A stretch of 64,000 nucleotides of DNA. It comes from a virus (taxonomy: Duplodnaviria; Heunggongvirae; Uroviricota; Caudoviricetes). Each line of letters begins with the position of its first letter. The first letter of the stretch is position 1. This document shows, piece by piece, positions 1 through 64,000 of this stretch. The notes under the pieces were generated by a model. The model did not search any database. It was not told where the DNA came from and worked only from the letters and a program-made list of their open reading frames with translations. The position numbers and the translations under genes were made by a program. The stretch lies in IMG/VR virus record IMGVR_UViG_3300045256_000127, one strand, 5' to 3'.

Positions 1-81
1 TACTACTTCCGGCACTACTCGCCGAACCGCTACGTCTACAAGACGCTCCTTGAGGCCCACTTCGGCCCGATGGTTCAGTAA
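1..81 (+). CDS. 3' end of an upstream gene (partial, ...YYFRHYSPNRYVYKTLLEAHFGPMVQ*)
   Basis: Open frame running into the window start and ending in TAA at 79-81. Unknown function. Confidence 0.35.
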   Translation, partial: YYFRHYSPNRYVYKTLLEAHFGPMVQ

Positions 82-183
82 GAAAAATTCTGAAACAAAA
101 TCGCAGGGTCGTGCATCTAATATATTAGCCGATGCGGCGTTGGCTGGTCGGCTAATACCATGTGCAAAAGCAATGGAGGTAAT

Positions 184-684
184 ATGACTAAGAATGCACT
201 TGCGCTCCGCAATGGAGATGTTTCACTACTTCCCTCTCGGGATCAATTCTTCCGTCCTTTCGAGGACACCTTCAATCGGTTCTTTGACGACTTCTTCGGC
301 GACCGCCAGTTAGGCAGCATGGTCAAAGGCCAGGGGCGATACCCCAAACTCGACGTAATGTACAAAGACAACAAATGGCTGGTCGAGTTAGCCTGCCCCG
401 GCGCAACCCCGGACGACGTGGAAGTCCGGGTCGTACCCGACAAGAGCGGGGCGAAGTACGTCAAGATCAGCGGCCGGATGTCCGACGAGTACGCCCACGA
501 AGACGCCACCTATTACGTTAAGGAGTTGTCGAGATCGTCGTGGGAACGACTGGTCCGACTGCCGGAGAACGTGGTCCGGGACGAGCCGGACGCACTGCTG
601 AAAGACGGCGTGCTGCGGCTGACATGGGAGACGACAGTTAAGAAAGACCCAGAGGCGAAGGTAGTCAAGATTCGCACTGAGTAA
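184..684 (+). CDS. small heat-shock protein (Hsp20/alpha-crystallin family)
   Basis: GGAGGT RBS 6 nt upstream of the ATG at 184. Alpha-crystallin domain pattern (PKLDVMYKDNKWLVELACPGATPDDVEVRV ... GVLRLTWE). A terminator follows. Confidence 0.75.
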   Translation: MTKNALALRNGDVSLLPSRDQFFRPFEDTFNRFFDDFFGDRQLGSMVKGQGRYPKLDVMYKDNKWLVELACPGATPDDVEVRVVPDKSGAKYVKISGRMSDEYAHEDATYYVKELSRSSWERLVRLPENVVRDEPDALLKDGVLRLTWETTVKKDPEAKVVKIRTE

Positions 685-690
685 ACAAAG

Positions 691-720
691 ACGCCCCGGA
701 ACTCCGGGGCGTTTCTTATA
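691..720 (+). terminator. rho-independent terminator
   Basis: Hairpin acgccccgga-actc-cggggcgt followed by a T-rich tail. Confidence 0.6.
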
Positions 721-726
721 TACCTC

Positions 727-1434
727 ATGCCCATTTGCCGACAGCGAAAACTCGCCTTCGTCCACATCCCGAAGACCGGCGGAATCACTATCGAGTCCGT
801 GTTCGGTTTCGGGAGGACGGAGGCGGACTTGTTCGGCGAGATGGACGGGCTGGAACTCGCCCACCTGACCGCCCAACAGATGATGAAATACGTCCCGGAC
901 TTCCGGGACTACTTCTCGTTCGCCATCGTTCGCAACCCGTGGGAGCGGCTGGTTTCGGAATACGCTTGGCGGGCCGGGAATACGTCGGACACTCGGGCGT
1001 TCGACGTGCTGGGATTGAAAAAGCCCACTTTCGAGAAGTTCGTCCGCTGCCTCGGCGACATCGACTTCGGCAACTACTCCCAGCCGCAGGTCAACCACCT
1101 GTACCCTCAGTCCTGTTTCACGCACGTCGGCGGCGAGCAGGTCGTCACGCACATCGGACGGTTCGAGCAGTTCGAGGCGTCCATCAACGAGATCAGGCAG
1201 AAGTTGGGAATGGACTTGGTGACGATCCCCAAGTTAAACAAATCCAGCCACCGACACTACAGTTACTACTACACGCACAAGACAAAAGAGATCGTAGAAA
1301 GTGTTTACCGGGATGACATCAAGCTCTATGGATACACTTACGAAAGAGATTCATCGCCGTTTCAGCAGTCACCACCTGACGAGCCGAGTCGTCCTGCCCA
1401 ACGCACGGCTTCCCGGTCCCGAGTATTTGGCTAG
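727..1434 (+). CDS. sulfotransferase (Sulfotransfer_2-like)
   Basis: 5'-PSB-like motif HIPKTGG(I/T)T near the N-terminus and RNPWERLVS (3'-PB-like), both characteristic of carbohydrate sulfotransferases. Confidence 0.65.
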   Translation: MPICRQRKLAFVHIPKTGGITIESVFGFGRTEADLFGEMDGLELAHLTAQQMMKYVPDFRDYFSFAIVRNPWERLVSEYAWRAGNTSDTRAFDVLGLKKPTFEKFVRCLGDIDFGNYSQPQVNHLYPQSCFTHVGGEQVVTHIGRFEQFEASINEIRQKLGMDLVTIPKLNKSSHRHYSYYYTHKTKEIVESVYRDDIKLYGYTYERDSSPFQQSPPDEPSRPAQRTASRSRVFG

Positions 1435-1891
1435 TCCGCACTTCGCCTCGACCAACCACCTGCCATTCTTCTACATCGCCGGGGCTGTACTTAGTAAAGC
1501 CCGGACGGTGTTCTGTCTCGACCCGGACTACGGCCTGGAGTTGGCGGCGTTTCTGCGGGGGTGCAGTGCCGACCGGGTGTTGGCCTCGGGTAAAACACAG
1601 TTCTCCTACCCGGAGAAGAACGTGCGGCAGGTGGGTCGTTCCCTGGAAATGAGCGAGACGCTTCCCGAAGGTCCGTTCGATGTCGCTCTTATACTAGGAC
1701 AGCGAGACTGGCCGGAGTCCAGGGACTTGTTATTAAACATCTGGGACAGGATGTCTGACAAATCCCTAATAATCGTTGACTATATACAAGCCGAACCAGT
1801 CGGTCGTGGCTGGGCGGACTTGGAGGCGGTCACGAACCGCCCCGGCGTCGTCTTCCCTACACGCTACGGAACCGGCGTAATGATGAGGTAA
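1313..1891 (+). CDS. class I SAM-dependent O-methyltransferase (family 3 / CmcI-like), start uncertain
   Basis: FDVALILGQRDWPES...LLLNIWDRMSDKSLIIVDY matches the FDxIFIDADK...GGxIVxDN motif block. The ORF overlaps the 3' end of the sulfotransferase in another frame. Start is GTG 1301, ATG 1313 or ATG 1328. Confidence 0.45.
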   Translation: MTSSSMDTLTKEIHRRFSSHHLTSRVVLPNARLPGPEYLASPHFASTNHLPFFYIAGAVLSKARTVFCLDPDYGLELAAFLRGCSADRVLASGKTQFSYPEKNVRQVGRSLEMSETLPEGPFDVALILGQRDWPESRDLLLNIWDRMSDKSLIIVDYIQAEPVGRGWADLEAVTNRPGVVFPTRYGTGVMMR

Positions 1892-1898
1892 CAGTAAC

Positions 1899-2780
1899 AT
1901 GGCATACGAATTGACGTACTTCTACCACGAGAAGAAGCCGGAGGGCGGCTACAACACGGAGGAGAAGAAAGAACTCAAAAAGAAGATCGGCAACGGCTTC
2001 GAGGACGTTTCCCTGGAGTCGGTCGCCTCGGCGATCATCAAACAACTGGCCCGCCGGGACATCTGGGTCGTGGACGTTGAAGTCAACGAGTACACGAAGA
2101 AGAAGGTGTCCTTCAAGGAGTCCAACGACGGCAGCGGGATCGTGTTGAAGAATAAGAAGTTCTCGCTCGACCACTCGTCCGCCCTGGTCGCTACCGACCT
2201 GAGCGTTGACGTGGTTGACGAAGTACCGGCCGCACCAGCCCCGGCCACGAACGGCGTGAACCTCGTGCATGCGTTGCAGAAGAAGACGGCCGGTAAGCCG
2301 GGCGGGGTGAACCTCGTCGAGCCGCCGGTGAACCCGAATAGAGTAATCTTCTGGGCCACCTTCGAGCCGCACCCGTTCACCCAGGAGGCCCGGAGCAAGG
2401 GCTTGAAATTCACCGTAGGAAAACGTTATCCTGTACACCGCCAAACCGAAGGGGAACTCGGCAACACCTTCCACATGACCGACGACACGAAGAAGATCGT
2501 TAAGGTCGATGAGAAATACTTCTCCGTGGCGGGTGCCGGGTTGGTCGGGGACGACGAGGTTGAGGGCGGCTTCAGCCAGCAGACCAGCGGCGAACCCGAG
2601 CCGAAGCTGGCCTACTGGAGCCACATGAAGGGCGGCGATGCGGGCGGCGGCGTGCCGCAGCTTCGTGGCAACGGCAAGTCCCTCAAGAACATCCCCGAAG
2701 AGTACAAGAACATTCCGCTGGACGACGGGTCGATCCCCGACTCGTACTTCAACGTCCCGGACATCCGAAAGAAGAAGTAA
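1899..2780 (+). CDS. hypothetical protein
   Basis: Long ORF with protein-like, K/E-rich composition. No motif recognised. Confidence 0.55.
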   Translation: MAYELTYFYHEKKPEGGYNTEEKKELKKKIGNGFEDVSLESVASAIIKQLARRDIWVVDVEVNEYTKKKVSFKESNDGSGIVLKNKKFSLDHSSALVATDLSVDVVDEVPAAPAPATNGVNLVHALQKKTAGKPGGVNLVEPPVNPNRVIFWATFEPHPFTQEARSKGLKFTVGKRYPVHRQTEGELGNTFHMTDDTKKIVKVDEKYFSVAGAGLVGDDEVEGGFSQQTSGEPEPKLAYWSHMKGGDAGGGVPQLRGNGKSLKNIPEEYKNIPLDDGSIPDSYFNVPDIRKKK

Positions 2781-3214
2781 TGAAAGTTGCTTTTGACATT
2801 GGCGGGGTACTTTCTAAGTACCCCGTTTTGTTTAGAAAGTTCTGCAAGACCCTTCAGAGCGGCAGCATCGAAGTGTATGTCATCACCGACATGCACGACC
2901 GGGAGAAGACCCTGGCGATGCTGAAGGACAACGGCTTCGGGTTCATCCCCGAGGAACGAGTCCTCAACAGCGACTACGCCAAGTACGGCGACATGTGTAA
3001 AGCGGTGCTGCTCAAGGAACACGCCATCGACATGTTGATCGACGACTTCCCCGGCTACGTCCAGTGGGACTCGTCGTTCGGCCCGGCACCCGTCCGGCTC
3101 TTATCACAACCCGACCCATTCAAACCCTACTGGTCCGAAGATTGGAAAACCGATCCGAAGGATGGCGACTTCGGCCGTCGGGTTTTCACTAAGGACACAG
3201 CATGCAGCGACTAG
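2780..3214 (+). CDS. HAD-like fold protein (putative; nucleophile motif degenerate)
   Basis: N-terminal MKVAFDIGGVL resembles HAD motif I, but the second Asp is replaced by Gly. TAATG overlap with the upstream stop. Confidence 0.4.
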   Translation: MKVAFDIGGVLSKYPVLFRKFCKTLQSGSIEVYVITDMHDREKTLAMLKDNGFGFIPEERVLNSDYAKYGDMCKAVLLKEHAIDMLIDDFPGYVQWDSSFGPAPVRLLSQPDPFKPYWSEDWKTDPKDGDFGRRVFTKDTACSD

Positions 3215-3795
3215 AAGAAGAAACCGCCATCGCCATGATGGGCATCCTCTCCACGTCCAAAGACGAAGAGTTCAAGAACAGACTCAACCAATCACTGAAG
3301 ACGGCGGCTGGTGCCCGGAAGGGCTTGTACGCCATGTCGGCGGCGTGGTACGGCACCGAACTCCCGGCCGAGATGCGGGAGGCGTTGCATGAGACGTTCG
3401 GGACGGAGTTCCTTTACCAGCGGAACGTCCTATCGACCTGCGGGACGTGGATCGAGTTGAACGTCCTGTGCGGGGCGATGCCGGATGAATTCTTGAACAA
3501 CTTCTTCCATTTTGATATTAAGGAACGTGCGGAGGAAGTCGGGGTGACGGTTGCCGAAGTCGAGGACTTCATCCGGGATAGCTACCGGGGCGTCACCGAG
3601 GACGGCGACTACCTGTTCGAGTTTAGCGACGAGGAGAACGGGTTCCGGTATCTGACGGTCCTCGGCGTCGGCGGGTTCGGCGGCGACGGGAAGTACAAGA
3701 AGGTCTACGCCGACATGAGTACGTTCGGCGTCGAGAACATCAGGAACATTTTGTTCCGAAACACACAAGGAGAAAGCAATGGCTCAGGAACGTAG
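3202..3795 (+). CDS. hypothetical protein
   Basis: ORF with coding-like composition, overlapping the previous stop. Confidence 0.55.
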   Translation: MQRLEEETAIAMMGILSTSKDEEFKNRLNQSLKTAAGARKGLYAMSAAWYGTELPAEMREALHETFGTEFLYQRNVLSTCGTWIELNVLCGAMPDEFLNNFFHFDIKERAEEVGVTVAEVEDFIRDSYRGVTEDGDYLFEFSDEENGFRYLTVLGVGGFGGDGKYKKVYADMSTFGVENIRNILFRNTQGESNGSGT

Positions 3796-4231
3796 AAAAC
3801 TCCAGAAGCGTAAGGAGCGGGAAGACAAGGCAAAGAAGGCCAAGCTCTACCGGGCGAAGGAAGCCGCAGCCAAGCGTCAGGAGGAGAAGGCCAAGCTGCA
3901 AACGCTAGAGGCCAAGAAGAAGATCATGAAGGAAGAGGCCCGGCTGCGGGCGATGGCCGAGGCGATCTACGACAAGCTGCCGGAGGAAACCCGCAAGAAG
4001 TTGGAACACAACATCCAGATTCTCCGGGCACTCGAAGAGGAGCATGCGAAGGAGCAGGCCGAGAAGGCGAAGCTGAACTCGGAACTGGAGGGCCAGGGTG
4101 CCGAGGATTTGCAGTCGAAAATGAGTTTGCTAACAAAGGCGGCAAACGCCGTGGGGTCGGTCGGCGGCGAGGCGGAATACAGCTTCAAAGTTAATGAACC
4201 TGTTGTGGAAGAAATTCCCGAGCAAGCCTAA
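3779..4231 (+). CDS. lysine/glutamate-rich coiled-coil protein
   Basis: Runs of K/E/A heptads (KRKEREDKAKKAKLYRAKEAAAKRQEEKAKL...). Confidence 0.55.
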   Translation: MAQERRKLQKRKEREDKAKKAKLYRAKEAAAKRQEEKAKLQTLEAKKKIMKEEARLRAMAEAIYDKLPEETRKKLEHNIQILRALEEEHAKEQAEKAKLNSELEGQGAEDLQSKMSLLTKAANAVGSVGGEAEYSFKVNEPVVEEIPEQA

Positions 4232-4326
4232 AGTTCCTTGACCCCGCCTCCGATAAGAGATATAACACTAAACGTTGTTAACCAACGAGTGACAACAGAG
4301 ACAACTTTAACCAAACGGAGTTTACT

Positions 4327-5352
4327 ATGAGCGATTTCGGCGTACTTGACCTGGAAGAGATGATGGGCGAAGGCACCCGGCTGGCAGGCAGCGAGGGTGG
4401 CGAGGGCGGCGGCGGCAACTGGCTCGACATGTTCGTGCCGATGCCGGAAGTCAAGCCGGGTTCGACCGGCAGCGTGACCCTGCGAATCCTTCCCCCGGTG
4501 AAGGGTGGCAAGCTGTTCCAGTTCACCCGCTTGCACTTGATTAACGAGCGCAAGTACCACTGCCCGAAGCCGCTGGTCAACGGCAAGTGGGACAAGAACA
4601 CCCCCTGCCCGATCTGCGACTACTACAACGCCCTCTGGCGTGAGATCGACAAGCTGGAAGACAAGGGCGACAAGGAGCGGGCAGAGGAACTGAAGCGGGA
4701 AGCTCGGTCCATCAAGCCCATCGAGCGGTACTACTACAACGCCATCGTTCGTGAACTCCGTTCCGAGAAGGGCGTCGAGAAGAACGTCGGACCCCGCATC
4801 CTCAGCGTCGGCAAGATTCTGCACAAGATGATTGTGCGGGCCATCGTCGGCGACGAGAACGAGAAGGCTCTGGGTGACGTGACTCACCCGAAGACCGGGT
4901 ACGACTTCGTGATTCGCAAGGAGTTGCGAGGTACGGGCAAGGATGCCTTCCCGAACTACGACCGTTCGAGCTTCGCTCGTGAAACCTCCCCGCTGGGGAC
5001 GGCTGACGAGATCGCCAAGTGGCAAGCCAACCTGCACGACCTGACCAAGCTGCGGACCCTGAAGGGCGTCGATGAACTCGAAACCCAACTGGCGATCCAC
5101 CGTGGCCTGATCCCGGACACGGCAGAGCAGGGCTGGAGCATCGACCAGTTCGATGCGAAGTACAAGGGCGGCAACAAGACGACTGTCGCCACCGGCGGGA
5201 GCGTCGGTAAGCCGAGCGGTGGCAGCACCCCGGCAGTGAACGTGGAGGATGTGGTCGGCAACTTCGAGGCACCCGCTGCCCCGACCCCGACCGACGTGCC
5301 TCTGGACATGGACGAGTTCACGAAGGAACTTCAGGAGATGGAAGGCAAGTAA
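4327..5352 (+). CDS. gp32-like single-stranded DNA-binding protein
   Basis: LRILPPVKGGKLFQFTRLH...KYHCPKP...CPICDY parallels the T4 gp32 IRFLPS...FAILVNH...zinc-site core. Acidic C-terminal tail (DMDEFTKELQEMEGK) as in gp32. Confidence 0.75.
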   Translation: MSDFGVLDLEEMMGEGTRLAGSEGGEGGGGNWLDMFVPMPEVKPGSTGSVTLRILPPVKGGKLFQFTRLHLINERKYHCPKPLVNGKWDKNTPCPICDYYNALWREIDKLEDKGDKERAEELKREARSIKPIERYYYNAIVRELRSEKGVEKNVGPRILSVGKILHKMIVRAIVGDENEKALGDVTHPKTGYDFVIRKELRGTGKDAFPNYDRSSFARETSPLGTADEIAKWQANLHDLTKLRTLKGVDELETQLAIHRGLIPDTAEQGWSIDQFDAKYKGGNKTTVATGGSVGKPSGGSTPAVNVEDVVGNFEAPAAPTPTDVPLDMDEFTKELQEMEGK

Positions 5353-5376
5353 GCCTCCACTCCAACAGCAACACAC

Positions 5377-5425
5377 GGGGGCCAGGAACAAGCTACTGGC
5401 TATGTTCCTGGCCCCCGTTGTCTAT
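5377..5425 (+). terminator. stem-loop terminator after the SSB gene
   Basis: Perfect 14-bp stem gggggccaggaaca / tgttcctggccccc with a 12-nt loop. Confidence 0.55.
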
Positions 5426-5462
5426 ATGCGTCACTAACCACTTTACCAACTAGAGGGAACTT

Positions 5463-6683
5463 ATGGCTAAGAAGAAGAAAGACGAATTGAACGCAGACGA
5501 CGCTCTGTTTGAGGCACTTGCCGAAGCTACGGACGGCGACATTCTCGGCAAGATGGACTCAGTGAAGTATTTCGTGGACACCGGCTCGCTCGCAGTGAAC
5601 TTCATCTGCTCGGGCAAGTTCATTTCCGGTGGCGTCCCCGGTGGCAAGATCACCGAAATCTACGGGGCGTCCTCCTCCGGTAAGTCGCTCCTCGCAGCGA
5701 ACATCCTCCACGGCTGCCAGAAGCTCAGCGGCTTCCCGATCATCCTCGACTGTGAAAACGCCACCAACGGTGAGTTCATGGCGAAGACATCGCACCTGAA
5801 CCTGAACCGGGTCATCCGCTACACGCCGATGACACTGGAGCAGGCGTTCTTGAAGATGCTCAACGCCGCCAGGAAGATTCGGGAGAAGGTGAGTGTCGAA
5901 GTCCCCATCGTCTTCATCTACGACTCGATCTCGGTATCCCCGTGCGAGCGTGAACTGAAGGAAACCGAACTGCCGGAGAACTACAAGCCTTCCGACTGGA
6001 AGAAACTGGTGGGTCGCCAGGAGCAGCCGGGCGAGCGGGCGAAGGTGTGCAGCAAGGAGTTGCGTAAGCTCCAGGCCGTGATGGAAGAGATGAACATCAC
6101 GCTGGTCGTGCTGAACCAGACCCGTGAGAAGATCGGCGTCATGTACGGCAACCCGGAGACGACGGCCGGTGGCGGTAACGCCCTCCCGTTCTACGCTTCG
6201 TGCCGCCTGCGGACCGCAACCCGGAAGAAGATCGAGAACAAGCGTCTCGAAACGTTCGCCGGTGTGAACATGCACGTCAAGAACGTGAAGAACCGCAGCT
6301 TCCGCCCGTTCGTCGAGAGCGAGGGGATCAAGCTGTACTTCGACACGGGCGTGAACCCGATCTCGGGCCTGTTGTCCTGCTTCATCAACGGCGACCGTGT
6401 GAAGCCTGGGAGCGGCGGCAACTACGAAGTGGCCGAGGCGTACCTGCCGGAGAACACGCCGAGCTACAAGTTCAAGGCGGCTCGGGCCAACAACGACGTA
6501 CCGCTTCAGGTTCTCTACGACTGCCCGAAGCTGATCGACGCACGCTCGACCGAGGAAGTGAAGGAATACCTAGCCCCCTTCATGGACTCGATCACCAACT
6601 CCGAGAGCGACGACTTCGAAGAGAAGGCAGTGTCGTTCGACGTGGACGGCAACCCCATCGAGAGTGGCGGCGAAGAAGAGTAA
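5463..6683 (+). CDS. UvsX/RecA-family recombinase
   Basis: Walker A GGKITEIYGASSSGKS as in RecA (GRIVEIYGPESSGKT). RecA-like length and an acidic C-terminus. RBS AGAGGGAA. Confidence 0.85.
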   Translation: MAKKKKDELNADDALFEALAEATDGDILGKMDSVKYFVDTGSLAVNFICSGKFISGGVPGGKITEIYGASSSGKSLLAANILHGCQKLSGFPIILDCENATNGEFMAKTSHLNLNRVIRYTPMTLEQAFLKMLNAARKIREKVSVEVPIVFIYDSISVSPCERELKETELPENYKPSDWKKLVGRQEQPGERAKVCSKELRKLQAVMEEMNITLVVLNQTREKIGVMYGNPETTAGGGNALPFYASCRLRTATRKKIENKRLETFAGVNMHVKNVKNRSFRPFVESEGIKLYFDTGVNPISGLLSCFINGDRVKPGSGGNYEVAEAYLPENTPSYKFKAARANNDVPLQVLYDCPKLIDARSTEEVKEYLAPFMDSITNSESDDFEEKAVSFDVDGNPIESGGEEE

Positions 6684-6689
6684 AACGAA

Positions 6690-6720
6690 ACGAGGGGCGG
6701 TTTCCCGCCCCTCGTCTTTT
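6690..6720. terminator. rho-independent terminator (possibly bidirectional)
   Basis: Hairpin cgaggggcgg-tttc-ccgcccctcg followed by tctttt, placed between convergent genes. Confidence 0.6.
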
Positions 6721-6997
6721 AGAACCCTTCTCGTGGGTCGTATTTGTACGGCACTTCTTCGACCGACTGTTTCACCATCCACTCCCCGACATGCCGGTCC
6801 AACAGCAGGTAGTTGTTGTTCTGGATCGTCGCCAAGTGAGCTTGGTTGCTCAAGTCCCTGATCGTCTCGTAGTCGATCTCGGCAATCATGTCCTGAATGA
6901 TACGAACCGCCAGAGCATCCCGCTCGTAAGGGTCAGCCTCAGCAATTCGTTGATTGATTAAGTCCTCGTACATCTCGATGTCGGCTGCCGCCTGCAT
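6719..6997 (-). CDS. hypothetical protein
   Basis: Minus-strand ORF. The internal Met (MQAAADIEMYED...) is taken as the start. Confidence 0.4.
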   Translation of the reverse strand: MQAAADIEMYEDLINQRIAEADPYERDALAVRIIQDMIAEIDYETIRDLSNQAHLATIQNNNYLLLDRHVGEWMVKQSVEEVPYKYDPREGF

Positions 6998-7010
6998 TAA
7001 GTAACAATTC

Positions 7011-7519
7011 TTACGACAGGTCGGGCCGGATGTAGGATGACATGTCGGGCACGACACAGTATCCGCCATTTTCGGTTTTGGTAACGATCTGACCCTGCGT
7101 CTTGAGCTTCTTGCGGACGGCGGTCATGTGGTTGCAGAGAGTTGAGTCGGACAAATCCATCCCGTCGAACTGTTCCCGGAGGGTCTTGAGAGAGACGACC
7201 TTCTTCGCCTGGAACTGCGACTCGATCCATTTCCTGACCGTCGCCGCCTCCTTTAAGATTACAGTTCGAGGCTTGGAGTCTTTCACGACGTTCTTCGGAT
7301 ATATTTCCTTAACCACCGTGGCCGTCACGTCCTGGTTGGCGTTGGCGTCACACAGGGCTTGGGCGAGTTCACCGAGTTCAAGCGGCTCCGTGTCCGCTTC
7401 CACTTCACTAAGCTCGGCACGAAACGTCTTAGCGTACTCAATTATGGAAGGTAGGTTTTTCTTGGACGTGAACAGCTTCCGTTTGTCCTTCGTCCGAATC
7501 ATGATGAGGTTCTGGTTCA
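7011..7519 (-). CDS. hypothetical protein, possible winged-helix DNA-binding
   Basis: Start at MNQNLIMIRTKDKRK. The C-terminal region looks wHTH-like. Composition is coding. Confidence 0.5.
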
Positions 7520-7566
7520 TGTAAATCCCCCGAAAAGGTTTACCCTGTGTTATAGCAGGAAGTCCC

Positions 7567-7596
7567 TTGACAATCAATACTTTAAGCGAATATAAA
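7567..7596 (+). promoter_or_regulatory. sigma70-type promoter (TTGACA-N17-ATATAAA) driving a near-leaderless mRNA
   Basis: TTGACA at 7567-7572, a 17-nt spacer, then ATATAAA at 7590-7596. The predicted TSS falls at or next to the ATG at 7604. Confidence 0.55.
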
Positions 7597-7603
7597 GGGC
7601 AGT

Positions 7604-8617
7604 ATGGATGATTTCGTAACATGCGACGTGAGTCGCCGGATCGGCGTCGAGATCGAGTTGAACACACCTACCGGAGAGATCAAGCCGCTCAAGAAGAATG
7701 AGGCACCCGAGGGTGCAGACTATGTAGGCGTCTTGGTTAATAAATCCACGGCAAAAAAGACCACCGTCCACGGCTGGCACTCGACCCACGACAACACCGG
7801 CTGGGTCATCAAACCCGACTCGTCCTGCGGCATCGAAGTCTGTTCGCCCATCGGCAAAGGCTGGGACCACATCGTCAGCATCGCCCAGGTCGCCGAGGAC
7901 ATCCGCACCTGCGGTAAGATCGGGGCGGACAGCCGGTGTTCGCTCCACGCCCACATCGACGCTCACGACCTGGACGACCGGCAACTGGCTTCGATCTTAG
8001 CCTACTGGATCAAGTGCGAGGCCGTCATCAACGACGCCTTCCCGTCCAAGCGAAAGCTCAACCGATACTGTCAGTACATCGGGATCAGCGACCTGTTCGA
8101 CGCCCACGAGGAGTACAGTCCCTACGAGATCATCCGCCTGCTGTCCGGGGCGAAGTATTACTCAGTGAACACGTTCCACCTTCAGCGGGGCAACCGCCGG
8201 AGCTTCGAGGTTCGGTACGGCGAGAACGAGATGTGTACCGACGCCTTCTCGATGAAGAACTGGTTGCTGTTCGTCTTGCACTTCTGTCGCTGCGCCCTGG
8301 ATGCGGGGTTGCCGTGGAGGCCGCAGCAGGGCGACGTGCAGACGGGCCTCTACTGGTTCGATCCGGTGGACATGTTCAAGTTCCTCCGCTGGGACAACCC
8401 GGACATCCTGAGTCCTTCACTGAGGCAAGTCCGGCGATGGTACTTGGGACGACTGTCGGAATACACGATAGACACGGGGCTGCCGGGGATTTGGTCATAC
8501 GAAGCGAGGAGAATTGCTTACGAACAGGTGCTAGATATGCTGGGCCAGGAGAAGTTGGAGCCGGGCCTGTACAAGCCGACCGAGGGCGAACTATTCGGGA
8601 AGGAATACTTGTTCTAA
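7604..8617 (+). CDS. amidoligase-family enzyme (glutamine synthetase-like fold, Amidoligase_2)
   Basis: GVEIEL...HGWHSTHDNTGWVIKPDSSCGIEVCSP...SLHAHID matches the amidoligase family signature. Confidence 0.7.
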   Translation: MDDFVTCDVSRRIGVEIELNTPTGEIKPLKKNEAPEGADYVGVLVNKSTAKKTTVHGWHSTHDNTGWVIKPDSSCGIEVCSPIGKGWDHIVSIAQVAEDIRTCGKIGADSRCSLHAHIDAHDLDDRQLASILAYWIKCEAVINDAFPSKRKLNRYCQYIGISDLFDAHEEYSPYEIIRLLSGAKYYSVNTFHLQRGNRRSFEVRYGENEMCTDAFSMKNWLLFVLHFCRCALDAGLPWRPQQGDVQTGLYWFDPVDMFKFLRWDNPDILSPSLRQVRRWYLGRLSEYTIDTGLPGIWSYEARRIAYEQVLDMLGQEKLEPGLYKPTEGELFGKEYLF

Positions 8618-9045
8618 TGAAACTACAAGAAGAAGTTGAGTCGATGCGGCGGATGTCCACGATGCTCAGCCGCTACTCGTACCCGGTGAAAGACCTGAAG
8701 GACGAGATCGACATCTACCCACTCAAGACACGCACACTGACGGTGGACGGCTACGAAGTCATCGCCCACCTGAACATAGCCGAGTACGGCCGGTTCAACA
8801 TCGAGATTTTACAACTCGAATCGGCCCGCTCGATCTACCTGCCGATGCACCTTTTGGTGAAGCTCGGCAAGCTATTCCTGGGTAGCGAGGAAGTCTGCTA
8901 CATCGAGTTCTACCGCAACAATCGGAAGGTGTACTGCTGGACGGTTAGGCGGAAGGGCGACACATGCCTGCCGCCGCTCGGGGAGATTTTACCCCGTGAA
9001 TTCGAGGGGTTTTCGTTTTATGTCGCAAAACCTGAAACGAATTAA
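8617..9045 (+). CDS. hypothetical protein
   Basis: ATG overlaps the upstream TAA (TAATG). Coding-like composition. Confidence 0.5.
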   Translation: MKLQEEVESMRRMSTMLSRYSYPVKDLKDEIDIYPLKTRTLTVDGYEVIAHLNIAEYGRFNIEILQLESARSIYLPMHLLVKLGKLFLGSEEVCYIEFYRNNRKVYCWTVRRKGDTCLPPLGEILPREFEGFSFYVAKPETN

Positions 9046-9125
9046 ATCCGTTAACAGGGATACATATTCCCGTACAGACCAGTTACTTGCCGGGTCTGTT
9101 CTCTAACAAAAAAGAGGTAAGGATC

Positions 9126-9437
9126 ATGCACAAGTCCAAGTCGAAGGCTCGCAAAATCCAGAAGCTACTTACCGACCATTTGCTGAACTGCGGGGTTATC
9201 GAACTCCGTCTGCCAGATGGTATCAACCTGGAAATCGGTATCACGAAGGAGGGCAAGGATGGCGTCGAAATCAGTGATGATTACTGCTTCGTGAAGGCAA
9301 GCCGAGATCACAGTTCCACCCTACTCGACACGCATGTCGTGTCCATGCAGTACGAAGATTCCCGGAACAGCGTCATTTGTCTGGACAACACCTACACCGA
9401 CGACGGCACCGCCGTCAAACGGGTTGAGGTTGTCTAA
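9126..9437 (+). CDS. hypothetical protein
   Basis: RBS AAGAGGTAAGG upstream of MHKSKSKARK. Confidence 0.45.
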   Translation: MHKSKSKARKIQKLLTDHLLNCGVIELRLPDGINLEIGITKEGKDGVEISDDYCFVKASRDHSSTLLDTHVVSMQYEDSRNSVICLDNTYTDDGTAVKRVEVV

Positions 9438-9774
9438 CTTTTGATTCGAAACACACCCCCGAAGTGTTGACTAAGGTCGCTTCCCCGTCCAGGGAGAGTT
9501 GGTAAATGTGGGTTCCCACAAGCACGCCGCTCTCCCTGGGCAAAGTGAATTCGACCCAGATTTCGTATTGTCCCTTGCCAAGCGGCTCGAACTTGGTTAT
9601 AGTCATCTTCGTGGTTGAGCCGGGAGGAGCGTCCTCCTGGGACACGACAGGAGCTTTGTAGTCTCTCGCATCGGCCAAGACACGCTTTAGGAACTGTGTC
9701 TTGTCGATCAGGTTAGCCCAATTGGCTAAGAAAAGAGCTTCAAGTTTCTGGGGATCGATCAGTCTCGTGTGCAT
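9415..9774 (-). CDS. hypothetical protein
   Basis: Minus-strand ORF with an internal Met start (MHTRLIDPQKLE...). Confidence 0.4.
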   Translation of the reverse strand: MHTRLIDPQKLEALFLANWANLIDKTQFLKRVLADARDYKAPVVSQEDAPPGSTTKMTITKFEPLGKGQYEIWVEFTLPRESGVLVGTHIYQLSLDGEATLVNTSGVCFESKVRQPQPV

Positions 9775-9785
9775 AAGGAAGTGCC

Positions 9786-10217
9786 ATGAAGAAGCAGGAT
9801 TACCGGGCATCCGTAGTTGAGTTCGTCGCCACCCTTTCTGACGAAGAAGTTCGCTTCGTCGCAACCCGCCTCGGCGACCGCTACGCCGGTGACATGGCGG
9901 AAGCCCTGAACTACCTCAGCGGCAAGCCCGCTGTGGATGTCATCCTCGGCTCGGCTGCGAACGCCGACGAGTTCTTCGACTACTGCGACGGCATCCGTGA
10001 GGTTGCCTACAAGGAGATCAAGCGGCGGGCCGCAACGCTCGTCGCCGCAGGGGAGTTCGACCCCCGGCAGAACAAGCACCAGGGCGGCGACCGCCCGCCC
10101 CGCCAGTTCCACGACGGCCCCCGTCCGCCCCGCCAGCACAACGGCGGCGGGCACCAGGGCGGCGACCGGCCGTACAAGACCTACCAGAAGCGGGGGCCGA
10201 ATCCGCAGTCGAACTAA
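9786..10217 (+). CDS. hypothetical protein with a C-terminal R/G/P-rich repeat tail
   Basis: RBS AGGAAG. C-terminus carries HQGGDRP x2 and RPPRQ x2 (RGG-like low complexity). Confidence 0.5.
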   Translation: MKKQDYRASVVEFVATLSDEEVRFVATRLGDRYAGDMAEALNYLSGKPAVDVILGSAANADEFFDYCDGIREVAYKEIKRRAATLVAAGEFDPRQNKHQGGDRPPRQFHDGPRPPRQHNGGGHQGGDRPYKTYQKRGPNPQSN

Positions 10218-10283
10218 CTCTCCGGCTCGACACGTCACGGAGTTAGATGAACAGGGTGGCTTCGGCCACCCTGTTTGTTTTCC

Positions 10284-10292
10284 TACCCACCT
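10284..10292 (+). promoter_or_regulatory. extended -10 promoter element (TGnTATACT)
   Basis: TG-c-TATACT lies 33 nt upstream of the helicase ATG. No clear -35. Confidence 0.35.
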
Positions 10293-10324
10293 TTGCTATA
10301 CTAGGCCAACTCAAGGAGGAGAAG

Positions 10325-12364
10325 ATGCCACAAGTCATTCGCATTGAAGACCAGAACGAACTCGTCCCGACTGCCAACTACCCGCACGCCAAGTGGAAGT
10401 TCGAGAAGTTCAACCCGGTCCAGAGCCGGTTGTTCGAAATCTACAACACCGATGCGAACGCCACCATCGCCGCCAGCACGGCTGCCGGTAAGACGGTTTC
10501 GAGCGAAATCTTCGCCGCCTACGAGATCAGGAAGAACAAGAAGAAGATGCTCTACATCGGGCCGCTCAAGTCGCTGGTGAAGGAGAAGCACCAGGACTGG
10601 ACGAAGCCCGACTACCACTTCGGCGACCTGAAGGTGTCGATCTGCTCGGGCGACTTCCGGTTGACCAACAACCGCATCAAGGAACTGGAAGCGGCCGACA
10701 TCATCGTCATGACGCCAGAGATGTTGGCGAGCCGCTGCCGCAACCACAAGAGCGAGAAGTCGCAGTTCCTCCACCATATCGGCTGCGTCGTCTTCGACGA
10801 GTCCCACCTGCTCGGCGTGCCGAGCCGGGGCGACCATATCGAGATCGCACTGATGAAGCTGACGGAGATCAACCCGGACTGCCGGGTCATTCTCCTGTCG
10901 GCCACGCTCCCCAACGTCCCCGAAGTCTGCGGCTGGGTCAGTAAGCTCACCGGCCGGGACACCTACTACCTGGAGTCCAAGTACCGCCCCTGCCCGCTGC
11001 ACATTCACTACGAGAAGTATTACGACGGCGGGAAGAAGTACGAGGACAAGGAGACGGAGAAGGTCGGAGCGGCCGTCGGGATCGTGAACTACTACAGCGA
11101 CGACAAGTTCCTCGTGTTCGTACACACCAAGAGGACCGGCCAGTTGGTTCTCGCCGCCCTGAAGCGGCAGGGGATCGACGCCGAGTTCCACAACGCCGAC
11201 CTGGACGCCGCCAAGCGGGACGCATTGGAGAAGAAGTTCAAGGAAGACCCGAAGTTCCGCTGCGTCGTCGCCACGTCCACCCTGGCCTGGGGTGTTAACC
11301 TACCGAGCCGCCGGGTCGTGATCGTCGGCGTGGACCGTGGCCTGACGCCGGTCGAGAACTACGACATCTGGCAGATGGCGGGCCGGGCCGGTCGTCCGGC
11401 GTTCGACCCTCGGGGCGACGTGTACATCCTCGTGCCGGAGAGTGCGGAGAAGGAAGTCATCGCCCGGTTGAACAAGAAGACGCCGATCCGCTCGCAGTTG
11501 CTCGACGACTTCGGCGGGCACCACAAGACGCTGGCCTTCCATATCGTGTCGGAGATTCACCACGGGAACGTGAAGACGAAGGAGGGGTTCCACGAGTGGT
11601 TCGCCCGGAGCTTCGCCGCCCACCAGAACCAGGATTTCAGTGACGCCGAGCTTGACCGGCTGATCGACCTGCTGGTGAAGTGTAAGACGGTGAAGATCGA
11701 GAACGACGAGTACAAGGTGACGATGACCGGCACCGTAGCGTCGATGTTCTACTTCTCCCCGTTCGACGTGGCCGACCTGAACAGCAACTTCAAGAGGCTG
11801 TTCGAGAACCATTGGGAGAAGGACGACTACCGGCTGGCCGTCGCCCTCGCCGATATCGACAGCAACCGCTGGGGCATCGTGAACAAGAACGAGCGGGCCG
11901 AGATGCTGAAGTTCCAGATGAAGATCGAGCAACTGTACGGCAAGGGCACGGTCAAGGAGTCGGCGATCAAGGCGGCGTTCGGCTACCACAACCTCATGAC
12001 CGGCCAGGACAACGCCGTGTTCGGGGCACTCCAGGCCGGGCTACGGGCCGACTCGGAGCGGACGATTGAGGTACTGAACGCCATCGACACGATGAGTGCG
12101 AAGTGGAACGAGGGCGACTACTTCAACACCGTCCGGCTGCGGCTCACCTACGGCGTCCGGGCCGAACTGGTTGACCTGTGCCGCATCCCGAACGTCGGCA
12201 AGGTCCGGGCCGAGCGGCTGTTCGCCGTCGGCGTGCGGAACATGCAGGACTTCGTTAACACGCCCGCCGAGAAGCTGTCGCTGGCGATGAACCTCACCGT
12301 CGATAAGGCGAAGGAGAGCCAGGACGCCGCCCGTCAGATCAAGATGAAAGAGATGATGGGTTAA
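10325..12364 (+). CDS. SF2 DEAD/DEAH-box helicase (Ski2/Hel308-like)
   Basis: Q-motif FNPVQ, Walker A TAAGKT, Walker B DESH, motif III SAT, motif VI QMAGRAGR. RBS AAGGAGGA. Confidence 0.85.
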   Translation: MPQVIRIEDQNELVPTANYPHAKWKFEKFNPVQSRLFEIYNTDANATIAASTAAGKTVSSEIFAAYEIRKNKKKMLYIGPLKSLVKEKHQDWTKPDYHFGDLKVSICSGDFRLTNNRIKELEAADIIVMTPEMLASRCRNHKSEKSQFLHHIGCVVFDESHLLGVPSRGDHIEIALMKLTEINPDCRVILLSATLPNVPEVCGWVSKLTGRDTYYLESKYRPCPLHIHYEKYYDGGKKYEDKETEKVGAAVGIVNYYSDDKFLVFVHTKRTGQLVLAALKRQGIDAEFHNADLDAAKRDALEKKFKEDPKFRCVVATSTLAWGVNLPSRRVVIVGVDRGLTPVENYDIWQMAGRAGRPAFDPRGDVYILVPESAEKEVIARLNKKTPIRSQLLDDFGGHHKTLAFHIVSEIHHGNVKTKEGFHEWFARSFAAHQNQDFSDAELDRLIDLLVKCKTVKIENDEYKVTMTGTVASMFYFSPFDVADLNSNFKRLFENHWEKDDYRLAVALADIDSNRWGIVNKNERAEMLKFQMKIEQLYGKGTVKESAIKAAFGYHNLMTGQDNAVFGALQAGLRADSERTIEVLNAIDTMSAKWNEGDYFNTVRLRLTYGVRAELVDLCRIPNVGKVRAERLFAVGVRNMQDFVNTPAEKLSLAMNLTVDKAKESQDAARQIKMKEMMG

Positions 12365-12672
12365 CCCAAGATGTCCTTGAGCGGTGTCCCGAAGAACCCT
12401 TCGGGATACTGCACTTTCACCGTGCCGTTCCCGTTGGTCTTCTGCCCGTTCTCGTCCTCAGTCCAGAACCGCACTTCCTTGATGTCGTTGAAGTCGGACC
12501 ACTCGCCCGTCTTCGGGTCTTGAAACTGCTGCTCGAAGAAGCACGGGTCGTTCGCACTGACGGGGAGCTTGATCCGCTCCCCTTCGTGCAGGATGACCAC
12601 GTTGCACCGCTCGTTGACCGGATCGAAGAGACGGCAGTTCTTACAGATGTGTTCGATTTTCTTCTTTTTCAT
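12361..12672 (-). CDS. small Cys-containing protein (possible zinc ribbon)
   Basis: CKNCR...C...C pattern. Convergent with the helicase, with both stop codons inside the palindrome GTTAAC. Confidence 0.5.
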   Translation of the reverse strand: MKKKKIEHICKNCRLFDPVNERCNVVILHEGERIKLPVSANDPCFFEQQFQDPKTGEWSDFNDIKEVRFWTEDENGQKTNGNGTVKVQYPEGFFGTPLKDILG

Positions 12673-12719
12673 GACGCACTTCCTTTACTTAACTAATGGT
12701 ACTACATTCGGAGGCCGAA

Positions 12720-12914
12720 ATGCAATACACTGCTACCTTGATGGGTATCTATAGCTGTAAGGTAATTATCGAGGCATCCTCTCCCCAGGAAGCCGAAGAA
12801 AAGCTGCTCAACGCCAAGTCCGCTGCCGACTTCACCCGGTTCGGGAACAAGCTCGAATTCGTGAAGACAGATTCGGTGGAGGACATTTTCCCTAGTGAAG
12901 TGGAGATCGACTGA
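12720..12914 (+). CDS. hypothetical small protein
   Basis: GGAGG RBS followed by MQYTATLMGIY... Confidence 0.4.
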   Translation: MQYTATLMGIYSCKVIIEASSPQEAEEKLLNAKSAADFTRFGNKLEFVKTDSVEDIFPSEVEID

Positions 12915-13219
12915 TGTTAATCAACGTGAATACGATTGAGGCCGTCCGCAAGGCCATCGCCCTCAACGAGTTGGTTGTGGTAGACGTGTACGCAACGTGG
13001 TGCCCGCCGTGCAAAGCGCTGGCACCTATTCTTGAACAAGTCGCCGATTTGTGCTACATTGTGAAAGTGAACAACGACGAGGTTCCCGACGCTGCCGTGG
13101 AGTTCAACGTAGGCGGACTCCCGACCCTTCTGTTCTTTAAGAACGGGCAGTTGTTGGACCGAGTTCTCGGCTTGATTAGCCGTGAGGCTTTAGAAGCCAA
13201 AATTAACCAACTTAAGTAA
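12914..13219 (+). CDS. thioredoxin
   Basis: Active site WCPPCK (a variant of WCGPCK) and thioredoxin-like length. Confidence 0.75.
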   Translation: MLINVNTIEAVRKAIALNELVVVDVYATWCPPCKALAPILEQVADLCYIVKVNNDEVPDAAVEFNVGGLPTLLFFKNGQLLDRVLGLISREALEAKINQLK

Positions 13220-13233
13220 CCCAGGAGGCAAGG

Positions 13234-13845
13234 ATGCCGGTAGGAACATACCAGAGCGGGGCGAACACCCATTCGCACTTCAACAGCGCTCGCCACAAGG
13301 CGTTCGACGGGATGGGCAAGCAAAATGCCGTCGAGTTCTTGGAGGGCGACGGGTGGAATGTGGAGAAGAACGACGAGGACGCCAAAGGGCGGGTGTTGTA
13401 CACGAACACCGATCTCGTCGCCTCGAAGCCGACCGGCGAACTCTTCTTCTTCGAGGCCGAAGTCAAGCGGGACAAATACTGGAGCTACATCTACCAGGGC
13501 GTAGACATTCCGACCCGGAAGGCGAAGTACCACCGGGAGGGCGTGGACGCCGCCATCATGATGAGCAACGAGAGCAACACGGCGATGCTGGAAATCCCGC
13601 TGAAGCTCATCGCCCTCGCCTGCGAAGACTGCGGCGAAGAGTACAAGGGGGACTTCGGGGCGAAGTCCTCGACCGGCTTCGTGATGCCCGCCCACGGCTG
13701 TCACCGGGTCATGAAGCCCTGCCGGGACCGCTACAACGGCAGCACCGTCGAGACGTTCGCCCGCATCCCGTACAAGTACATCAAGCACTACGTCAAGAAG
13801 GACGGGGCTTGGGTGCTTCACAAAGACGCACAACCCATTTCCTAA
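13234..13845 (+). CDS. hypothetical protein, possible PD-(D/E)xK nuclease fold
   Basis: D...FFFEAEVK resembles D-x(n)-E-x-K. Weak. Confidence 0.45.
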   Translation: MPVGTYQSGANTHSHFNSARHKAFDGMGKQNAVEFLEGDGWNVEKNDEDAKGRVLYTNTDLVASKPTGELFFFEAEVKRDKYWSYIYQGVDIPTRKAKYHREGVDAAIMMSNESNTAMLEIPLKLIALACEDCGEEYKGDFGAKSSTGFVMPAHGCHRVMKPCRDRYNGSTVETFARIPYKYIKHYVKKDGAWVLHKDAQPIS

Positions 13846-13863
13846 CTCTCAAGGAGGAGAGCT

Positions 13864-14475
13864 ATGCACCTGATCGGAGTCGCCTCGCAGGCACAGCACG
13901 GTAAGGACACCCTCGCCAACTATCTTGCCCAGGCTTTGAACAAGCCTGTTTACTACGACAAGCCCGGTAGCAAGATTCATTGGAAGCGGGACGCCTTCGC
14001 CAACAACGTCAAGCGGATATACTGCGAGACGTTCAACAAGGACATGGAGTTCGTCGAGAAGTGGAAGGTGATCCCTGAAGTGCCGCCCGGCATGGACATG
14101 ACCGTCCGCCGGGCGTTACAGTTCATCGGGGACGGCTTCCGCCAGATTCAGGGTGACATCTGGATCGACCTGATGTTCCGTAAGGACGAGCCGAAGATCA
14201 TCTCCGACATTCGTTACATCAACGAGTTGAAGGCGATCAAGAACCGGGGCGGGTTCACGATCCTGGTGGCACGGGCCGACAAGCTGAACGACGACCCGAA
14301 CGGGTCGGAGGCTCAGATCAGGCCGCTCGTCACCTACGCCCTGGGGATGAACCCGGAGCGTCCCGAGGCGATGGACTTCGTGGACGCCATCGTGTTAAAC
14401 AACGGAACGGTCGAGGAATTGTACGCCCAGGGGGACAATTTGATTCCTCAGATACTCAACTATTTCCGTCTCTAA
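13864..14475 (+). CDS. deoxynucleoside monophosphate kinase (T4 gp1-like)
   Basis: GVASQAQHGKDTLANYL (P-loop, compare T4 GVKRSGKDTTADFI), VRRALQFIGDG and NNGTVEELYAQ all parallel T4 dNMP kinase. Confidence 0.75.
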   Translation: MHLIGVASQAQHGKDTLANYLAQALNKPVYYDKPGSKIHWKRDAFANNVKRIYCETFNKDMEFVEKWKVIPEVPPGMDMTVRRALQFIGDGFRQIQGDIWIDLMFRKDEPKIISDIRYINELKAIKNRGGFTILVARADKLNDDPNGSEAQIRPLVTYALGMNPERPEAMDFVDAIVLNNGTVEELYAQGDNLIPQILNYFRL

Positions 14476-14491
14476 GAGCAATAAGGAACAT

Positions 14492-15022
14492 ATGCCAAAA
14501 GAAGAAGTCGTCAAGAAATACGCCCCGCTGGTTGAGGAACTGGCGGGGAACATCGCCACCGGCCCGGAAACCGTCTACGTCAAGGGCGAATACTTCGGGT
14601 ACTTCCTGAACAAGCTGGTCAAGGGCTACGCCCAGGCACTCGACGCCGCCCAGCCGTCGTTCAACTCGATCCTCTTCAATGAGGCGAAGCGGAAGGCAAT
14701 CACCCAACTCACCGAGAAGCTGCAAGTCTTCGTCAACACCGGCGATCCGATGCAAGCCGCCGACGAGTTGAACTACGTCGTGAACGAGGTTTACCGGCAG
14801 GTCGTCGGCCACCTGGACACCCAGGTCACGTCGGCCGTCGCCCTGTACTTCCTCGGCGTCGTAGAGACGGTGAAGAACAACCTGCGGGACGCCAAGTTCG
14901 ACAACCCGGCATCCCCGGCTCTGCGGGCCACCACCCTGCGGCGGTACTCCCTGGCCGTCGGCGTCCTCGGGCAGTTGACCTGCACCCTGGCCTGCCGCAC
15001 TTCGGGGTGCTGCGGTGAGTGA
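14492..15022 (+). CDS. hypothetical protein
   Basis: ORF preceded by an RBS-like AAGGAACA. Confidence 0.45.
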   Translation: MPKEEVVKKYAPLVEELAGNIATGPETVYVKGEYFGYFLNKLVKGYAQALDAAQPSFNSILFNEAKRKAITQLTEKLQVFVNTGDPMQAADELNYVVNEVYRQVVGHLDTQVTSAVALYFLGVVETVKNNLRDAKFDNPASPALRATTLRRYSLAVGVLGQLTCTLACRTSGCCGE

Positions 15023-15482
15023 GTTCATTAAGAACGAGTCCATGAAGTTCGTCCCGAAAAGCTGGGGCTGGGAACTGTGGATCGTCAACAACGAGAAATA
15101 CTGCGGGAAGATTTTGTTCGTGAAGCGGGGGCAGTTCCTCAGCTACCACTACCACAAGATCAAGGATGAGGTTCTATACATCCAGTCCGGCCGTGCCCGC
15201 TTCGTGATCTCCGACCACGAGGACGGCCGTGACCCGAGCGAAGTGTTCATGGACGAGGGGCAGGCGTACCACGTCACGACGGGGTGCCCGCACCAGATCG
15301 AGGCGTTGCGGGACTTGACGATCATCGAGTTCAGCACCCAGCACTTCGACTCGGACAGTATCCGCCTTTCACCGAGTAAAGGTGACGGCGGACAACGAAT
15401 CGAAGTAATGCCACCACCGCACCCGTTCGAGAACCTGTTCGATGCGGCTCCGAACTGCGTGCCAGAATCGAGATACTGCTAA
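15015..15482 (+). CDS. cupin-domain protein (mannose-6-phosphate isomerase type II-like cupin_2)
   Basis: SWGWELWI...YCGKILFVKRGQFLSYHYHKIKDEVLYIQSG matches the small MPI-type cupin signature. Confidence 0.65.
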   Translation: MSEFIKNESMKFVPKSWGWELWIVNNEKYCGKILFVKRGQFLSYHYHKIKDEVLYIQSGRARFVISDHEDGRDPSEVFMDEGQAYHVTTGCPHQIEALRDLTIIEFSTQHFDSDSIRLSPSKGDGGQRIEVMPPPHPFENLFDAAPNCVPESRYC

Positions 15483-15757
15483 TGCGTAACCACTGGCTGA
15501 AGCTTCACCGGCTGCGTGAAGCGAAGAGAAACTGCGAGGTTCACCTGTTCAGCGGGATGAAGACCCAAGACATTGTGGCAATCCTGCCGTTCGCCGACCA
15601 CATCGCATTCAAGCCGGACGAGTTGACCAGCGTGTCGGGCTTCATCATCATGCACAAGGGGAAGGACGTGATGTATCACTACTTCGCCCATACGTTCGTG
15701 ATGAAGAAGGGCGAAGTGCTGAACCTCGACTTGAGTAAGATCACGTTCCGGGTTTAA
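15482..15757 (+). CDS. hypothetical protein
   Basis: TAATG-overlapping start. Small ORF. Confidence 0.4.
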   Translation: MRNHWLKLHRLREAKRNCEVHLFSGMKTQDIVAILPFADHIAFKPDELTSVSGFIIMHKGKDVMYHYFAHTFVMKKGEVLNLDLSKITFRV

Positions 15758-16413
15758 CCTTCGTTAAGCTGCCGCTTGATCTTAGTCTTCAGCTTGCCGA
15801 TGCCGACTTCGGTCAGCACCATGAACTTCCAACCGAGCTTTTCTGCATGGGCGTCCATCGACGCCCATTTGCATTTGTTCTTCTCCAAGTCCGTCTGCTT
15901 GGCGGGCTTGATCTCCCAGATTTCGGTCGCCCCGTCGATGAAGCAAACCTTCAGGTCAGGGATGTAGTCGTGCCACTCGCCCCGGTAGGTGTATGGCACC
16001 TTGAACGGTTCGACGTAGAACGCCGCCACGTCCTTGTCCGAGTCCAGTAGTTCGTAAACCTCGCACTCGTACCCGGAGCGGTAGTGGAGCGGGGCGTTCA
16101 TCTTGGACGACATGTAAGTGCCGTCACGCACCTTCGGCTTGCGGGCCTTTCTCTTACCCTTCGAGTCGAAGTCGAACCAGACGGTGACGGTGTGTTGCAC
16201 ATCGCTCGGCATGACCCGGTTCGGGTGCTTGGCCTTGTAGTGGGCCTTCATGTCCCGGACGGGTGCCTCGCAGGCCGGACACTTGATCCATTCCCGGCCC
16301 TCGTCGTGTTTATCGTAGATGTGCCCCTTGTACTCGTCGTAGGAGGGGAAGAGTTCCCCGCATACGAAACAAGCCCATTTGCGAACATCCTTGCTTCCTG
16401 GCTTTTCGAACAT
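15754..16413 (-). CDS. C2H2 zinc-finger / PD-(D/E)xK nuclease fusion protein
   Basis: Two C2H2-like fingers (CFVCGELFPSYDEYKGHIYDKH and CPACEAPVRDMKAHYKAKH). C-terminal hPD...EIWEIKP nuclease core. The start overlaps the upstream stop as TAATG. Confidence 0.55.
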   Translation of the reverse strand: MFEKPGSKDVRKWACFVCGELFPSYDEYKGHIYDKHDEGREWIKCPACEAPVRDMKAHYKAKHPNRVMPSDVQHTVTVWFDFDSKGKRKARKPKVRDGTYMSSKMNAPLHYRSGYECEVYELLDSDKDVAAFYVEPFKVPYTYRGEWHDYIPDLKVCFIDGATEIWEIKPAKQTDLEKNKCKWASMDAHAEKLGWKFMVLTEVGIGKLKTKIKRQLNEG

Positions 16414-16820
16414 TACTCTCCCGGCCCTTGTAGATTCTGGACGAACCGCACGGCGTTCTTGATCTTGGTGTCGAGGCCGAGGGTGAGGATTTCCACGATC
16501 TCGTAAAGCTGCTTGGTCAAGCTCTCCCGGTTGGTGTGGGACAGCGGCCCGTCTTGGAGCGTGACCTGGGACACGTTGTCCTTCTTGGCGTCGAGGATGT
16601 ACTTGTACGACACGTTGCCCACCTGGGACTTCGTGATGGTGAACTCCCAATTGATCGTGGCGGCAGCGGGATCGACGCACTCGCTCGGCTGCTGCTCGGT
16701 GGACTTGAACTGCGTGTTGCCCAGGGCGCTCCAGGTGAGTGCCCGGCTCTTGGTCTTCTCGATCAGTTCCCGTACCAACGCTTCGTTGTACAGGTCTTGT
16801 AGGTCAAGCAGTGATGGCAT
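16413..16820 (-). CDS. hypothetical protein
   Basis: RBS GGGAGA upstream of MPSLLDLQ. Confidence 0.45.
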   Translation of the reverse strand: MPSLLDLQDLYNEALVRELIEKTKSRALTWSALGNTQFKSTEQQPSECVDPAAATINWEFTITKSQVGNVSYKYILDAKKDNVSQVTLQDGPLSHTNRESLTKQLYEIVEILTLGLDTKIKNAVRFVQNLQGPGE

Positions 16821-16822
16821 AT

Positions 16823-17227
16823 TTATTCTCCCTCGATCTCGACGGCGATGTGCATGTGTCCGTCGAAGTCGTCAGTGGCTTGCTTGTTAAGGATGGCAAA
16901 AGCCTTGTCCTTGTCGATCACCTTCGCTTTCTTAATGTCGTCTTCACTGACGACACGCTGACCGGCGTTGCCTGTAACAACCCCGGTCAGGTTGTACATA
17001 GTGAACGAGGCGTCTTTCGTGGTGTCTTCGTCCGGCTTCTTCAAGCTGGCGAACATGATCCGGCTGCCCTCGCCCCCGGCGAGGACTTCCTTGCCGAGTT
17101 GGAGGAACATGACGAAGTTGGGATTGTCCACCAGATTGCGAAGGTTCTCTTCCCGGCGGTGCGGTCCGATAGACTCGTCCCAGGTATCCATCAAGTCACG
17201 GAAGTCAGAAAAACCGGGTGATTGCAC
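16823..17227 (-). CDS. hypothetical protein (GTG start at 17227 or ATG at 17191)
   Basis: ORF with coding composition. Start ambiguous. Confidence 0.4.
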   Translation of the reverse strand: MQSPGFSDFRDLMDTWDESIGPHRREENLRNLVDNPNFVMFLQLGKEVLAGGEGSRIMFASLKKPDEDTTKDASFTMYNLTGVVTGNAGQRVVSEDDIKKAKVIDKDKAFAILNKQATDDFDGHMHIAVEIEGE

Positions 17228-17268
17228 AGTTGCCTCTGAATGACGGGGACTACACCATATATAACATC

Positions 17269-17751
17269 ATGAACTGGACTTTTCGGCGATTCATGGAACA
17301 AGGCGAGGCCGCACCCACGGCGGGTGCCGCCCCGGCCTCACCGGACAATCCGGGCAAGAAGAACGACGCCTCCGTTGGCGACATGGAACTCGACATCAGC
17401 AAGGATGACCGGGACACCGTTGACCAACAGGGGGAGTTCATTACGTCCCTGAAGCCGCTCTACTTCAAGAGCCACGGCATCAAGGCCGCACCGCCGATCT
17501 TCCTCCAGGTTCTCCAGAAGTACGACGACGGCAGTGCCCGAGTCAAGATCATGTACTCGTTGTGCAACAAGCGGAAGCTGCGGACATCCGAGGGCGAACC
17601 CCTCCAGATCGCCCCGCAAGACCAGGAAGCCTTCCTGTCCCGTCAGGAGTTGGATGACATCCGGCTCGGTGCCTTCGATCAATCAGCCGCCGGTGGCGGC
17701 ATGGGTGGGGCTATGGGCGGGATGCCGCCTCCACCGGGAGGTTTGGTATGA
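17269..17751 (+). CDS. hypothetical protein with a Gly/Met/Pro-rich C-terminus
   Basis: Start at MNWTFRRFMEQ. C-terminus GGGMGGAMGGMPPPPGG. Confidence 0.4.
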   Translation: MNWTFRRFMEQGEAAPTAGAAPASPDNPGKKNDASVGDMELDISKDDRDTVDQQGEFITSLKPLYFKSHGIKAAPPIFLQVLQKYDDGSARVKIMYSLCNKRKLRTSEGEPLQIAPQDQEAFLSRQELDDIRLGAFDQSAAGGGMGGAMGGMPPPPGGLV

Positions 17752-17814
17752 TGTCATTCAAGAAGTGGTTCTTAGCTCAAGAAACGATGACCAGCACCGG
17801 CTGCGTGGCCGGGT

Positions 17815-18159
17815 TCAGCCGCCCGATTGGGATCGGCATGGTTCGGCGGAAGAAGGTGCCGAACATTGTGACGGGTCAGCCTCAAGTGAAAGAGAGTCGG
17901 AAACCGGCTCGGTAAGCACTTCCACCCTGTTCTTAGTCTCGATCCAGACGTGTGCCCCGCAGCTTAGCGGCTTGTCGGGGCTGTAGATCACCCTCGCAAC
18001 CTCGTTACCGTGGTCGTCGTAAATGACGGCCTGATGGCCGTAGGTGTTCTCTTTGTACGTCTTGCATGTGATGACCGGGTTCCGGTTGCCCGTGATCCGG
18101 TTGCCCGTGATCCGGTTCTTTTTGATGGCATGTTGGTTAACGTGAATGACGGTCTTCAT
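17815..18159 (-). CDS. hypothetical protein
   Basis: Contains an in-frame 15-bp tandem duplication (NRITGNRITG). Confidence 0.4.
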   Translation of the reverse strand: MKTVIHVNQHAIKKNRITGNRITGNRNPVITCKTYKENTYGHQAVIYDDHGNEVARVIYSPDKPLSCGAHVWIETKNRVEVLTEPVSDSLSLEADPSQCSAPSSAEPCRSQSGG

Positions 18160-18189
18160 GGCAGCAGTGTACCATGAAGACCGTTCGTT

Positions 18190-18528
18190 TTACAACATGA
18201 TTGGCATCTCGTTGTCGTGGATGCCCGTGTCGAGCGGCGTGTCGTCGAGTGCCGTGTACGGGTCGGCCCCCATGTGCGAGACTGCCTCGGCCTTCCGGCG
18301 GCAGTCCTTAGCCTTCTCCAGATTGTACCCGGCCCGATAACCGAAGTTGTCCATCTTGGAAGATGTCGGGCCGAGGATGTGAATCTGTCCAATGACCTGC
18401 TTCTTGCGCTTGCCATTGCAGTGCGGGCAGGCCACACCCTTGTACTTGCCCGTGGGGTCGTGTTTCTCCAGAGCTTCGAAATACTTCCCGCATTTCTTGC
18501 TGCTGCAAACGAAACAATACATCGGCAT
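18190..18528 (-). CDS. putative zinc-binding protein
   Basis: CFVCSSKKCGK...CPHCNG Cys4 pattern. Confidence 0.45.
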   Translation of the reverse strand: MPMYCFVCSSKKCGKYFEALEKHDPTGKYKGVACPHCNGKRKKQVIGQIHILGPTSSKMDNFGYRAGYNLEKAKDCRRKAEAVSHMGADPYTALDDTPLDTGIHDNEMPIML

Positions 18529-18532
18529 ATCG

Positions 18533-18856
18533 TTAGTCCTTCTTTTTCTTTTCTTCCTCTTCCTCGTAGATGGCTTTCACGAGGTTCTTGAAGATTTTGT
18601 TGATGACTCGTGTCTTGTGGGCGGGGCTGCGGAACCACCAGAAGATATCCTGCTTTGCGACAGCCTGAGCCTGGGCCAATAACCGTTCCTTAAGCTGAGT
18701 GTGCATCAGGTCGATTTGCATCGCCACATCCTCGAAGTCCATGTCGATTACGATGCCACTCCCCTTTTCGTCATCCTCCTCGTCGTCGTTCTCGTCGAAA
18801 CCGTAGCCTTCTTCATCTTCATCCTTATTCGGTTCTTCGTTGAAGTAGCGTTTCAT
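18533..18856 (-). CDS. acidic hypothetical protein
   Basis: RBS AAGAGG. D/E-rich N-terminal half and a C-terminus of EEEEEKKKKD. Confidence 0.45.
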   Translation of the reverse strand: MKRYFNEEPNKDEDEEGYGFDENDDEEDDEKGSGIVIDMDFEDVAMQIDLMHTQLKERLLAQAQAVAKQDIFWWFRSPAHKTRVINKIFKNLVKAIYEEEEEKKKKD

Positions 18857-18866
18857 CAAATACCTC

Positions 18867-19520
18867 TTATTGAACGGCGTTGTAGAGGGACACCATCTTT
18901 CGCCAGAGTTCGACAATCCGTAATTCGTTTACGGTGATATCTTCCGCCATGACGCTTGCCGCCGAGGAGAACGGACATCCCTTCTTGGTATCTATCCAGG
19001 TGCCGACCCCTTTGCGAATACTTACGAAAGTGCCTGGATTTGTGGCCTCTTTCGCCTCCTGTACGAAATGCACTTCGGATAAGCCCAGGTCGGCGAGCAT
19101 GTAGGAGTTCACCAACTCCTTGATAACCGCCGCCGTCGCCTTCGGCACCCACAGGCAGTCCGGGCCAGCCCAACAGGCGTGACTCGGCAATGCTTCGAGT
19201 TGCTGGAGGGCCATGACGTGAGAGGTAATAACCAGCGTATCCCGGCCGTCCGGCAACAACCCTTCGGTGTTCGCCATCAGTAAAGCGTTCAGGATAGTCT
19301 CCTCCCGGTGGTCGGCCGGGTTAACGAAGCGGTGAGGTATCCGCATTCGTTTCATCCACTGGAAATACTGGAACCCGACTTCGAGGTTGCGGACGCAGAC
19401 GACGGCGACTTTGGCTTCGGGCAGGTTCTTGTTGATTGAGTACCAGGACGAGAAGGCCAGCCAGTCTTGCGTCGGCTCGGTCAGGATCAGGACGTTGAGG
19501 TTTTCACCGAGAGAGTTCAT
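18867..19520 (-). CDS. hypothetical protein
   Basis: 217-aa ORF with coding composition. Confidence 0.5.
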   Translation of the reverse strand: MNSLGENLNVLILTEPTQDWLAFSSWYSINKNLPEAKVAVVCVRNLEVGFQYFQWMKRMRIPHRFVNPADHREETILNALLMANTEGLLPDGRDTLVITSHVMALQQLEALPSHACWAGPDCLWVPKATAAVIKELVNSYMLADLGLSEVHFVQEAKEATNPGTFVSIRKGVGTWIDTKKGCPFSSAASVMAEDITVNELRIVELWRKMVSLYNAVQ

Positions 19521-19674
19521 CTTTCATTTCCTTGTACACCTTGTACTGTTGGGCCAGGAACTCGTCCGTCTGGGCCGGTGGCACCTTGTTGTTAAGCATT
19601 AGGTTCGGGCAGGTGTTCTTGACGCCGCACTGGAATTCCTCCCAATACAGGTCTAGTTGTTCGTCTCGTGTCAT
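19504..19674 (-). CDS. hypothetical small protein
   Basis: Strong GAAGGAGG RBS upstream of MTRDEQLDLYWEEF. Confidence 0.45.
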   Translation of the reverse strand: MTRDEQLDLYWEEFQCGVKNTCPNLMLNNKVPPAQTDEFLAQQYKVYKEMKDELSR

Positions 19675-19875
19675 AGAAATGCCTCCTTCGTGCATAAATT
19701 AGTGTAACCATTGACAACGTGGTAATGACAAGTTAACATGGTTGTACTTGGCGGCACCCCGCCAGCGGTCCTCGGGAGCCGAGTGTTTCGTTTACGACAT
19801 GTGTTGAAAGTTGTTTCTTAGGCCGGGTAAAGCCGGTGTATTCAGGATTGAGTTTTGATGGAGTCGTAACGAGCA

Positions 19876-20010
19876 ATGAATCCCGTACCTTTTCCTTCCG
19901 CCCTCTACAACCTGCTGTTCCTCAGCACGGCCTGTCTGACCATCGGCATCGTCTGCATCGCCGCCTGTTGGATTATTTTAGACCTGATGGACACTAGAAA
20001 AAAGGACTAG
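19876..20010 (+). CDS. possible 44-aa hydrophobic membrane peptide
   Basis: MNPVPFPSALYNLLFLSTACLTIGIVCIAACWIILDLMDTRKKD inside the 360-bp intergenic region. Weak RBS. Confidence 0.2.
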   Translation: MNPVPFPSALYNLLFLSTACLTIGIVCIAACWIILDLMDTRKKD

Positions 20011-20056
20011 CGTTTGCTAAGATGCCTCCTTCGCCACCCGTGAAAGGAGTCACACG

Positions 20057-20959
20057 ATGCACGACGTTCTGTCCAATGTTCCGAATCTCCAGATCAACGT
20101 ACTCGACAAGGGGTTCGTTAAGCTCATCGACTCGATGCCCCGTCTTGTGCCCGAAACCCAGAAGACGGCCGACGCCGCCATCACCCAAGCCGCCCGTGTC
20201 TCCTACGGCGACGGCACCAAGTCCGTTAGTGAAGACCGTGGCCTGATCCGCTACCTCTACCGCCACACCCACACCACCCCGTTCGAGATGGTGGAGTTCA
20301 AGTTCCACTGTAAGATGCCGATCTTCGTGGCCCGGCAGTGGATTCGCCACCGCACCGCCAACGTGAACGAATACAGCGGCCGGTACTCCATCATGAAGGA
20401 CGAGTTCTACTACCCGGAAGAGGACAACATCCGCCAGCAGTCCAAGAACAACAAGCAGGGCGGCGACAAGGTGATGGAAGCCGTCGAAGCCCAGGAGTTC
20501 CTGGCGAAGCTCGACGAGGCGTGCCGGGGTGCCTATAACCTCTACACCGAGTTCGCCGACAAGGGCATGGCCCGTGAGCAGGTGCGGATGATTCTGCCCG
20601 TCAACCTATACACCGAATGGTACTGGAAAATCGACTTACACAACCTGTTCCACTTCCTCGGCCTCCGCTGCGACACCCACGCCCAATGGGAAATCCGGGT
20701 GTTCGCCGACGCCATGCTGGAACTCATCACCCCCATCGTCCCGTGGGCCGTCGAAGCCTGGAACGACTACCACGATCACCGTGGGGCTGTGAAGCTCACC
20801 CGCCTGGAGATCGAAGCCCTGCGGAAGACCATCTCGTATTGCGAAGTCCTTGACCGGGCTGCCGGTGGAAAGGTGAAGCTGATGCCACTAGATACTGATA
20901 ACAAACGGGAGCAGGCCGAGTGGGTGGCGAAGGCAGCCAAGTTTGGCCTGAAGGAGTAA
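20057..20959 (+). CDS. thyX: flavin-dependent thymidylate synthase ThyX
   Basis: ThyX signature RHRTANVNEYSGRYS (RHRX7S). RBS GAAAGGAG. Confidence 0.85.
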   Translation: MHDVLSNVPNLQINVLDKGFVKLIDSMPRLVPETQKTADAAITQAARVSYGDGTKSVSEDRGLIRYLYRHTHTTPFEMVEFKFHCKMPIFVARQWIRHRTANVNEYSGRYSIMKDEFYYPEEDNIRQQSKNNKQGGDKVMEAVEAQEFLAKLDEACRGAYNLYTEFADKGMAREQVRMILPVNLYTEWYWKIDLHNLFHFLGLRCDTHAQWEIRVFADAMLELITPIVPWAVEAWNDYHDHRGAVKLTRLEIEALRKTISYCEVLDRAAGGKVKLMPLDTDNKREQAEWVAKAAKFGLKE

Positions 20960-20960
20960 G

Positions 20961-21212
20961 ATGGTTGGTCTACTGGACTACTGGTGGGTTGCGTTGCTGG
21001 TAGGTGCCGTCATCATGGCGATCACCTACGGCGTTAAGAAATATCACGAGAAGAAGCAGGCCGAGGCTCCGCTTCAGGCACAGTTCGTCGTCACCGGCTC
21101 GGTGCTGATCGGCTGTATCATGTTCATCTTCTCAGTCGTCGGGATCGTCTCCGCTATCCTCGGGATTCTCTCAGCAATCCTGAAGCTGATATGCTGGAAG
21201 CTCGGCATCTAA
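20961..21212 (+). CDS. small membrane protein (2 TM)
   Basis: Two hydrophobic helices. A terminator follows. Confidence 0.45.
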   Translation: MVGLLDYWWVALLVGAVIMAITYGVKKYHEKKQAEAPLQAQFVVTGSVLIGCIMFIFSVVGIVSAILGILSAILKLICWKLGI

Positions 21213-21225
21213 CTTTCGAATCGAA

Positions 21226-21256
21226 ACCCGGCTCCGGCCGGGTTTCTTTCTTTTAC
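21226..21256 (+). terminator. rho-independent terminator
   Basis: cccggc-tccg-gccggg hairpin followed by tttctttctttt. Confidence 0.65.
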
Positions 21257-21270
21257 ACTCTCCTATCTGC

Positions 21271-22641
21271 ATGGAAGCCGTCACCAAATTTCTGTCCAAA
21301 AACCGAGAACGAGAAGTCAAAGTCCATTGCTACGGCGATGCGATGATTGACGAATACTACGACGTGAAGGTGAACCGGATCAGCCCCGAGTTCCCCATGC
21401 CGATCATGCACTCCCAGCCGGGACAGCCCGTTGTAAGACCGGGCGGTGCCGCCAACGTCGCCTACCAACTGAAACACTTCAACGTAGACGCCACACTGAT
21501 CTCGTTCATTGACGAGCCGCTGGCGAACGTCCTCCGGCAACACCCGATGAGTTTCGTTGGCTCGCCGAACTTCTTAGGGCACGTCCCGGTCAAGCGGCGG
21601 TTCCTCGACGACGGCATCCAGGTCAGCCGGTGGGATACCGAGGCTAAGAACTACGGCCTGCCGGACCAGGAACTCTACTTCGCCCAACAGCGGCTTATGA
21701 ACAACATCCCCGGACTGAATGAAGACCCGGACGTGGTGATCCTGTCCGACTACGGCAAGGGGTTCTTTAACGACGCCCAGGCATGGCTCGCCGAACTTGA
21801 CGGGTTGATTACCATCGTGGACCCCAAGAACGGCCCTGTCGAGAAGTGGCGTGGCTGTAGCGTGTTCAAGCCGAACGCCAAAGAAGCCTACGAACTGAGC
21901 GGACTGACCGACTGGCGGAAGCAGTGTGAGTTCTTTGTTGAGAAACTAGGCTGCTGGGGCATCGTCATCACCCAGAGCGGCAACGGCTTCGTCGGGTACG
22001 AGGACGGCCGGTTCTTCGAGTACCGGGTGGATCACAAGTACAAGGTGGAGAGCGTGATCGGGGCGGGCGACTGCTTTGCGGCCATCCTCGGTGCGGCCAT
22101 CGCCCAAGACCTGAGTCTGGAGGAAGCCGCTCAGGTAGCGTTCAAGGCGGGGTCGGCCTACGTCCAGAACCGGCACAACCGGCCGATCATCCCAGCGGAA
22201 CTGGTGGACGGTAAGGTCGTCAACCCGGACGACCTATTGCACCACGACTTCAAGCTGGTCTTCACTAACGGCTGCTTCGACATCCTGCACCCTGGGCACG
22301 TCTCCATGCTGGAGTTCGCCAAGAGTAAGGGGGACAAGCTGGTGGTGGCGGTGAACTCAGACGAGAGCGTGCGGCGGTTGAAGGGACCGACGAGGCCGGT
22401 GAACGTTCTGGAAGATCGGATGGCGGTGTTAGAGGCGATGGAAGTGGTGGACTTCGTAGTGGCTTTTGAGGAGGACACGCCGATCAACGCAATCGAGCGA
22501 ATCAAGCCAGACGTACTGGTCAAAGGGGCAGACTACACCGTAGATCAGATTGTCGGTCACGACCTTGTTCCCGAAGTACATCGTGCCCCTATCATTGACG
22601 GTAAGTCCACCACTTCCATCATCAATAAGGTCACTTCTTGA
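21271..22641 (+). CDS. hldE: bifunctional heptose 7-phosphate kinase / heptose 1-phosphate adenylyltransferase (HldE/RfaE-like)
   Basis: N-terminal pfkB-type sugar kinase domain (GGAANVA, GAGDCF). C-terminal cytidylyltransferase-like domain with TNGCFDILHPGHV. Confidence 0.8.
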   Translation: MEAVTKFLSKNREREVKVHCYGDAMIDEYYDVKVNRISPEFPMPIMHSQPGQPVVRPGGAANVAYQLKHFNVDATLISFIDEPLANVLRQHPMSFVGSPNFLGHVPVKRRFLDDGIQVSRWDTEAKNYGLPDQELYFAQQRLMNNIPGLNEDPDVVILSDYGKGFFNDAQAWLAELDGLITIVDPKNGPVEKWRGCSVFKPNAKEAYELSGLTDWRKQCEFFVEKLGCWGIVITQSGNGFVGYEDGRFFEYRVDHKYKVESVIGAGDCFAAILGAAIAQDLSLEEAAQVAFKAGSAYVQNRHNRPIIPAELVDGKVVNPDDLLHHDFKLVFTNGCFDILHPGHVSMLEFAKSKGDKLVVAVNSDESVRRLKGPTRPVNVLEDRMAVLEAMEVVDFVVAFEEDTPINAIERIKPDVLVKGADYTVDQIVGHDLVPEVHRAPIIDGKSTTSIINKVTS

Positions 22642-22735
22642 CAGGGCAATGACCGTTCTTGCAGCAGTCGTCCTTGCAGCCGGTTGCGGCGGCGAAGACG
22701 AAAAGAGCCAGTAGAACCAGGGCAATCTTGCGCAT
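22631..22735 (-). CDS. 34-aa Cys-rich lipopeptide precursor (MRKIALVLLALFVFAAATGC|KDDCCKNGHCPVKK)
   Basis: AGGAG RBS 8 nt upstream. Textbook lipoprotein signal with lipobox ATGC. Mature peptide has 4 Cys in 15 aa. Overlaps the hldE 3' end convergently. Confidence 0.4.
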   Translation of the reverse strand: MRKIALVLLALFVFAAATGCKDDCCKNGHCPVKK

Positions 22736-22788
22736 TCGATCTTCTCCTTGTAGAATGAGACTCGGTATCTATTCAGTAACAGAGGATT

Positions 22789-23070
22789 ATGGCTCGCCGG
22801 AAGAAGTTAATCGACAAACAAGTCAAGAAGAAAGTAGAAGGGAAATGCTACTTCTGCCCCGTCGATGACTACGCACTGCTCGACGTTCACCGCATCGTCG
22901 AGGGTGCGGATGGTGGTCAGTACACCGACCACAACACCATCGTCGTCTGCTCTCTGTGCCACCGCCGCATCCACGCCGGACAGATCAAGCCGTTGAGGAA
23001 GTATTTCTCGACAAGTGGCCGTTGGGTTCTTCATTTTGTCGATGAAGACGGCCAAGAAAAGTTCATGTGA
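22789..23070 (+). CDS. HNH endonuclease
   Basis: CYFC...D...H...N...VVCSLCHRRIH HNH motif. Confidence 0.7.
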   Translation: MARRKKLIDKQVKKKVEGKCYFCPVDDYALLDVHRIVEGADGGQYTDHNTIVVCSLCHRRIHAGQIKPLRKYFSTSGRWVLHFVDEDGQEKFM

Positions 23071-23085
23071 AGGCTAGATAAAACC

Positions 23086-23436
23086 ATGTTGCGATTCAAG
23101 ACATGGTTCCTGCAAGAAGAGAACAACGCCGGGGTCATCACCGCCGGTCCGAACCCCACTGCGGACAAGCAGCAACTCGGCAAGCTTGTTCAGCAAGTCT
23201 CGATGGACCCGGCTATCGCCAACGTCGCAATCAACGCTGGCTCGAACAACCCACGGAAGACACAGCAAGACACCTTGAAGGCGGTCCAGCAGAGTCTCCA
23301 AAAGCAACCGAACAAAGGCGGTGCTAATCCGAACGCCAACATCACGGCGTTCGATGTCACCAATGCTGTCTTGAAGCAGACTGGTGCCAACGTCCCCCAG
23401 CTTGGAGCAACGGCGGGGTTCACCAACAGGAACTAA
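23086..23436 (+). CDS. hypothetical protein (Q/N/A-rich)
   Basis: ORF with a weak RBS. Confidence 0.4.
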   Translation: MLRFKTWFLQEENNAGVITAGPNPTADKQQLGKLVQQVSMDPAIANVAINAGSNNPRKTQQDTLKAVQQSLQKQPNKGGANPNANITAFDVTNAVLKQTGANVPQLGATAGFTNRN

Positions 23437-23714
23437 TGATTACGTTTCGAGAATTCTTTAACCGGCGGGAACGGATGCCGATCAGCGGCCGGACAGTCAC
23501 GACGAAGCCGCCGAGCATGGGCACGATGGGAGTCGTCAAGGACTTCAGCAAGTTCCTTCAGAAGCCGTCCATGAACCCGGAGAAGCCCGAAGCGGCCACG
23601 CCGGAGAAGGCACCACTACCGACCGAAGTCGGCCTGCGGCCCACAGACCGCACCATCGCCAAGAAGCCGACAGACTTCCTCCCTCGCAAGGGAAGCTCGT
23701 TCAAGAATTTCTAA
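23436..23714 (+). CDS. hypothetical protein
   Basis: TAATGA overlap with the upstream gene. Confidence 0.4.
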   Translation: MITFREFFNRRERMPISGRTVTTKPPSMGTMGVVKDFSKFLQKPSMNPEKPEAATPEKAPLPTEVGLRPTDRTIAKKPTDFLPRKGSSFKNF

Positions 23715-23732
23715 ACAGCACTACCTCATCTC

Positions 23733-23945
23733 ATGAGGTATTTCAAACTCCACAACAAGGAACGGGGCGTAGACTTCAAGATGGCCCCGTTCGGCGTATG
23801 GAACACGTCCAATCCCACCGAAGCTAAAGAAATGCTCCTGGCTTGCCGGGAATACCTCCGAGCCATCGGCCTCGATAACGTCTGCGAGCAGGTTGTTTTA
23901 CAAGACCTGGACACGGGCGAAGAATTGTCAGAAAATGCCTTGTAA
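23733..23945 (+). CDS. hypothetical small protein
   Basis: 70-aa ORF. Confidence 0.35.
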   Translation: MRYFKLHNKERGVDFKMAPFGVWNTSNPTEAKEMLLACREYLRAIGLDNVCEQVVLQDLDTGEELSENAL

Positions 23946-24007
23946 TGGAACGGCGAGTTCTGTTATAGTTCATCAATCGTGGCTTCATTAACAACGAAGG
24001 GCTAAGC

Positions 24008-26068
24008 ATGGAAAAAACAGCATTGACCAAATACTCTGCGGGCTTCGACCGCAAGAAGTACCTCGAACTGAACCAAGAGATGAGCTATGACGAGTACATC
24101 GCTCACGCTCTGAAGAACCCTCGGGTCGCACGGAACGCATTTCAGTACATCTACGACATGATTATGTCGAAGGGCACTTCGGAGTTCGAGCGATACCGCA
24201 AGACCTACACCCACTATAACTTCTTCGACGATCCCAAGATTCCGATCTACGGTCTTGAAGAAACACTCGACCAATTGGTGAACTTTATCCACGGGGCAGC
24301 CGGTGGGTACGGCACCGAGAAGCGGGTACTCCTTCTCCACGGCCCGGTCGGATCGGCAAAGTCCACGATCTGCCGCTTGCTTAAGAAGGGGTTGGAAGAA
24401 TACTCCAAGACCCGTGAGGGTGCTTGGTACAGTTATAAGTGGGTTAATCTACCCACGGAAGGCGAGTTCGCCGTCTCCACGACGACGGAAGACCCGTGCC
24501 CGCTGCACGAAGACCCGAGTCGTCTGATGGACCCGGACCAGCGTGAAGCGTTCTTCGCCGACCTGAACCTGTCCCTGGCCGAAGCATCCGGCGGGGAGGC
24601 ACCGTACAAGCTCCGCAGCGAAGGGGAAATGTGCCCCCGGTGCAAGACGTACATGAAGATGCTGCTGAAGAAGTACGACGGCGATTGGGACAAGATCGTC
24701 CGTGACCACATCCGTGTCGTCCGGCTCGTCCACAGCGAGATCGACCGGGTTGGCGTCGGCACCTTCCAGCCGAAGGACGAGAAGAACCAGGACTCGACCG
24801 AACTGACGGGCGACCTGAACTTCGGCAAGGTGAGCCACTACGGGTCCGACTCGGACAGCCGTGCCTTCAACTTCGACGGCGAGTTCTGCGTTGCCAACCG
24901 TGGCGTGATGGAATTCATCGAAATGCTCAAGTTGAGCAACGAGTTCCTTTACGACCTGCTGGGTGCCTCGCAGGAACACAACATCAAGCCGAAGAAGTTC
25001 CCGCAGGTCAAGATCGACCAGTTCATCGTGGGCCACACCAACCACGCCGAACTCGAACGCCTGCAAGGCAACCGCTTCATGGAAGCCCTCCGTGACCGGA
25101 CGGTGAAGATCGACGTGCCGTACCTGCTCCGCTGGACGGACGAGATCAAGGTGCTGGAGAGCGACTACGGTCCAGGCAAGGTGAAGCAGCACATCATGCC
25201 GCACACCCTGGAGATCGCAGCCCTCTTCGCAATCCTCACCCGTCTGAAGGACGACAAGGACGTGAAGCTCGACCTTCGGGACAAGGCCAAGCTGTACGAC
25301 GGCCGGGCACTGCCGGGCTGGACGGAAGACTCGGTAAAGGAACTGAGGGACAAGTACCCGACGGAAGGTCTGGATCAGGGCGTGTCCGCACGTTACATCC
25401 AAGACAAGATTTCGAACTGCTTGGCTCGTAGCGTCAAGGGTTACGTCAACGTCTTCCACGTTCTGAACGAACTGAAGGCAGGGTTCTACAACTCGTCCAT
25501 GATTGATGTCGAACACATCAAGAAGTACGAGGAAGCCCTGGACTTGGCGATCAAGGAGCTTCAGGAAATCCTGAAGGCCGAGGTTCAGAAGGCGTTGGTG
25601 GCCGACGAGAACATCATCGAACGGGTCTGTGCCAAGTACATTGACAACGTGGTGGCGTATGTCAACAAGGAAAAGATCATCAACCCGATCACCAAGCAGC
25701 CCCAGGAGCCTGATGAGCGGCTGATGCGGAGCATCGAAGAGAAGATCGACATCCCCGAGCAAGGTGCCAACGACTTCCGCCGGAGCTTGGCGTCGTTCAT
25801 CGGGACGCTGACGATCAAGAAGAAGGAGTTCCGGTGGGACAGCAACCCGGAACTGCGGCGTGCCCTTGAGGCGAAGGTGTTCGAGGACACCAGGGACTCC
25901 ATCAAGCTGTCGGCCCTCACGGGCGAGGCAGCGGCAGCCGACCCGGACAGCCGGGAAAAGCTGGAGGCCATCAAGGTCCGACTCATCAACCAGTACGGGT
26001 ACAACGAACAGTCCGCCACGGACGTTCTGGAATACGTCGCCAGCCTGTTCACGGGCGGCACCGACTGA
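24008..26068 (+). CDS. prkA: PrkA/YeaG-family serine protein kinase (AAA+ N-domain)
   Basis: Collinear with E. coli YeaG: Walker A LLLHGPVGSAKST (YeaG LYLLGPVGGGKSS) and CVANRGVMEFIEMLK (YeaG CRANQGIMEFVEMFK). About 686 aa, as in PrkA. Confidence 0.85.
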   Translation: MEKTALTKYSAGFDRKKYLELNQEMSYDEYIAHALKNPRVARNAFQYIYDMIMSKGTSEFERYRKTYTHYNFFDDPKIPIYGLEETLDQLVNFIHGAAGGYGTEKRVLLLHGPVGSAKSTICRLLKKGLEEYSKTREGAWYSYKWVNLPTEGEFAVSTTTEDPCPLHEDPSRLMDPDQREAFFADLNLSLAEASGGEAPYKLRSEGEMCPRCKTYMKMLLKKYDGDWDKIVRDHIRVVRLVHSEIDRVGVGTFQPKDEKNQDSTELTGDLNFGKVSHYGSDSDSRAFNFDGEFCVANRGVMEFIEMLKLSNEFLYDLLGASQEHNIKPKKFPQVKIDQFIVGHTNHAELERLQGNRFMEALRDRTVKIDVPYLLRWTDEIKVLESDYGPGKVKQHIMPHTLEIAALFAILTRLKDDKDVKLDLRDKAKLYDGRALPGWTEDSVKELRDKYPTEGLDQGVSARYIQDKISNCLARSVKGYVNVFHVLNELKAGFYNSSMIDVEHIKKYEEALDLAIKELQEILKAEVQKALVADENIIERVCAKYIDNVVAYVNKEKIINPITKQPQEPDERLMRSIEEKIDIPEQGANDFRRSLASFIGTLTIKKKEFRWDSNPELRRALEAKVFEDTRDSIKLSALTGEAAAADPDSREKLEAIKVRLINQYGYNEQSATDVLEYVASLFTGGTD

Positions 26069-26086
26069 TAAGCAGTAGCCCTGAGA

Positions 26087-26116
26087 AAGCCCGGCCAAGT
26101 GCCGGGCTTTTTCTTT
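26087..26116 (+). terminator. rho-independent terminator
   Basis: aagcccggc-caagt-gccgggctt followed by tttctttaat. Confidence 0.65.
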
Positions 26117-26151
26117 AATAGGACTTCCAAATGTAAGCCGGATTGTGTAAT

Positions 26152-26601
26152 ATGTTGGGCATGGGTGTTAGTCCATTCAAGCGGTCTTCCTCCGGCCCCC
26201 GACGAGCGTACTACCCGTCCGGCCCCTGGATCGACGAAAACGGCAAGCCGTGCAAGTCGCCGACTTACGCTGCTTCCGATTACGACAAGAAGAAGCGGAA
26301 GAAGACGGAGCCGCCGAACCCCGACCCGCACAACTACAAGTTCGTGCGTGTCGAGGAAGCAGATGGATTTCTCTTAGTCCAACTCAATTATCCTGACTGC
26401 ACCAACTATGAGGGGAACAAGATTCTTCTCTTCAGGGGTGTGAAGCTGATCGATCTGGTCAACCAGAAATACATCGACCCACACTTCTTCCAAGCGAAGG
26501 ATATCGCCTCCCCCATTGCCCGCTTCGTCCCCACGGAAGAGGGTTGGAAAATGGGCCTTACTTTAATCACAGCGTTGAAAGCGAGTACGAATGCCTCGTA
26601 G
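26152..26601 (+). CDS. hypothetical protein inserted between prkA and yeaH homologues
   Basis: ORF with coding composition. Start is MLGMG or MGV. TAATAT -10-like element just upstream. Confidence 0.4.
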   Translation: MLGMGVSPFKRSSSGPRRAYYPSGPWIDENGKPCKSPTYAASDYDKKKRKKTEPPNPDPHNYKFVRVEEADGFLLVQLNYPDCTNYEGNKILLFRGVKLIDLVNQKYIDPHFFQAKDIASPIARFVPTEEGWKMGLTLITALKASTNAS

Positions 26602-27787
26602 AATTCAAGAAGACCACAAAGACTTCCGGGACGTTGTAGGCGGACGTGTCCGTAGGGAACTGAAGAAGTTCCTGAAAGGGAAGGTCGTCCGCCTACGACC
26701 GAAGAACGGGAAGCTCCAGTTCACCATCCCGCAGATCGACCAGCCGCACTTCCTCCACGGGGACAACGGCGAGGGCGTCGGCCGGGGCAAGGGTAAGAAG
26801 GGTCAGGTCATCGGCCAAGACCCGCAAGAGGGCGATCCGCAGGCTGGCGAAGAACACGCCGACGGGATCACCATCCAGGTCGATCTCGAAGAAGTGTTGA
26901 AGGTCATGCAGGAAGAACTCGGCCTGCCGGACCTGAAGCCGAAGCCGTCGGAAGTGTACGAGGAAGTCAAGACGGTTTACAACGACATCTCGAAGGTCGG
27001 CCCGGAATCGCTACGCCACACCCGCCGCACGATGTACGAGGCGATGAAGCGGATGGCGATGATGGGCACGCTGGGCGAGAAGAAGATGCTCCCCGGCCAC
27101 TCCGTCCCGATGCGGGTCATCACCCTGGCCGACGGGGACCGCCGCTACCGTCAGTACAAAGAGATCAAGATTCCGTCGTCGAACGCCGTGGTGTTCTTCA
27201 TCCGGGACTACTCCGGGTCGATGGACGACTTCCGCTGCGACATCGTTTCCGACATGTCCTGGTGGATCGACGTGTGGATTCGCAAGTTCTACGAGCGGGT
27301 AGAGCGGGTCTACATGATCCACGACACGGAGGCCGAAGAGGTAGACGAGAAGAAGTTCTACGAAGTCCGGTTCGGCGGCGGCACCAAGATTTCGTGTGCC
27401 TTCGACGAGGCGGCGAAGATGCTGGAGAACCGCTTCCCGGCCCACAACTACAACATCTACGTCATCTACTTCTCTGACGGCGACAATTGGGAAGAAGACA
27501 ACGCCAAAGTGTCCGACCTGTTGGGTAAGAAGTTCCCGCCGGAAGTGGTGAACATGGTCGGGTTCGTGCAGATTTGCACCTACAACTACTCACGCAGTAT
27601 CAAGAAGTTCGTTGACGAACAGATCAAGACCGGGGCCATCGGCAAGAACGTCCGCACGGTTACGATTGGTGAAGAGTCCTCCGACAGCAGCAGCATGTTC
27701 GGCGGCGGCACGCTCATGACGCCCGAGGAGCGGGACGAGCAAATCCTGAAGGGAATCAAGACTCTGTTCGGTAAGGAGAAGAACTAA
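26591..27787 (+). CDS. yeaH: YeaH/YhbH-family DUF444 protein (vWA-like)
   Basis: FIRDYSGSMDD (YeaH CLMDVSGSMDQ) and YVIYFSDGDNWEED (YeaH YAAQASDGDNWADD). Gly/Lys-rich N-terminus as in YeaH. Confidence 0.8.
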   Translation: MPRRIQEDHKDFRDVVGGRVRRELKKFLKGKVVRLRPKNGKLQFTIPQIDQPHFLHGDNGEGVGRGKGKKGQVIGQDPQEGDPQAGEEHADGITIQVDLEEVLKVMQEELGLPDLKPKPSEVYEEVKTVYNDISKVGPESLRHTRRTMYEAMKRMAMMGTLGEKKMLPGHSVPMRVITLADGDRRYRQYKEIKIPSSNAVVFFIRDYSGSMDDFRCDIVSDMSWWIDVWIRKFYERVERVYMIHDTEAEEVDEKKFYEVRFGGGTKISCAFDEAAKMLENRFPAHNYNIYVIYFSDGDNWEEDNAKVSDLLGKKFPPEVVNMVGFVQICTYNYSRSIKKFVDEQIKTGAIGKNVRTVTIGEESSDSSSMFGGGTLMTPEERDEQILKGIKTLFGKEKN

Positions 27788-29388
27788 TGGCTATCAGCAA
27801 AATGTTGAACGGTTCGCCTATCCTGATGGGCAACAACAACGTGCCGGGCGTTCGCATTCACAAAGAAGTCATGGATGTCATGGACACCATCTTCAGTGAA
27901 TGCCGTAAGTTCGGCCTGGACTTCTACCCAACCATCGTCGAGTTCTTGACCTACGACGAAATCTCCGAGATCGCCTCATACGGCGGCTTCCCGATCCGCT
28001 ACCCGCACTGGAGCTTCGGGATGGAGTACGAGGAACTGTCCCGTGGGTACGAGTACGGCATGCACCGGATCAGCGAGATGGTTGTGAACAACAACCCTTG
28101 CTACATCTACTGCCTGGACTCGAACACGCTGGTGGACAACATCGACGTGATCGCCCACGCCCTCGGCCACAACCACTTCTTCAAGAACAACGTGTTCTTC
28201 AAGGGGACGCACACCGGCATGATGGGCAAGTTCGCCGACCATGCCCGCCGCATCCGTAAGTACATGGCCCGGTGGGGCAAGGAGCGGGTGACGGAGTTCA
28301 TCGACCACTGCCTGCGGCTGAACACGCTCATCGACCCGATGGACAACCTGTATCAGAAGCAGATCAACGACGTGATCGTCAGCGACCACCGGGAATACCG
28401 GACGCCGAACCGCCGTCACGCCTCGTCGAACTACATGGACGACTGGATCAACCCGGTCGAGTACATCAAGAAGGAGAACGAGAAGATCGAAAAGGCGGAC
28501 GCCGCCGACTACCTGGACATCTTCGACAAGCCGAACCGTAACATCTTCGGCTATCTGCGTGACCACGCCCCGCTCAAACCGTGGCAGCAGGACATCATCA
28601 GCATGCTGTACGAGGAGGCAATGTACTTCTCGCCGCAGCGGTTGACGAAGATGTTGAACGAAGGGTTCGCCTCGTACACCGACTACTACCTGATGTGCGT
28701 CCACGGGCTGTGCGGCCTCGGCCAGAAGCGGCACGACATGGGCATCATCCAGTACGCCAAGCACAAGATGTTGGTTTTGGGCGGCAAGTACAGCCAGAAC
28801 CCTTACAAGCTGGGCTTCGAGCTACTGACCGACATCGAGGAGCGGTGGAACAAGGGCCGCTTCGGTCGGGAGTACGAGGAGTGCAAGAGCATGAAGGAGC
28901 GGGCCGAGTGGGACAAGAAGCTCGGGCTGGGCAAGGAGAAGGTGTTCGAAGTCTGCCAGTTCTACAACGACGCCCTGGCGATTGCGGAATTCTTCACGCC
29001 GGACTTCTGCGAGAAGATGGAATACTTCGAGTACAAGAAGTTTAATAACGGCCAGACGAAGATTCAGAGCCGGGACTACCATAGTATTAAGTCGCAACTC
29101 GTCCGGCGTTACATGAATGGCGGGTTGCCAGATATTCGTCTGACCGACCCGAACCACCTGGGCAAAGGCTGGTTCCTCATGCAGCACTACGGTTGCGGGC
29201 TGCCGCTGTACGATCCTTACGCAAAGGAAACGATCACATCGGTGTTCCGCATCTGGGGTAGCCCCGTGGTTCTGGCTACGAAGAACCCGGACGGTGAGGA
29301 ATTCGTCTACCTCTGCGATGGGACGAACTCCGAGAAGGATGTTCACGTCATGAGACGGGCGGACTACGAGAAGGAGTTTGTCAAATGA
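27787..29388 (+). CDS. spoVR: SpoVR/YcgB-family protein
   Basis: Length about 530 aa and several conserved SpoVR blocks (FPIRYPHWSFGMEYEEL, IAHALGHNHFFKNN, WQQDIISMLYEEAMYF). Start ATG overlaps the yeaH stop as TAATG. Confidence 0.8.
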   Translation: MAISKMLNGSPILMGNNNVPGVRIHKEVMDVMDTIFSECRKFGLDFYPTIVEFLTYDEISEIASYGGFPIRYPHWSFGMEYEELSRGYEYGMHRISEMVVNNNPCYIYCLDSNTLVDNIDVIAHALGHNHFFKNNVFFKGTHTGMMGKFADHARRIRKYMARWGKERVTEFIDHCLRLNTLIDPMDNLYQKQINDVIVSDHREYRTPNRRHASSNYMDDWINPVEYIKKENEKIEKADAADYLDIFDKPNRNIFGYLRDHAPLKPWQQDIISMLYEEAMYFSPQRLTKMLNEGFASYTDYYLMCVHGLCGLGQKRHDMGIIQYAKHKMLVLGGKYSQNPYKLGFELLTDIEERWNKGRFGREYEECKSMKERAEWDKKLGLGKEKVFEVCQFYNDALAIAEFFTPDFCEKMEYFEYKKFNNGQTKIQSRDYHSIKSQLVRRYMNGGLPDIRLTDPNHLGKGWFLMQHYGCGLPLYDPYAKETITSVFRIWGSPVVLATKNPDGEEFVYLCDGTNSEKDVHVMRRADYEKEFVK

Positions 29389-29903
29389 GTGAAGTCGTCG
29401 TCCCTTCACCAACGGTAAAGACCCCTCTACCCGAGGGGTCCGTTGCCCATGAGGGATTGGAAGTCATCGAAGGTTTCCTCAATACACTGGTTACGCAGTG
29501 GGAAACCGAGTACCAGAGCAAGAGCAAGTGGCTCTGGTTTTTCAAAGCCAAAGTCGGGCTGGCTAAGTGCGCCCGGTTCGTCGCCGGGGCCACGGACGGA
29601 TTCATCGTTCTGGCCGAAAGGGTGGGCGAAGCGGGGAGCGGACGGGCAAAGAAGACGCTTGTTACGAATGCCCTGGACCGCCTTTACACGAAGGTCGTGC
29701 AGCCCAATCTACCTTTGTGGCTGAAACCCGTGGGCTGGCTGATCCGGCTCGTGGTGATCCGGTTGATCCTCAGTACACTGATCGACTTCTGCGTCAGCAA
29801 GTACAACCAGGGCGATTGGAACGCCGAAAAGAAGGAAGCGGAAGTCCAGGCTTTGATCGCCCAGAACTTGATCTCACAAGGACTCAAGAAGCAGCAGTTT
29901 TAA
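29385..29903 (+). CDS. hypothetical protein (hydrophobic segment near the C-terminus)
   Basis: ATGA overlap with the spoVR stop. Confidence 0.45.
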   Translation: MSEVVVPSPTVKTPLPEGSVAHEGLEVIEGFLNTLVTQWETEYQSKSKWLWFFKAKVGLAKCARFVAGATDGFIVLAERVGEAGSGRAKKTLVTNALDRLYTKVVQPNLPLWLKPVGWLIRLVVIRLILSTLIDFCVSKYNQGDWNAEKKEAEVQALIAQNLISQGLKKQQF

Positions 29904-30241
29904 GCAACGCCGAGGGTGCCCGGTCCTGCGGGCATCTGATTCTGAAGCTCCGGTTCGCCCTGCGGGGTGGGCCGGGGCTTGTTTTTCCACCCGTCCCAAA
30001 TCTCGAACATTCGGTCACAAACTTTCTTCAGTTCACCCTTCTCGCCCTTCATGGCGTGGCGGATACGCTCCATGTGCCCGTCGATGGCCTGCACCCGGTC
30101 GAAATGCTCTTTGGGCTTGGTTTTTATCTCGTGCGAGTTAATTTGGGGCTGAAGGCCGGTGCGGATGACTTCCGCAGAAGCGGGCATCGCCGACGCTTTC
30201 GCCTCTAACTCTTCGTTCTCTAGCCACTGTCGGAATCGCAT
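29900..30241 (-). CDS. hypothetical protein
   Basis: Minus-strand ORF, convergent. Confidence 0.4.
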   Translation of the reverse strand: MRFRQWLENEELEAKASAMPASAEVIRTGLQPQINSHEIKTKPKEHFDRVQAIDGHMERIRHAMKGEKGELKKVCDRMFEIWDGWKNKPRPTPQGEPELQNQMPAGPGTLGVA

Positions 30242-30340
30242 GGAGGTATCTACTGGACAACTCGAATTTTCTTTGCTAACATTCCCCTGTTAACTGATCG
30301 CCGACGGTAAGGAAACCTCAAACAACGTAAGGAGACGACG

Positions 30341-30988
30341 ATGGCGAAGAAGAAGACCGCAGTAGCAGCACAGGCAGTGGAAACCCCGGTTCTCGTGGAC
30401 ACGGTGCCGGACATCTCGAACCTGAGCGAAGACGCCCTCAGCCAACTGATCTCGGCTGCCAGCACCCGGCGGTACGAGTTGCAGAACGCCGGTTCGGCCG
30501 AGCGGGAGGAGAAGTACAACGAGGCGAAGAAGTCGGACAAGGTGAAGGCTCTCAAGGCCGAACTGAAGGAACTCAACAAGGAGTTCGCCGCTCTCTTGAA
30601 GAACGGCCACAAAGTCACCTACCAGCTTCCGCTCACCCTGACCGTCACCATCGACGCCTACGACGCCGACTACAACGGCGGCACGCTGGCCGAACAACTC
30701 GCCAACCAGGACTACTCCGACGTGGATTGGGACAACCTGTTCCAGATCAGCGTCGAGGGCGACCTGGGCCGGGGCGAACTGCCGAAGGACGTTCACTCAC
30801 TGATGCAGGAGAACCTGGAGAACGTGCTGGCAGACGCCTGCAATGAAGTCGCCCGGCTCACCCCGGACCTGACCAAGCAGTTCGACGCCTTCTGCAAGAA
30901 GGTCAACAAGTTCTCGGCGAAGGTCGTCAAGGCTGCCGAGGAGGTTGACCCGGACGGCTACCACTCGGTCGCCGACCTGCTCGACTAA
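30341..30988 (+). CDS. hypothetical protein
   Basis: RBS TAAGGAGA. A stem-loop follows at about 30998-31028. Confidence 0.5.
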   Translation: MAKKKTAVAAQAVETPVLVDTVPDISNLSEDALSQLISAASTRRYELQNAGSAEREEKYNEAKKSDKVKALKAELKELNKEFAALLKNGHKVTYQLPLTLTVTIDAYDADYNGGTLAEQLANQDYSDVDWDNLFQISVEGDLGRGELPKDVHSLMQENLENVLADACNEVARLTPDLTKQFDAFCKKVNKFSAKVVKAAEEVDPDGYHSVADLLD

Positions 30989-31058
30989 GCAGTAACCCCG
31001 ACGGCACGGGACGTTCCCGTGCCGTCTTCCCCCTCTACCCGTTTCTACAAGGAAGAAC

Positions 31059-33008
31059 ATGGACTTCGTGTTGTCCCACCCCTGGCTGATGGTAGGTGCG
31101 GGGGTGGCGTTCGTCCTCCTGCTCCTGGTCTGGCTCGGCGTCCGCTTCGTGGCGAACGACCGACTGGCAATCGTGGAAAAGCTGTGGGGCAGCAAGTCCC
31201 TCAGTGAAGGCGACATCATCGCCCTCAACGGCGAGGCGGGCTTCGAGCCGGACGTGAAGCGTGGTGGCTTCCACTTCGGCTACTGGCGGTGGCAGTTCAA
31301 GTTCCACAAGCGGAAGCTCATCACCATCAAGCAAGGCAAGATCGGCTACGTCTTCGCACGGGCCGGGAGTGCCCTGGCCCCGACCCAGACACTCGGCACC
31401 GTCGTCGAGTGCAACAACTTCCAGAACGCCCGTGCGTTCTTGAACAACGGCGGGCAGAAGGGTCGCCAGCGGGCCATCCTGCGTGAAGGCGTGTACGCCA
31501 TCAACCTCGCTGTGTTCAGCGTCATCGCCGACGACGGCGTGTACAGCCTGGACAACGACCGGAACCTGGAGTCGTGGCGTGAGCAACTGACCAACTGCCA
31601 CGGGTTCGACCCGGTGGTGGTCGGGCAAGACGCCGACGACATCGGCATCGTGACCACCCAGGACGGCCCGGCTCTGGATCAGGGCGAGATCATCGCCCCG
31701 GCCGTCGGGACGAAGAAGGACGACCCGAACTACCACTCGAACTTCCAAGACATCGAGAAGTTCCTGGCCGCAGGCGGGCGGCGTGGCCTCCAGTACGCCG
31801 TGCTGCTGGACGGGACGTACTTCATCAACCGCTGGTTCGCCGACGTGGAACTGAAGCCCAAGTTCGTCGTTCCCATCGGGAACGTCGGCGTGGTCGTCAG
31901 CTACTACGGCAAGCAAGGGACCGACACGAGCGGCACCAAGTTCCGCCACGGCGAGCGGGTCCACGAGGGCGAGCGGGGCGTGTGGGAAACCACGCTCGGT
32001 CCGGGCAAGTACCCGTTCAACCCCTACGCCGGGAACATCGTCCTGGTGCCGACCACGAACTTCGTGCTGCACTGGATCACGGGCAAGTCGGAAGGCCACA
32101 AGTACGACGAGAGCCTGAAGTCCATCGACCTGATTACGAAGGACGCCTACGAGCCGATCCTGCCGCTGAGCGTCGTGGTTCACTGCGACTACCAGAAGGC
32201 TCCGAACGTCATCCAGCGGTTCGGTGATGTTAAGCAACTCATCACCCAGACCATCGACCCGCTGCTGTCCGCCTTCTTCCGGGACGTGGCCCACAAGAAG
32301 ACGATGCTGGAACTCGTTCACAGCCGGGACGAGATTCAGAAGCAGGCTCGTGTCGAACTGCGGGACAAGTTCCAAGAGTTCGACATCGAGTGCATCGACG
32401 TGCTGATCGGTCGCCCGGAGAGTGCGAAGGGCGACGACAAGATCGAGAACCTGCTGGAACAACTCCGGCAGCGGCAACTGTCGCTCGAACAGATCGAGAC
32501 GTTCGGGAAGCAGGAAGCGGCTGCGGAGAAGCAGAAGTCGCTGAACGACGCCCAGAGCCGGGCCGTTCTCCAGAAGGAACTGACGGCATCGGCGATCAAG
32601 ATTCAGATCGCCGCCAACGACGCCGAAGCGAACCTCGCTCGGGCGAAGAAGGAAGCCGAACAGACCGTCGTCACCGCAGAGGCCGAAGCCAAGAAGCTCA
32701 GCCTCGAAGGTAAGGGTAAGGGCGAACTGATCCTGAGCGTCGGCCAGTCCGAGGCCGAAGTCCTCCAGAAGAAGATCGCCTCGTTCGGCGACAGCAACCT
32801 GTACGCCCTGAGCGTCATCGCCGAGTTCCTGTCCAAGAGCGAACAGCCGCTCGTCCCGGCGACGGTGCTGGGTGGCGGCGGGGACAACGCTGGCGTCCTG
32901 AGCCTGCTGATGAACCTGATGGTCAAGGAGAAGATCACGCCCCGAGACGACGGCGTGACGTTCCTCAGCACGAAGAACGGCAACGGGCACGTCGTCGAAA
33001 AGAAGTAA
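31059..33008 (+). CDS. flotillin-like SPFH/Band-7 protein (YqiK-like)
   Basis: N-terminal TM (WLMVGAGVAFVLLLLVWLGV), SPFH domain, then a long Ala/Glu coiled coil (AEAEAKKLSLEG...) and a GGGGDNAGVLSLLMN tail as in E. coli YqiK. Confidence 0.75.
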   Translation: MDFVLSHPWLMVGAGVAFVLLLLVWLGVRFVANDRLAIVEKLWGSKSLSEGDIIALNGEAGFEPDVKRGGFHFGYWRWQFKFHKRKLITIKQGKIGYVFARAGSALAPTQTLGTVVECNNFQNARAFLNNGGQKGRQRAILREGVYAINLAVFSVIADDGVYSLDNDRNLESWREQLTNCHGFDPVVVGQDADDIGIVTTQDGPALDQGEIIAPAVGTKKDDPNYHSNFQDIEKFLAAGGRRGLQYAVLLDGTYFINRWFADVELKPKFVVPIGNVGVVVSYYGKQGTDTSGTKFRHGERVHEGERGVWETTLGPGKYPFNPYAGNIVLVPTTNFVLHWITGKSEGHKYDESLKSIDLITKDAYEPILPLSVVVHCDYQKAPNVIQRFGDVKQLITQTIDPLLSAFFRDVAHKKTMLELVHSRDEIQKQARVELRDKFQEFDIECIDVLIGRPESAKGDDKIENLLEQLRQRQLSLEQIETFGKQEAAAEKQKSLNDAQSRAVLQKELTASAIKIQIAANDAEANLARAKKEAEQTVVTAEAEAKKLSLEGKGKGELILSVGQSEAEVLQKKIASFGDSNLYALSVIAEFLSKSEQPLVPATVLGGGGDNAGVLSLLMNLMVKEKITPRDDGVTFLSTKNGNGHVVEKK

Positions 33009-33091
33009 AGAAATTCGGCTAGGAAGCCGATACAATGGGCACGGGCGAAGATGCCCGTGCCTGTTTTGTTTCCAAACCAGGGAAGGTTAAC

Positions 33092-34462
33092 ATGTCGAAT
33101 ATGAAGCACCCCATCATGGGGTACGAGAACCTGCACCGCCACTCCGAGTACAGTCTGCTGGACGGGTTCGCAAAGGTCGGCGAGTACGCCGCCTACTCCA
33201 AAGAGGCAAACCAGCGTTACCTCTGCATCACCGACCACGGCGTCATGGGGGCCGTTCCGCAGCAGGTCGGCGAGTCCGAAAAGCACGGCCTGAAGCCCAT
33301 CTTCGGCATCGAGTTCTACATCAACCCGATGCAGCCCAAGTCCGAGTACCGTGAGCAGAACGCCGAATTCCGTAAGGGGTTGGGCACCGAGGAAGAACAG
33401 AAGCGGTTCGACAAGAGTCACCACCTGCTCGGCATCGCCCGCACCAACCAGGGCTACACCAACCTCGTGCGGCTGAGTACCTGGGCCTGGGTTCACGGCT
33501 ACTACCGTCGGCCCCGCATCAACCACGACATCCTGAATCAGTACAAAGAAGGGATCATCTTCACGAGTACCTGTGCCAACAGTGAAATCGCCAACGCCTT
33601 CTTCGACCACGGCGAGGAAGCGGGGATGGCGAAGGTGCAGCAGTACATCGACTTCTTCGGGAAAGAGAACTTCTTCCTCGAACTGATGATGCTCGACTTC
33701 AAGATGCAGAAGCCCTACGACGCCTTCCTGCTACGGGCGATGGATCGGTTCGGCCTGCAAGTCCTGCTCTCCACCGACTGCCACTACTGCAAGAAGGAAC
33801 ACGCCCTGAACCAGCGGATGATGCTCATGGTTCAGACGGGCCGGACCATGCAGGAGATCGAAGCCCTCGTCGCTTCGGGTGCGGCCGACGACCTGTTCGA
33901 GCTTCAGGACACGAACCTGTGGATGAAGACCGAAGATGAGATGAACCAGATGTGGGAGGAGAAGTACCAGGACACCATCGACTACGAAATCTTCAAGTGT
34001 GCGAAGGCGAACACGGTGAAGGTGTGCGAGATGTGTGCCGGGGTGCAGATCGACCGGGGCATCAAGCTGCCGATTGAGGAAGACGAAAAGAAGCAGTTGA
34101 TGAAGTTGATCCGGGAGGGCGTGGACCGGCGGAAGGTGCCGATGACCCGCCAGTACCTTGACCGAATCAAGGAAGAGTACCAACTGATCTGTGACAAGGG
34201 GTTCGCCTCGTACTTCCTGATTCAGAAGAAGATGGTGGATGAGGCGTTGCGGGTGTGCCCGGAGATTTACGGGTTTCAGGACTCGTCGATGGCCCGAGGG
34301 CCGGGGCGGGGGTCAGTAGGCGGCTCGCTGGTCGCCTACTGTCTGGACATTCACGATCTCGATCCGATCAAGCACGGGCTGCTGTTCTCTCGGTTCCTCA
34401 GCCCGGCTCGTGGTGGTAAGCAGATGAAAACTCGCTTCTCGCTTAGCCCCTGCGGCGGTTAA
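33092..34462 (+). CDS. dnaE: DNA polymerase III alpha (DnaE) N-terminal fragment: PHP domain to the GPGRGS helix
   Basis: PHP motif LHRHSEYSLLDG. DnaE hallmark GPGRGSVGGSLVAYCLDI...FLSPAR. Ends 16 aa after FLSPAR, before the catalytic PDxDxDF. Confidence 0.8.
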   Translation: MSNMKHPIMGYENLHRHSEYSLLDGFAKVGEYAAYSKEANQRYLCITDHGVMGAVPQQVGESEKHGLKPIFGIEFYINPMQPKSEYREQNAEFRKGLGTEEEQKRFDKSHHLLGIARTNQGYTNLVRLSTWAWVHGYYRRPRINHDILNQYKEGIIFTSTCANSEIANAFFDHGEEAGMAKVQQYIDFFGKENFFLELMMLDFKMQKPYDAFLLRAMDRFGLQVLLSTDCHYCKKEHALNQRMMLMVQTGRTMQEIEALVASGAADDLFELQDTNLWMKTEDEMNQMWEEKYQDTIDYEIFKCAKANTVKVCEMCAGVQIDRGIKLPIEEDEKKQLMKLIREGVDRRKVPMTRQYLDRIKEEYQLICDKGFASYFLIQKKMVDEALRVCPEIYGFQDSSMARGPGRGSVGGSLVAYCLDIHDLDPIKHGLLFSRFLSPARGGKQMKTRFSLSPCGG

Positions 34463-35285
34463 GTGCCCGCATCAGGTGTTCCATAGCAGGCGGCATGGGC
34501 TTCTTCGGAAGTGCCATGCCGCTGTCGTCCATAGCGTTCGGATCGACGGCAGCCGGATCACCGTCCAGGGTCATCTCGTCGCCCATCCCGTCTTCATCTC
34601 CCGGCAGCGGTTCTTCGTCGCCGTCGTGCTGCATCTGGCCCAGGAAGTCCATGTCGTCGTCGCCGAGGGTGGCGTCTTCGTCACCCATCTCGCCGTCGTC
34701 GCCCATGTCCTCTTCGGCGTCCGGGTCGTCCATCCCGTCCATTCCCATACCGTCTTCGTCATCGAATTCGGAGAGTCCAAAGTCCTCGTAAGGCGGGGCG
34801 ACTTCTTCCTTCTTCAGTGCGCTGACGAGCTTGCGGCTCAGGGTCGGGCCGAAGTCCTTATTAGCCATCACTTCGGCAAGGTGCTTGAAGGTGTCGTTGT
34901 GGGTGAACATTTCCGCAACCACCACGCCCATCGCACCACGACGCTTCAGGTCGGCGATCAGGTGTTCGGCCAGGAACGGGTTATCAGCGATGGCGGCGGC
35001 AGCGGCCTTCACTGCTTGAATGCCCTCAGCGGTCGGAATCTTGACGTTCTTGCAGGTCTTCTCCGGGTCGTACTTGAGAGCCGAATCGCCCTCGTCGCCG
35101 AAGCCCTTCGTGGCCTTTTTGAGCTTTTTGCCGCCGTCAGCGTAGTGCTTCGGGGTGTACTGTGCGTTCCCCTTCGGCGGTTGTTTGGATTTGCCGGACG
35201 GCATATCTACTTTGTCAGCGACATCCTTAACAACAGGCTTATCAAGCTTACCGCTGCTGCTCAGGTATTCAGAAAAAATTCCCAT
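34443..35285 (-). CDS. highly acidic Asp/Gly/Met-rich protein
   Basis: Middle region is repetitive (DGMGMDGMDDPDAEEDMGDDGEMGDEDATLGDDDMDF). Basic N-terminus. Confidence 0.5.
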   Translation of the reverse strand: MGIFSEYLSSSGKLDKPVVKDVADKVDMPSGKSKQPPKGNAQYTPKHYADGGKKLKKATKGFGDEGDSALKYDPEKTCKNVKIPTAEGIQAVKAAAAAIADNPFLAEHLIADLKRRGAMGVVVAEMFTHNDTFKHLAEVMANKDFGPTLSRKLVSALKKEEVAPPYEDFGLSEFDDEDGMGMDGMDDPDAEEDMGDDGEMGDEDATLGDDDMDFLGQMQHDGDEEPLPGDEDGMGDEMTLDGDPAAVDPNAMDDSGMALPKKPMPPAMEHLMRALNRRRG

Positions 35286-35339
35286 GTTTTCACCTGTGGT
35301 TATTTAGCACGATCCGACTCATTTAGATCGGAGGTATCT

Positions 35340-35600
35340 ATGAACGAACAGAAAGAAATCAACCTATTCGAGCGGCATGACCCGTTCTCGAACGGCCAAG
35401 TATTCGACGCCAACGCCGTCACCTACGACCAGGACGGGGACTACTGGAAGCAGCTTTACTGGCTCCAGCGGCACATCGTCCAGTCTTTCCGCAAGGCCAA
35501 CCTCCCGAACAGATTGGCTAAGGACTACGCCGCCCGCTACGGCCGAGACATCCTCGACCGGGCGAAGGCTAAGAGCCTCCCGACGGAACCGGCCGTTTAA
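35340..35600 (+). CDS. hypothetical protein
   Basis: GGAGGT RBS then MNEQKEINLFERHDPFS. Confidence 0.45.
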   Translation: MNEQKEINLFERHDPFSNGQVFDANAVTYDQDGDYWKQLYWLQRHIVQSFRKANLPNRLAKDYAARYGRDILDRAKAKSLPTEPAV

Positions 35601-35911
35601 GTATTCTCATCCCAGCAGATGTCCGGGTTGAAGTAAGTGATGTGGGCGGGAGAAGTGGCTTCAAAGTCCTTGAGCCGCTTCGACTTTTTGGCATATCTTT
35701 CATATTTCCGTTGCGCAGCGGACATCTTGCTGGCGGGGTTACACGAACTCGCCAAATTTCCGCCCGTGTAAGGCACGTCTAACACATTCCCGCAGTCCGG
35801 GAACCTAGCCGCCGTTCCGGTCGGCGACTTTCCGACCAACGGCACGATGAACCCCAAAACCGGGGACACGTTCTCGGAACTGTAGTCCGCTTTTGAATCT
35901 GGGCAGGCCAT
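35597..35911 (-). CDS. hypothetical protein
   Basis: AGGAGGA RBS. Confidence 0.4.
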   Translation of the reverse strand: MACPDSKADYSSENVSPVLGFIVPLVGKSPTGTAARFPDCGNVLDVPYTGGNLASSCNPASKMSAAQRKYERYAKKSKRLKDFEATSPAHITYFNPDICWDENT

Positions 35912-35969
35912 ACTCCTCCTTTACGTCCTAAGCCACTCGTGGTAGTATGTAGTGCCAAAGGAGGCACAT

Positions 35970-36272
35970 ATGCGATTAGTAAAACTGCTGCTCGTTCCGG
36001 TCCTGGCCCTCTGTCTGACGGGCTGTGGCGGGTGCCGGGAGCGGCCGAAAGAGGAGCAAGAAGAGAAGCAGCGGCAGTACGTCCCCATCCTGGTGTGCGA
36101 AAAGGACGGGGTGCGGGTGTACAAGGTGTACGACTCGACCGAAGGCGGCACGAGCTACATCTACTTCACCGTGCCCGTCGGGACGACGCACTGGACGACC
36201 GAGGACAGCGAAGGTAACGTGACCCACCACCAAGTTGCCGGTCCGCAGACCGGGGCACCCAAGAAGAAGTGA
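35970..36272 (+). CDS. lipoprotein
   Basis: AAAGGAGG RBS. Signal peptide MRLVKLLLVPVLALCLTGC with lipobox LTGC. Confidence 0.55.
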   Translation: MRLVKLLLVPVLALCLTGCGGCRERPKEEQEEKQRQYVPILVCEKDGVRVYKVYDSTEGGTSYIYFTVPVGTTHWTTEDSEGNVTHHQVAGPQTGAPKKK

Positions 36273-36279
36273 GGACGCC

Positions 36280-36417
36280 ATGCGGTATCACATCTACGTC
36301 TGGTCGGAAGAGGGTGATATCCGGTACTGTAAGTCGGTGAACACGAAGGAGTCGGTGGATGCCCTCCTCTCGGAACTCCGAAGCATCGGCTTCGGGTGCG
36401 AATACCTCGCTTGGTAA
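36280..36417 (+). CDS. possible 45-aa protein
   Basis: MRYHIYVWSEEGDIRYCKS.... Weak. Confidence 0.25.
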   Translation: MRYHIYVWSEEGDIRYCKSVNTKESVDALLSELRSIGFGCEYLAW

Positions 36418-36429
36418 AGGACAACTCTC

Positions 36430-37311
36430 ATGATGCTGGAACTCGCAGTCGCCGACGCCTACGGGGCATGTTTTGAAACCCTGTCGGCAAAGGACATCGG
36501 CGACACGAACGACCTGTCCTACCACAAGCGACTCCAGCCGTCGATCATCAAGCGGGGTAAGTACACCGACGACGCCCAGATGAGCATCGGCGTGGCCGAA
36601 GCTATTCTGGAACGGGACGAGTGGACGAAGCCCTACCTCGCCCAGAAGTTCGTCGATGTCTTCCGCCGTGACCCCCGACGGGGCTACACCGGCCCGTTCT
36701 TCAACATCTTGACCGAGTGCCAGACCGGCGGCGACCTTCTCTCGAAAGTGGACGGCAAGAGCCGCAAGGGCGGCGGCTGCATGAGGGCCGGGCCGTGCGG
36801 CCTCTACCCGACGCTGGAAGAGGTTCAGGAACGGGCCGTCGAGCAGGCGAAGATCACCCACAACTCTGTCGTCGGCGTCATGAGTGCCGCTGCTGCGGCG
36901 TTCATGGTTCACTACTTCGCCTACGATTTGGGAGAGAAAGCCGACCTACGGGAATGGCTGCACAACAACAACTTCCCGTCGAAAGTCACCGGGGCTATCG
37001 ACGACCCGGAGGGCGAGTTCCGTGTTTGGGAACCCGGCCAGAAGGTCGGCAACTTCGGCTGGAGTGTCGTCCTGGCTGCTCTCGCCGCCATCGAGCGGAC
37101 CGATTCCCTGGCCGAGTGCCTGAAGCAGTGCGTGGCCTGGGGCGGCGACACGGACACGGTGGCGACCGTCGCCCTGGCTGCGGCGTCCTGGTCGAAGGAG
37201 ATGAAGAAGGACATGCCGCAGGGACTTGTTGACATGTTGGAGAACGGCAGGTATGGTAGGGACTACCTGATCGAGTTGGATAACAAACTGAAGGCCAAGT
37301 TCGGCCTGTAA
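36430..37311 (+). CDS. ADP-ribosylglycohydrolase (ARH/DraG family)
   Basis: N-terminal ADAYGACFE, hallmark YTDDAQM, and C-terminal GGDTDTVATVALAAAS metal-binding motif. Confidence 0.75.
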   Translation: MMLELAVADAYGACFETLSAKDIGDTNDLSYHKRLQPSIIKRGKYTDDAQMSIGVAEAILERDEWTKPYLAQKFVDVFRRDPRRGYTGPFFNILTECQTGGDLLSKVDGKSRKGGGCMRAGPCGLYPTLEEVQERAVEQAKITHNSVVGVMSAAAAAFMVHYFAYDLGEKADLREWLHNNNFPSKVTGAIDDPEGEFRVWEPGQKVGNFGWSVVLAALAAIERTDSLAECLKQCVAWGGDTDTVATVALAAASWSKEMKKDMPQGLVDMLENGRYGRDYLIELDNKLKAKFGL

Positions 37312-37323
37312 ACGGAGTCGGCT

Positions 37324-37542
37324 ATGGATGGCCTCAAGAACCTGCTAGTCTACATCTGCCTGTTCACGGGCTTCCCGTTCGCATGGCTCTACGTTAAGCT
37401 GTTCTCGTCCCGGCCGAGGCACGGCGGCTTCCTCGAAAACCTCGGCACCGTCGTCCTGGCGATCTGGATCGGCGTAGCCATGTGGATCGTGGCATTCGTC
37501 GCCTTCGCCTGTTTCGGAATCTACAAAGCAATCTGCGGGTAA
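37324..37542 (+). CDS. small membrane protein
   Basis: Two hydrophobic helices. Confidence 0.4.
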   Translation: MDGLKNLLVYICLFTGFPFAWLYVKLFSSRPRHGGFLENLGTVVLAIWIGVAMWIVAFVAFACFGIYKAICG

Positions 37543-37545
37543 ACC

Positions 37546-38277
37546 ATGTTCCCTAGCGGCATTAACGAACTGGCGAAGAATGTCCCTCTGCCGAAGTACC
37601 AGGAACTCCGCATCCTCCTGATGCCGATTGTCCTGGGGGACGCCAGCACGAACCCGTACCCCGACTGCAACCCGATGTTGGAAGTGATGGCAGCGGTCCA
37701 GCCCCAGCACAAGGGGAAGGTCTGTTACCTGACTATCGACCAGAAGGGTGTTCCGGCTGGGAAGACGCACCGTCGTGCCGGGCTGCACGTTGACGGCTAC
37801 CCGTACACCGAAGCCGACAAGCGGATGCTGGACGGCGGATACATTACCTCTGGCGCTGGCGGCATCTGGGCGGCAAACGCCCACGGCGGCACCTGGGGCG
37901 GTGGTGGTGGCTGGGGAGGCGGTAATTCCGCTCTCTACTGGCACATGGGTAACGGCTTGCTGACGGTTTCGAGCGTCGAGGGCTGTGTCGCCTGGAACCA
38001 GGAATTCCCCGGCGAGCCGAAGGTCGAAGGGGATTGTGAACATCTTCGGGAACACTGCAAGGAGGAGTGTAAGGTCGTACTCAAAGCGAATACCCTCTAC
38101 TGGATGAGTCCGGGGTGCGTCCACGAGTCGCTGCCGCAGCCGGTGGACGTGATCCGCACCTTCGTGCGGCTCTCGCTGCCGTCTAAGTGCGATTGGTACG
38201 AGGGTTGTACTCCGAACCCGCTCGGCGTGAAGCCGACGGGGAAGATCAGCCGCCGTCGCCGCTTCTTGGACGTGTAA
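37546..38277 (+). CDS. hypothetical protein; possible Fe(II)/2OG-dioxygenase-like HxD...H triad and a Gly/Trp-rich loop
   Basis: LHVDGYPY (HxD) ... GCVHES (distal H). A GGTWGGGGGWGGGN low-complexity insert. Weak. Confidence 0.45.
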   Translation: MFPSGINELAKNVPLPKYQELRILLMPIVLGDASTNPYPDCNPMLEVMAAVQPQHKGKVCYLTIDQKGVPAGKTHRRAGLHVDGYPYTEADKRMLDGGYITSGAGGIWAANAHGGTWGGGGGWGGGNSALYWHMGNGLLTVSSVEGCVAWNQEFPGEPKVEGDCEHLREHCKEECKVVLKANTLYWMSPGCVHESLPQPVDVIRTFVRLSLPSKCDWYEGCTPNPLGVKPTGKISRRRRFLDV

Positions 38278-38286
38278 TTTTTCTGG

Positions 38287-38315
38287 TTGACAATCACCGA
38301 ACCGAGGGTATAAAT
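38287..38315 (+). promoter_or_regulatory. consensus sigma70 promoter (TTGACA-N16/17-TATAAAT) for tmRNA
   Basis: TTGACA at 38287-38292 and TATAAAT at 38309-38315, about 12 nt upstream of the tmRNA 5' end. Confidence 0.65.
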
Positions 38316-38326
38316 AGGGTGTGCAT

Positions 38327-38720
38327 GGGGCCGCTCCGGTATCGAACCGGCGTCAACGGCCGAAAGGACTTGCGTAGTGGTTGGTCGGTGGGCCACTTAA
38401 AAAAGCCGACTAAGCCTTAACTGGCGATACTCTCAGAATGGCTGCCTGAGTTGTGCCCTCGCAAGGGGGCACCGCAATAGCGGCCAAATGAGTCTTCGGA
38501 CTCAGGGACTCACAGAAGCGATGCTCCAAGCGTCTGTGTTTCTCACGCCAAAAAGGAGACGAAGCCTAGTGAGTGTCGGTTGTAGCTAGGCGGGTCGCTA
38601 ACCGAGAATCCCGGTGGTTTTGCCAGTTGTACGGCACCGTGGATTATCAACAACTGGATACACGCATAAACGCCTTCGGAAGTTCGCTTGGTCACAGGGG
38701 TTCGACTCCCCTCGGCTCCA
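38327..38720 (+). ncRNA. ssrA: tmRNA (SsrA)
   Basis: 5' GGGGCCGCUCCGGUAUCGAAC and 3' GGGGUUCGACUCCCCUCGGCUCCA are collinear with the E. coli tmRNA ends. The acceptor stem pairs with a G3-U70 wobble (alanine identity). CCA is not encoded. About 394 nt. Confidence 0.75.
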
Positions 38721-38728
38721 CTAAGAAA

Positions 38729-38770
38729 ACCCTCCGGCTCCACTGAAAAGTGGCCGGAGGGTTTCTCTTT
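38729..38770 (+). terminator. rho-independent terminator
   Basis: ccctccggc...gccggaggg stem followed by tttctctttt. Confidence 0.7.
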
Positions 38771-38776
38771 TAGTGC

Positions 38777-39337
38777 ATGTCTACAACACAAGTCACCTGT
38801 GCCCACTGCGGCACGTCATTCTCCAAACGCACAGCAGAAGTTAATCGCTCAGTCAAGCTGGGCCGTAAACACTACTGCAATCGTTCTTGCATGGGGAAAG
38901 ACCAACTCGACCACATGCCGTTAGTAAAGCGTGCCAATGCCCAGCACCTTCGAGGCCACGAGAGCAACCGCAAAGACGAGTACAGCCCGTTCCGCTGGCA
39001 CTTCCGCAATGCGATCCGCCGCTCACAAGAGTCGGATCGCAAAGAATGCACGATCACCCTCGATGATCTGAAGAAGCAGTGGGACGACCAGAAAGGAAAG
39101 TGCCCGTACACTGGCTGGGAACTAAAGAACCTGCCAGATACCAACACCAAGAAGCAGCTTCCTCTTACACCAGACCGTGCGAGCCTGGACCGAAAGGATT
39201 CGTCAAAGGGATACGTCCCCGGCAACATCCAGTTCGTCTCGACGATGGCGAACTACGCCAAAAACCGCTGGGGAGATCAAGAGCTATTCGAGTTCTGTGC
39301 TGCGGTTTACAAGGGGCATGTTTCGGGTAAAATGTAG
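38777..39337 (+). CDS. HNH-family homing-endonuclease-like protein (HNH_3 type) with an N-terminal zinc ribbon
   Basis: CAHCG...C..C N-terminus. C-terminal ASLDRKDSSKGYVPGNIQFVS matches the SLDRIDNSKGYxxGNV block of phage HNH_3 endonucleases. Confidence 0.6.
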   Translation: MSTTQVTCAHCGTSFSKRTAEVNRSVKLGRKHYCNRSCMGKDQLDHMPLVKRANAQHLRGHESNRKDEYSPFRWHFRNAIRRSQESDRKECTITLDDLKKQWDDQKGKCPYTGWELKNLPDTNTKKQLPLTPDRASLDRKDSSKGYVPGNIQFVSTMANYAKNRWGDQELFEFCAAVYKGHVSGKM

Positions 39338-39353
39338 CAGATAGGAGGACAAC

Positions 39354-40445
39354 ATGCCAGCGAAGAAGACGTACTCAGAAGTCGTTAAGTTCTTCCAAAA
39401 ACAAGGCCATACACTCCTCACTGAAACCTACCTCGGTTGTAATCAAACTCTCACTTTCAAGTGTCGTTGCGGCGGCACCGGCACCACTACGTTCGCTATG
39501 ATGCGTGCTATCGTCAACCGGGGGAATACGTCTGGTTGTAAAGAATGCCGTGGTGATCGCATCGGCGTCTCCAGCCGATTTACTATTGAGCATGCCAAAC
39601 AAGTCTATGCCGATGCAGGCTGCAAGCTACTAGAAGATCAATACGTCAACCACATCACCCCTATGCGGTACATCTGCTTCTGCGGACGTGAGGGGCGGAC
39701 GAGCTACAACTATTTCACCCAGCACGGGCGGCATTGTAAACAATGCGGTTTTGAAAAACGCACTGAGAAAATCAAGTTCTCCCAAGAGGAGGTTGAAGCT
39801 ATCTTCGAAGCAGAGAACTGTCTCCTCCTCGGCACATACACCGGCTATCACGATTACATTGATTACATCGCTCAATGTAATCACAAAAGTAACGTCACCC
39901 TACAGTATTTCCGAGTCGGGGGCGGTCGGCAGTGCTGGAAGTGCAGTTGGGAAAACAGGGGGTGGCGTGGCCCAGACTGGACTTTCGAGCAGGTCCGTGA
40001 TTACGTCGCCTCCCACGGCTGCGTGCTGCTCTCCACCAGCTACAGCGGCGTGAAAGACCAGATTGAGTACCGCTGCATCTGTGGGTTTCAAACCGAAATC
40101 CGATTCAGCAACTTCAAAGAAGGACACCGTTGCAAAGAATGTTCCAACCGGCTCGGTGGAGATCGCAGGCGGCACTCCTTCGAATTCGTCAAACTCTTCT
40201 TCCAAGAAGCGGGGTGCCGACTCCTCGCCGATGAGTACGTCGGAAAGGACACGGTGATGCCCTACATCTGCGTTTGCGGTCGAAAATCCAAAATCTGCTT
40301 CGCCAGCTTCGCCCGAGGGAGTCGCTGTAAAGACTGTGGGTTCGTGAAGATCAGTGAATCACAACAACTCGCTCGGCGGCTCTGGGAGGAGGCAGAACTA
40401 GGCGATCTGGACAAAATTCTCTCAGACCGCTTGCGTTGTGATTGA
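39354..40445 (+). CDS. tandem-repeat Cys4 zinc-ribbon module protein (about 7 modules)
   Basis: Repeated about 48-aa module: F..(Q/E)GC.LL...Y......(M/L).Y.C.CG(R).......F..G.RC..CG. Confidence 0.55.
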   Translation: MPAKKTYSEVVKFFQKQGHTLLTETYLGCNQTLTFKCRCGGTGTTTFAMMRAIVNRGNTSGCKECRGDRIGVSSRFTIEHAKQVYADAGCKLLEDQYVNHITPMRYICFCGREGRTSYNYFTQHGRHCKQCGFEKRTEKIKFSQEEVEAIFEAENCLLLGTYTGYHDYIDYIAQCNHKSNVTLQYFRVGGGRQCWKCSWENRGWRGPDWTFEQVRDYVASHGCVLLSTSYSGVKDQIEYRCICGFQTEIRFSNFKEGHRCKECSNRLGGDRRRHSFEFVKLFFQEAGCRLLADEYVGKDTVMPYICVCGRKSKICFASFARGSRCKDCGFVKISESQQLARRLWEEAELGDLDKILSDRLRCD

Positions 40446-40495
40446 GTTGTGTTTAAGATGTGTTTGTGTTGAGGAGACGAGGCAAGGAGGCCGGA

Positions 40496-41407
40496 ATGAG
40501 GAGGCTGACATTCGAGTTCGTGCGGGATGAATTCCGCAAGGCGGGTTGCACACTCCTAGCGACCAGCTACTCCCGCAACAGCGAAAAGCTTCCTTATATC
40601 TGCAAGTGTGGTCGTCGGTCGCAGATCACTTGGAATAAATTCAAAGAAGGGCAACGGTGTTATGATTGCCGCAATCGCAAGATCGGCGATTGCAAACGGA
40701 CCGACTACGAAGATGTGGTCGCATATTATTACGACCAGCAATGTACCCTGCTTGCGGATAAGTATCACGATTGTGATACCCCGATGCCGTTCATTTGTGT
40801 CTGCGGCAGAGAAGGTATAACCACCTTCTATAACTTCAAACATCTTGGGGTTCGATGTCTCGCTTGTGCCCACGAGAAGACGGGGGACGCATATAGGTAT
40901 ACCCTTGAGCAAGTTAAGGAATTCTTTCTCGATCAAGGGTGTGTACTTCTTGCAGATAAGTATGTAAATGCCTTCACAGTGATGCCTTACCTGTGTCATT
41001 GTGGAAGGTATGCCGAGATCATTTGGAATTCCTTCCAACGGGGGAACAGGTGTAAGGCGTGTGGTATCGAAAAAATTGCGAATGACCGGAAGTTCAGCTA
41101 CGAATATGTCAAGATGTACTTTGAGGGGCGGGGGTGTACCCTCCTATCTTCCGAGTATGTCAACTCTCAGACGCCACTGGAGTACCGTTGTGCCTGTGGC
41201 GAAATTGCTAAAGTAACCTTCAACCGCTTTACCTCTCAGGGATCGCTGTGTTGGAGTTGCCGTGATCGTAGAGCATGGCAGGTACGTCGAGAGAACGAGA
41301 AGCTGTGGAATGAGTCCAACTTGGACGCAGACCTTGACCGATTACTCACAGAGAGGTGCCGTGGAGAGCAGGCATCCCTCTTAAACAACGCTCTCAAGGA
41401 GAAGTAA
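40496..41407 (+). CDS. tandem-repeat Cys4 zinc-ribbon module protein (paralogue, about 6-7 modules)
   Basis: Same module as the upstream gene. CAAGGAGG RBS then MRRLTFEFVRDEF. Confidence 0.55.
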   Translation: MRRLTFEFVRDEFRKAGCTLLATSYSRNSEKLPYICKCGRRSQITWNKFKEGQRCYDCRNRKIGDCKRTDYEDVVAYYYDQQCTLLADKYHDCDTPMPFICVCGREGITTFYNFKHLGVRCLACAHEKTGDAYRYTLEQVKEFFLDQGCVLLADKYVNAFTVMPYLCHCGRYAEIIWNSFQRGNRCKACGIEKIANDRKFSYEYVKMYFEGRGCTLLSSEYVNSQTPLEYRCACGEIAKVTFNRFTSQGSLCWSCRDRRAWQVRRENEKLWNESNLDADLDRLLTERCRGEQASLLNNALKEK

Positions 41408-41408
41408 C

Positions 41409-42140
41409 ATGGCGGCACACATGAACGAAGTTGGCACCGAGGCGAAGGCGATCCTGGCCGACGTGGGCAAGATCGGCAAGCGGGTGATGGAGCAATACTA
41501 CCGGGGCTTCCTGGCAGCCCTGCACGATGTCCATAAGGGCTGGCGGCATCTCAAGCCCCGTGAGCGGAAGGTCGTGTTCGAGAAGGTGCAGGACACGGCG
41601 AAGGAACTCATCGTCTGCAAGGAGGACGGCGGCGGGGCCGACGACGGCTTGGCCCTGGGCACTTTCCACGGGTACGTCTGCAAAATCAAGCGTGCCCTGA
41701 TCTTCAACGTTCCGCTGGAGATCGCCGAGCGGGCGACGAACCAGGAACTCCAAAAGGCCCAGGTGTACGTCAACGACGTGCTTAAGGAATCGCCACAACC
41801 GCTCGAAGACAAGATGGTTCTGGCCTACAAGTGGGTCAAGGAGGAACAGATCAAGGCGAAGCAGCGGTTGAAAGAAGAGGCCGACAGGCTCATCAACCAA
41901 CCGACTGCGGCCACCCTGGAGACGGCATACACCCTGCCCGATCCCGATCAGTATAAGGAGGAGGATTCAGACGCCCTGCTCAACGACATCATCCACGGCA
42001 TCCATGCGTGTTTGACCAGTCGGGGGCTGAAGCCGCATCTGACGAAGGATACCCCGGCGGCACGAGTGCTTCGGCGGGTTCTCGGCGAAATCTCGGTGTA
42101 CGAGACTTTGGGCGAATCGCCCTGCACGGCCGCTGGCTAA
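41409..42140 (+). CDS. hypothetical protein
   Basis: 243-aa ORF. A stem-loop follows at 42150-42178. Confidence 0.45.
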   Translation: MAAHMNEVGTEAKAILADVGKIGKRVMEQYYRGFLAALHDVHKGWRHLKPRERKVVFEKVQDTAKELIVCKEDGGGADDGLALGTFHGYVCKIKRALIFNVPLEIAERATNQELQKAQVYVNDVLKESPQPLEDKMVLAYKWVKEEQIKAKQRLKEEADRLINQPTAATLETAYTLPDPDQYKEEDSDALLNDIIHGIHACLTSRGLKPHLTKDTPAARVLRRVLGEISVYETLGESPCTAAG

Positions 42141-42194
42141 GTCAATCACACGCCCGCATTCACTGAATGCGGGCGTGTTGAACAGGAGGTTCAC

Positions 42195-42500
42195 ATGCGA
42201 TACGACGTTCACTACGCCAAGATCGTTCGGCACGAGTTGGTGGTAGAAGTGGAGGCGAACAGCGAAGAGGAGGCCATCCAGAAAGCCCTGAAGGGGCGGC
42301 ACGAGGCCGTGTTGGAGGATGACATCTCGGTCGAGACGGAGTTCGACCCGATGCAAGATCATCACTGCGATCCTGATTGGTCAACTGCCAACGAACCGGC
42401 GGACAATCCTGATTGGGCAACCGCCGAGCCAGACGATTTTCCAGCCGAAACCCTTTACGCACGGGACTTCATGCCCTATGATCCCACGAAGGGATTCTGA
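42195..42500 (+). CDS. acidic hypothetical protein
   Basis: CAGGAGG RBS. D/E-rich. Confidence 0.45.
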   Translation: MRYDVHYAKIVRHELVVEVEANSEEEAIQKALKGRHEAVLEDDISVETEFDPMQDHHCDPDWSTANEPADNPDWATAEPDDFPAETLYARDFMPYDPTKGF

Positions 42501-42507
42501 CTTAACC

Positions 42508-42552
42508 TCGACCCTCGCCAGACCTACCCCCTGGCGAGGGTCTTTCTTTTGG
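42508..42552 (+). terminator. rho-independent terminator
   Basis: accctcgccag...ctggcgagggt followed by ctttctttt. Confidence 0.65.
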
Positions 42553-42559
42553 TGCAAGG

Positions 42560-42721
42560 ATGCACGACGACTACGACGACTACTACTCCGAAAGCCTTTT
42601 GGAAGAAAACTGGAGGCTCAAGCGGGAGAACCGCTACCTCAAGCTCCTCTTCCTCCTACTAGCGGCGGGAACGCTGATCTGGTACTATGACATCATCACG
42701 TTCTTCACCGTGGAGAAGTAA
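42560..42721 (+). CDS. possible 53-aa single-TM protein
   Basis: AAGGA RBS. MHDDYDDYYSE...LLFLLLAAGTLIWYYDIITFF. Confidence 0.3.
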   Translation: MHDDYDDYYSESLLEENWRLKRENRYLKLLFLLLAAGTLIWYYDIITFFTVEK

Positions 42722-42722
42722 G

Positions 42723-43040
42723 ATGAATAGACTTGTCCGCATTGCACTGACGGCACTGATCGTCGTCCTGGTCGGCCTGCTCGTGGGCTGCGGTGGCCCG
42801 TCAACCCCGCTCCCCAAAGGACACGTCGCCAAGATCATTGCCACCCAGAACTACTACAACATCCTGATCGAGAACGAGGGGGTCGTTGTTACCAAACAAT
42901 ACCCATACCACCGGGTCACGTTCGTCACGGGCCTGAAGGCCGACGAGCAGATGTGGATCGAGCCTGACCCGAACGACGGCCTCAGAGTCATCGTCCACGT
43001 CCACACCATCAGGCTCGACATCCAAACACAGGCAGAATAA
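42723..43040 (+). CDS. lipoprotein
   Basis: Signal MNRLVRIALTALIVVLVGLLVGC with lipobox LVGC. Confidence 0.5.
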   Translation: MNRLVRIALTALIVVLVGLLVGCGGPSTPLPKGHVAKIIATQNYYNILIENEGVVVTKQYPYHRVTFVTGLKADEQMWIEPDPNDGLRVIVHVHTIRLDIQTQAE

Positions 43041-43540
43041 TGTTCGAACTCACCAAAGCCAACTGGACGCCGTTCTTCGGCAACAACCACGAAAAGCTGC
43101 CCTGGCCCGACGTGTACGCCGGTGGCTCGGTCCGGTTCCACCGGCACGTCGGCAGGCCGCTCAGCCAAGAACTCTGGGAAGACTTGGTACACCGCCTACT
43201 CGTAACCGGCATGTGCATCTACCGGCCGAACGACGGCATGTGGACGGTCGGATGGGGCAGCGGCCACATCATCATCCACCTGGACGACAAGGACAACGTA
43301 AAGTCCTTCGACTACTTCCCCCGGCACGACAAGCCGCTGCAAGGGGTGTTCGTCTACTATGACTGCAAGCCGGAAGAGATCAAGGTGTTCCGCTACCTCT
43401 CGCACGCCAAGCAGTTCTGCGAGGAGAAGTGGAACAAGTCGCTCGGGCCGGGCGAAACGGTCGAGTGGACCGAGCCGGAACCCGGCGTCTACCTGTACAA
43501 TGGTGGTGTAGGAACCATCAGAGGAACCCCGTTCTCCTGA
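43040..43540 (+). CDS. hypothetical protein
   Basis: TAATG overlap with the upstream gene. Coding composition. Confidence 0.45.
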   Translation: MFELTKANWTPFFGNNHEKLPWPDVYAGGSVRFHRHVGRPLSQELWEDLVHRLLVTGMCIYRPNDGMWTVGWGSGHIIIHLDDKDNVKSFDYFPRHDKPLQGVFVYYDCKPEEIKVFRYLSHAKQFCEEKWNKSLGPGETVEWTEPEPGVYLYNGGVGTIRGTPFS

Positions 43541-43580
43541 TCGGCATGACGCCGATCACTAACAGCAAGGATGCTAAGAC

Positions 43581-44087
43581 ATGGAAGTCTTCGAGGTTCA
43601 CATTACCGGCGACAGCCGGATTCACGAAGCTGCCAAGAAGTACAACATCAAGTCGATTGAGGTTGAACTTCTACGACCCGACTACTCGGTGCTTCGTACT
43701 GAACACATGACATCCCATGTGTTCAAGTTCCCAAACTACGAAGAGTGCATCCAGCACGTCCTGAACCTCCGGGACGAGTTAAAGCGGTGGTGCGCCGTGT
43801 GGCGGGTCAAGGTGGAGTGCCCGGCGTTCTACGAACACTACCGGGACCGCAGCATCTACCTGGAGAGCCACTTCGAAACCAAAGACAACATGTATCCCAT
43901 TAGCCGGAACGTGAAGAAGACGACGCTGATGGGCACGGACCGCACCTACGCCCACGAGGACTACGACAACTTCCTCCGCATCTGGAAGGGCCAGACGCTC
44001 GAACTCGCCCTCTACGACTCGTTCGTGGAAGAAGACTTCGACTGGCTCGACATGTGGGGCGTTACGAAAGAGGCGGTTTATTGCTGA
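43581..44087 (+). CDS. hypothetical protein
   Basis: 168-aa ORF. Confidence 0.45.
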   Translation: MEVFEVHITGDSRIHEAAKKYNIKSIEVELLRPDYSVLRTEHMTSHVFKFPNYEECIQHVLNLRDELKRWCAVWRVKVECPAFYEHYRDRSIYLESHFETKDNMYPISRNVKKTTLMGTDRTYAHEDYDNFLRIWKGQTLELALYDSFVEEDFDWLDMWGVTKEAVYC

Positions 44088-44314
44088 GGCTTCTCGATGA
44101 TGAGCTTCCGTTCCGGGGTTTTGATGTTGAACCGGAACGGCTCTTTCCCTTCACGGCGGGGGATTTCGATGATGTTCGTGCCCTCCGGCACCGTGATGGT
44201 GCGAGGGCCGTCCAGGTCGGGCTTGATCTTGATGCCCTTGAAGCACAACAGGCACGCCACCCCGATCAGGGTGGTGAGGCACAGCAGTACGAGAAGGGTC
44301 TTCTTTGTGTCCAT
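44078..44314 (-). CDS. possible secreted/membrane small protein
   Basis: MDTKKTLLVLLCLTTLIGVACLL signal-like N-terminus. Confidence 0.3.
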   Translation of the reverse strand: MDTKKTLLVLLCLTTLIGVACLLCFKGIKIKPDLDGPRTITVPEGTNIIEIPRREGKEPFRFNIKTPERKLIIEKPQQ

Positions 44315-44324
44315 GAGGGTATTT

Positions 44325-44654
44325 ATGGGCAAGGTGTATATTTGCGAAATCTGGGCGTTCGAGGTAATGGACGAGCGTGACCAGAACTACGACGGATATT
44401 TTGGCCGGGAAACCGAACCTCCGGCCGGGCTGGAGTGTCACGTCTACAGTTCGGTGAGCAGCAAGCTGTTCCCGCCGCACTACCCGGTCAAGTTCCTCGA
44501 CGCCATGAAGTTCGGCCCGAAGAACCGGGTCAGGATGGTTGCAAACAGTGAAGAAGCAGACTATACTGACTTCACGGTCGGGATGTCCCTCGTGCTGGAC
44601 GAGGACGGCCGCAAGATCGGGTACGGAAGTATCACCGAGGTACTAGATAACTGA
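44325..44654 (+). CDS. hypothetical protein
   Basis: GAGGG RBS then MGKVYICEIWAFEV. Confidence 0.4.
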   Translation: MGKVYICEIWAFEVMDERDQNYDGYFGRETEPPAGLECHVYSSVSSKLFPPHYPVKFLDAMKFGPKNRVRMVANSEEADYTDFTVGMSLVLDEDGRKIGYGSITEVLDN

Positions 44655-44731
44655 CATGAACCACATCAAACTCTACCGGCTCATTGGCCGAGCCACCTTC
44701 CACAGTATTTTCCCGTGGAGGGTAATCACCA

Positions 44732-45064
44732 ATGAGAAGATGGCATCAAGACTACAAGATCGCTCGGCGTAACTGGCGGATTCACCGGCAGTCCCACGTC
44801 CGTAACAACCTCGATCAAAGCGTCGGGTACGAGAACTGGCAGCGTTTGCCGGGAGCGTCCCCGTTCGTGGTGAAGTGCGCCTGTGACGAACAGGTCGGGC
44901 GGTTCCGCAAGAAGGACGCCTGGGACTGCGGCAAGCCGCACTGCATGATCTGCCACAGCGACAAGTTCCCGAAGCGGGAAAAGACCCCGCAGGAACTCCT
45001 GTCAGAGAAGGACTTCAAGGAAGCCCTTAAGGACTTCTACGATCATTCTCAGAGCCAAGAGTAG
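44732..45064 (+). CDS. hypothetical Cys/His-containing protein
   Basis: 110-aa ORF. Confidence 0.4.
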   Translation: MRRWHQDYKIARRNWRIHRQSHVRNNLDQSVGYENWQRLPGASPFVVKCACDEQVGRFRKKDAWDCGKPHCMICHSDKFPKREKTPQELLSEKDFKEALKDFYDHSQSQE

Positions 45065-45395
45065 TTGGCGAGCCGGTAGCTTCTTGTAGGTTATCGGCAC
45101 CTACCTGCACTCGGATGAATTCCAGAAGTGGACCCAGAACCTCGCTCCAGGTAAAGAGCGGGGATTTCTCGACGTACACTCGGAAGGCTTGCGAGGACGC
45201 TACCACTACGCCCGGAACGGCAAAGATACCGTCCATGAAGTCGGACGGGTCGCCGCCGCCGTTGACGTACTCTTCTTTGCCAATCTTCGAACAGTAGGCG
45301 GGCACGTCGGTCTTTAACTGAATGAAGACCCCTTCGTCGGACGCCCCGCCGATGCCCTTGAAATACTCCAGTTTGAAAACAAGATCGAAAGCCAT
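45027..45395 (-). CDS. hypothetical protein
   Basis: Minus-strand ORF with an AGGTG RBS. Confidence 0.35.
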   Translation of the reverse strand: MAFDLVFKLEYFKGIGGASDEGVFIQLKTDVPAYCSKIGKEEYVNGGGDPSDFMDGIFAVPGVVVASSQAFRVYVEKSPLFTWSEVLGPLLEFIRVQVGADNLQEATGSPTTLGSENDRRSP

Positions 45396-45486
45396 AGTTT
45401 AACACCTAAAAGGAACACTTGACACGCCTGTAGTATTTAACTATAGTGACTCTGGAATTCACCAACCTTCCGAACAAGGATGTTCA

Positions 45487-46554
45487 ATGAACGAAAACGC
45501 TGAACTCAACCAGATGCTTTCGAAGGCTTGCAGCAGCGGGATGCCCGCTGTAAAGAGCAGCCGTCCTCCCCGTGGTCGTGACTACGACGACGATGACGAC
45601 GAGTTCGAGGATCAGGTTACTCAGTCGTACTCTCAGTGGACGACGAGCAACGGCCGGGTGTTCGTGCCCGCCTCCACCACCAAGAACAAACTGCCGCCGG
45701 GCGTCTACGAGATCGACAGCAGCCCGAACATCGGTTTGTACTTCGAGAAGATTCCGGTCAAGACCGAAGGTCTGCTCCGCTTCCCGGATACCAACTCCGA
45801 CAAGGTGGTGGACGAAATCCAGCGGTTCTGGACGCTCGAAGAGAAGTTCAAAGAGTACAGCCTTGCCTACAAGCGGGGCATCCTGCTCTGGGGTCCGCCG
45901 GGGTCGGGCAAGTCCTGCACCCTGCAACTCATCATGGCCGACGTTATCAAACGTGGCGGGCTGGTGGTGAAGTTCGACGACCCGTACCTCTTCATCGACG
46001 GCATGCGGGTGCTTCGCCGCATCCAGCCGGAAACGCCGGTCGTCGTGATGCTCGAAGACATCGATAGCATCATCAAGATGTACAACGAGTCCGAGGTTCT
46101 GAACATCCTCGACGGCGTTAACGAGACGAACCGGATGGTGTTCCTGGCGACCACCAACTACCCGGAGGAGCTTGGGCACCGCATCGTCAACCGGCCGAGC
46201 CGGTTCGACAAGCGGTTCAAGATCGGGTTCCCGTCCGCCGCAAGCCGGAAGATGTACTTCGAACACCTGATCGGCGGCAAGAAAAAGGTGAAGGAACTCG
46301 GAATTGACCTAAAGCAATGGGTCACGGACACCGATAAGTTCTCCATCGCCCACCTGAAGGAACTGTTCATCGCAGTACACATCCTCGGCGACAACTACGA
46401 GGAGGCGGTCAAGACCCTGCAATCCATGCGGGAGGACATCGACACTCGGGAGAGTGACGACATGATGTCCAACATCTTCACCGGCCGGAAGACTAACAAG
46501 GAAGAGGACGTTGCGTACTATGACGATGACGGTGACGACTCCTGCGGCGGGTAA
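45487..46554 (+). CDS. AAA+ ATPase (classical AAA family)
   Basis: Walker A GILLWGPPGSGKS, Walker B VVVMLEDIDS, and second region of homology TTNYPEELGHRIVNRPSRFDKRF. Confidence 0.8.
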   Translation: MNENAELNQMLSKACSSGMPAVKSSRPPRGRDYDDDDDEFEDQVTQSYSQWTTSNGRVFVPASTTKNKLPPGVYEIDSSPNIGLYFEKIPVKTEGLLRFPDTNSDKVVDEIQRFWTLEEKFKEYSLAYKRGILLWGPPGSGKSCTLQLIMADVIKRGGLVVKFDDPYLFIDGMRVLRRIQPETPVVVMLEDIDSIIKMYNESEVLNILDGVNETNRMVFLATTNYPEELGHRIVNRPSRFDKRFKIGFPSAASRKMYFEHLIGGKKKVKELGIDLKQWVTDTDKFSIAHLKELFIAVHILGDNYEEAVKTLQSMREDIDTRESDDMMSNIFTGRKTNKEEDVAYYDDDGDDSCGG

Positions 46555-46625
46555 GAATAACAACTAGGCGCATCACAATGAACGGGGTATAATCACCCCG
46601 TTCATTTCATTTGTAGGAGAACGTC

Positions 46626-49286
46626 ATGAAGGAACGTGACGAACTGGTAGCCCTGCTGGAAGCGGCTTTGGACGCAAAGGGCTTACGGAACGATCAGTAC
46701 ACAAATCGACTGGCTCTCGAACTGAAAGAACTCGACGTTCTTGAAGAACACGAATACTTTCTCAAGCTGCACAAAGAGGGGAAGAAGTACCCTGAGAACG
46801 AGAACAACCTTCTCGTCCCATATCTGCTCGACCTGTGCCCCGACTTCGACATCAACCGGGAACCCGCCTACAACCAGGGCGAGTTCCCCGACATCGACAT
46901 GGACTACCTGCCGCTCGTCCGTGACCACTTGAAGAACGAGTGGGCGGTGAAGGAGTACGGCCGGGATTACGTCTGCTCCATCGGCACCTACGGCACCCTG
47001 GGCATCAAGGCAGCCATGCTCGACATGGCCCGTGTCCACGGCGTCCCGAAGGACGAAGTGCAGATGGTTACGAAACAGGTCGAAGACAAGGACGACGAAG
47101 GCGAGCCGATGGAGTGGGACAAGGCTCTCGAACTCTACGCCGACTTCAAGGCGTTCTGCGAGCGGCACCCGGACGTGGCCGCAGCCGCCAAGATGATGCT
47201 GGACCGGAACAAATCGGGCGGCGTCCACGCCGGGGGACTCATCATCTCCTCCAAGCCGATCCAAGACTTCGTGCCGCTCGAAGTGCGGTCAGTGAAGAAG
47301 GAGAACAAGCACGGCGTCCTCGTCTCGGCGTGGTGCGAGGGGCAGGCCACCCAGGACTTGCAGCCGGTCGGGCTGGTGAAGTTCGACTTGCTGGTGGTGG
47401 ACGGGTTGATGCAGATCGCCCAGGCGTGCGAACTCATCCGCCAGCGGCACGGCATCGAGCGGATCAACGCCCTGCCGGGCGGGCGGAACTGGAGCGACAC
47501 GGCCTACCTCAACGACCCGAAGGCGTTGGCGATGGCGAACAAGGCCGACCTGAAGTGCGTGTTCCAGTTCGGGTCGGACGGCATCCGGGCGATGGTCAAG
47601 CGGGGCGGCGTGACGAGCTTCGACGACCTGATGGCGTACTCGGCCCTCTACCGCCCCGGCCCGCTGAACATGGGGATGGATAAGCACTACTGCGACCGGA
47701 AGAAGGGGATCGAGCAGTGGAGCATCCACCCGCTGCTCATGCCGATCCTGGGGCGGACTTACGGGGTTCTTGTTTACCAAGAGCAGTGTATGCAAGTCCT
47801 CCACACGGTAGGACTCATCCCGCTCATTCACTGCGAGAAGGTCCGCAAGGCCATCTCGAAGAAGAAGATCGCCCTGTTCGCCAAGTACAAGGACATGTTC
47901 ATTACGAACGGTCAGAAGGTACTCGGCGAGAGCGAGGAGTTCGTCCGTGACCTGTGGGACCAGATCGAGGCGTTCGCCGACTACGGCTTCAACGCCAGCC
48001 ACAGTTGTGCGTACACCTACATCTCCTCCCGGCAGTTGTGGCTCAAGGCCCACTACCCGCTGGAGTATTACACTGCGGTCCTGATGTGCGAAGACCAGTC
48101 GGACAAGATTAAGGAGATCAAGCAGGACGCCCGGAAGCACGGCATCGAAGTCAAGCCGGTGCATATCAACCACAGCCGGGAACTGTTCCGCATCGTGGAC
48201 AACGACATCTACTACGGGTTCAGTAACCTGAAGAAAGTCGGCGAGGCGGTGGCGAAGCGGATCGTGGCGGGGCAACCCTACGCCTCGTTCGAGGACTTCC
48301 TGCAACGGTTCGGGACCGACATGCAGGTGTTGAAGCCGCTCATCTCCCTCGGCGTGTTCGAGGAGAAGGTGGACCGGATCACGCTGTACAAGTTCTACGA
48401 CAAGTACAGCGATTGGCTCAAGAAGTGTAAGAGCCGGGACAAGCGGTTCGAGGAGAGCCAAGCCAAGTACGAAACCGAACTCCGGGAACTGCTGAAGCAG
48501 TACGGGGCGGACGAGAAGGAAGTCGAGGCGATGGCCCGGTTCGACGATGATGTCATCAGTGAATGGGAAGCCCGGTTCGGCAACATCAAGGTCGAACAGC
48601 AGTACAAGTACAAGGGCGAGATGCGGACCCGTGAAGTGTCCGTGGTCAAGTTCATGACCGACATCCACGGGCGGCGGAACAAGGGCGTGCGAGGCCAGGA
48701 GGAGAAGACCCGGCTCGACCAAGAGGAACCGCCGACCCTGGCGACCTTCAACGCTAAGACGTGGCCGCTGGAGCAGGCGATCATCGAACTGCTCTCCGAC
48801 GAGAAGGCAGCCGAACAGGAATACTACGGCTTCCAGTGGGTACACGACCTGGAAGAAAGCCCCGACTACGAAGGGTTCACCATCGACCGCTTCACCGAGG
48901 TTGTGGCGAACCGGAAGGAGCCGAGGGGTGCCATCGAGGTTAAGGTACTCCAGGTGACGAAGCGGGAGTTCAAGACCGGCACCATCGCCTACGACGTGAA
49001 GGTGGAAGACGCCAACGGCAAGGTGGTGATCGTCCGGTTCTGGAGCGACGACTACACCCGGTTCCAAGAGGAGATCACGCCCGGTGCGCTCCTACGGCTG
49101 CACGTCAAGCCGCCGGAAGGGTTCCCGAGCTATTCCTTCTGGGCACCGCCGAAGCACCTGCGGCACCGGCTTGTCCCGAAGGATAAGAGCCTGGACGACC
49201 GGCTGTACGTCCTGACGCCGGGGGCGAAGAAGGTTGTCGTGCAAGAGGAGAAACCGGAAGAGGGATTCGAACTGATGGAAGCCTGA
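46626..49286 (+). CDS. dnaE: DNA polymerase III alpha (DnaE) C-terminal fragment: catalytic palm, fingers and OB fold
   Basis: PDIDMDY...YGRDYVCSIGTYGTLGIKAAMLDMARVHG (E. coli PDFDVDF...[29 protein letters not shown]), HAGGLIIS (E. coli HAGGVVIA), and a C-terminal OB-like domain. Confidence 0.85.
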   Translation: MKERDELVALLEAALDAKGLRNDQYTNRLALELKELDVLEEHEYFLKLHKEGKKYPENENNLLVPYLLDLCPDFDINREPAYNQGEFPDIDMDYLPLVRDHLKNEWAVKEYGRDYVCSIGTYGTLGIKAAMLDMARVHGVPKDEVQMVTKQVEDKDDEGEPMEWDKALELYADFKAFCERHPDVAAAAKMMLDRNKSGGVHAGGLIISSKPIQDFVPLEVRSVKKENKHGVLVSAWCEGQATQDLQPVGLVKFDLLVVDGLMQIAQACELIRQRHGIERINALPGGRNWSDTAYLNDPKALAMANKADLKCVFQFGSDGIRAMVKRGGVTSFDDLMAYSALYRPGPLNMGMDKHYCDRKKGIEQWSIHPLLMPILGRTYGVLVYQEQCMQVLHTVGLIPLIHCEKVRKAISKKKIALFAKYKDMFITNGQKVLGESEEFVRDLWDQIEAFADYGFNASHSCAYTYISSRQLWLKAHYPLEYYTAVLMCEDQSDKIKEIKQDARKHGIEVKPVHINHSRELFRIVDNDIYYGFSNLKKVGEAVAKRIVAGQPYASFEDFLQRFGTDMQVLKPLISLGVFEEKVDRITLYKFYDKYSDWLKKCKSRDKRFEESQAKYETELRELLKQYGADEKEVEAMARFDDDVISEWEARFGNIKVEQQYKYKGEMRTREVSVVKFMTDIHGRRNKGVRGQEEKTRLDQEEPPTLATFNAKTWPLEQAIIELLSDEKAAEQEYYGFQWVHDLEESPDYEGFTIDRFTEVVANRKEPRGAIEVKVLQVTKREFKTGTIAYDVKVEDANGKVVIVRFWSDDYTRFQEEITPGALLRLHVKPPEGFPSYSFWAPPKHLRHRLVPKDKSLDDRLYVLTPGAKKVVVQEEKPEEGFELMEA

Positions 49287-49299
49287 CTCTAATACGGGT

Positions 49300-49731
49300 A
49301 TGTCAGAACCAGAAGTAGTTATCACACCGGAGAACTTCCACGAGTATTTCCATGATGTCCGCACGTCGAAGCCCAAAAAGGGACAGGTGATGGCGAAATT
49401 TACCGCCGTCGCCGAGTTCGTCGAGGGCCGGGGCAAGCGTGACATCATGGTCTTACTCAAGCAGGACAAGGCGTATCAGGCCGCTCAGGTCATGCGGAAG
49501 ATTCACGGGGCCAGAGTGCCTGACTGCTATCGGGTGTGCCGGGAGATCGCCCAGGACATGCTCGAAATGCCGGAAAAGGAAGTGGAGAAGAAGGTCTACG
49601 AGTTCCCCATCGAACTCTTCTTCTACACCGAGAAGCAACACGTCCCGAAGAACGACCCTCATTGGGAAACGATCAACCTCCTCCAGATCGACCCGGAGAC
49701 GGGCAACATCAAGTCCGTCATCGAAATCTAA
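49300..49731 (+). CDS. hypothetical protein
   Basis: 143-aa ORF. Confidence 0.45.
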   Translation: MSEPEVVITPENFHEYFHDVRTSKPKKGQVMAKFTAVAEFVEGRGKRDIMVLLKQDKAYQAAQVMRKIHGARVPDCYRVCREIAQDMLEMPEKEVEKKVYEFPIELFFYTEKQHVPKNDPHWETINLLQIDPETGNIKSVIEI

Positions 49732-49776
49732 AGAAACGGTCTATATATCTGGAGGATAATAACCAGTGAGCGTATC

Positions 49777-50289
49777 ATGACCGACGACATTGAAGATTTC
49801 TGCTCCCTCTGGGATCAGGCCCAAAAAAGCAACGCCGAATTCAAGTCCAAGAAGCCGGTGAAGGCTGTCGCACCGAAGCGGGAGATGCCGAACTTCAATG
49901 AAGACGAGTTCGAGCATGACGACCCGTACTTCAACTACATGGACAGCGAGGAAAGCCTTCTTCAAGAATCCGTTGACAAAAACGAGAAGAAGAAGGACGT
50001 GACCGGCAACCCGGTCCGTAAGTGGACGCTCGGCAAGGACTCCAACCCGAAGATTTGGGTTGACGAAGCCGCCCTGGCCGAAGTCGAGAAGCTGAAGCGT
50101 AAGCTGTACGAGATCGAGTGCAAGCTTGCGGCCGAAGGCGGCACCGACTGGCAGGAGAAGGCCGTCGAGCCGAGGGACAAGGCACTTTGGGGTCAAATCG
50201 AAAAACTCAAGGGCCAGATCGATAAACTGAGCGACACGCTAGGTTTAGACTATGAGCCATCACCTTCACTGTACGACGACGAGAAGTAA
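49777..50289 (+). CDS. hypothetical protein (acidic, coiled-coil C-terminus)
   Basis: GGAGGA RBS. Confidence 0.45.
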   Translation: MTDDIEDFCSLWDQAQKSNAEFKSKKPVKAVAPKREMPNFNEDEFEHDDPYFNYMDSEESLLQESVDKNEKKKDVTGNPVRKWTLGKDSNPKIWVDEAALAEVEKLKRKLYEIECKLAAEGGTDWQEKAVEPRDKALWGQIEKLKGQIDKLSDTLGLDYEPSPSLYDDEK

Positions 50290-50725
50290 CTGGAAAAAAC
50301 GGCTAAGCTACGGCCTTTATGCCGTGGCCTTAGCCTTTATCGCAGTTGCTCCACTGGCATATTTCCTGTATACTGATGACGAGACTGAAGCGGAGGCACC
50401 CCTTGTAACCATCGAGTTCACACAGCCGCAGCCGAAACCAATGGCACCGGGCGTTGTGTACGGTGTGTTGTCAATCAAGGTGGTGGACGGACATATCTTT
50501 AATGTCCTCCTCGACGACCAAGAGTGGCACGAAGTTCGGCTAACGGCTGTGACCAGGGAAGAGGCAACGGCCGACGTAATTGAAGTCTTGAAACAGACTC
50601 ACTCTCCCACCGTCACCCTTCGACGCCAAGTCGAAGGACATTGGGTGGTGGACTTCAATGTGGTGCTATCCGGTCGGCGGATTAGTCTGGTGGAGTGGCT
50701 GGCAGAGAGGAAGCTACTCCTTTAA
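50252..50725 (+). CDS. hypothetical membrane-anchored protein
   Basis: TM helix LYAVALAFIAVAPLAYFLY. Overlaps the upstream gene by 38 nt. Confidence 0.35.
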   Translation: MSHHLHCTTTRSNWKKRLSYGLYAVALAFIAVAPLAYFLYTDDETEAEAPLVTIEFTQPQPKPMAPGVVYGVLSIKVVDGHIFNVLLDDQEWHEVRLTAVTREEATADVIEVLKQTHSPTVTLRRQVEGHWVVDFNVVLSGRRISLVEWLAERKLLL

Positions 50726-50737
50726 CTGAGAGAAGAC

Positions 50738-51847
50738 ATGGCCGACGAAGGCAAGGACGAGAAACAACGGAAGTGTTCGTCCCGTGACATAAGTGAACTC
50801 TTCAAGAACGTACTGGAAGCCAAACTGAAGGACAAGCCGGAAGGCAAGGTGGCGGTGTTCACCCACGCCTTCCCCGACCCCGATGCCCTCGGGGCGATGA
50901 TGGGCGTCCAGTGGATCATCGGGAAGCTGTACCCGAACATCCAGGTAGACCTGTTCTACCAGGGTGAAATCAGCCACCCGCAGAACATCGCCGTCAACAC
51001 CCTGCTCGACCCGCAGTTGCGTAAGGTCGCAGAGTACAAGGCGGACGAGTACCTGCTGCGGATTCTCGTAGACACGATCCCCGTCAACGCCGGGACCGGC
51101 GATAACAAGGTCGATTTCGACCTGTGCATCGACCACCACAAAGACCTGCCCAACGGGTCGTTCAACGGCGTCGTCATCCACGTCAAGACCGGGGCGTGCT
51201 GTTCGATCATTTACAAGATCATGGCGAAGCTCTGCAAGGAGACGTGGTTCGAGGACAACAACGACCACGACAGCAAGACGGCCACCGCCATCATCTGCGG
51301 CATCGTGACCGATACCGAGTACATGATGTCGGACGACAGCACCGAACTAGAGTTCGACGCCTTCTCGGCGTTGTTCCCGTTCCGTCATTCGTCGTTCCTG
51401 AAGCAGATCGTCTTCTTTAAGAAGCCCCGCTTCTGGATCGACATCAAGGCGAAGGCGTGCGAGGGGGCCGAAATCGACGAAGAAGGTTACGCCATCGTCG
51501 GGCTGGGCCTGATCCCCGACAAGCAGCGTGACCTGCTCGCCGACATGGCCGACGAGATGATTACATGGGCGTCCGTCGAGACGGCGATTGCATTCGGTGT
51601 AATCGGCGGCGAACGCATCGAAGGGTCGGTCCGCTCGCTCAACCCGTCCATCCCGGTTTCCGATTTCTGCAAGAAACTCGGCGGGAAGCACGGCACCGGC
51701 GGCGGTAAACAGGGCAAGGGTGCCTACCGCTACAGCCTCGGGGGCATGTCGATTGACCCCGATGAGGACGACGACACCAAGAAACGCACCTGGGAACTCC
51801 TTCGTGAGAAGGAAGCCAAGCGTATCAAGCGGTTGATTTCGAAGTAG
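50738..51847 (+). CDS. DHH/DHHA1-family phosphoesterase (NrnA/RecJ-like)
   Basis: DHH motifs FTHAFPDPDALGAMMG and CIDHHKD. DHHA1 GGKHGTGGG (GGGH motif). Confidence 0.7.
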   Translation: MADEGKDEKQRKCSSRDISELFKNVLEAKLKDKPEGKVAVFTHAFPDPDALGAMMGVQWIIGKLYPNIQVDLFYQGEISHPQNIAVNTLLDPQLRKVAEYKADEYLLRILVDTIPVNAGTGDNKVDFDLCIDHHKDLPNGSFNGVVIHVKTGACCSIIYKIMAKLCKETWFEDNNDHDSKTATAIICGIVTDTEYMMSDDSTELEFDAFSALFPFRHSSFLKQIVFFKKPRFWIDIKAKACEGAEIDEEGYAIVGLGLIPDKQRDLLADMADEMITWASVETAIAFGVIGGERIEGSVRSLNPSIPVSDFCKKLGGKHGTGGGKQGKGAYRYSLGGMSIDPDEDDDTKKRTWELLREKEAKRIKRLISK

Positions 51848-51951
51848 TATCAGTTTTCCCCCGGCCGGTGGCTTTACAACCCACCGGCCTTCTAGTATCC
51901 TCACCAACAGTTATCGGTCCTGTCCCGCTTCTCTACTCCAGAAGGGTCCAA

Positions 51952-54042
51952 ATGAGCAAGGCACCGAATCAGGTCACGCTGTACAGCAACGGGATCGGGC
52001 ACTTCCGCCGCACCTACAAGGTGGGCAAGGAAGGCACCACGATCAAGATTCCCTTCCGCAAGGAGTACATCGGCGACGTTCTCGCCAGCCTCGCCGTGTT
52101 CGGCAAGGTCCGCCTCGTCTCCCCGCCCTCGTTCACCCCGGCCAACGCCAACGCCACCCAACTCCAGATCGACAGCAGCAACGCCCTCCGGGGGATGCTG
52201 AAGTCCCTGTCCGGGGCGGCGGTCAAGCTGAAGATGATGCGGGAGAACGTCCGCTCCGGCGTGCTGCTCGGCATCGAGACGGTGACGGTCGCCACCAGCA
52301 ACGGCAACGTGCCGCAGGACTACGTTGTCCTGGGTGAAGGGGCGAACGTGTCCCGTATCCTGCTCACCGACATGCAGGGCGTGGACTTCACTGAGGAGAG
52401 CGTCCAGGCCGAGATCAAGAAGGCTCTGGCGGCGAACTTCGCCAAGATCAAGCCGGAGTCCACGTTCCTCGAAGTGACCCTGCTCTCGAAGGACGAGTCC
52501 GAGACGGAAGCCGTTCTTCAGTACACCCAGCCGGTCGCCGCCTGGAAGATGACCTACGGCATCCGCCAGGACAAGGACCGCTTCTCCCTCGAAGGGGCGG
52601 CGGTCATCGACAACAACACCGACGAGGACTGGAACGACTTCACCGTCAGCGTCGTCACCGGCAACCCGATCAGCTTCAGCACCGACTTGGCGAACATCGT
52701 CGTGCCGAAGCGTAACCACGTCAGCATCGTGGACGCCCAAGCCCTCGGCAACGTCGCCCTGGCCGAGAGCCAACTGGAGTGCGCCTTCGCCGGTGCGGCG
52801 GCGGGCGGGGCTGCACCGAAGGGGCTGCGTGCCCGTGGCGTGACCCGTGGCATCGAACCGGCGATGGCCTACGCCTCCGTCAGCAACCGGGCGTCGTTCG
52901 GGATGGCCGAGCTTCAGGACGCTTCGGACTACGCCGAGGCTGACATGGAGCAGGCCGAAGTCGCCAGCGTGGAGGCGAAGGAAGTCGGCGACTTCTGCGT
53001 CTTCACCAGCGGCGAGACGATCAGCCTGGGCAGCAAGCGGTCGGCCGTCGTCCCGATGTTCAACGTCGGCCTCAGCACCGCCGGGGGCGTGTTGCTCTAC
53101 AAGGAGGCCAGCCACGCCCGCCGCCCGTTCCGGGCGGTGAAGTTCAAGAACGAGACGCCCTACTCGCTCGGCAAGGGCAAGACCGTCGTCTACCTGGACG
53201 GCGTGTTCCAGGGCGAGTGCGTGCTGGACGCCGCCAAGCCGGGCGACCAGCGGACCCTGCCGCACTGCCTGGAGAACGGCGTCCGCATCAGCCTGGAGCG
53301 GAAGCCCAGCGAGAGCCGGGTCGTGTCCGTCGGGTTCAAGAACGGCAGCGTGGTGACGCAGACCGTCAGCCGCCGGACCTACGTCTACGAGTGCGAGAAC
53401 AAGAAGGACGAAGCCTTCAAGGTGGTCATCGATCACATCAAGGGGCTGTCCGACCCGACGTACACCTTCAGCGGGATCGAACTCGCCGAGAAGGAGAAGA
53501 CGGCCACCGGCCAGAGGCTCTACTTCAACCTGCCCGCCAAGCCGAAGCCGGACAGCGACGAGCCGAAGGTTCACGCCCTGACGGTGGTGGAACAGCAGAT
53601 CGAGAGCCGGACGGATTACATCGTCGGCAACATGAACTACGTCATCCAGGTCAGCAAGGGGCACAGCGAGATCACCAACGACCCGCTGTACCAGGAGTGC
53701 CTGGAACTCCAGAAGCAGATCGGGAAGGCCCAGGAGAAGATCGAGAAGCTGGAGGGGCAGGTCCGCAAGCTGGAAACCCAGAGCGAGCGGACCCGCAAGA
53801 ACATGGCGGCGGCGAAGGAGGGTCCGGGCGGCTCGACCTACGACAAGTGGGTCAGCGATCTGGACAAGGCCGACACCGAAATCCGCACCACGCACGACGA
53901 CCTGATCCCGGCTGCCGAGAAGGAGCGGGACGCCCTGACCGAGAAGCTGAACGAGAAGATGACCGCCCTGTCGGCAAGCTGGACCGAGTGCTGCGGCGGC
54001 AAGCCCGACTGCGGGCACAAGACCCCGGCCCTGGTCGGCTAA
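51952..54042 (+). CDS. DUF4139/DUF4140-family protein (TIGR02231-like) with a C-terminal coiled coil
   Basis: N-terminal VTLYSNGIGHFRRTYKV...GKVRLVSPP pattern. A 700-aa protein with a heptad-rich C-terminal quarter. Confidence 0.5.
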   Translation: MSKAPNQVTLYSNGIGHFRRTYKVGKEGTTIKIPFRKEYIGDVLASLAVFGKVRLVSPPSFTPANANATQLQIDSSNALRGMLKSLSGAAVKLKMMRENVRSGVLLGIETVTVATSNGNVPQDYVVLGEGANVSRILLTDMQGVDFTEESVQAEIKKALAANFAKIKPESTFLEVTLLSKDESETEAVLQYTQPVAAWKMTYGIRQDKDRFSLEGAAVIDNNTDEDWNDFTVSVVTGNPISFSTDLANIVVPKRNHVSIVDAQALGNVALAESQLECAFAGAAAGGAAPKGLRARGVTRGIEPAMAYASVSNRASFGMAELQDASDYAEADMEQAEVASVEAKEVGDFCVFTSGETISLGSKRSAVVPMFNVGLSTAGGVLLYKEASHARRPFRAVKFKNETPYSLGKGKTVVYLDGVFQGECVLDAAKPGDQRTLPHCLENGVRISLERKPSESRVVSVGFKNGSVVTQTVSRRTYVYECENKKDEAFKVVIDHIKGLSDPTYTFSGIELAEKEKTATGQRLYFNLPAKPKPDSDEPKVHALTVVEQQIESRTDYIVGNMNYVIQVSKGHSEITNDPLYQECLELQKQIGKAQEKIEKLEGQVRKLETQSERTRKNMAAAKEGPGGSTYDKWVSDLDKADTEIRTTHDDLIPAAEKERDALTEKLNEKMTALSASWTECCGGKPDCGHKTPALVG

Positions 54043-54073
54043 AAGCAACGAGATCGGGAAACCGAGAACCCAG

Positions 54074-54108
54074 CCGGGTAAAACCGGCTGGGTTTTTTCT
54101 TGTTTGCT
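54074..54108 (+). terminator. rho-independent terminator
   Basis: aacccagccgg-gtaaaa-ccggctgggtt followed by ttttcttg. Confidence 0.7.
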
Positions 54109-54123
54109 AATAACTACTGTATT

Positions 54124-54366
54124 ATGACAGACATCAACAAGTTATTCCTCATCAAGTGTCCGAGATGTGCTTGGTCGAAGTTCACCAGCGGCCTGAAGCA
54201 AGACTTGACCGGCCTCTTCGAGATTAAGAAATGTGCCACCTGCGGCGGGCCACGCAAGTTCCGTTGTCAGAAGTGTGGGCAGATTGCTACAATGAAGAGG
54301 CTGTCAGGTAACAACAAGGTCGGTACGGATGCCTCTAGCACTGATTCAACCGAGACAACGAGCTAA
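54124..54366 (+). CDS. small zinc-ribbon protein
   Basis: CPRC...CATCGG...CQKCG. Confidence 0.4.
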   Translation: MTDINKLFLIKCPRCAWSKFTSGLKQDLTGLFEIKKCATCGGPRKFRCQKCGQIATMKRLSGNNKVGTDASSTDSTETTS

Positions 54367-55519
54367 CCACCCCTCACGCCAAGACGAAGAACGGCTCGAA
54401 CAGGTTAACTTCCACGTCCACAAGCTCAACAGTCGTGTAAGACCGGCACGGGATCGCCGCCTCATCGTGGGCTGCTTCTCTGAGTTCGGGTGCGAGATCG
54501 TCGGGCGGATGTACTGCATCCCCCGACTGCTGAAGCGATTCCCCGGTCGCTACGTCATCGCAATGGGCTGGCACGGTCGTGAGTACCTGTACCGCCATCT
54601 GGTAGACGAGTTCTGGGAGATCGACGAGAAGTACATGTGGTTACGCAACCACGTCTACGCCTTCCACCACCACTCCGACAACCTCACCGCCATCGAGCGG
54701 TCCGCCGCCAAGCACGGCGTCGTCGTCCCCTCCGCTGGCCTCGGCCGGTACGTCGTCGGGAATTTCTGTAAGACGTGCGGTAAATACTGGAACGAGTGGC
54801 GTCACACATCCGACACCTGTCCGGTCTGCAACAGCACCAACATCATCCCCAGCATCTTCGGCAACACCGCCGACTACAAGGACAGTGCGATCCGCATCCC
54901 CCAACCGAAAGGGAAGATCGCCGATTGGGCGAAGTCCGTCGTCGGCGAGAACGCCGTGGCGATCTTCGCCCGAGGCCGCAAGACCTACGGCCGGAACCTG
55001 CCGCCGGAGTTCTACGTCAAGCTGATCGCCCAGCTACGCAGCCAGGGCTACAACCCGATCTGGTTGGGTGAGAAGATCAGCACGCTGCCGTGCCCGGTGG
55101 ACGATGTGATCGACTTCTCCCGTGACCCGACCGCACGGCACCTGGAGAACACGCTGGCGTTGATTTGCGCCTGCAAGTTCACCATCCAGTTCTGGACGGC
55201 ATCTTCGAGATTGGCGGGGTGCATGGGTGTGCCCTACATCCTGTTCGAGAGTCCCGAGCAGATTTACTCCTCCGGCCTGAACCCAGGACAGGAGGGGAAG
55301 CGTCTCGACCTGACGACGTTCGGCCCGAGGAAAGTGGTGCTGTCGCATTATCTTAACGTGCTGAACAACCAGGACGGGGCTTTACTGAAGGTGAACGAGG
55401 CCATCGCCGAGTTGCACGCCGGGAACCACGAGGACATGATCGGGATGGTGGAAGACCCCGAAGCCACGCAGCTATTGAAAGACAAGTTCTACGAATCCGT
55501 GAGGGACAATGGAAAGTAA
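54329..55519 (+). CDS. GT9-like (heptosyltransferase-family) glycosyltransferase, start uncertain
   Basis: C-terminal TASSRLAGCMGVPYILF resembles the GT9 DSGxMHLAAALGxPxVALF block. Overlaps the upstream gene. Confidence 0.4.
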   Translation: MPLALIQPRQRANHPSRQDEERLEQVNFHVHKLNSRVRPARDRRLIVGCFSEFGCEIVGRMYCIPRLLKRFPGRYVIAMGWHGREYLYRHLVDEFWEIDEKYMWLRNHVYAFHHHSDNLTAIERSAAKHGVVVPSAGLGRYVVGNFCKTCGKYWNEWRHTSDTCPVCNSTNIIPSIFGNTADYKDSAIRIPQPKGKIADWAKSVVGENAVAIFARGRKTYGRNLPPEFYVKLIAQLRSQGYNPIWLGEKISTLPCPVDDVIDFSRDPTARHLENTLALICACKFTIQFWTASSRLAGCMGVPYILFESPEQIYSSGLNPGQEGKRLDLTTFGPRKVVLSHYLNVLNNQDGALLKVNEAIAELHAGNHEDMIGMVEDPEATQLLKDKFYESVRDNGK

Positions 55520-56642
55520 CGTACCAACCTTCGTCAAGAGGGCGGCAGAGAGAATGGGATACAACCGGGACTCCTTCGTCGAGAAGGACATGCCCACGGT
55601 ATTGAGTAACATCCACATCCTACCGTTTTTCGGCGACATGCGATCCACCGCACTGATGGCATCTCTGGTCGCCACCCGGTTGCAGGAAGACCTGAAGGGG
55701 AAGTATCTGGTGGTCTGTAGTTGGCCGGGAGCGAGGAAGTTGTTCCCGTATGTTAATGAATTCTGGAGCCACAAGGACAACGGGATCATAAATTCTCTTG
55801 CAATGGGGGCGAACAACTTCTATAATGGCTCTGACGCACAAGTCGAAGTGAAACGTGCCTTGTACGACCATTTCGAAAATGTCCTCTCCTACGACGGCAT
55901 TAAGAAATACTACGACAATGGCTTCGCCACCGACTACTGGCGGCAGGGCAAGACAGTAAAACGCTGTCTGCCCGGAGTACCCTCAGTGACGACGCTGACT
56001 GCCGACTTCAAGAACGAGATGACCCGGAAGGCGGGTGATAAGGTATTGGTCTACCCTACCACCCGCATGCGATCCTGGCAGAAGGGCAAGGTCGAGTACC
56101 TGCCCGTGCCCCAGGACGTGTGGGTCCACATCTGCGAGCGGCTGCTGGCCGAGTCCATCACACCCGTCGTTTACCAAAACAACCAGACCCACGACCTGTC
56201 CAAAGTCTTTGCGGACAGGTGCATCTACGTCGTGCCGAAAGACTGGACACACGCCATGAGTGCGATGCGGGCCTGCGGCATGGCACTGGATGTCCACTCG
56301 GGCATCTCCCGGCTGGCTCTGCTGGCCCGGTGCCCCTTCGTGGCGGTAGACGAGAGGATGCGGTTCTCTGCCCACAAGGAATACGAGTTCGACGACCTAG
56401 CCGGGGAGTGCATGTACCGAAAGTACATCTTCTCGGCTTCGACCGTTTTCCTGGGCGGAAGCAAGGCCGACTGGAATAACACCGTCGTGGACGGCGTTAT
56501 TAACGAACTCAAGGGGCTGCGAAAAACGGCCTCCGTTGCGGCACTCCCCGATGCCACAGAGTCTTACAGCGACGTGTCTTACGACAAAGTGCGTGAACTC
56601 AAGCACAAACGGTTAGGAATCCGTTTTATTAGGAAGTATTAA
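55509..56642 (+). CDS. GT9-like (heptosyltransferase-family) glycosyltransferase
   Basis: N-terminal ILPFFGDMRSTALMASLV (GT9 ILxIRLSAxGD). C-terminal CGMALDVHSGISRLALLARCPFVAV (GT9 DSGPMHLAAALGTPTVALF). Confidence 0.5.
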   Translation: MESNVPTFVKRAAERMGYNRDSFVEKDMPTVLSNIHILPFFGDMRSTALMASLVATRLQEDLKGKYLVVCSWPGARKLFPYVNEFWSHKDNGIINSLAMGANNFYNGSDAQVEVKRALYDHFENVLSYDGIKKYYDNGFATDYWRQGKTVKRCLPGVPSVTTLTADFKNEMTRKAGDKVLVYPTTRMRSWQKGKVEYLPVPQDVWVHICERLLAESITPVVYQNNQTHDLSKVFADRCIYVVPKDWTHAMSAMRACGMALDVHSGISRLALLARCPFVAVDERMRFSAHKEYEFDDLAGECMYRKYIFSASTVFLGGSKADWNNTVVDGVINELKGLRKTASVAALPDATESYSDVSYDKVRELKHKRLGIRFIRKY

Positions 56643-56653
56643 GGAGAATCGAC

Positions 56654-57028
56654 ATGGCTAACGTAACTAATGTGCGGGTCGAGTTGAAGCCGGGCCGTGG
56701 TAACGACTACCACGACCGTGACCGGGCCTTCAAGATCATGCTGGCCCTCTTCAAGAGGAAGGTCGCCGACGCCGGGGTCTTGTCTCAGTACAAGGATCAC
56801 GAGGCTTATGTGTCCCCGTCCCGCAAGGCACGCCTGAAGATGCGTGCCACGGTCCAGGCGAGGAAGCTCGATGAGATCGAGGGCAAGCTGCGTCGGGGTG
56901 AGCCGATTGAGAAAGACAAGAATTTGGTGAAGAAAGTCCAGACCCGAATGAAGAAGAAGAAACAACGTAAAGACAAGCAGCGTGACGGTGGTTACAACTT
57001 CAACTACCGGGAGTACGCTGATAGTTAA
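56654..57028 (+). CDS. rpsU: ribosomal protein bS21 homologue with a Lys-rich C-terminal extension
   Basis: VRVELKPGRGNDYHDRDRAFKIMLALFKRKVADAGVLSQYKDHEAYVSPSRKARLK parallels bacterial S21 (I.V.....ALRRFKR.cekaGvL.E.rr.e.YEKPsekrkR). AAGGAGA RBS. Confidence 0.65.
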   Translation: MANVTNVRVELKPGRGNDYHDRDRAFKIMLALFKRKVADAGVLSQYKDHEAYVSPSRKARLKMRATVQARKLDEIEGKLRRGEPIEKDKNLVKKVQTRMKKKKQRKDKQRDGGYNFNYREYADS

Positions 57029-57036
57029 GGGGACAA

Positions 57037-57327
57037 ATGTCGAAGAACAAACAGGTAATGTCCATCGCCATCGAGCCGGACCTGCATAACGAACTCAAGT
57101 CTTATGCACGCAAGAAGGGCTTGTCAGTTTCGGCCTACATTGGCACGTTGGTAAGCAAGGCCGTGAAGCTGCCGATTGACGATGACCCGGTAATTGTTGG
57201 GAAACCGGCCGACGAGGACGTTGTTCCTGTTATGCTGAAGATTCCTGCGAACCTCAAGGGTGACAAGGTGAACCTCGAAGCGTGGCTCGCCGCCCAGGTC
57301 GCAGGGATCGTCAACAAGCTGGGATAA
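57037..57327 (+). CDS. ribbon-helix-helix (CopG/Arc-type) DNA-binding protein
   Basis: MSIAIEPDLHNELKSYARKKGLSVSAYIGTLVSKAV beta-strand plus two-helix pattern. Confidence 0.55.
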   Translation: MSKNKQVMSIAIEPDLHNELKSYARKKGLSVSAYIGTLVSKAVKLPIDDDPVIVGKPADEDVVPVMLKIPANLKGDKVNLEAWLAAQVAGIVNKLG

Positions 57328-57358
57328 GCTTGACTTCCAAAACGGGGATGGGTAACAT

Positions 57359-57835
57359 ATGAAACTGGTTGCACCGGAAGACATCCCTCTGGGGGAGATC
57401 GTACCGCTCGACAACAAGGCCAAAATCTACAACATCTTCACCAATATGATTAAGATGTGTGAAGAGAAAGAAGGGATTGGCCTATCGGCGGTACAGGTCG
57501 GCCTGCCATACAAGATGTTTGTCGTCAAAGACGGCGACAAATACAGGTGTTTCCTGAACTGCGATTACGAACCGACTACCGAAGCTAAACGAACGTTGTC
57601 CCTCGAAGGGTGCCTGTCTCTGCGGTCGCTAGACGGTCGCTTGCGATTCTTCGAGGTTGAGCGGTGGGACCAGATCAAGGTATCTGGAACCGAATTTTGT
57701 TTATCATCTATTGATTTTATATTTGGTTTTATTGAGTGCGTCAGTTCCCCCTTGTGCGTTGTGTTTCAACATGAGATTGACCACGACAAGGGGGTTCTGA
57801 TCTCTCAGATAGGCAAGGAAGTATCGCTCTTTTGA
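57359..57835 (+). CDS. def: peptide deformylase
   Basis: Three PDF motifs: GIGLSAVQVG, EGCLS and QHEIDH (HExxH). Confidence 0.8.
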   Translation: MKLVAPEDIPLGEIVPLDNKAKIYNIFTNMIKMCEEKEGIGLSAVQVGLPYKMFVVKDGDKYRCFLNCDYEPTTEAKRTLSLEGCLSLRSLDGRLRFFEVERWDQIKVSGTEFCLSSIDFIFGFIECVSSPLCVVFQHEIDHDKGVLISQIGKEVSLF

Positions 57836-57861
57836 AAAACTAAGGACAAGGATGTGCCGAA

Positions 57862-58308
57862 ATGAGTGAACAAGTCGAAACGTGGGGTCGGTGGAACATT
57901 TACAGAGATACCACCGTAGAGCAACACATCCGAGAGCGTGCATACTTCATGTGGCTGGAGGCCGGGTGCCCCGACGGTCGGGACAACGAGTTTTGGTTGT
58001 CCGCCGAACGGGAACTTCTCCAGTCGCCTAAAACCAACTGGCGTGGCCCTTCTTACATTATGGAGGAGGGCGTCATCCACTGCCCATATGTTCCCGAGGA
58101 GTTCAATTCTCCTGTAGTGGATGGCATCGATTTCACTTCTACTGAAGAAGTGACCATCGAGTTGACGAAGCGTTACGAACCTACCCAGAACACGTTAAGC
58201 TACGAACCTACCGGGCGGACTCGTGAAGACCCGGTAGCCTCCCGAGCCAGTGCCCTCATCCGGTTCGGTCGTAAGCTTCTGGACAAGGTGAAGGGTAAAA
58301 GTGAGTGA
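57862..58308 (+). CDS. DUF2934-domain protein
   Basis: RERAYFMWLEAGCPDGRDNEFWLSAEREL matches the DUF2934 core. Confidence 0.5.
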   Translation: MSEQVETWGRWNIYRDTTVEQHIRERAYFMWLEAGCPDGRDNEFWLSAERELLQSPKTNWRGPSYIMEEGVIHCPYVPEEFNSPVVDGIDFTSTEEVTIELTKRYEPTQNTLSYEPTGRTREDPVASRASALIRFGRKLLDKVKGKSE

Positions 58309-58403
58309 TCTCTTTCAACGAGTCCTTGCCGCCAACCGGGGCAAGGACTTCTTCTTGGTCCGGGTAATCCGTGACATGTACACAAAGGAAGGTCGAGCAA
58401 AGT

Positions 58404-58682
58404 ATGGCGTTGACACTGAAACAAGTGGCCGATGTATGTCTGCTCCACCAGGGGCACAAGGAGTGCCGCTACCTGGAGGGGGACGACACGGACCCCCAGA
58501 AGTTCTACTGCAAGAAGAAGTCACCGGACCGAAAGCACATTGACGACTTGGTGCAGGAGTACCTGGACGAGTGCCGGACGAACGGCGAAGACCCCAGGGA
58601 CGGCGGGGTGGCCCTCGCCGACGGTTGTGCGGGATACATTAACCTGAAGAACGTGCCGCAAGGCTACGACGTGGAGGACTGA
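58404..58682 (+). CDS. Cys-containing hypothetical protein; possibly the 3' part of a frameshifted gene starting at GTG 58301
   Basis: Good coding composition from MALTLKQVADVCLLHQGHKECRY on. An upstream GTG ORF (58301) with an AAGGTGAAGGG RBS is in the 0 frame and decays after about 35 codons. Confidence 0.35.
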   Translation: MALTLKQVADVCLLHQGHKECRYLEGDDTDPQKFYCKKKSPDRKHIDDLVQEYLDECRTNGEDPRDGGVALADGCAGYINLKNVPQGYDVED

Positions 58683-58936
58683 TGACGGCAGGAATCGAAG
58701 TAATCAAAGCGAAGAACCCGAGCCTCGGCCAGTGGCTCGAACAGTGGAAGAAGCGGTACGAGAAGAAGTACAACTTCGCCGACTCGAACGATCAGGCCAC
58801 GTTCTACGAGGGCATGACGGAGATGGCGAAGCATCTGGCCCACTCCTCCAACGGGGCGGGCGTCTCGCTTGTGCTGAACCCGGAGGGCGTGACGACGGTC
58901 TACATCAACGCCGCACCGAAGTTGGTGACGCCATGA
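58682..58936 (+). CDS. hypothetical protein
   Basis: ATGA-type overlap with the upstream stop. Confidence 0.4.
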   Translation: MTAGIEVIKAKNPSLGQWLEQWKKRYEKKYNFADSNDQATFYEGMTEMAKHLAHSSNGAGVSLVLNPEGVTTVYINAAPKLVTP

Positions 58937-59139
58937 CTAAAGAAGAGTTCTATGAATCGGTGATGAAGATCGTCACGGCCGGTGCCGTCCCTGTCGTCAT
59001 GTGCCAGTGCGGGTATGGGTCTTGGCAATATGAAGGCCACACTAAGTACCTACACCAAAACTACGAAGGGCAGTGCAAGAAATGCGGCGAAACAGGTAAG
59101 AAGCATTTGTTCGGGGACTTCAACGCCCCGGAGTTGTGA
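58933..59139 (+). CDS. small Cys-rich (zinc-binding?) protein
   Basis: CQCGYGSW...CKKCG. ATGA overlap with the upstream gene. Confidence 0.4.
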   Translation: MTKEEFYESVMKIVTAGAVPVVMCQCGYGSWQYEGHTKYLHQNYEGQCKKCGETGKKHLFGDFNAPEL

Positions 59140-59145
59140 AATGAA

Positions 59146-59172
59146 AAAGCCCGGCGGAAGCCGGGCTTTTTG
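59146..59172. terminator. bidirectional rho-independent terminator
   Basis: aaaaagcccggc-ggaa-gccgggcttttt between convergent genes. Confidence 0.7.
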
Positions 59173-59173
59173 T

Positions 59174-59686
59174 TTACTGATAGTTGACTTGGTGCTTCTT
59201 CACCAGGGCAAGGACTTTCTCCTCAACATCAGTGTACATCGCCGCACGGAACACATTGTCCTGTAGCTCCTCGTCGGCCTTCAAGGCGACCTGCTGGGCG
59301 AGCAGGTTAGCTGCCTTGTCTGATTCCTTAGCTTGCTTCCGATAGCCCATCGCCACGAAGCCAGCCACGACGGCGATCACGCCACCGATCAGCAGTCCGC
59401 CGTTCCCCGAGAGAATCTGGATGCCGCTGTTTTGGTTTGTACTCTGCAAGTTCGCCATGCCAGCCTGGACGTGATCCAGCTTGCTGTTTTGGATTTCGGC
59501 GTTCTGCTTCAAATTGAACAGGTCATTCTTGAACCCATTCTGAATAGTTTCCAGTTGGTCGATCCGCCCGTTTTGGTTGTTAAGCTTCTGATCCAACTTC
59601 GGCTCGAACCGGGGCGACAAGTTGCCGCAGCCGGAAAGACCGACCATCACGAATAGGGCAAGAAATAGCGTAAGTAGCTTTTTCAT
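59174..59686 (-). CDS. lipoprotein with a periplasmic Q/N-rich coiled coil and a C-proximal TM segment (unimolecular-spanin-like architecture)
   Basis: GGAGGT RBS. Signal MKKLLTLFLALFVMVGLSGC with lipobox LSGC. Lpp-like heptads. TM GGLLIGGVIAVVAGFVAMGY followed by about 50 aa. Confidence 0.5.
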   Translation of the reverse strand: MKKLLTLFLALFVMVGLSGCGNLSPRFEPKLDQKLNNQNGRIDQLETIQNGFKNDLFNLKQNAEIQNSKLDHVQAGMANLQSTNQNSGIQILSGNGGLLIGGVIAVVAGFVAMGYRKQAKESDKAANLLAQQVALKADEELQDNVFRAAMYTDVEEKVLALVKKHQVNYQ

Positions 59687-59734
59687 ATCCTACCTCCTCG
59701 TAGGTATTTATGCACCGAAAAGGAATATCCACTT

Positions 59735-59764
59735 GCCTCCCGCCCGGATGGTGCTACAATGGCG
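59735..59764 (+). promoter_or_regulatory. possible sigma70-like promoter (TTGCCT-N16-TACAAT)
   Basis: Lies 30 nt upstream of the CAAGGAGG RBS of the next gene. Confidence 0.3.
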
Positions 59765-59793
59765 TTTGGCTGCGCCTGTCAAGGAGGACTGGC

Positions 59794-60228
59794 ATGGACG
59801 ACGAGACGGTGGACTTCACTAAGTTCGACGAACCCAACCTGGAACTGAAAATCTACATCAAGGCTCTGGAGCGGCAAACTCTGGAGGCCATTGAGAGGTT
59901 TTTCAAGGGCCGGACGTGGTTCTGCGGCGGTCCCATCCCGAAGAACTACCTTTACTCCAAGCAGAGCGTGGACTTGGTGTTGAGTACCGAGTTCCTTAAC
60001 GGCATTGATGAAGTCCGGGCACTCCTGCCCCAAGAGGAGCCGCCCAAAGGTTTCGACCCCAAACGGATCGATTGGGACACGCACCGCCTGTTACAGCTTC
60101 TTCACGAAGTCAAGCGGTTCGGGATTCCGAAAGAGTTCCAGGCGGGTATGATCCTGCTCTACATGCGGTTCTGCATGGGGATTTCAATGCCGGAAAAGAA
60201 GAGGAACCTTGCTCATATAACCTCGTGA
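59794..60228 (+). CDS. hypothetical protein
   Basis: CAAGGAGG RBS then MDDETVDFTKFDEPN. Confidence 0.45.
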   Translation: MDDETVDFTKFDEPNLELKIYIKALERQTLEAIERFFKGRTWFCGGPIPKNYLYSKQSVDLVLSTEFLNGIDEVRALLPQEEPPKGFDPKRIDWDTHRLLQLLHEVKRFGIPKEFQAGMILLYMRFCMGISMPEKKRNLAHITS

Positions 60229-60533
60229 ACCGTGACCTGATATTCGTGTCGGGGTCGTTCTTTGAGACGGAGATTCCAAAGGACAAGACCTTCCTCCTGA
60301 AGTATTACACCACGCCGGTGCAACTGGCTTGGCTACGGTACTTTTTCGCCTTCGGGGATACGAAGTGCTTCAGCGACCACACGGGCCACCCGATGACCGA
60401 CAGGTACGACCGCAGGATGCGGCGACGGTACAAGCGTCTGGTGGAGTTGGAGAAAGACGCCCGCCTCAAGATGGACTTCGACAAGTTGTGGGAAGTCACG
60501 TCCGGCGGCGTCATGATAGACAAAATCATCTGA
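60225..60533 (+). CDS. hypothetical protein with a GTG start overlapping the upstream stop (or a -1 frameshift extension of the upstream gene)
   Basis: Protein-like ORF (FFETEIPKDKTFLLKYYTTPVQLAWLRYFF...) with no ATG start. GTGA overlap with the upstream gene. Confidence 0.35.
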   Translation: MNRDLIFVSGSFFETEIPKDKTFLLKYYTTPVQLAWLRYFFAFGDTKCFSDHTGHPMTDRYDRRMRRRYKRLVELEKDARLKMDFDKLWEVTSGGVMIDKII

Positions 60534-60549
60534 CCAGGGAGGGTCAGTC

Positions 60550-60801
60550 ATGGATAAGCGTACCCAGGCCGAAAGGCTCATCAAGAAGTTCAACGCCTAC
60601 AAGGGCATGACCAGCGAAGTCCTGATGAAGTGCAAGCTCCTGAAGGCGAAAGTCCAGGCCGCACGCCGAGCGGGCGTCACATCCGACCCGGCCCTGGAAG
60701 AGTTAGTTAACAATTCCCTGGCCCAATATCAATCCGACTTGTCTAAATACAAGAAGAAGATGCGCCGCATCTACAGACAAGTTGAGGAATTATGCCACTA
60801 A
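60550..60801 (+). CDS. hypothetical basic protein
   Basis: GGGAGGG RBS. Confidence 0.4.
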   Translation: MDKRTQAERLIKKFNAYKGMTSEVLMKCKLLKAKVQAARRAGVTSDPALEELVNNSLAQYQSDLSKYKKKMRRIYRQVEELCH

Positions 60802-61337
60802 TCAGCTTTGACCAATACCGTGAGAGCAGCCCCGCCACCCGCAACAAGTGGGCAGCGGCCCTCGGCCTCCAGCCGCCGTACTCAGCAGACGTGTACGGTC
60901 ACAGCACGCCCATCAAGTTCGTCGCTGACAAGCTGAAGGAAAAGATCAACGCCAAGCCCAAGAAGGGCAAGCACAAGGATCAGCCGCAGGTGGACGAGTC
61001 TCACGACGCCAAGCCCGACTACTCCTTCGACCGTTTCATCAGTAAAGCCACCCAGATGCGGGGCGAGATGGACGACGAGGAGAAGAAGGCTAAGGAAGAC
61101 GAAGACAAGCTCGACGCCGACATCAAGAAGGCGAAGTCCAAGCCGCAGGATGACGACAAGAAGTCACCCCGTAAGTTCCCGCCGGAAAAGGCACTCGGCC
61201 GGGGCAACCCGCACGAGAAGCCGAAGGGCGACGACGAGAAGGACAAGGACTTCGACGACGACGTTAAGGAATGGGAGCAGGCTTGGGCGGACATGGAGTC
61301 CGACATCGAGGCCAGAACGTCGAACAAGGGTTGGTAA
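60792..61337 (+). CDS. K/D/E-rich hypothetical protein
   Basis: Low-complexity charged C-terminal half. Confidence 0.45.
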   Translation: MPLISFDQYRESSPATRNKWAAALGLQPPYSADVYGHSTPIKFVADKLKEKINAKPKKGKHKDQPQVDESHDAKPDYSFDRFISKATQMRGEMDDEEKKAKEDEDKLDADIKKAKSKPQDDDKKSPRKFPPEKALGRGNPHEKPKGDDEKDKDFDDDVKEWEQAWADMESDIEARTSNKGW

Positions 61338-61368
61338 CTCGACACTGTAATTGGTAAGGAGGCCAATT

Positions 61369-61824
61369 ATGCTGACGACAGGGATGTTCACCCCGACGCT
61401 CGCAATCGACGAGAAACAGGTCGCTAAGGACGTTAAGGAAATCAAGACGAGGACGAAGGTCATGCTCGGCAAGGGCAAGACCATTGTCTTCGCCGTGGCG
61501 TCCGCCCTCGACACCACCGACAACAAGATCATCCACGTCCCCTGCAAGAACGGCATCCACATCTGCAACGCCGTCTACGACGTGACCAAAGACAGTTTCA
61601 TCGTGGAAGGCGTCGAAGTCTTCACCGTGGGCGACATCCCCGCCCACTACTACGTCGAGATGGACGGCGTTCAGGGTTTCCGCATCCACCTGCCCCTTCC
61701 CGAGAAGGTCATCAAGCGGTATCTTACAGAATCCGAGAAGAAGAAGTTTGAGGACTGGAAGGCTAAGTTTCCGGCGGAAAAGTACAACATCAAACTGTTA
61801 GAGATGGTGACTACGAATGGCTGA
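61369..61824 (+). CDS. hypothetical protein
   Basis: AAGGAGG RBS then MLTTGMFTP. Confidence 0.45.
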   Translation: MLTTGMFTPTLAIDEKQVAKDVKEIKTRTKVMLGKGKTIVFAVASALDTTDNKIIHVPCKNGIHICNAVYDVTKDSFIVEGVEVFTVGDIPAHYYVEMDGVQGFRIHLPLPEKVIKRYLTESEKKKFEDWKAKFPAEKYNIKLLEMVTTNG

Positions 61825-62356
61825 AAAGAAGAGAGTCCCGCCCCGGATCGTACCGGACCGGGATAGCAAATACATGGCGATGGCCCTGATCGTGGCCGGG
61901 CTGTCCAAAGACCCGTCCACCCAGATCGGCTCCCTCATCATTGATGAAGACAACTCGCCGCTTGGGTGGGGCTACAACGGCCCTCCGGCCCAGATCGACG
62001 ACAACGCTATCAATTGGGACCGGCCCGACAAGTACGATTTCATTATCCACGCCGAAGAGAACGCCATCGACCACTCGAATGCGTGGCTCGGCAACGCCAC
62101 GATCTACGTCACCGGCCTGCCGTGCAAGAAGTGCATGCTCCGCATCGTCAGTAAAGGAATCAAGCGGGTCTGCTACCTGGAACGGGAGTACGACAAGAAC
62201 AGCATGCAGGTCGTCTCGGCCGACGTGGCACGGGTCCACGAGATCGCCAAGCTGGGCGGGGTGAAGCTGGATGCGTTCAAGGGCAACCTCAACTGGCTGC
62301 CCGACTGGACAATCGTCTTGCGGAATCTCGGAATCCTGGGCGGCAAAGATAAATAA
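61817..62356 (+). CDS. dCMP deaminase (cytidine/deoxycytidylate deaminase family)
   Basis: Zinc-binding HAEENAI and LPCKKC motifs. Confidence 0.8.
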   Translation: MAEKKRVPPRIVPDRDSKYMAMALIVAGLSKDPSTQIGSLIIDEDNSPLGWGYNGPPAQIDDNAINWDRPDKYDFIIHAEENAIDHSNAWLGNATIYVTGLPCKKCMLRIVSKGIKRVCYLEREYDKNSMQVVSADVARVHEIAKLGGVKLDAFKGNLNWLPDWTIVLRNLGILGGKDK

Positions 62357-62359
62357 GGC

Positions 62360-63445
62360 ATGCCGATCAACTACCAGATTAAGAACACGACTTCCGGGTG
62401 CCAGCCGGAGCAATGCCCAGACGAGTTCGGTTGTCCGCCGGGGGTCTGCCCCGACTTCACGATTCGTCGCCACGATACCCGCCCGCCGTTCAAGGTTCTC
62501 GTCGAGGACTGCGACGGGGCACTGAACGTCCAGGGACTCATCGTCGAAGTGAACATGTGGGCCAACGCCAAGTTGCGTAAGGCCATCACCACCGAGGACA
62601 CCTACTTCCAACTCGCCGACAACATCGGGTTCAACCAAGTCATGATCGGCGACATCATCCAGATGGACCGGGTACGGCAGCCCGAGTACATGCTGGTCAC
62701 GGGGTTCGACGAGGAGAACAAGTTCATCCAGGTCGAACGGGGCTATCGTGGCACCACCCCGAGCAACTGGAAGAAGGGCAACAAGATGCGAATCTTCCGC
62801 ATCATGAACGCCCCGGCCGAAACCGAACTGGTGTTCGACGACATTACAGAACCGGACGGCACGACCCAGAAGGACGTGTTGCAGGAAGCCTACTTGGTAT
62901 ACAACTGGAAGGCCGAGGACACCTGCCTGCCGGGCTGCTACTGGTTGGAGTTCAAGGTTCTGAAGATGCAGGACTTGGTGCTGTGGCTGCCCGGCGGTCT
63001 GTGGGCTGGTCCGGTCCACCAGGAGGCCGACGGTTTCTTCTACACCGGCACGGACCAGACCGAGAGTTCTGTAAGACTCTCCTACGACTCGGTACATGAC
63101 AAATACGTCCTGCCGAGTTCCGCCTGGACCGGCGAATTCAACTATTTCTCTGGATATTACTACACGGGCCTTGTCATCAACGACGGCTCTGTGCTATTAA
63201 ATCGTAACGACATCCCCGTCAGCGACGATACAACGATTTCCTCTGTATCCACCGTTGAGGAAGATGTTACAATGATGGCCCTGGCGACTTCCGTAACGCC
63301 GAGCTTCACCGAGTACCCCGACCCGACTCTGTGGAACTACTACTTCGGCTGCGTGTTGGGCGAGGGGGTCGAATGGGAGCGACGGTTCCCGGTCAACCAC
63401 GAAGGGTTCTTGATTAAGATCACGAACTCATACACACCGGAATAA
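62360..63445 (+). CDS. hypothetical protein with a Cys-rich N-terminus (possible virion/structural protein)
   Basis: 361-aa ORF. N-terminal CQPEQCPDEFGCPPGVCPD. Confidence 0.5.
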   Translation: MPINYQIKNTTSGCQPEQCPDEFGCPPGVCPDFTIRRHDTRPPFKVLVEDCDGALNVQGLIVEVNMWANAKLRKAITTEDTYFQLADNIGFNQVMIGDIIQMDRVRQPEYMLVTGFDEENKFIQVERGYRGTTPSNWKKGNKMRIFRIMNAPAETELVFDDITEPDGTTQKDVLQEAYLVYNWKAEDTCLPGCYWLEFKVLKMQDLVLWLPGGLWAGPVHQEADGFFYTGTDQTESSVRLSYDSVHDKYVLPSSAWTGEFNYFSGYYYTGLVINDGSVLLNRNDIPVSDDTTISSVSTVEEDVTMMALATSVTPSFTEYPDPTLWNYYFGCVLGEGVEWERRFPVNHEGFLIKITNSYTPE

Positions 63446-63455
63446 GGGGAATTGA

Positions 63456-64000
63456 ATGTCGAGCGTTGCCGACTTCCTGATCGAAAGACTTGAGAACGCA
63501 GGTGTAAAGCACGTCTTCGGGCTGCCCGGAGACTACGTTCTCGACTTCTACGACAAGCTCTGGAACAACCCGAAGATTGACGTAGTGAACACCACCGACG
63601 AGGCTCACGCCGGTTTTGCGGCCGACGCCTACGCCCGTGTCACCGGCATTGGATGCGTCTGCGTGACGTACAACGTCGGGGCACTGAAGATCGCCAACTC
63701 GGTCGCCTGTGCCTACGCCGAGCGGTCCCCACTGGTCGTCATCTCCGGCTCGCCGGGCATGAAGGAACGAAACGAGGACATGCTGCTGCACCACATGGTC
63801 CGCAGCTTCAACTGCCAGAAGGAAATCTTCGAGAAGATCACCTGCGATGCCGTCGTGTTGGACAATCCGGCGATGGCGGGCTACCTGATCGACCGGGCGT
63901 TCGAGAACCTGAAGCACTACAAGCAGCCGATCTACATCGAACTGCCCCGTGACGTGGCGAACAAGCCGCTCGTGTACGACGTGTACAAGCTCGGCACCCC
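63456..64000 (+). CDS. thiamine-pyrophosphate-dependent decarboxylase, N-terminal part (pyruvate/indolepyruvate/phosphonopyruvate decarboxylase family); truncated by the window end
   Basis: AAGGGGA RBS. VADFLIERLENAGVKHVFGLPGDYVLDFYDKL parallels IpdC/PDC [32 protein letters not shown]. The ORF remains open to position 64000. Confidence 0.65.
   Translation, partial: MSSVADFLIERLENAGVKHVFGLPGDYVLDFYDKLWNNPKIDVVNTTDEAHAGFAADAYARVTGIGCVCVTYNVGALKIANSVACAYAERSPLVVISGSPGMKERNEDMLLHHMVRSFNCQKEIFEKITCDAVVLDNPAMAGYLIDRAFENLKHYKQPIYIELPRDVANKPLVYDVYKLGT

Follow-up and report, generated by a model that had tools for sequence, protein, structure and literature searches.

In most bacteria, yeaG, yeaH and ycgB form a single operon, and in six bacteria each of the three genes is cofit with the other two (r > 0.7) (10.1101/072470). 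Together they make up the yeaG-yeaH-ycgB, or prkA-yhbH-spoVR, module, whose products belong to the PrkA, DUF444 and SpoVR families. What PrkA does biochemically is disputed even in bacteria: YeaG was reported as a kinase, PrkA was reported as an ATP-dependent protease (PMC9512850), and elsewhere neither kinase nor protease activity was detectable for PrkA (PMC13001217). In B. subtilis PrkA, K108, the equivalent of the Walker A lysine, is needed for ATP binding and sporulation (PMC9512850).

The same triad is already present in published phage genomes, where it has gone uncommented. The cultivated Thermus phages phiYS40 (2006), TMA, MN1, phiLo and Lalka, with genomes of 70-180 kb, contain it complete. 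In phiYS40 it is annotated as gp56 ('conserved bacterial protein'), gp57 (SpoVR) and gp59 (serine kinase), and the MN1 triad is also annotated. The Ralstonia jumbo phage RsoM2USA encodes PrkA, DUF444 and SpoVR together as ORF28-30; its description tabulates PrkA and SpoVR singly, with SpoVR under replication, recombination and repair (PMC8504454). Four uncultured huge phages have the triad as well, and PHROG families exist for it. An initial annotation of the DNA studied here, which could not place such a module in described phage biology, thus overstated its novelty.

We analysed a stretch of 64,000 nucleotides from an uncultured virus, here called the window, whose features are listed in Table 1. 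Profile searches identified the three plus-strand ORFs of the triad as PrkA, DUF444 and SpoVR with E-values from 1e-65 to 1e-104, in agreement with the initial annotation. As in the bacterial module, the same three Pfam families are encoded in the same order on a single strand, and the core motifs of SpoVR are shared, as are the Walker and MIDAS motifs. The window triad differs from that module in being phage-borne within a block of replication genes, in having an unrelated phage ORF between PrkA and DUF444, and in the identity of its proteins to those of E. coli, which is 25-27% and falls below the NCBIfam equivalog cut-offs.

Table 1. Features of the window that bear on the triad and its surroundings.
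Feature	Position	Strand	Basis or remark
gp32	4327-5352		phage context
RecA/UvsX	5463-6683		phage context
ThyX	20057-20959		phage context
Sigma-70-like promoter match, TTGTAA-18-TATAGT, TG extended	23940..23969	+	consensus match only; may not be the promoter type of phage or host
PrkA-family AAA+ ATPase ('serine protein kinase'), long form, 686 aa	24008..26068	+	Pfam, PHROG and PDB matches
Inserted phage ORF (o152), 152 aa, TTG start; ATG at 26152	26143..26601	+	phrog_13501, 1.1e-25
DUF444 (YeaH/YhbH) vWA-like protein, intact MIDAS motif, 398 aa	26591..27787	+	Pfam, PHROG, alignment
SpoVR/YcgB-family protein, predicted zincin-like core, 533 aa	27787..29388	+	Pfam, model
Lineage-specific ORF (o172), predicted membrane segment, 172 aa	29385..29903	+	hydrophobic window aa 111-140
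Terminator-like hairpin, strong, 16 pairs and T-run	29945..29980	+	sequence signal
SPFH/Band_7 (flotillin-like) membrane protein, 649 aa	31059..33008	+	Pfam, BLASTP
Terminator-like hairpin, 14 pairs	33034..33065	+	directly 3' of SPFH gene
DnaE, split	33035-34462 and 46626-49286		phage context
tmRNA	38327-38721

The PrkA ORF matches both PrkA domains, PF08298 (4.3e-77, 260 bits) and PF06798 (5.9e-67, 226.5 bits), each of which has a Pfam gathering cut-off of 25 bits, as well as phrog_22605 (1.8e-105). Among solved structures, the closest is that of a bacterial PrkA of the long form (PDB 9xip; 7.6e-209 over aa 11-682, 52% identity). Identity to E. coli YeaG is 25%, and the enterobacterial YeaG equivalog NF011999 was not reached (190 bits against a cut-off of 576). 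The Walker A motif, GPVGSAKS at aa 112-119, is intact, and together with E302 and E305 of the Walker B-like EFIEM it is invariant in an alignment of the window protein with those of LR756511, E. coli YeaG, phiYS40 and RsoM2USA. The DUF444 ORF matches PF04285 (3.1e-65, 221 bits against a gathering score of 27) and phrog_19072 (3.5e-70) and misses the NCBIfam equivalog cut-offs (best 291.5 against 388); its aligned MIDAS residues D206-x-S208-x-S210, T265 and D296 are invariant. The SpoVR ORF matches PF04293 (3.5e-104, 349 bits against a gathering score of 27), misses the cut-off of NF008737 (175 against 679), and retains a core that is invariant from E. coli to phages (H74, W75, G78, E97, H124, H128, E292, G293, A295 and N338-P-Y). 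These comparisons confirm that positions 24008-29388 encode a complete and intact PrkA/DUF444/SpoVR module within a phage genome.

An AlphaFold2 model of SpoVR (pLDDT 81.5) placed H124-xxx-H128 on one helix and the L-N-E292-G-F-A-S-Y motif on another, with low confidence for the loop that contains the invariant H74-W75. E292, in an NEGFA-like motif, is conserved. The sequence H124-A-L-G-H128 does not match HExxH, alanine being in the place of the catalytic glutamate, and at the corresponding place E. coli YcgB has HACYGH, with a different histidine spacing. SpoVR appears to keep the two histidines and the glutamate of a gluzincin-like metal site without the catalytic glutamate of HExxH. Because of this substitution and the different spacing in YcgB, peptidase activity of SpoVR is doubtful.

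The DUF444 ORF overlaps the ORFs on either side by 11 nt and 1 nt, the 172-aa ORF overlaps the SpoVR stop by 4 nt, and GC content is uniform across the module. The genes at 24008-29388 probably form one transcription unit, and the hairpin at 29945..29980 probably ends a unit running from PrkA to the 172-aa ORF. The promoter-like site lies 39 nt 5' of the PrkA start; this generic sigma-70-like match is the only regulatory signal in the upstream region, and control by sigmaS, NtrC or sigmaE was not identifiable at the phage triad. The ORF between PrkA and DUF444 noted in the initial annotation is real, its ATG lying inside a longer TTG-start frame. It has no Pfam match; homologues are encoded at other places in the genomes of phiCbK-like and huge phages and are absent from 80 PrkA-anchored IMG/VR loci and from other related loci. 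The ORF lies outside the conserved module. In the close relative L094, a DUF4379 protein is encoded directly 5' of DUF444. L094 is also the only holder of a homologue of the 172-aa ORF, and the gene 3' of SpoVR varies in the clade.

The surroundings of the triad proved to be viral, as first described, with HNH genes, gp32, UvsX and split DnaE flanking the block and a tmRNA also found. LR756511, a curated complete phage genome of 595 kb, has the same gene order as the window, with identities of 38% (TnsA-like), 48% (HldE-like), 59% (PrkA), 49% (DUF444), 57% (SpoVR) and 46% (N-terminal half of DnaE, DnaE-N). LR756511 and its IMG/VR relatives belong to the same clade as the window (syntenic genes 38-74% identical) but contain no SPFH gene at the corresponding place and neither the 152-aa nor the 172-aa ORF. 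In LR756511 DnaE is a single ORF of 1179 aa, whereas that of the window is split, and many relatives have ThyA in place of ThyX. The 64,000 nucleotides come from the genome of a huge phage, the contigs of relatives reaching 0.6-0.69 Mb.

The order PrkA, DUF444, SpoVR, DnaE-N recurs on contigs of 154-686 kb, and all of the roughly 70 IMG/VR loci that extend far enough downstream keep it. Using DnaE-N as an independent marker, and counting only loci with at least 9 kb upstream (n=66), we found SpoVR within 10 kb upstream in 60 loci and all three genes in 53. The triad was absent near DnaE in the remaining 6 of the 66, and is therefore dispensable or movable. Thus, the triad is nearly core in this phage clade, with a fixed place upstream of DnaE-N. 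Between the window and L094, pN and pS were 0.031 and 0.68 for SpoVR, 0.074 and 0.80 for DUF444, and 0.044 and 0.66 for the comparator DnaE-N, synonymous sites being saturated in this comparison. These values point to strong purifying selection on the triad.

PrkA relatives are encoded on at least 299 IMG/VR contigs, and the closest relatives with inspected contexts are all in phage contexts. In a PrkA tree the sequences of the clade are monophyletic and adjoin long-form bacterial PrkA (PDB 9xip); other phage PrkAs lie elsewhere. The Thermus phages, in which the order is DUF444, SpoVR, PrkA, unlike in the window, and in which phiYS40 has an extra 616-aa ORF between SpoVR and PrkA, have a PrkA that is 29-33% identical to that of the window and branches separately, indicating an independent capture. 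RsoM2USA and the huge phages LR745206, LR756502 and LR756504 have the triad families, as in the window, but with a PrkA of the proteobacterial YeaG type (23-27% identity) that clusters with E. coli YeaG in the tree; LR756502, unlike the window, has about 240 kb between PrkA and the SpoVR homologue. According to the tree and the gene contexts, large phages made at least four separate captures.

The SPFH gene has a different history. Its product matches PF01145 Band_7 (2.5e-17 over aa 270-484) and has a hydrophobic transmembrane segment at aa 3-34, a beta-rich stretch of about 240 residues between this helix and the Pfam-recognised SPFH core, and an A/E/K/Q-rich region at aa 451-550 (fraction 0.48-0.58); a low-confidence model contains a long helix at 460-576. 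The initial reading of this protein as a full-length YqiK-like flotillin holds for its architecture, since its membrane helix at the N-terminus, its Band_7 domain and its long coiled-coil-like helix rich in Ala and Glu resemble those of E. coli YqiK and B. subtilis FloT, and JGI gives its homologues the YqiK COG name. It does not hold for pairwise similarity to YqiK, which is not significant (BLASTP E 0.53), and the protein has no NCBIfam match. Leaving aside two copies that are probably from phages, the named proteins nearest to it are chromosomal ones of Planctomycetota, namely a Schlesneria paludicola protein (72% identity in local BLASTP, 69% over the full alignment) and others at 65-71%. 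This identity of about 70% marks the SPFH gene as a separate and recent acquisition from the host, and the host is probably a planctomycete, an assignment made by one gene. The SPFH gene was absent from about 150 related loci; of the relatives, only the closest, L094, has it, in the order DUF444-SpoVR-three ORFs-SPFH-DnaE-N, as in the window, and as a copy 85% identical. Local GC is 0.61-0.63 compared with 0.56-0.58 over the upstream module. Because the hairpin 3' of the gene overlaps the start of the longest DnaE-N ORF at 33035, DnaE-N probably starts at the Met at 33092. With its own terminator-like hairpin, its absence from related loci and its Planctomycetota identity, the flotillin was wrongly counted as part of the package; the SPFH gene was shown to be an accessory unrelated to the triad, within a variable slot between SpoVR and DnaE.

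It is highly probable that the window contains an intact, vertically inherited phage triad from which the flotillin-like gene is separate. An ancestor of the clade probably captured the triad from bacteria with long-form PrkA, after which it was inherited vertically between the HldE-like gene and DnaE-N in a block of replication and nucleotide-metabolism genes. As to function, we suggest tentatively that the three proteins work, as in bacteria, as one self-contained machine, in which PrkA would be the ATP-driven AAA+ motor, DUF444 a vWA/MIDAS adaptor and SpoVR a zincin-like subunit, together remodelling or processing target proteins. Such a machine could set or override the starvation or stationary-phase state of a host that may be slow-growing and often nutrient-limited during a long infection. 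The domain logic of an AAA+ motor, a MIDAS vWA and a zincin-like domain is shared with FtsH, MoxR-vWA pairs and the zincin and vWA of CLCA; in the window each of the three domains belongs to a protein of its own and the SpoVR site is without the HExxH catalytic glutamate, so that the comparison is an analogy at fold level and not one of family membership. The original proposal, in which a starvation or dormancy pathway of the host is installed by the phage, is plausible. Taken as a whole, with inheritance, separate flotillin-like gene and host-state control combined, this explanation is the one we favour, if by modest odds.

The functional part has a competitor that we consider rather unlikely, namely that the phage employs the triad in a process of its own, for instance to assemble, or control the quality of, its replication machinery, a replication compartment or very large virions, and not to rewire host starvation signalling. 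It counts for this alternative that AAA+/vWA pairs, as in MoxR-vWA and chelatase systems, typically act as chaperones in assembly or maturation. Gene position counts for it too: within this clade the triad is found between HldE/Thy and DnaE; it adjoins PolA, gp32, UvsX, a 5'-3' exonuclease and DnaB in phages of the L091 type, adjoins a dNMP kinase in phiYS40, and in MN1 adjoins a dCTP deaminase at about 3 kb or less from the SSB gene. SpoVR is also as constrained as DnaE-N. However, position in phage genomes mirrors expression timing as much as function, and the bacterial module is associated with starvation, stress or sporulation and has no known role in replication.

Control of host state also has to be weighed against a counter-defence or superinfection-exclusion system, since such systems accumulate in large phages and AAA+ and vWA domains occur in conflict systems. 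We regard this as improbable: none of the three triad proteins had a significant PADLOC match, and strong conservation at a fixed position, with pN of 0.03-0.07, is unlike fast-evolving conflict genes. Least probable by far is that the block is bacterial DNA, as a chimera or as a chromosome or prophage misread as phage, even though all three families are overwhelmingly bacterial and the 64-kb window has no clear virion gene, just a weak tail-protein match at 62360-63445. A chimeric assembly, which the initial annotation had wished to see checked, is excluded by the recurrence of the gene order on dozens of independent contigs from other samples; the same synteny in LR756511 and on many contigs, the longest of 686 kb, the replication and HNH genes on the flanks, the uniform GC of the module and the phage contexts of the PrkA relatives all argue against bacterial DNA in any form. 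Against control of the host state it also counts that the triad lies among replication genes in several unrelated phages, an arrangement that a role within the phage explains no less well than host manipulation does.

Every ORF that the initial annotation had described, from the PrkA gene to the flotillin-like gene, was found in the window exactly where it had been placed, and Pfam profiles gave PrkA, DUF444, SpoVR, and SPFH/Band_7 for the four named ones. PrkA's Walker A motif (GPVGSAKS) is intact and, like the Walker B-like EFIEM, is invariant when set against E. coli YeaG and the PrkAs from three other phages. In DUF444 the MIDAS set of DxSxS, T, and D is retained. SpoVR has a set of residues (H74, W75, E97, H124, H128, E292-G-x-A, and N338-P-Y) that stay invariant across a range reaching from E. 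coli YcgB to the proteins of Thermus phages. Judged by their sequences, the three proteins of this triad look functional.

Features of the window that bear on the triad and its neighborhood
Feature	Coordinates	Strand	Match or remark
TnsA-like endonuclease	15754-16680	-	zinc-finger matches
ThyX	20057-20959		PF02511
HldE-like enzyme	21271-22641		NF008454 2.4e-83, under equivalog cut-off
PrkA	24008-26068	+	Pfam PF08298 4.3e-77, PF06798 5.9e-67
ORF between PrkA and DUF444	26143-26601 (ATG at 26152)	+	phrog_13501 1.1e-25
DUF444	26591-27787	+	Pfam 3.1e-65
SpoVR	27787-29388	+	Pfam 3.5e-104
172-aa ORF	29385-29903		after SpoVR
Terminator-like hairpin	29945-29980		directly after the 172-aa ORF, upstream of the SPFH gene
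SPFH/Band_7 protein	31059-33008	+	Band_7 2.5e-17, aa 270-484
Terminator-like hairpin	33034-33065		directly downstream of the SPFH gene
DnaE N-half	33035-34462		PHP and start of pol3-alpha domain
tmRNA	38327-38721		ARAGORN
DnaE C-half	46626-49286		rest of pol3-alpha, finger domain, HHH

The window also encodes gp32, RecA/UvsX, ThyX, a DEAD helicase, a TnsA-like endonuclease, an HldE-like enzyme, an ADP-ribosylglycohydrolase, HNH endonucleases, a tmRNA, and a DnaE split into two far-apart ORFs; of the viral surroundings named in the initial annotation, gp32, UvsX, split DnaE, and tmRNA are present. The best phage match was LR756511, a 595-kb uncultured huge phage (PrkA approximately 60%, DUF444 49%, and SpoVR 57% identical). 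A search of a large protein collection with PrkA returned more than 120 clusters at 64-97% identity, and every context that we opened (contigs of 154, 220, 664, and 686 kb) had one common gene order: TnsA-like, thymidylate synthase, HldE-like, small ORFs, PrkA, DUF444, a variable insert, SpoVR, further genes, and the DnaE N-half. L094, a close relative from another sample, repeats the window's gene order: DUF444 and SpoVR, then three small ORFs, then the SPFH gene with 85% identity, and after it the DnaE N-half. With the 9-kb block as query, megablast gave no match among phage records, and relatives came to light in protein-level searches only. Short of read-level data, the synteny shared by independent contigs, the phage flanking genes, and a GC content that is even over the module rule out that the block was joined chimerically or is bacterial. 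Together with the Pfam matches and intact motifs, this establishes a complete module in a real phage genome.

The ORF between PrkA and DUF444 had no Pfam match. Its homologues occupy unrelated sites both in Caulobacter and Brevundimonas phages of the phiCbK-like type and in further huge phages, and we therefore interpret it as a mobile phage ORF that landed inside the module. Both the PrkA/DUF444 and the DUF444/SpoVR junctions are insertion hot spots with unrelated ORFs in different relatives (related contigs L009 13841-14875, L011 13524-14522, L012 13402-14740, and L094 405-1364); among the inserts are a methyltransferase, a DUF4379 protein, and 332-344-aa proteins for which no Pfam match is recorded. 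The 172-aa ORF was ruled out as a conserved fourth component, since the gene after SpoVR varies among relatives. Aligned by eye, T267 of the window PrkA (aa 261-269, NQDSTELTGD) falls on T217 of B. subtilis PrkA (...DLTGS...), the threonine phosphorylated by PrkC (PMC9512850), and Asp269 corresponds to S219 of the B. subtilis protein (peptide from PMC9512850). The window PrkA also matched (7.6e-209) three recent PDB entries named 'Serine protein kinase' (9xip, 9xiq, and 9xir; 692 aa, 30 chains in all), on which a literature search found no paper.

The initial annotation had regarded such a module as not placeable in described phage biology. This did not hold, as the triad is already present in published genomes and in PHROGs, and the window is a further case of it. 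In Thermus phage phiYS40, gp56 is a DUF444 protein annotated 'conserved bacterial protein', and gp57 and gp59 are annotated as SpoVR and serine kinase; in Thermus phage MN1 the three genes adjoin each other, and phages TMA, phiLo, and Lalka have PrkA and DUF444 matches. The Ralstonia jumbo phage RsoM2USA encodes PrkA, DUF444, and SpoVR as ORF30, ORF29, and ORF28, and a table in its description names PrkA and SpoVR, the latter classed under replication, recombination and repair (PMC8504454). All three genes occur in the huge phages LR745206, LR756502, and LR756504, PHROGs contains one family per triad protein (each labelled 'unknown function'), and at least 299 IMG/VR contigs carry a PrkA relative. 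Neither the huge-phage paper, in its main text (PMC7162821), nor a broad jumbo-phage survey (PMC7824862) mentions the triad genes, and among papers other than the phiYS40 genome description (2006) our literature search found none treating the phage triad as a module. What we add is its near-core status in the largest phages, its repeated capture as a unit, and a possibly zincin-like SpoVR.

Within the clade formed by the window and the relatives of LR756511, PrkA, DUF444, and SpoVR occur in that order in every one of approximately 70 IMG/VR loci that extend far enough downstream. To guard against circularity, loci were also gathered by an independent marker, the DnaE N-half, with an alignment-based scan (a single-protein scan gave nothing), and those with at least 9 kb upstream were counted (n = 66). 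SpoVR lies within 10 kb upstream in 60 of these and all three genes in 53, and six loci (L192, L193, L201, L218, L219, and L224) have none of the three within 10 kb upstream. Thus, the triad is near-core yet can be lost or moved. The HldE-like gene is still present in three of the six. Between the window and L094, synonymous sites have reached saturation (pS 0.58-0.80), and pN is 0.031 for SpoVR, 0.074 for DUF444, and 0.044 for the DnaE N-half. In this clade, one of those of the largest known phages, selection on the triad thus matches that on the replicative polymerase.

In a neighbor-joining tree of PrkA the clade is monophyletic and lies beside long-form bacterial PrkA (a group including PDB 9xip, 52% identity), RsoM2USA clusters with LR745206, LR756502, LR756504, and E. 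coli YeaG, and the Thermus phages form a separate branch. A further IMG/VR set (L083-L092), in which PrkA is 47-48% identical and PrkA-DUF444-SpoVR are tightly packed, belongs to an unrelated phage group. In the one locus scanned, L091 (IMGVR_UViG_3300021085_002355), the triad has a PolA fragment upstream, and after the triad come a DNA methylase, gp32, RecA/UvsX, a 5'-3' exonuclease, and DnaB; the position of the triad among PolA, gp32, and the other replication genes marks this group as phage too. The tree groups and this gene context indicate at least four separate captures by large phages, each of the whole triad and never of single genes. PrkA phylogeny had been proposed as a way to identify the donor, and the tree does place the clade; a GTDB scan with the window PrkA gives no donor lineage, because it relies on exact peptide patterns and passed over long-form bacterial proteins that are closer, PDB 9xip among them. 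The scan returned short-form PrkAs only, 37-41% identical, from Chloroflexota, Pyrinomonadaceae, and Bacillota.

The SPFH gene has a different history. The protein had been described as a full-length YqiK-like flotillin, and it does contain an N-terminal membrane helix, a beta-rich stretch, a Band_7 (SPFH) core, and an Ala/Glu-rich helix of approximately 115 residues; the likeness to YqiK fell away, with no detectable similarity to the E. coli protein (E 0.53). Of the AF2 model, which was poor (pLDDT 61, pTM 0.36) and unfit for a fold search, we used the secondary structure alone. Its own copy and the L094 copy aside, the nearest named relatives are chromosomal Planctomycetota proteins, some on 3-9 Mb contigs: by local BLASTP, a protein of Schlesneria paludicola is 72% identical (69% when the full alignment is counted), and those of Telmatocola sphagniphila and Gemmatales are 70-71% identical. 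Local GC is higher at the gene (0.61-0.63). No homologue of this gene was found in approximately 150 related loci, and the slot between SpoVR and DnaE in relatives holds ClpP, glycosyltransferases, or methyltransferases. With its own flanking hairpins and Planctomycetota-like sequence, the gene is not a companion of the module, as had been supposed, and was acquired recently from the host, in a slot that varies. This gene alone points to a planctomycete host, a host lead for a clade without cultured members. A different, shorter Band_7/SPFH protein (327 aa) lies beside DHFR in a relative that lacks the window's SPFH gene (L007 5029-6012), and elsewhere in the LR756502 genome there is a homologue with 33% identity to the window protein. 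These phages seem to have acquired SPFH genes repeatedly.

The bulk of the SpoVR match list consists of zincin-type metallopeptidases, and among its entries are M1 aminopeptidases, M32 carboxypeptidases, M30 lugdulysin, thermolysin, collagenases, DUF885, and MATCAP. The invariant H124-A-L-G-H128 forms part of a single helix and is HExxH-like with the catalytic Glu replaced. A second helix carries the invariant L-N-E292-G-F-A-S-Y, resembling the M1 'WLNEGFA' motif, which carries the third zinc ligand. SpoVR may therefore be zincin-like, which we treat as a lead; Foldseek and hhalign did not confirm the likeness, and a literature search found no paper connecting SpoVR with zincins. The prediction is a concrete and testable biochemical hypothesis.

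The bacterial yeaG-yeaH-ycgB (prkA-yhbH-spoVR) set is among the most widespread gene sets still without an established molecular function. It has been linked to ppGpp-dependent stress responses (PMC3188799), and its Bacillus homologues to sporulation (PMC4605624; PMC9512850; PMC13001217). The activity of PrkA is disputed: YeaG has been reported to be a kinase, B. subtilis PrkA an ATP-dependent protease (PMC9512850), and B. anthracis PrkA to have negligible kinase and protease activity (PMC13001217).

We propose that PrkA could act as an AAA+ motor, DUF444 as a MIDAS adaptor, and SpoVR as a zincin-like subunit of a machine for processing or remodelling proteins. Since the three genes are taken by phages together and with no others, such a machine would probably suffice by itself and act on host proteins that are probably common to many bacteria, for which repeated whole-triad capture and strong selection also argue. 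Our best guess is that the phage would use the triad to control the growth-arrest state of its host during a long infection. The main rival, that the triad serves the phage's own replication or assembly, is favored by its constant gene neighborhood. A role as a defense system was dropped, as PADLOC gave no meaningful matches for any of the proteins. Host-state control in its full form, in which a self-contained AAA+/vWA/zincin-like protein-processing machine, captured whole at least four times by large phages and near-core in a 0.6-0.7 Mb clade, lets the virus dictate host growth arrest or starvation, is put forward tentatively, as possible and well short of probable. The triad would add a candidate host-state control system to the huge-phage repertoire and, if this reading is true, the cultivable carriers phiYS40, MN1, and RsoM2USA would offer a direct route to the biochemical function of the bacterial module.

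The two DnaE halves are separated by approximately 12 kb encoding the ADP-ribosylglycohydrolase, the tmRNA, an HNH endonuclease, and an AAA ATPase. Relatives have the same N-half ORF (456-481 aa), and DnaE is unsplit in LR756511 (29616-33155 of its locus, a 1179-aa ORF). The hairpin downstream of the SPFH gene overlaps the first codons of the longest N-half ORF, so the start is probably the Met at 33092 (MSNMKHP...). The tmRNA is phage-encoded with a predicted tag peptide of GDTLRMAA*. ThyX is found in the window and part of the clade, and ThyA (PF00303) at the same position in other members (compared: L007, L009, L011, and L012), which looks like non-orthologous replacement at a fixed locus. 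The HldE-like gene, matching a bifunctional heptose-7-phosphate kinase / heptose-1-phosphate adenylyltransferase, keeps its place immediately upstream of the triad across the whole clade, and the TnsA-like endonuclease recurs at a matching relative position in many members (36-58% identity).

What the first reader, a model, noticed from the sequence alone, without database searches (positions are those of the whole stretch)
33092..49286. DnaE-type replicative polymerase split into two genes about 12 kb apart, with a duplicated, diverged junction segment
ORF 33092-34462 carries the PHP domain (HRHSEYSLLDG) and the hallmark GPGRGSVGGSLVAYCLDI...FLSPAR helix, then stops 16 residues later. ORF 46626-49286 begins with a diverged second copy of the segment that precedes GPGRGS (compare RQYLDRIKEEYQLICDKGFASYFLI in the N-gene with DQYTNRLALELKELDVLEEHEYFLKL in the C-gene). 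It then continues with the catalytic PDIDMDY palm, fingers and a C-terminal OB fold. Neither ORF alone is a complete polymerase. The intervening 12 kb holds unrelated cargo: acidic protein, ARH, tmRNA, HNH endonuclease, zinc-ribbon repeat proteins and an AAA ATPase. I checked for inteins at the junctions and see no intein blocks: no Cys/Ser plus roughly 100-aa N-part after FLSPAR, and no HN-Ser/Cys/Thr before PDIDMDY. So the halves presumably assemble non-covalently. The neighbouring HNH and homing-endonuclease-like genes and the tmRNA hint that mobile-element insertion created or maintains the split.
Basis: partly seen in the sequence, partly recalled or inferred. Interest (0 to 1): 0.8.

Follow-up and report, generated by a model that had tools for sequence, protein, structure and literature searches.

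The report
Phage DnaE polymerase split in two genes
The replicative DNA polymerase of this huge uncultivated phage is encoded as two separate genes cut through the catalytic centre, an old arrangement shared by well over a hundred related phages, so the enzyme's active site must be assembled from two proteins.

Summary
Gene N (33092-34462) carries the PHP domain and the first half of the palm, including the GPGRGS nucleotide-binding motif. Gene C (46626-49286) carries the catalytic PDIDMD strand, K252/D254, fingers, HhH and an OB-like domain. The Pfam palm model is cut exactly at position 98|99. An intact 1179-aa orthologue (LR756511.1) aligns to N at 1-433 and to C at 435-1175.

It is not an artefact or a recent event. 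The 120 best homologues of each half (about 50-94% identical, contigs up to 693 kb, independent assemblies) show the same split. The gene order PrkA-DUF444-SpoVR…N…(4-12 kb variable)…AAA-C is conserved.

Both junction appendages are conserved. These are a 16-aa N tail (GGKQMKxR…) and an 85-aa C leader. The leader is a diverged copy of N's palm helices (hhalign E 7e-6) that has lost the GS motif.

No intein or intron lies at the junction. AlphaFold models of each half alone are confident except at the junction elements.

Best reading: an obligate two-subunit C-family polymerase, produced by duplication or relocation plus complementary loss, not by the endonuclease genes now in the spacer.

I found no published description for a full-size DnaE. 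The closest is a "minimal" split Pol III α in jumbo phages (Iyer et al. 2021).

The parts
33092..34462 (+). N gene: PHP domain plus the N-terminal (nucleotide-binding) half of the Pol-beta-like palm of a DnaE-type polymerase, 456 aa
   Evidence: Pfam PHP E 3e-36 and DNA_pol3_alpha positions 2-98. Aligns to Mtb DnaE1 4-411. The best Foldseek matches of the model are DnaE structures. Start chosen from the hairpin plus SD upstream and from the gene call in the 93% relative.
33131..33688 (+). PHP (putative proofreading exonuclease) domain with all nine metal ligands conserved in the family
   Evidence: Pfam PF02811, residues 33-218 of the 475-aa ORF. D21, H46, E71, H108, C158, D226 and H228 are invariant and H12/H14 nearly invariant in 51 homologues. 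The identification of these positions as the nine ligands rests on my recollection of Mtb DnaE1.
34298..34315 (+). GPGRGS motif (GS motif of the nucleotidyltransferase fold, expected to bind the triphosphate of the incoming dNTP)
   Evidence: G402-R403-G404-S405 are invariant in alignment A2. Relatives carry a cis-intein exactly here, GPGRG|C…HN|S.
34412..34459 (+). N tail, GGKQMKTRFSLSPCGG, beyond the last residue that aligns to intact DnaE. It is a conserved basic strand-like appendage and possibly a degenerate copy of the PDIDxDF strand.
   Evidence: The consensus GGKQMKxRxTxxP is present in all listed split homologues. Conservation is 0.73, against 0.76 for the PHP domain. pLDDT is below 50 in the model of N alone.
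34443..35285 (-). Convergent gene for an acidic protein that overlaps the 3' end of N. It shows that N and C are separate transcription units.
   Evidence: 72% identity to the homologue in L002, against 58% for the overlapping + strand ORF. D+E is 60 of 280 residues. Called on this strand in the relative.
34463..46625 (.). 12.2-kb variable spacer. It holds ARH (36430-37311), tmRNA (38327-38723), three endonuclease-like genes (38777-41407), small ORFs of unknown function, and the AAA gene.
   Evidence: Spacer length and content differ in relatives: 4.3, 5.1, 6.7, 9.0, more than 9.3 kb. Indels relative to the 93% relative are shown.
45487..46554 (+). Classical AAA ATPase (YjoB/Afg2/Cdc48-like). 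It is always directly upstream of C, and of the intact dnaE in the outgroup.
   Evidence: Pfam AAA E 6e-12. PDB matches YjoB and Afg2. 55% identical to the AAA gene upstream of the intact dnaE in LR756511.1. Same position in L002, L004, L012 and L013.
46577..46606 (+). Terminator-like hairpin between AAA and C, followed by an AGGAG Shine-Dalgarno sequence and ATG 46626
46626..49286 (+). C gene: leader plus the metal-binding half of the palm, thumb, fingers, HhH and an OB-like C-terminal domain, 886 aa
   Evidence: Pfam. Aligns to Taq Pol III alpha 460-971. Foldseek best matches are DnaE structures, with OB-fold matches for the C-terminus.
46626..46880 (+). C leader (residues 1-85): a diverged second copy of the palm helices that precede and include the GS motif in N. 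GPGRGS is replaced by P-E-N-E-N-N.
   Evidence: hhalign probability 84%, E 7e-6. Conserved in all 120 C homologues, with R28, E32, Y44 and N61 invariant. Confident helices in the AF2 model, pLDDT 77-92.
46887..46904 (+). Catalytic strand PDIDMD (two of the three metal-binding aspartates)
   Evidence: P88, D89, D91 and D93 are invariant. Aligns to Taq D463/D465. pLDDT is below 50 in the model of C alone.
47379..47387 (+). K252-F253-D254 (third catalytic aspartate and the neighbouring lysine)
   Evidence: K252 and D254 are invariant. They align to GLLKMDFLG of Taq Pol III alpha. They lie in the low-confidence segment 232-253 and just after it.

Best explanation
N and C are the two subunits of one C-family (DnaE-type) replicative DNA polymerase of a huge phage.

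The ancestral gene was broken inside the Pol-beta-like palm, four residues before the first catalytic aspartate.
- N supplies the PHP (probable proofreading) domain and the dNTP-triphosphate-binding elements: the GS motif and the arginine of FSRFL.
- C supplies the three metal-binding carboxylates, thumb, fingers, HhH and an OB-like domain.

The two proteins are translated independently. Each gene has its own hairpin, Shine-Dalgarno sequence and start codon, and a convergent gene sits between them. They must associate non-covalently to rebuild the active site.

Each half kept a vestige of the other side of the break:
- C has an 85-aa helical leader that is a degenerate copy of N's GS-motif helices.
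- N has a short basic strand-like tail at the place of the PDIDxDF strand.

Both vestiges are under purifying selection. I infer that they now serve folding or docking of the heterodimer.

The overlap, and the position of N upstream of the AAA gene that precedes the intact gene in the outgroup, point to an origin by partial duplication or relocation followed by complementary loss. The region between the halves later became a hotspot for variable cargo.

Shown: domain mapping, exact break point, conservation, synteny, absence of an intein or intron, homology of the leader.
Inferred: physical association, requirement of N for catalysis, the role of tail and leader, the direction of evolution.
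For: Break point and completeness:
- The Pfam palm model is cut at 98|99.
- The PDB alignments abut at Mtb residues 411|412.
- The intact orthologue equals N + C with one residue between them.

Functional residues are conserved on both halves:
- GRGS, R431, R437 and the PHP ligands are invariant in N.
- D89, D91, K252 and D254 are invariant in C.
- Cis-inteins sit in the GS motif of N homologues and in GFNK|SH of C homologues. Inteins typically occupy functionally critical sites.

The split is old and real:
- The best 120 N-type proteins (56-93% identical) are 408-483 aa, or 739-832 aa with inteins.
- The best 120 C-type proteins (48-94% identical) are 874-983 aa, or 1076-1359 aa with inserted sequence (4 of 17 have intein Pfam hits and all 17 have intein-like boundaries at GFNK|SH). 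None has a PHP domain.
- They come from JGI, ENA, Logan and NCBI assemblies up to 693 kb.
- Both halves were read on one contig in four relatives (L002, L003/L004, L012, L013), with the order PrkA-DUF444-SpoVR…N…AAA-C (PrkA-DUF444-SpoVR seen in three of them). In a fifth (L011) the AAA gene was reached before the locus ended.

Appendages are conserved, and the leader is homologous to N's palm helices.

AlphaFold2 models:
- C alone has mean pLDDT 83.8, but the catalytic strand 83-93 and palm strands 197-203, 216-222 and 232-253 are below 50.
- N alone has mean pLDDT 87, but 432-446 (FLSPAR plus tail) is below 50.
- The only conserved yet unconfident parts are therefore those that should meet across the junction.

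Independent expression signals. Convergent gene after N.

Precedent: Iyer et al. 2021 (PMC7824862) describe a different, 'minimal' phage Pol III alpha split into NTP-binding and Mg/template-binding proteins encoded by distant genes.
Against: - There is no direct evidence of protein-protein association or activity.
- The C leader folds confidently on its own and keeps conserved polar residues (N58, N61) where the GS motif would be. C might therefore bind dNTP without N.
- Low pLDDT in the palm strands of C alone could reflect alignment depth (61 sequences) rather than a missing partner.
- Only 64 kb of the genome is visible. Another complete polymerase elsewhere cannot be excluded, and then this pair need not be the main replicase.
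- The equivalence of the tail with the PDIDxDF strand rests on a short pattern and has no statistical support.
Confidence: 0.75

Rival explanations
1. C is a self-sufficient polymerase. Its leader replaces the lost palm half, with N58/N61 taking over triphosphate binding. N is a free-standing PHP exonuclease/proofreading subunit, comparable to epsilon in E. coli, whose palm fragment only serves as a docking module.
For: - The leader is a full-length collinear copy of the palm helices and is predicted with high confidence within C.
- N58 and N61 are nearly invariant and invariant respectively.
- All PHP metal ligands are conserved in N.
Against: - GRGS, R431 and R437 in N are invariant across 51 diverse homologues, which is more than docking would need.
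- An intein has homed into that very motif.
- The leader has lost the GS motif and has no conserved arginine equivalent to FSRFL.
- The catalytic strands of C alone are the least confident part of its model.
- The intact orthologue has only one copy of these helices, and it is the N-type copy.
Confidence: 0.15
2. The halves are joined after translation or transcription, by an unrecognised split intein, by trans-splicing RNA or by recoding, to give one polypeptide.
For: - Split-intein DnaE is well known in cyanobacteria.
- Atypical split inteins with very short N fragments exist (my recollection, not checked here).
- This clade carries several cis-inteins.
Against: - There is no Hint/intein Pfam match in N or C.
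- The leader is DnaE-derived, not intein-like.
- The junction GEF|PDID has no HN and no Cys/Ser/Thr +1 residue in any of 120 homologues, and the tail starts with GG, not Cys/Ser.
- An Rfam E-value scan of the whole spacer finds only the tmRNA.
- A convergent gene separates the two genes.
Confidence: 0.03
3. The arrangement is a decaying pseudogene pair or an assembly artefact.
For: Split genes in metagenome assemblies are often frameshift or chimera artefacts.
Against: - The same break appears in more than 100 distinct sequences from independent assemblies and four data sources.
- Five further contigs read directly show the same gene order.
- Catalytic residues are invariant on both halves.
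- Tail and leader are conserved.
Confidence: 0.02
4. The split was created recently by insertion of the mobile elements now seen in the spacer (endonuclease genes, tmRNA-associated island).
For: - Three endonuclease-like genes and a tmRNA lie in the spacer.
- The 4.1-kb endonuclease block is a recent insertion, absent from the 93% relative.
Against: - The split predates these insertions. It is present in relatives without them and in lineages only 31-49% identical.
- A simple insertion would not produce an 85-aa overlap.
- A simple insertion would not place N upstream of the AAA gene that precedes the intact gene in the outgroup.
Confidence: 0.03

Closest known systems
'Minimal' split DNA polymerase III alpha of group 2.2 jumbo phages (Iyer, Anantharaman, Krishnan, Burroughs, Aravind 2021, Viruses 13:63; PMC7824862)
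   Same: A phage Pol III alpha catalytic module is divided into an N-terminal NTP-binding protein and a C-terminal Mg2+- and template-binding protein, encoded by distantly located genes and predicted to reconstitute one enzyme. The break falls at the same subdomain boundary as here.
   Different: - That version is described as just the core nucleotidyltransferase and template-binding domains, without the other Pol III domains, and it accompanies a family B replicase.
- Here both halves belong to a full-size DnaE (PHP, fingers, HhH, OB-like) with an intact 1179-aa orthologue.
- Each half here also carries a vestigial copy of the other side of the break.
- The two were not compared at sequence level because no accession was available to me.
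Cyanobacterial split DnaE joined by the naturally split DnaE intein (Synechocystis/Nostoc)
   Same: The DnaE catalytic subunit is encoded by two distant genes.
   Different: - That split lies in the fingers (…FAEY | CFNKSH…) and is healed by protein trans-splicing.
- Here the break lies in the palm before PDIDxD and no intein elements are present.
- In this clade the GFNK|SH site carries ordinary cis-inteins in some members.
- The cyanobacterial site is quoted from my own knowledge.
Split family B polymerases: gp43A/gp43B of some T4-related phages and the two-subunit PolB of Methanothermobacter (my recollection; not checked in the paper library)
   Same: A replicative polymerase is encoded as two polypeptides that assemble non-covalently, sometimes with mobile DNA between the genes.
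   Different: - These belong to an unrelated polymerase family and fold.
- I know of no duplicated junction segment in them.
- Here the split is a stable trait of a very large clade.
'Fractured genes' (Dassa et al. 2009, NAR 37:2560; PMC2677866)
   Same: Metagenomic, mostly phage-like loci where an essential gene is in two pieces with a free-standing endonuclease gene between them.
   Different: - Fractured genes are defined by split-intein halves at the break. None is present here.
- The endonuclease genes in this spacer are not conserved among relatives.
Intact DnaE of uncultured huge phage LR756511.1 (595 kb)
   Same: It is an orthologue at a syntenic locus (DUF444-SpoVR…AAA-dnaE…), 47% identical to N and 42-43% identical to C.
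   Different: It is a single 1179-aa polypeptide with no tail and no leader. The AAA gene lies upstream of the whole gene.

Membership tests
C-family DNA polymerase, DnaE type (Pol III alpha) | N-terminal PHP domain | tested here: met
   PF02811 E 3e-36 on N. The metal-ligand positions are invariant in 51 homologues.
C-family DNA polymerase, DnaE type (Pol III alpha) | Pol-beta-like palm with a GS motif and three catalytic carboxylates | tested here: met
   All elements are present and invariant, but they are distributed over two proteins. GPGRGS is on N; D89, D91 and D254 are on C.
C-family DNA polymerase, DnaE type (Pol III alpha) | Fingers and HhH domains, OB fold after the fingers | tested here: met
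   PF17657 E 3.5e-37 and PF14579 E 4e-16. Foldseek gives OB-fold matches for the C-terminal beta domain.
C-family DNA polymerase, DnaE type (Pol III alpha) | Catalytic subunit is one polypeptide | tested here: not met
   There are two genes 12.2 kb apart with a convergent gene between them. The same holds in the 120 best homologues of each half.
C-family DNA polymerase, DnaE type (Pol III alpha) | Polymerase activity and clamp/tau interaction motifs | not testable with these tools
   This needs biochemistry. The clamp-binding motif was not searched for.
Split-intein DnaE (protein trans-splicing) | Intein N and C fragments at the break, with terminal HN followed by a Cys/Ser/Thr nucleophile | tested here: not met
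   No intein Pfam hit. The junction is …QGEF|PDID… in 120 homologues and the tail starts with GG. The leader is homologous to DnaE itself.
Split-intein DnaE (protein trans-splicing) | Break at the fingers site (…FAEY|CFNKSH…) | tested here: not met
   The break lies at the position of E. coli R396 / Mtb 411, in the palm.
Minimal split Pol III alpha of group 2.2 jumbo phages (Iyer et al. 2021) | Separate NTP-binding and Mg/template-binding proteins from distant genes | tested here: met
   for this locus.
Minimal split Pol III alpha of group 2.2 jumbo phages (Iyer et al. 2021) | Lacks the other Pol III alpha domains and accompanies a family B replicase | tested here: not met
   PHP, fingers, HhH and OB are present. 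The presence of a PolB elsewhere in the genome could not be examined.
Fractured genes (Dassa et al. 2009) | Split intein halves plus a free-standing homing endonuclease gene between the gene pieces | tested here: not met
   There is no intein. Endonuclease genes are present in this window but absent from the spacer of a 93% relative.

The most novel reading that the evidence does not exclude
A large, ancient lineage of huge phages replicates with an obligate heterodimeric C-family polymerase whose single Pol-beta-type active site is built in trans: the GS motif and arginine come from one chain and the metal-binding aspartates from the other.

The two chains would be locked together by two co-opted vestiges of a partial gene duplication. 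One is a pseudo-GS helical leader on C. The other is a charge-reversed pseudo-catalytic strand on N (M-K-I-R-F in place of I-D-I-D-F).

The same site has been broken repeatedly in other phage lineages, which carry tails of a different type. In one sub-lineage (LR756511-type) the gene may have been re-fused.
Probability: 0.35. Interest if true: 0.75.

Novelty: new variant of a known kind. Interest (0 to 1): 0.62.

Why it matters
Replicative polymerases are among the most constrained enzymes known, and a break four residues from the catalytic aspartates is an extreme place to divide one.

If the two proteins do rebuild the active site, several things follow:
- It is a natural, widely sampled example of how a polymerase active site tolerates fission. 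There are 26 clusters at 50% identity among the 150 best representatives listed.
- It leaves a clear footprint of the duplication-degeneration route to gene fission, since overlapping vestiges are retained on both halves.
- It offers a possible natural split-polymerase pair for engineering: conditional or two-component polymerases without inteins.

There is also a practical point for annotation. Gene callers label both halves "DNA polymerase III alpha". Completeness, marker-gene and phylogeny pipelines for huge phages should treat them as one split gene.

Tried and rejected
1. Intein at the junction: rejected. No Pfam intein hit, no HN plus nucleophile, and the leader is DnaE-derived.
2. Intron or other RNA element in the spacer: an Rfam E-value scan finds only the tmRNA.
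3. Assembly artefact: rejected by independent assemblies.
4. Split in cultured phages:
   - The best hits of tblastn with N, C and two distant N-type proteins against 50,697 phage records were LR756511.1 (intact) or records about 31-35% identical. No close relative of the split forms was listed.
   - Two suspicious annotations, Streptomyces phages Hydra and Paradiddles, turned out to be intact genes.
5. AAA gene as clamp loader: rejected. It is a classical AAA protein of the YjoB/Afg2/Cdc48 type, and the clamp-loader PHROG matches only at E 6e-4.
MAFFT also placed part of the leaders of C-only rows onto the N palm columns.
7. megablast of 22 kb of the window against the phage collection: no match.
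8. Literature searches for a described split of full-size DnaE in phages found only the Iyer et al. minimal version and the intein cases.
9. + strand ORF 34476-35600 as the 'acidic protein': rejected in favour of the minus-strand gene.
10. Direction of evolution: an NJ tree of the N parts nests the intact LR756511-type inside the split forms. It has no support values and the synteny is equally compatible with either direction, so this is left open.

Full report
**1. What is in the window**

The + strand ORF ending at 34462 encodes a protein with a PHP domain (Pfam E 3e-36) followed by positions 2-98 of the 260-position Pfam model DNA_pol3_alpha. The ORF 46626-49286 starts, after 85 residues, with positions 99-259 of the same model. 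It continues with the fingers domain (E 3.5e-37) and HHH_6.

Against solved structures, N aligns to M. tuberculosis DnaE1 residues 4-411 and stops at FLSPAR. C residue 86 picks up at residue 412, and at residue 460 of Thermus Pol III alpha, with the catalytic PDIDMD. The break lies four residues before the first catalytic aspartate, inside the Pol-beta-like palm.

The upstream ATG at 33035 sits in a terminator-like hairpin, and 33092 has a GGAAGG box before it. C has its own terminator-like hairpin (46577-46606), an AGGAG box and ATG 46626.

A convergent minus-strand gene for an acidic protein (34443-35285) overlaps the end of N. It is 72% identical to its homologue in a relative, against 58% for the overlapping + strand ORF, which is therefore a shadow ORF. 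N and C are thus separate cistrons in separate transcription units.

**2. N + C equals one polymerase**

The only close match in the 50,697-record phage collection is the uncultured 595-kb phage LR756511.1. It has one 1179-aa ORF (L001:6699-10238). N aligns to its residues 1-433 (47% identity) and C(86-866) to 435-1175 (42%), with a single residue between them. Nothing is missing and nothing except the N tail and the C leader is extra.

The neighbourhoods are syntenic: DUF444, SpoVR, an AAA ATPase (55% identical), then downstream genes.

**3. It is not an artefact and not recent**

In the 5.8-billion-protein collection the best 120 relatives of N (56-93% identical) are all 408-483 aa. The exceptions are four that carry inteins. 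The best 120 relatives of C (48-94% identical) are 874-983 aa, or 1076-1359 aa with inserted sequence. None has a PHP domain. They come from JGI, ENA, Logan and NCBI assemblies, on contigs up to 693 kb.

I read five further relatives directly (L002, L003/L004, L011, L012, L013; N 49-93% identical). In four of them both N and C are on the locus. In L011 the AAA gene was reached before the locus ended. Three show PrkA-DUF444-SpoVR upstream (L002 shows DUF444-SpoVR). All have N, a variable stretch with genes on both strands, and then the AAA gene followed directly or after one small gene by C. The N-to-C distance is 4.3, 5.1, 6.7, 9.0 and more than 9.3 kb, against 12.2 kb here.

Compared with the 93% relative, the window has two extra blocks. 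One is 37.3-38.3 kb. The other is 38.7-42.8 kb, directly after the tmRNA, and holds an endonuclease VII/HNH-like gene and two paralogous HNH-family genes. The relative in turn has genes that the window lacks. The spacer is an indel hotspot. Its present cargo is younger than the split and cannot have caused it.

**4. The junction appendages**

After FLSPAR, N continues with GGKQMKTRFSLSPCGG. This is not random read-through. The consensus GGKQMKxRxTxxP is shared by essentially all N-type proteins. Its first ten positions are as conserved (0.73) as the PHP domain (0.76).

The C leader is conserved in all 120 C-type proteins. Its consensus is …RLKxELKEIDxQxEHEYFLxL…FPxNExNNLVxYLLGL…FDI…QGEF|PDIDIDY, with R28, E32, Y44 and N61 invariant.

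Profile-profile comparison shows that the leader is a diverged copy of the palm helices at the end of N. Leader 3-46 aligns to N 329-373 (numbered from M23) with probability 84% and E 7e-6. With relaxed settings the alignment runs on collinearly, NNLLVPYLLDL… against GGSLVAYCLDI…. phmmer and tblastn also align C residues 18-85 with the corresponding part of intact DnaEs, and MAFFT spontaneously put R28/E32 on N's R355/E359.

In the leader the GPGRGS motif is replaced by P-E-N-E-N-N, and the loop before it is about 20 residues shorter.

The tail has the alternating pattern of a beta strand. With a one-residue shift, M-K-I-R-F/H lines up with I-D-I-D-F of the catalytic strand. That would make it a charge-reversed relic of the other side of the break. 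This is a pattern argument without statistics.

**5. No splicing**

Neither protein has an intein/Hint Pfam match. The leader is DnaE-derived. No C homologue has HN plus Cys/Ser/Thr before PDID, and the tail begins with GG.

Ordinary cis-inteins do occur in relatives, at three other sites:
- PIFG|C…HN|C in the PHP domain;
- GPGRG|C…HN|S in the GS motif of N;
- GFNK|S/T…SN|SH in the fingers of C.

The intein inside the GS motif is indirect evidence that this motif on N is a functional site.

An Rfam scan of the whole spacer at E ≤ 1 finds only the tmRNA.

**6. Are both halves functional?**

In 51 N homologues the PHP metal-ligand positions are invariant or nearly so: H12, H14, D21, H46, E71, H108, C158, D226, H228. 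So are G402-R403-G404-S405, R431 of FSRFL, and R437.

In 61 C homologues D89, D91, D93, K252, D254 and many fingers residues are invariant.

From my knowledge of the Thermus ternary complex (not re-checked here), the GS motif and the arginine of F-E-R-F contact the triphosphate of the incoming dNTP. If so, N supplies nucleotide binding and C supplies metal binding and DNA binding.

AlphaFold2 models agree with mutual dependence:
- C alone is confident overall (pLDDT 83.8; leader 77-92; fingers above 90). The catalytic strand 83-93 and palm strands 197-203, 216-222 and 232-253 fall below 50.
- N alone is confident (87) except residues 432-446, which are FLSPAR plus the tail.
- Both models find DnaE structures as best matches.

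**7. How wide and how old**

A search of 1.84 billion cluster representatives gives 26 clusters at 50% identity, among the best 150, that end within 60 residues after F-x-R-F-L-x3-R with a GG[K/R/Y] tail. One further GG-tail cluster, P0246, has a 200-residue extension. Several of these are only 31-42% identical to N (P0263, P0265, P0268, P0271, P0304, P0381).

Five further clusters stop at the same place with other strand-like tails (LPQLMLE, LPLMRLDL, KTSMKIFH…). Three distant N-type genes that I looked up are followed by unrelated genes.

Intact proteins of the LR756511 type (P0251, P0255, P0257, P0258; FSRFLSKARNDLPDADVDF) are 48-50% identical to N. That makes them no more distant than some split forms.

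In a neighbour-joining tree of the N parts, the GG-tail split forms make one large clade with the intact group nested inside. This suggests either one ancient fission with a later re-fusion or several fissions. The tree has no support values, and I leave the direction open.

**8. Origin**

In the intact outgroup the AAA gene lies upstream of the whole dnaE. In the split clade N lies upstream of AAA, and of the acidic-protein gene, whose weak homologue also precedes AAA in the outgroup. A simple insertion into dnaE cannot give this order, nor an 85-aa overlap.

The arrangement fits a partial duplication or relocation of the 5' part, followed by complementary loss. The overlapping remnants were kept and later constrained. 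This is inference.

**9. Comparison with what is known**

I found no description of this split for a full-size DnaE. The sources checked were the huge-phage paper of Al-Shayeb et al. 2020, two surveys of viral and bacterial polymerases, and full-text searches.

The nearest precedent is Iyer et al. 2021. They report a 'minimal' Pol III alpha in group 2.2 jumbo phages, split into NTP-binding and Mg/template-binding proteins from distant genes, without the other Pol III domains and alongside a PolB. The boundary is the same, but the protein family and context differ.

The cyanobacterial split DnaE is broken elsewhere and is healed by an intein. Split PolB enzymes are analogous only.

I therefore rate this as a new variant of a known kind.

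**10. Verdict**

The best explanation is a two-subunit DnaE with an active site assembled in trans (confidence 0.75). The main rival is that C works alone and N is only a proofreading subunit (0.15).

Noticed in passing
window 38327-38723 and 38670-42814: There is a phage tmRNA (tag peptide GDTLRMAA*). Directly 3' of it lies a 4.1-kb block with an endonuclease VII/HNH-like gene (38777-39337) and two paralogous phrog_559 HNH-family genes (39354-40445, 40460-41407). The block is absent from a relative whose N gene is 93% identical but which keeps the tmRNA. This looks like a recent insertion next to the tmRNA gene.
   Followed up: partly
window 24008-29388: The triad PrkA (AAA_PrkA + PrkA), DUF444 and SpoVR lies upstream of the polymerase locus. 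Most relatives examined show it too: PrkA-DUF444-SpoVR in L003/L004, L011 and L013, and DUF444-SpoVR in L002 and the intact outgroup. It resembles the bacterial YeaG/YeaH/YcgB stress or sporulation module (my recollection), which would be unusual cargo for a phage.
   Followed up: no
window 45487-46554: A classical AAA ATPase (best PDB matches YjoB, Afg2, Cdc48; not a clamp loader) sits directly upstream of C in the relatives where that region was read. It also lies upstream of the intact dnaE in LR756511.1. This suggests a functional link with the polymerase that does not depend on the split.
   Followed up: partly
relatives P0055, P0089, P0091, P0103 (N type); P0122, P0124, P0143, P0152 and others (C type): Cis-inteins occur at three sites of the split polymerase: PIFG|C (PHP), GPGRG|C…HN|S (GS motif) and GFNK|S/T…SN|SH (fingers). 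The fingers inteins begin with Ser or Thr rather than Cys.
   Followed up: partly
P0273, P0349, P0319, P0283, P0332 (distant N-type proteins): DnaE N-halves only about 31-36% identical to N stop at the same position but carry different short strand-like tails (LPQLMLE, LPLMRLDLTA, KTSMKIFH…). They fall among intact DnaEs in the NJ tree. This points to independent fissions at the same site.
   Followed up: partly
P0246 (1049 aa): An N-type protein with the GGKSMKVRF tail is followed by about 200 further residues, so some N halves carry a C-terminal extension of unknown nature.
   Followed up: no
window 34476-35600 (+) versus 34443-35285 (-): The long + strand ORF after N is a shadow ORF. The real gene is the minus-strand acidic protein (D+E 60 of 280 residues), convergent with N and overlapping its last 20 bases. 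The AT skew of 34-36 kb is negative, unlike the flanks.
   Followed up: yes
window 46577-46606: A 12-bp stem hairpin between AAA and C carries TATAAT in its loop and is followed by a T-rich run, then AGGAG and the C start codon. A similar hairpin plus T-run precedes N at about 33040-33075.
   Followed up: no
window 5463-6683, 10247-12364, 15754-16680 (-), 20057-20959, 50738-51847, 57359-57835: Other recognisable genes in the window are RecA-like recombinase, DEAD/ResIII helicase, a TnsA-like endonuclease with zinc fingers, ThyX, a DHH phosphoesterase and peptide deformylase. A PfkB kinase-cytidylyltransferase fusion lies at 21271-22641.
   Followed up: no

Follow-up and report, generated by a model that had tools for sequence, protein, structure and literature searches.

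Phage-borne tmRNAs have been described in several settings. Bxz1-group mycobacteriophages and Bacillus phage G – large phages rich in translation genes – are reported to carry complete genes, while mycobacteriophage DS6A carries an RNA with the tRNA-like domain of tmRNA and little beyond it (PMC4131195). In huge phages, both tmRNA and SmpB have been reported (PMC7162821). The 64-kb stretch of DNA analysed here in full (hereafter, the window) holds a real, complete one-piece tmRNA gene carried by a very large phage. Phage tmRNAs being already described, this gene adds a documented case to the translation genes of huge phages and leaves general knowledge of tmRNA and of huge phages unchanged.

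Among the huge-phage tmRNAs (PMC7162821), that of the curated phage LR756511.1 (SR-VP_PHAGE_COMPLETE_CIR-CU-CL_42_23, 595,163 bp) matches the window gene both in type of element and in type of genome. It scores 122 bits, encodes the tag ANPEFAMAA and immediately precedes the AAA-ATPase and DnaE genes that the window also has; like the window gene, it has no encoded CCA, a TTGACA-type promoter and a terminator. The two RNAs are, however, 48% identical, with no blastn match between them, and they differ in tag family (G[DE]... in the window, ANPEF... in LR756511.1) and in that DnaE is split in the window's lineage, with the tmRNA between the halves. The Bxz1-group phages and phage G, by contrast, belong to unrelated lineages with unrelated hosts and show no nucleotide similarity to the window in the phage collection; a blastn search with the tmRNA region against 50,697 phage records returned no match. 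Unlike the DS6A RNA, the window RNA has a full mRNA-like domain with its tag frame and four pseudoknots.

With E. coli SsrA and the Rfam family RF00023, the window RNA shares a collinear acceptor stem with G3·U70, the T-arm, helix 2, pseudoknot PK1, U and A at positions −5 and −4 before the resume codon, a tag ending in AA and a stop near helix 5, and pseudoknots PK2–PK4. It departs from E. coli SsrA in being encoded by a phage; in resuming on GGC (Gly) rather than GCA (Ala); in a tag of 8 codons ending RMAA, against 10 codons ending ALAA; in an enlarged helix 5 followed by an extra UUCG hairpin; and in having neither an encoded CCA nor an smpB gene nearby. The D-loop region reads GGUAUCGA, against the RF00023 consensus GGaUUCGA.

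Architecture of the gene

ARAGORN reports one tmRNA at 38327-38721 on the + strand, the sole tRNA-like gene of the window, and reports it as a standard gene. RF00023 matches 38327-38723 (+) with 79.4 bits (E 3.5e-29; curated gathering score 47 bits), and this one-piece model is matched end to end, over positions 1-374 of 374 and without truncation, so that a two-piece (permuted) arrangement does not apply. Because two independent detectors call the same gene, its identity as a tmRNA can be taken as settled. The original prediction, read from the letters, had proposed a phage-encoded tmRNA collinear with E. coli SsrA and had suggested these two detectors, together with folding of PK1–PK4, as checks; both detectors agree with it, and all the pseudoknot stems are canonical. 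The gene and its signals comprise the following elements.

38287-38292, + strand: −35 hexamer TTGACA (sequence reading and hexamer scan)
38309-38316, + strand: TATAAATA, containing the −10 element TATAAA (38309-38314), 16-nt spacer from the −35
38327-38720, + strand: mature tmRNA sequence, 394 nt from 5' G to discriminator A (ARAGORN, Rfam RF00023)
38327-38333, + strand: acceptor stem 5' strand GGGGCCG, pairing with CGGCUCC at 38713-38719 (7 bp with G3·U70, all 7 pairs canonical)
38346-38375, + strand: 5' strands of helix 2 (tmRNA positions 20-26, 34-41 and 45-49), with partners at 38662-38692
38376-38412, + strand: PK1, canonical; stem 1 AGUGG/CCACU (50-54 with 67-71), stem 2 UGGUCGGU/GCCGACUA (56-63 with 79-86)
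38423-38449, + strand: tag frame GGC GAU ACU CUC AGA AUG GCU GCC UGA, giving GDTLRMAA-stop (ARAGORN and Rfam alignment)
38439-38486, + strand: enlarged helix 5, base stem positions 113-119 with 154-160
38489-38504, + strand: extra hairpin UGAGUC-UUCG-GACUCA, lineage-specific and outside the Rfam model (an insertion in the alignment)
38505-38558, + strand: PK2; hairpin at positions 179-218, with loop CUCC pairing with GGAG (198-201 with 229-232)
38564-38605, + strand: PK3; stem 1 GCCUAGU/GCUAGGC, stem 2 UCGGUU/AACCGA
38612-38657, + strand: PK4; stem 1 CGGUG/CACCG, stem 2 CCAGUUG/CAACUGG
38696-38712, + strand: T-arm AGGGG-UUCGACU-CCCCU, 5-bp stem and 7-nt loop UUCGACU (Rfam alignment, pairing check)
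38727-38772, + strand: intrinsic terminator, stem-loop 38727-38764 followed by the U-rich tract UUUCUCUUUU

The tRNA-like domain has the acceptor stem that had been predicted, including its G3-U70 wobble, followed by an A discriminator (A38720). In the window and its relatives – eight sequences in all – the G·U at acceptor pair 3 is present in every one, acceptor pairs 4-6 covary, and so do four of the five T-stem pairs, with 100% of T-stem cells paired. Both the acceptor stem and the T stem form in the predicted fold (z −2.99). Beyond the discriminator the genome continues CUA (38721-38723) rather than CCA, as the earlier reading had noted, and no member of the family encodes CCA, which must thus be added after transcription, making function dependent on a CCA-adding enzyme. 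The same need is shared by many bacterial tRNA and tmRNA genes. No CCA-adding enzyme was seen among the window ORFs scanned.

All 18 helices of the model, PK1–PK4 included, are fully canonical and mutually compatible. In helix 2, compensatory changes among the relatives affect 7 of 7 pairs of H2a and 4 of 5 pairs of H2d. PK1, just upstream of the resume codon, has two-sided changes in 3 of 5 pairs of stem 1 and 5 of 8 pairs of stem 2, with 100% and 96.8% of cells paired, respectively. Helix 5, whose internal loop contains the tag stop codon, is capped by a tip hairpin, GUGCCCUC-GCAA-GGGGGCAC, that is an insertion common only to the window and its relative L080 (related loci are referred to by such numbers). 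PK2–PK4 follow helix 5 and precede the 3' strand of helix 2; all their stems are canonical. The loop-to-downstream pairing that forms PK2 stem 2 is found at the equivalent position in six lineages, each time built from unrelated sequence (GUCAG/CUGAC, GUUCG/CGAAC, GAAGGG/UCCUUC, GCUUG/CAGGC and others). For PK3 and PK4 the comparison is between the window and L080, as distant relatives are not alignable there; stem 2 of PK3 has one compensatory change (G-C to A-U at 253:276) and stem 2 of PK4 has two (C-G to U-A at 297:331 and 298:330).

The Rfam alignment places the resume codon at GGC, 38423, where the preceding UAACU supplies U(−5) and A(−4). The equivalent context in E. coli is UAGUC, in which A86, at position −4, is the main determinant of the frame (PMC2481249). 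The block UAACUGGCGA(A/U)ACUC is identical in the window, L080, L083 and L084-L086, and one base off in L089 (UAACC); the conserved UAACUGGCGA block, with its U(−5) and A(−4), fixes the frame. The candidate tag first put forward, ALTGDTLRMAA-UGA, was accordingly in the right frame with the wrong start. Its GCC, placed at about 38399, is actually at 38414 and becomes CGC in L083, while the UAACUGGCGA block is conserved before the GGC three codons later; resumption at the GCC is thus rejected. The result is a short peptide in which a hydrophobic residue precedes AA and a stop at helix 5; with the alanine borne by the tmRNA, the predicted appended peptide is AGDTLRMAA.

Tags across the family are GDTLRMAA (the window and L080), GETLRLAA (L089), GETRYALAA (L083), GETQLALAA, GDFGLRKAA (L091) and ANPEFAMAA. 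Every one ends in AA and a stop; the residue before varies (M, L or K), so it is not certain that the usual proteases would recognise them. Tags of Bacteroidota tmRNAs begin GE... (GETYALAA, GENNYALAA, GEESYAMAA), and a GE-type start would suggest a Bacteroidota host. In the published taxonomic profile of LR756511.1, 82% falls under unknown, and Proteobacteria lead weakly.

The sigma70-type promoter claimed at the outset holds, as TTGACA-N16-TATAAA. Its hexamers match the consensus at 11 of 12 positions, and since the single mismatch affects the final T of the −10, a position that is usually conserved, a standard scan does not list it; a dedicated scan finds 3 sites matching at 11 of 12 positions or better in the window, against 0.25 expected. 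In L080 the −35 is identical and the −10 is kept as GGGTATAAATAG, while the spacer has diverged. A further suggestion, that TATAAATA is a T4-type late promoter, was dropped, the octamer occurring only once in 64 kb. The strong terminator that had been described downstream is borne out by a stability of −28.2 kcal/mol (z −6.05), reached by none of 200 shuffles, and by perfect arms of 12 nt. Terminators of differing sequence stand at the same place in L080, L083, L089, L091 and L068, and a terminator on the 3' flank is kept in every relative read across, except L084-L086.

A conserved gene at a fixed position in one clade

Over about 40 kb, on both sides of the tmRNA (window 24.0-29.4 kb and 45.6-64.0 kb), the window runs collinear with LR756511.1, and in both genomes the tmRNA lies beside the AAA-ATPase and DnaE genes; because of this collinearity, the gene can be assigned to the phage itself. 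PHROG matches to DnaE, a UvsX-like recombinase, a helicase and homing endonucleases, together with an even base composition, likewise mark the window as phage genome. Four closer lineages (L080, L083, L089 and L091) have a tmRNA at the same locus, lying between a DnaE-N or ADP-ribosylglycohydrolase gene and the AAA/DnaE-C genes (in L080/L081, L083, L089/L090 and L091), and in L068 the tmRNA is beside AAA-DnaE. These comparisons show a conserved gene at a fixed position in one clade, not a one-off capture. RNA divergence tracks protein divergence: an AAA protein identity of 90% goes with an RNA identity of 83%, and one of 65-67% with about 50%.

At about 50% identity, the eight sequences keep 96.4% of cells paired, compared with 35-44% when the partners are slid. 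Two-sided changes affect 27 of the 42 pairs, a count reached by none of 500 shuffles, and RNAalifold finds 29 of 50 pairs compensatory. Between the window and L080 alone, there are 14 compensatory changes and 3 one-sided changes that keep the pair, against 6 broken pairs. Such covariation across relatives shows the tmRNA to be under selection; within the clade, purifying selection maintains its structure and its tag alike.

Wider searches added little. With either neighbouring protein as query, no relatives were recovered among viral contigs, and neither the 5' tRNA-like pattern nor the resume-block pattern had a match in viral contigs; the 5' tRNA-like pattern gave 6 chance matches, none of them a tmRNA, in genome contigs of bacterial species representatives. 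Scanning viral contigs with the tmRNA 3' end yielded 67 loci, att-like fragments or unrelated tmRNAs, with no more than the final 24-37 nt in common.

SmpB was sought with the E. coli protein as query (phmmer and tblastn), and no homologue was found in the 64-kb window; 340 kb of related loci likewise contained none. SmpB genes are present in other huge phages (Lak phages, LR745206.1, LR756502.1, LR756503.1 and LR756504.1); LR756511.1 is not among the matches listed, which cover 68 phage records with SmpB. Host SmpB would suffice for the tmRNA described here.

Proposed role and alternative readings

We consider it probable (roughly 0.8) that the gene encodes a functional one-piece tmRNA of a huge phage, inherited within the phage lineage rather than freshly captured. 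Its expression, alanylation and tagging are inferred from its features. Host RNA polymerase with the primary sigma factor would transcribe the gene, probably from early infection; RNase P would take off a 5' leader of about 5-6 nt, the 3' trailer would be trimmed and CCA supplied by a CCA-adding enzyme, and host AlaRS would charge the RNA with alanine. With EF-Tu and with SmpB, drawn either from the host or from a phage copy encoded outside the window, the tmRNA would then enter ribosomes that have stalled on reaching the 3' end of a broken mRNA or of one lacking a stop codon, add AGDTLRMAA to the nascent chain and allow termination at the UGA. The truncated products would be removed by host proteases that recognise C-terminal tags, and the phage is predicted to gain in that more ribosomes stay free during the breakdown of host and phage mRNAs.

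That the gene might instead be the bacterial host's own ssrA – in a bacterial chromosome whose tmRNA 3' end served as a prophage insertion site, or left as an att-site remnant – is a natural thought, given that tmRNA 3' ends are common integration sites, that this 3' end recurs exactly in the 67 viral contigs (many of them having only the 24-37-nt fragment, located at a contig end with the remainder of the gene missing) and that the 3' end is followed, 22 nt downstream, by a 20-nt direct repeat of its sequence. Collinearity of both flanks with the curated complete genome of LR756511.1 contradicts a prophage-flank origin, however, and the tmRNA occupies the same locus in five related phage lineages. 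The gene is moreover whole, with its own promoter and terminator, has no integrase among its neighbours and no base-composition boundary near it, and its 5' tRNA-like sequence is present in no bacterial species representative beyond the six chance matches, so that a host origin is very improbable. We regard as equally improbable a captured gene drifting without current function. Its Rfam score of 79 bits is below the 93-122 bits of the relatives, it carries two extra hairpins and it encodes no CCA; yet the lower score stems from the helix 5 insertions, not from broken helices, and drift is contradicted by the covariation, with compensatory changes throughout the structure. Neither G3·U70 nor the resume block varies, conservation extends to the promoter and terminator, and L080 has exactly the same tag at an RNA identity of only 83%.

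A functional tmRNA might also compete with that of the host for SmpB and stalled ribosomes, its phage-chosen tag taking the place of the host's and altering what becomes of tagged proteins, for instance through another protease or evasion of an adaptor; or it might simply damp host trans-translation. The tags do form a short, lineage-specific family in which the residue before AA varies and is in one case a lysine, and with no SmpB gene nearby the RNA would draw on the host pool; the DS6A RNA, with its tRNA-like domain only, has been proposed to titrate SmpB (PMC4131195). In the window's family, though, the full mRNA-like domain, the frame context, the terminal AA and the stop are all conserved, which are ordinary requirements of tagging, and competition and supplementation would look alike in sequence; we judge competition unlikely. 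Also improbable is a speculative extension, in which the gene would belong to a phage-specific tmRNA lineage kept at one locus since before these huge phages diverged; its own tag family, G-[D/E]-...-[L/M/K]-A-A, would direct stalled products to a phage-determined fate instead of just adding to the host's capacity for rescue. The common locus, RNA and protein divergence in step and the conserved resume block are in hand for such a lineage; they do not address the fate of tagged proteins.

The gene makes a clean candidate for asking whether phages supplement or subvert host trans-translation. Given candidate host tmRNAs, the tag family and the missing encoded CCA could also help to link uncultured phages to hosts.

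The ORF directly downstream of the tmRNA (38777-39337), previously called an HNH_3 endonuclease, does match PHROG endonuclease and HNH families, but the family assignment fails, with no Pfam HNH_3 match at E ≤ 0.01. The neighbouring endonuclease genes are an insertion missing from the closest relative and are not functionally tied to the tmRNA. A link between the tmRNA and the 243-aa ORF upstream was likewise rejected, its relatives in L069, L070 and L072 having no adjacent tmRNA. Farther along the window, the genes for bS21 (56654-57028) and peptide deformylase (57359-57835) are both present as had been stated, and with them stands the suggested theme of a takeover of the translation apparatus, one already described for huge phages (PMC7162821). 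The ribosome-freeing role proposed for the tmRNA fits the presence of these two genes in the same genome.

The tmRNA gene and its predicted expression signals

In the window, a phage genome contains a tmRNA gene that is complete, conserved and structurally constrained and whose expression signals look plausible. ARAGORN finds a single tRNA-like gene in the 64 kb, a standard (not permuted) tmRNA at 38327–38721 (+) with the tag GDTLRMAA*, and the Rfam model RF00023 is matched over its full length at 38327–38723 (79.4 bits, E 3.5e-29; gathering score 47), so that two tools independently call the tmRNA that the original prediction had drawn from sequence alone. The acceptor stem with its G·U third pair, the untemplated CCA, the upstream sigma70-type promoter and the strong intrinsic terminator, all part of that prediction, are likewise present; these elements and the T-arm were read directly in the sequence:

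38287–38292 (+): −35 element TTGACA, followed by a 16-nt spacer
38309–38314 (+): −10 element TATAAA
5′ GGGGCCG with CGGCUCC at 38713–38719 (+): acceptor stem, G·U as third pair
AGGGG-UUCGACU-CCCCU (+): T-arm
38720 (+): discriminator A, followed by CUA instead of CCA
downstream of the tmRNA (+): terminator, a long G+C-rich hairpin and then a U-tract

CCA is encoded in no family member, the genes reading ACUA, AUUU, ACUG, ACUU or AUCC, and the acceptor and T stems close in a single-sequence fold (z −2.99). In every sequence-level membership test the gene falls with one-piece tmRNAs; permuted tmRNA, an RNA consisting of the tRNA-like domain only and an att fragment were each rejected by their own tests. 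Phage tmRNAs as such are already documented – genes are known from Bxz1-group and Wildcat mycobacteriophages and Bacillus phage G, with DS6A having an RNA of the tRNA-like domain only (PMC4131195), and the translation genes of huge phages include tmRNAs, SmpB, bS21 and peptide deformylase (PMC7162821) – and the present one is real, intact and conserved.

The promoter agrees with the consensus at 11 of 12 positions; it lacks the T that normally ends the −10 hexamer, and a built-in promoter scan omitted it for that reason. Our own scan found three sites with at least 11/12 matches in the window (0.25 expected) and nine with at least 10/12 (2.8 expected), eight of the nine on the coding strand. 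In the related locus L080 both hexamers are identical, whereas most positions of the 16-nt spacer have changed. The suggestion that the octamer containing the −10 region, TATAAATA, also represents a T4-type late promoter did not hold up: it occurs once in 64 kb (0.10 expected), and therefore defines no recurring phage promoter class in the window.

For the terminator the folding energy is −28.2 kcal/mol (z −6.05), which none of 200 shuffles attains, and terminators of differing sequence are kept in L080, in three further related loci (L083, L089 and L091) and in L068, the locus of phage LR756511.1; in L084–L086 the hairpin is absent from the flank read. The tmRNA gene ends in 20 nt (38708–38727: T-stem 3′ strand, acceptor 3′ strand and ACUAAGAA) that are repeated 22 nt downstream at 38730–38749, with 80% identity ungapped or with one indel, and this copy makes the 5′ arm of the terminator. 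L080 lacks the repeat, which may have arisen by duplication, may date from a former integration at the 3′ end of the tmRNA, or may be chance.

Folding, covariation and the tag

An 18-helix model built along the Rfam alignment – acceptor stem, T-arm, three helix 2 segments, PK1 (two stems), helix 5, a UUCG hairpin, PK2, PK3 and PK4 – contains only canonical pairs and uses no base twice. Folding of the four pseudoknots had been proposed as a check on the original prediction, and all of PK1–PK4 are predicted to form with canonical pairs. Helix 5 is enlarged and three-part, holding an inserted GNRA-capped hairpin, and the extra UUCG hairpin comes after it; these two additions, common only to the window and its closest relative, account for the modest Rfam score.

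Selection on this structure is visible in an alignment of eight sequences, across which G3·U70 is invariant. RNAalifold recovers the acceptor stem, T-arm, helix 2 and PK1 stem 2, with 29 of its 50 pairs maintained via two-sided changes. In a 42-pair structure that we specified ourselves, with the two stems of PK1 among its helices, pairing holds in 96.4% of cells and two-sided changes affect 27 pairs (64 cells); in 500 column shuffles not one of the five measures was reached, and sliding the partners by 1–3 columns lowers pairing to 35–44%. Comparison with L080 alone gives 14 compensatory changes (including PK3 stem 2 and PK4 stem 2), three changes on one side that leave the pair intact and six disruptive ones, mostly at helix ends or alignment gaps. 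The pairing of the PK2 loop with downstream sequence occupies a homologous place, in unrelated sequences, in six lineages. In PK4 (38622–38657; tmRNA positions 296–331), CC 297–298 is replaced by UU in L080, together with GG to AA at both 307–308, the local hairpin partner, and 330–331, the pseudoknot stem partner; this joint change hints at two alternative pairings.

The tag reading frame of the original prediction stands; its resume codon does not. ARAGORN and the Rfam alignment agree on GGC at 38423–38425 (+), three codons after the proposed GCC, and the frame GGC GAU ACU CUC AGA AUG GCU GCC UGA predicts an appended tag AGDTLRMAA, the first alanine being the one borne by the tmRNA. UAACU precedes GGC, giving the U(−5) and A(−4) also found in E. 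coli (UAGUC), where frame choice depends mainly on A86 at −4, the upstream base with the highest conservation (PMC2481249). The GCC, which lies at 38414 rather than about 38399, lacks this context and is CGC in L083. The block UAACUGGCGA(A/U)ACUC is identical in the window, L080, L083 and L084–L086, with L089 one base off (UAACC).

A phage locus and its probable inheritance

The surroundings resemble those of a phage: a DnaE-type polymerase, a UvsX-like recombinase and a helicase, with ThyX, a dNMP kinase, an ADP-ribosylglycohydrolase and three HNH-like endonuclease ORFs in a row. The top match in the phage collection, LR756511.1 (SR-VP_PHAGE_COMPLETE_CIR-CU-CL_42_23), is a curated, complete, circular genome of 595,163 bp (Al-Shayeb et al. 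2020) whose published taxonomic profile is uninformative; by tblastx it is collinear with the window on both sides of the tmRNA:

L068 10.4–15.8 kb: window 24.0–29.4 kb
L068 18.3–19.2 kb: window AAA-ATPase gene, 45.6–46.5 kb
L068 DnaE gene: the window's two DnaE pieces
L068 24.7–31.7 kb: window 54.4–64.0 kb

LR756511.1 also has a tmRNA (L068 17755–18109; 122 bits; tag ANPEFAMAA), which precedes the AAA-ATPase gene of that phage by 240 nt. This collinearity, that tmRNA and a base composition without a boundary near the gene exclude a bacterial ssrA flanking a prophage. In the phage collection nothing matches the tmRNA region at the nucleotide level, and the gene's 5′ tRNA-like sequence is shared by no bacterial species representative searched. 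Tags of Bacteroidota tmRNAs generally begin with GE.

Relatives were gathered through homologues of the AAA-ATPase (45487–46554). In all contigs with its closest relatives a tmRNA occupies the corresponding interval, following the ADP-ribosylglycohydrolase gene and preceding AAA and the C piece of DnaE:

L080/L081: AAA identity 90%; tmRNA 93 bits; tag GDTLRMAA
L089/L090: AAA identity 67%; tmRNA via ARAGORN; tag GETLRLAA
L083: AAA identity 65%; tmRNA 115 bits; tag GETRYALAA
L091 7395–7801: AAA identity 64%; tmRNA 103 bits by Rfam, missed by ARAGORN; tag GDFGLRKAA

The lysine before the terminal AA in L091 is unusual in a degradation tag. A pattern of conserved 5′ end plus resume block found three more metagenome contigs, one of 372 kb, whose tmRNAs have the tag GETQLALAA; they are surrounded by tRNA arrays, and this neighbourhood is unrelated. 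The window tmRNA is 83% identical to that of L080 and about 50% to all others. Because RNA identity drops in parallel with protein identity, the sequences are better explained by descent within the phage lineage than by repeated capture, though the gene may have been replaced at the same locus. Other IMG/VR contigs (L020, L046, L051, L042, L035/L039/L050/L056) have tmRNAs among tRNA arrays, some permuted according to ARAGORN, with tags ATTKAAPMRMAA, ANRMAMAA, VTNTNGNTMRLAA, AAPAALAA and ANESLMAVAA; endings in MAA recur among phage tmRNAs.

Proposed function and neighbouring genes

Following the established trans-translation pathway, host RNA polymerase would transcribe the tmRNA from the sigma70-type promoter, starting some 5–6 nt before the mature end. 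RNase P would mature the 5′ end, and the 3′ end would be trimmed and receive CCA, since no gene in the family supplies it. Charged by AlaRS through G3·U70, the RNA would act with SmpB and EF-Tu to rescue ribosomes stalled on broken mRNAs, tagging their peptides with AGDTLRMAA. An SmpB gene is absent both from the 64-kb window and from the 340 kb of related loci searched, yet other huge phages (the Lak phages and the genomes of 634–735 kb) carry one, so SmpB may come from the host or be encoded elsewhere in the phage genome. The main alternative to such rescue is that the tmRNA competes with the host system or alters the fate of tagged proteins, as might be suggested by lineage-specific tags and a variable residue (M, L or K) before the terminal AA.

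Immediately downstream, an HNH_3 endonuclease gene had been predicted; ORF 38777–39337 does match PHROG endonuclease/HNH families, but Pfam HNH_3 gives no match at E ≤ 0.01. It opens a consecutive series of HNH-like ORFs:

38777–39337: HNH-like endonuclease ORF
39354–40445: HNH-like endonuclease ORF
40460–41407: HNH-like endonuclease ORF

These three and ORF 41409–42140 lie in a stretch of about 4 kb right after the terminator that is missing in L080, as is a 243-aa ORF (37546–38277) just upstream of the promoter. By this comparison, all are insertions around a conserved core, not tmRNA partners. The 243-aa family (433 homologues at varied positions in huge-phage contigs) proved a poor guide to tmRNA relatives, its homologues lying in other contexts without tmRNA.

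The tmRNA sits between the two halves of a split DnaE (Pol III alpha), which lie on the same strand 12.2 kb apart: an N piece (33035–34462) with the PHP domain and the first part of the polymerase domain, and a C piece (46626–49286) with the remainder. The gene is also split in L080, L083, L089 and L091 and single in LR756511.1 (L068 20001–23420). A split intein looks unlikely, because the N piece has only ~17 residues after the break. A PrkA kinase, DUF444 and SpoVR trio (24008–29388), collinear in LR756511.1, resembles the bacterial yeaG–yeaH–ycgB stress operon. The predicted bS21 and peptide deformylase genes were both found; in the 124-aa bS21 homologue (56654–57028) the Pfam S21 domain covers residues 30–69 only, so the protein extends beyond it at both the N and the C terminus, as described for huge-phage S21 proteins (PMC7162821). 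On a 622-kb JGI contig (L070 1–20741), 28 tRNA-like genes are densely clustered beside a Ro60/TROVE-like protein gene; ARAGORN reads several of them with four-base anticodons (ttta, ttaa).
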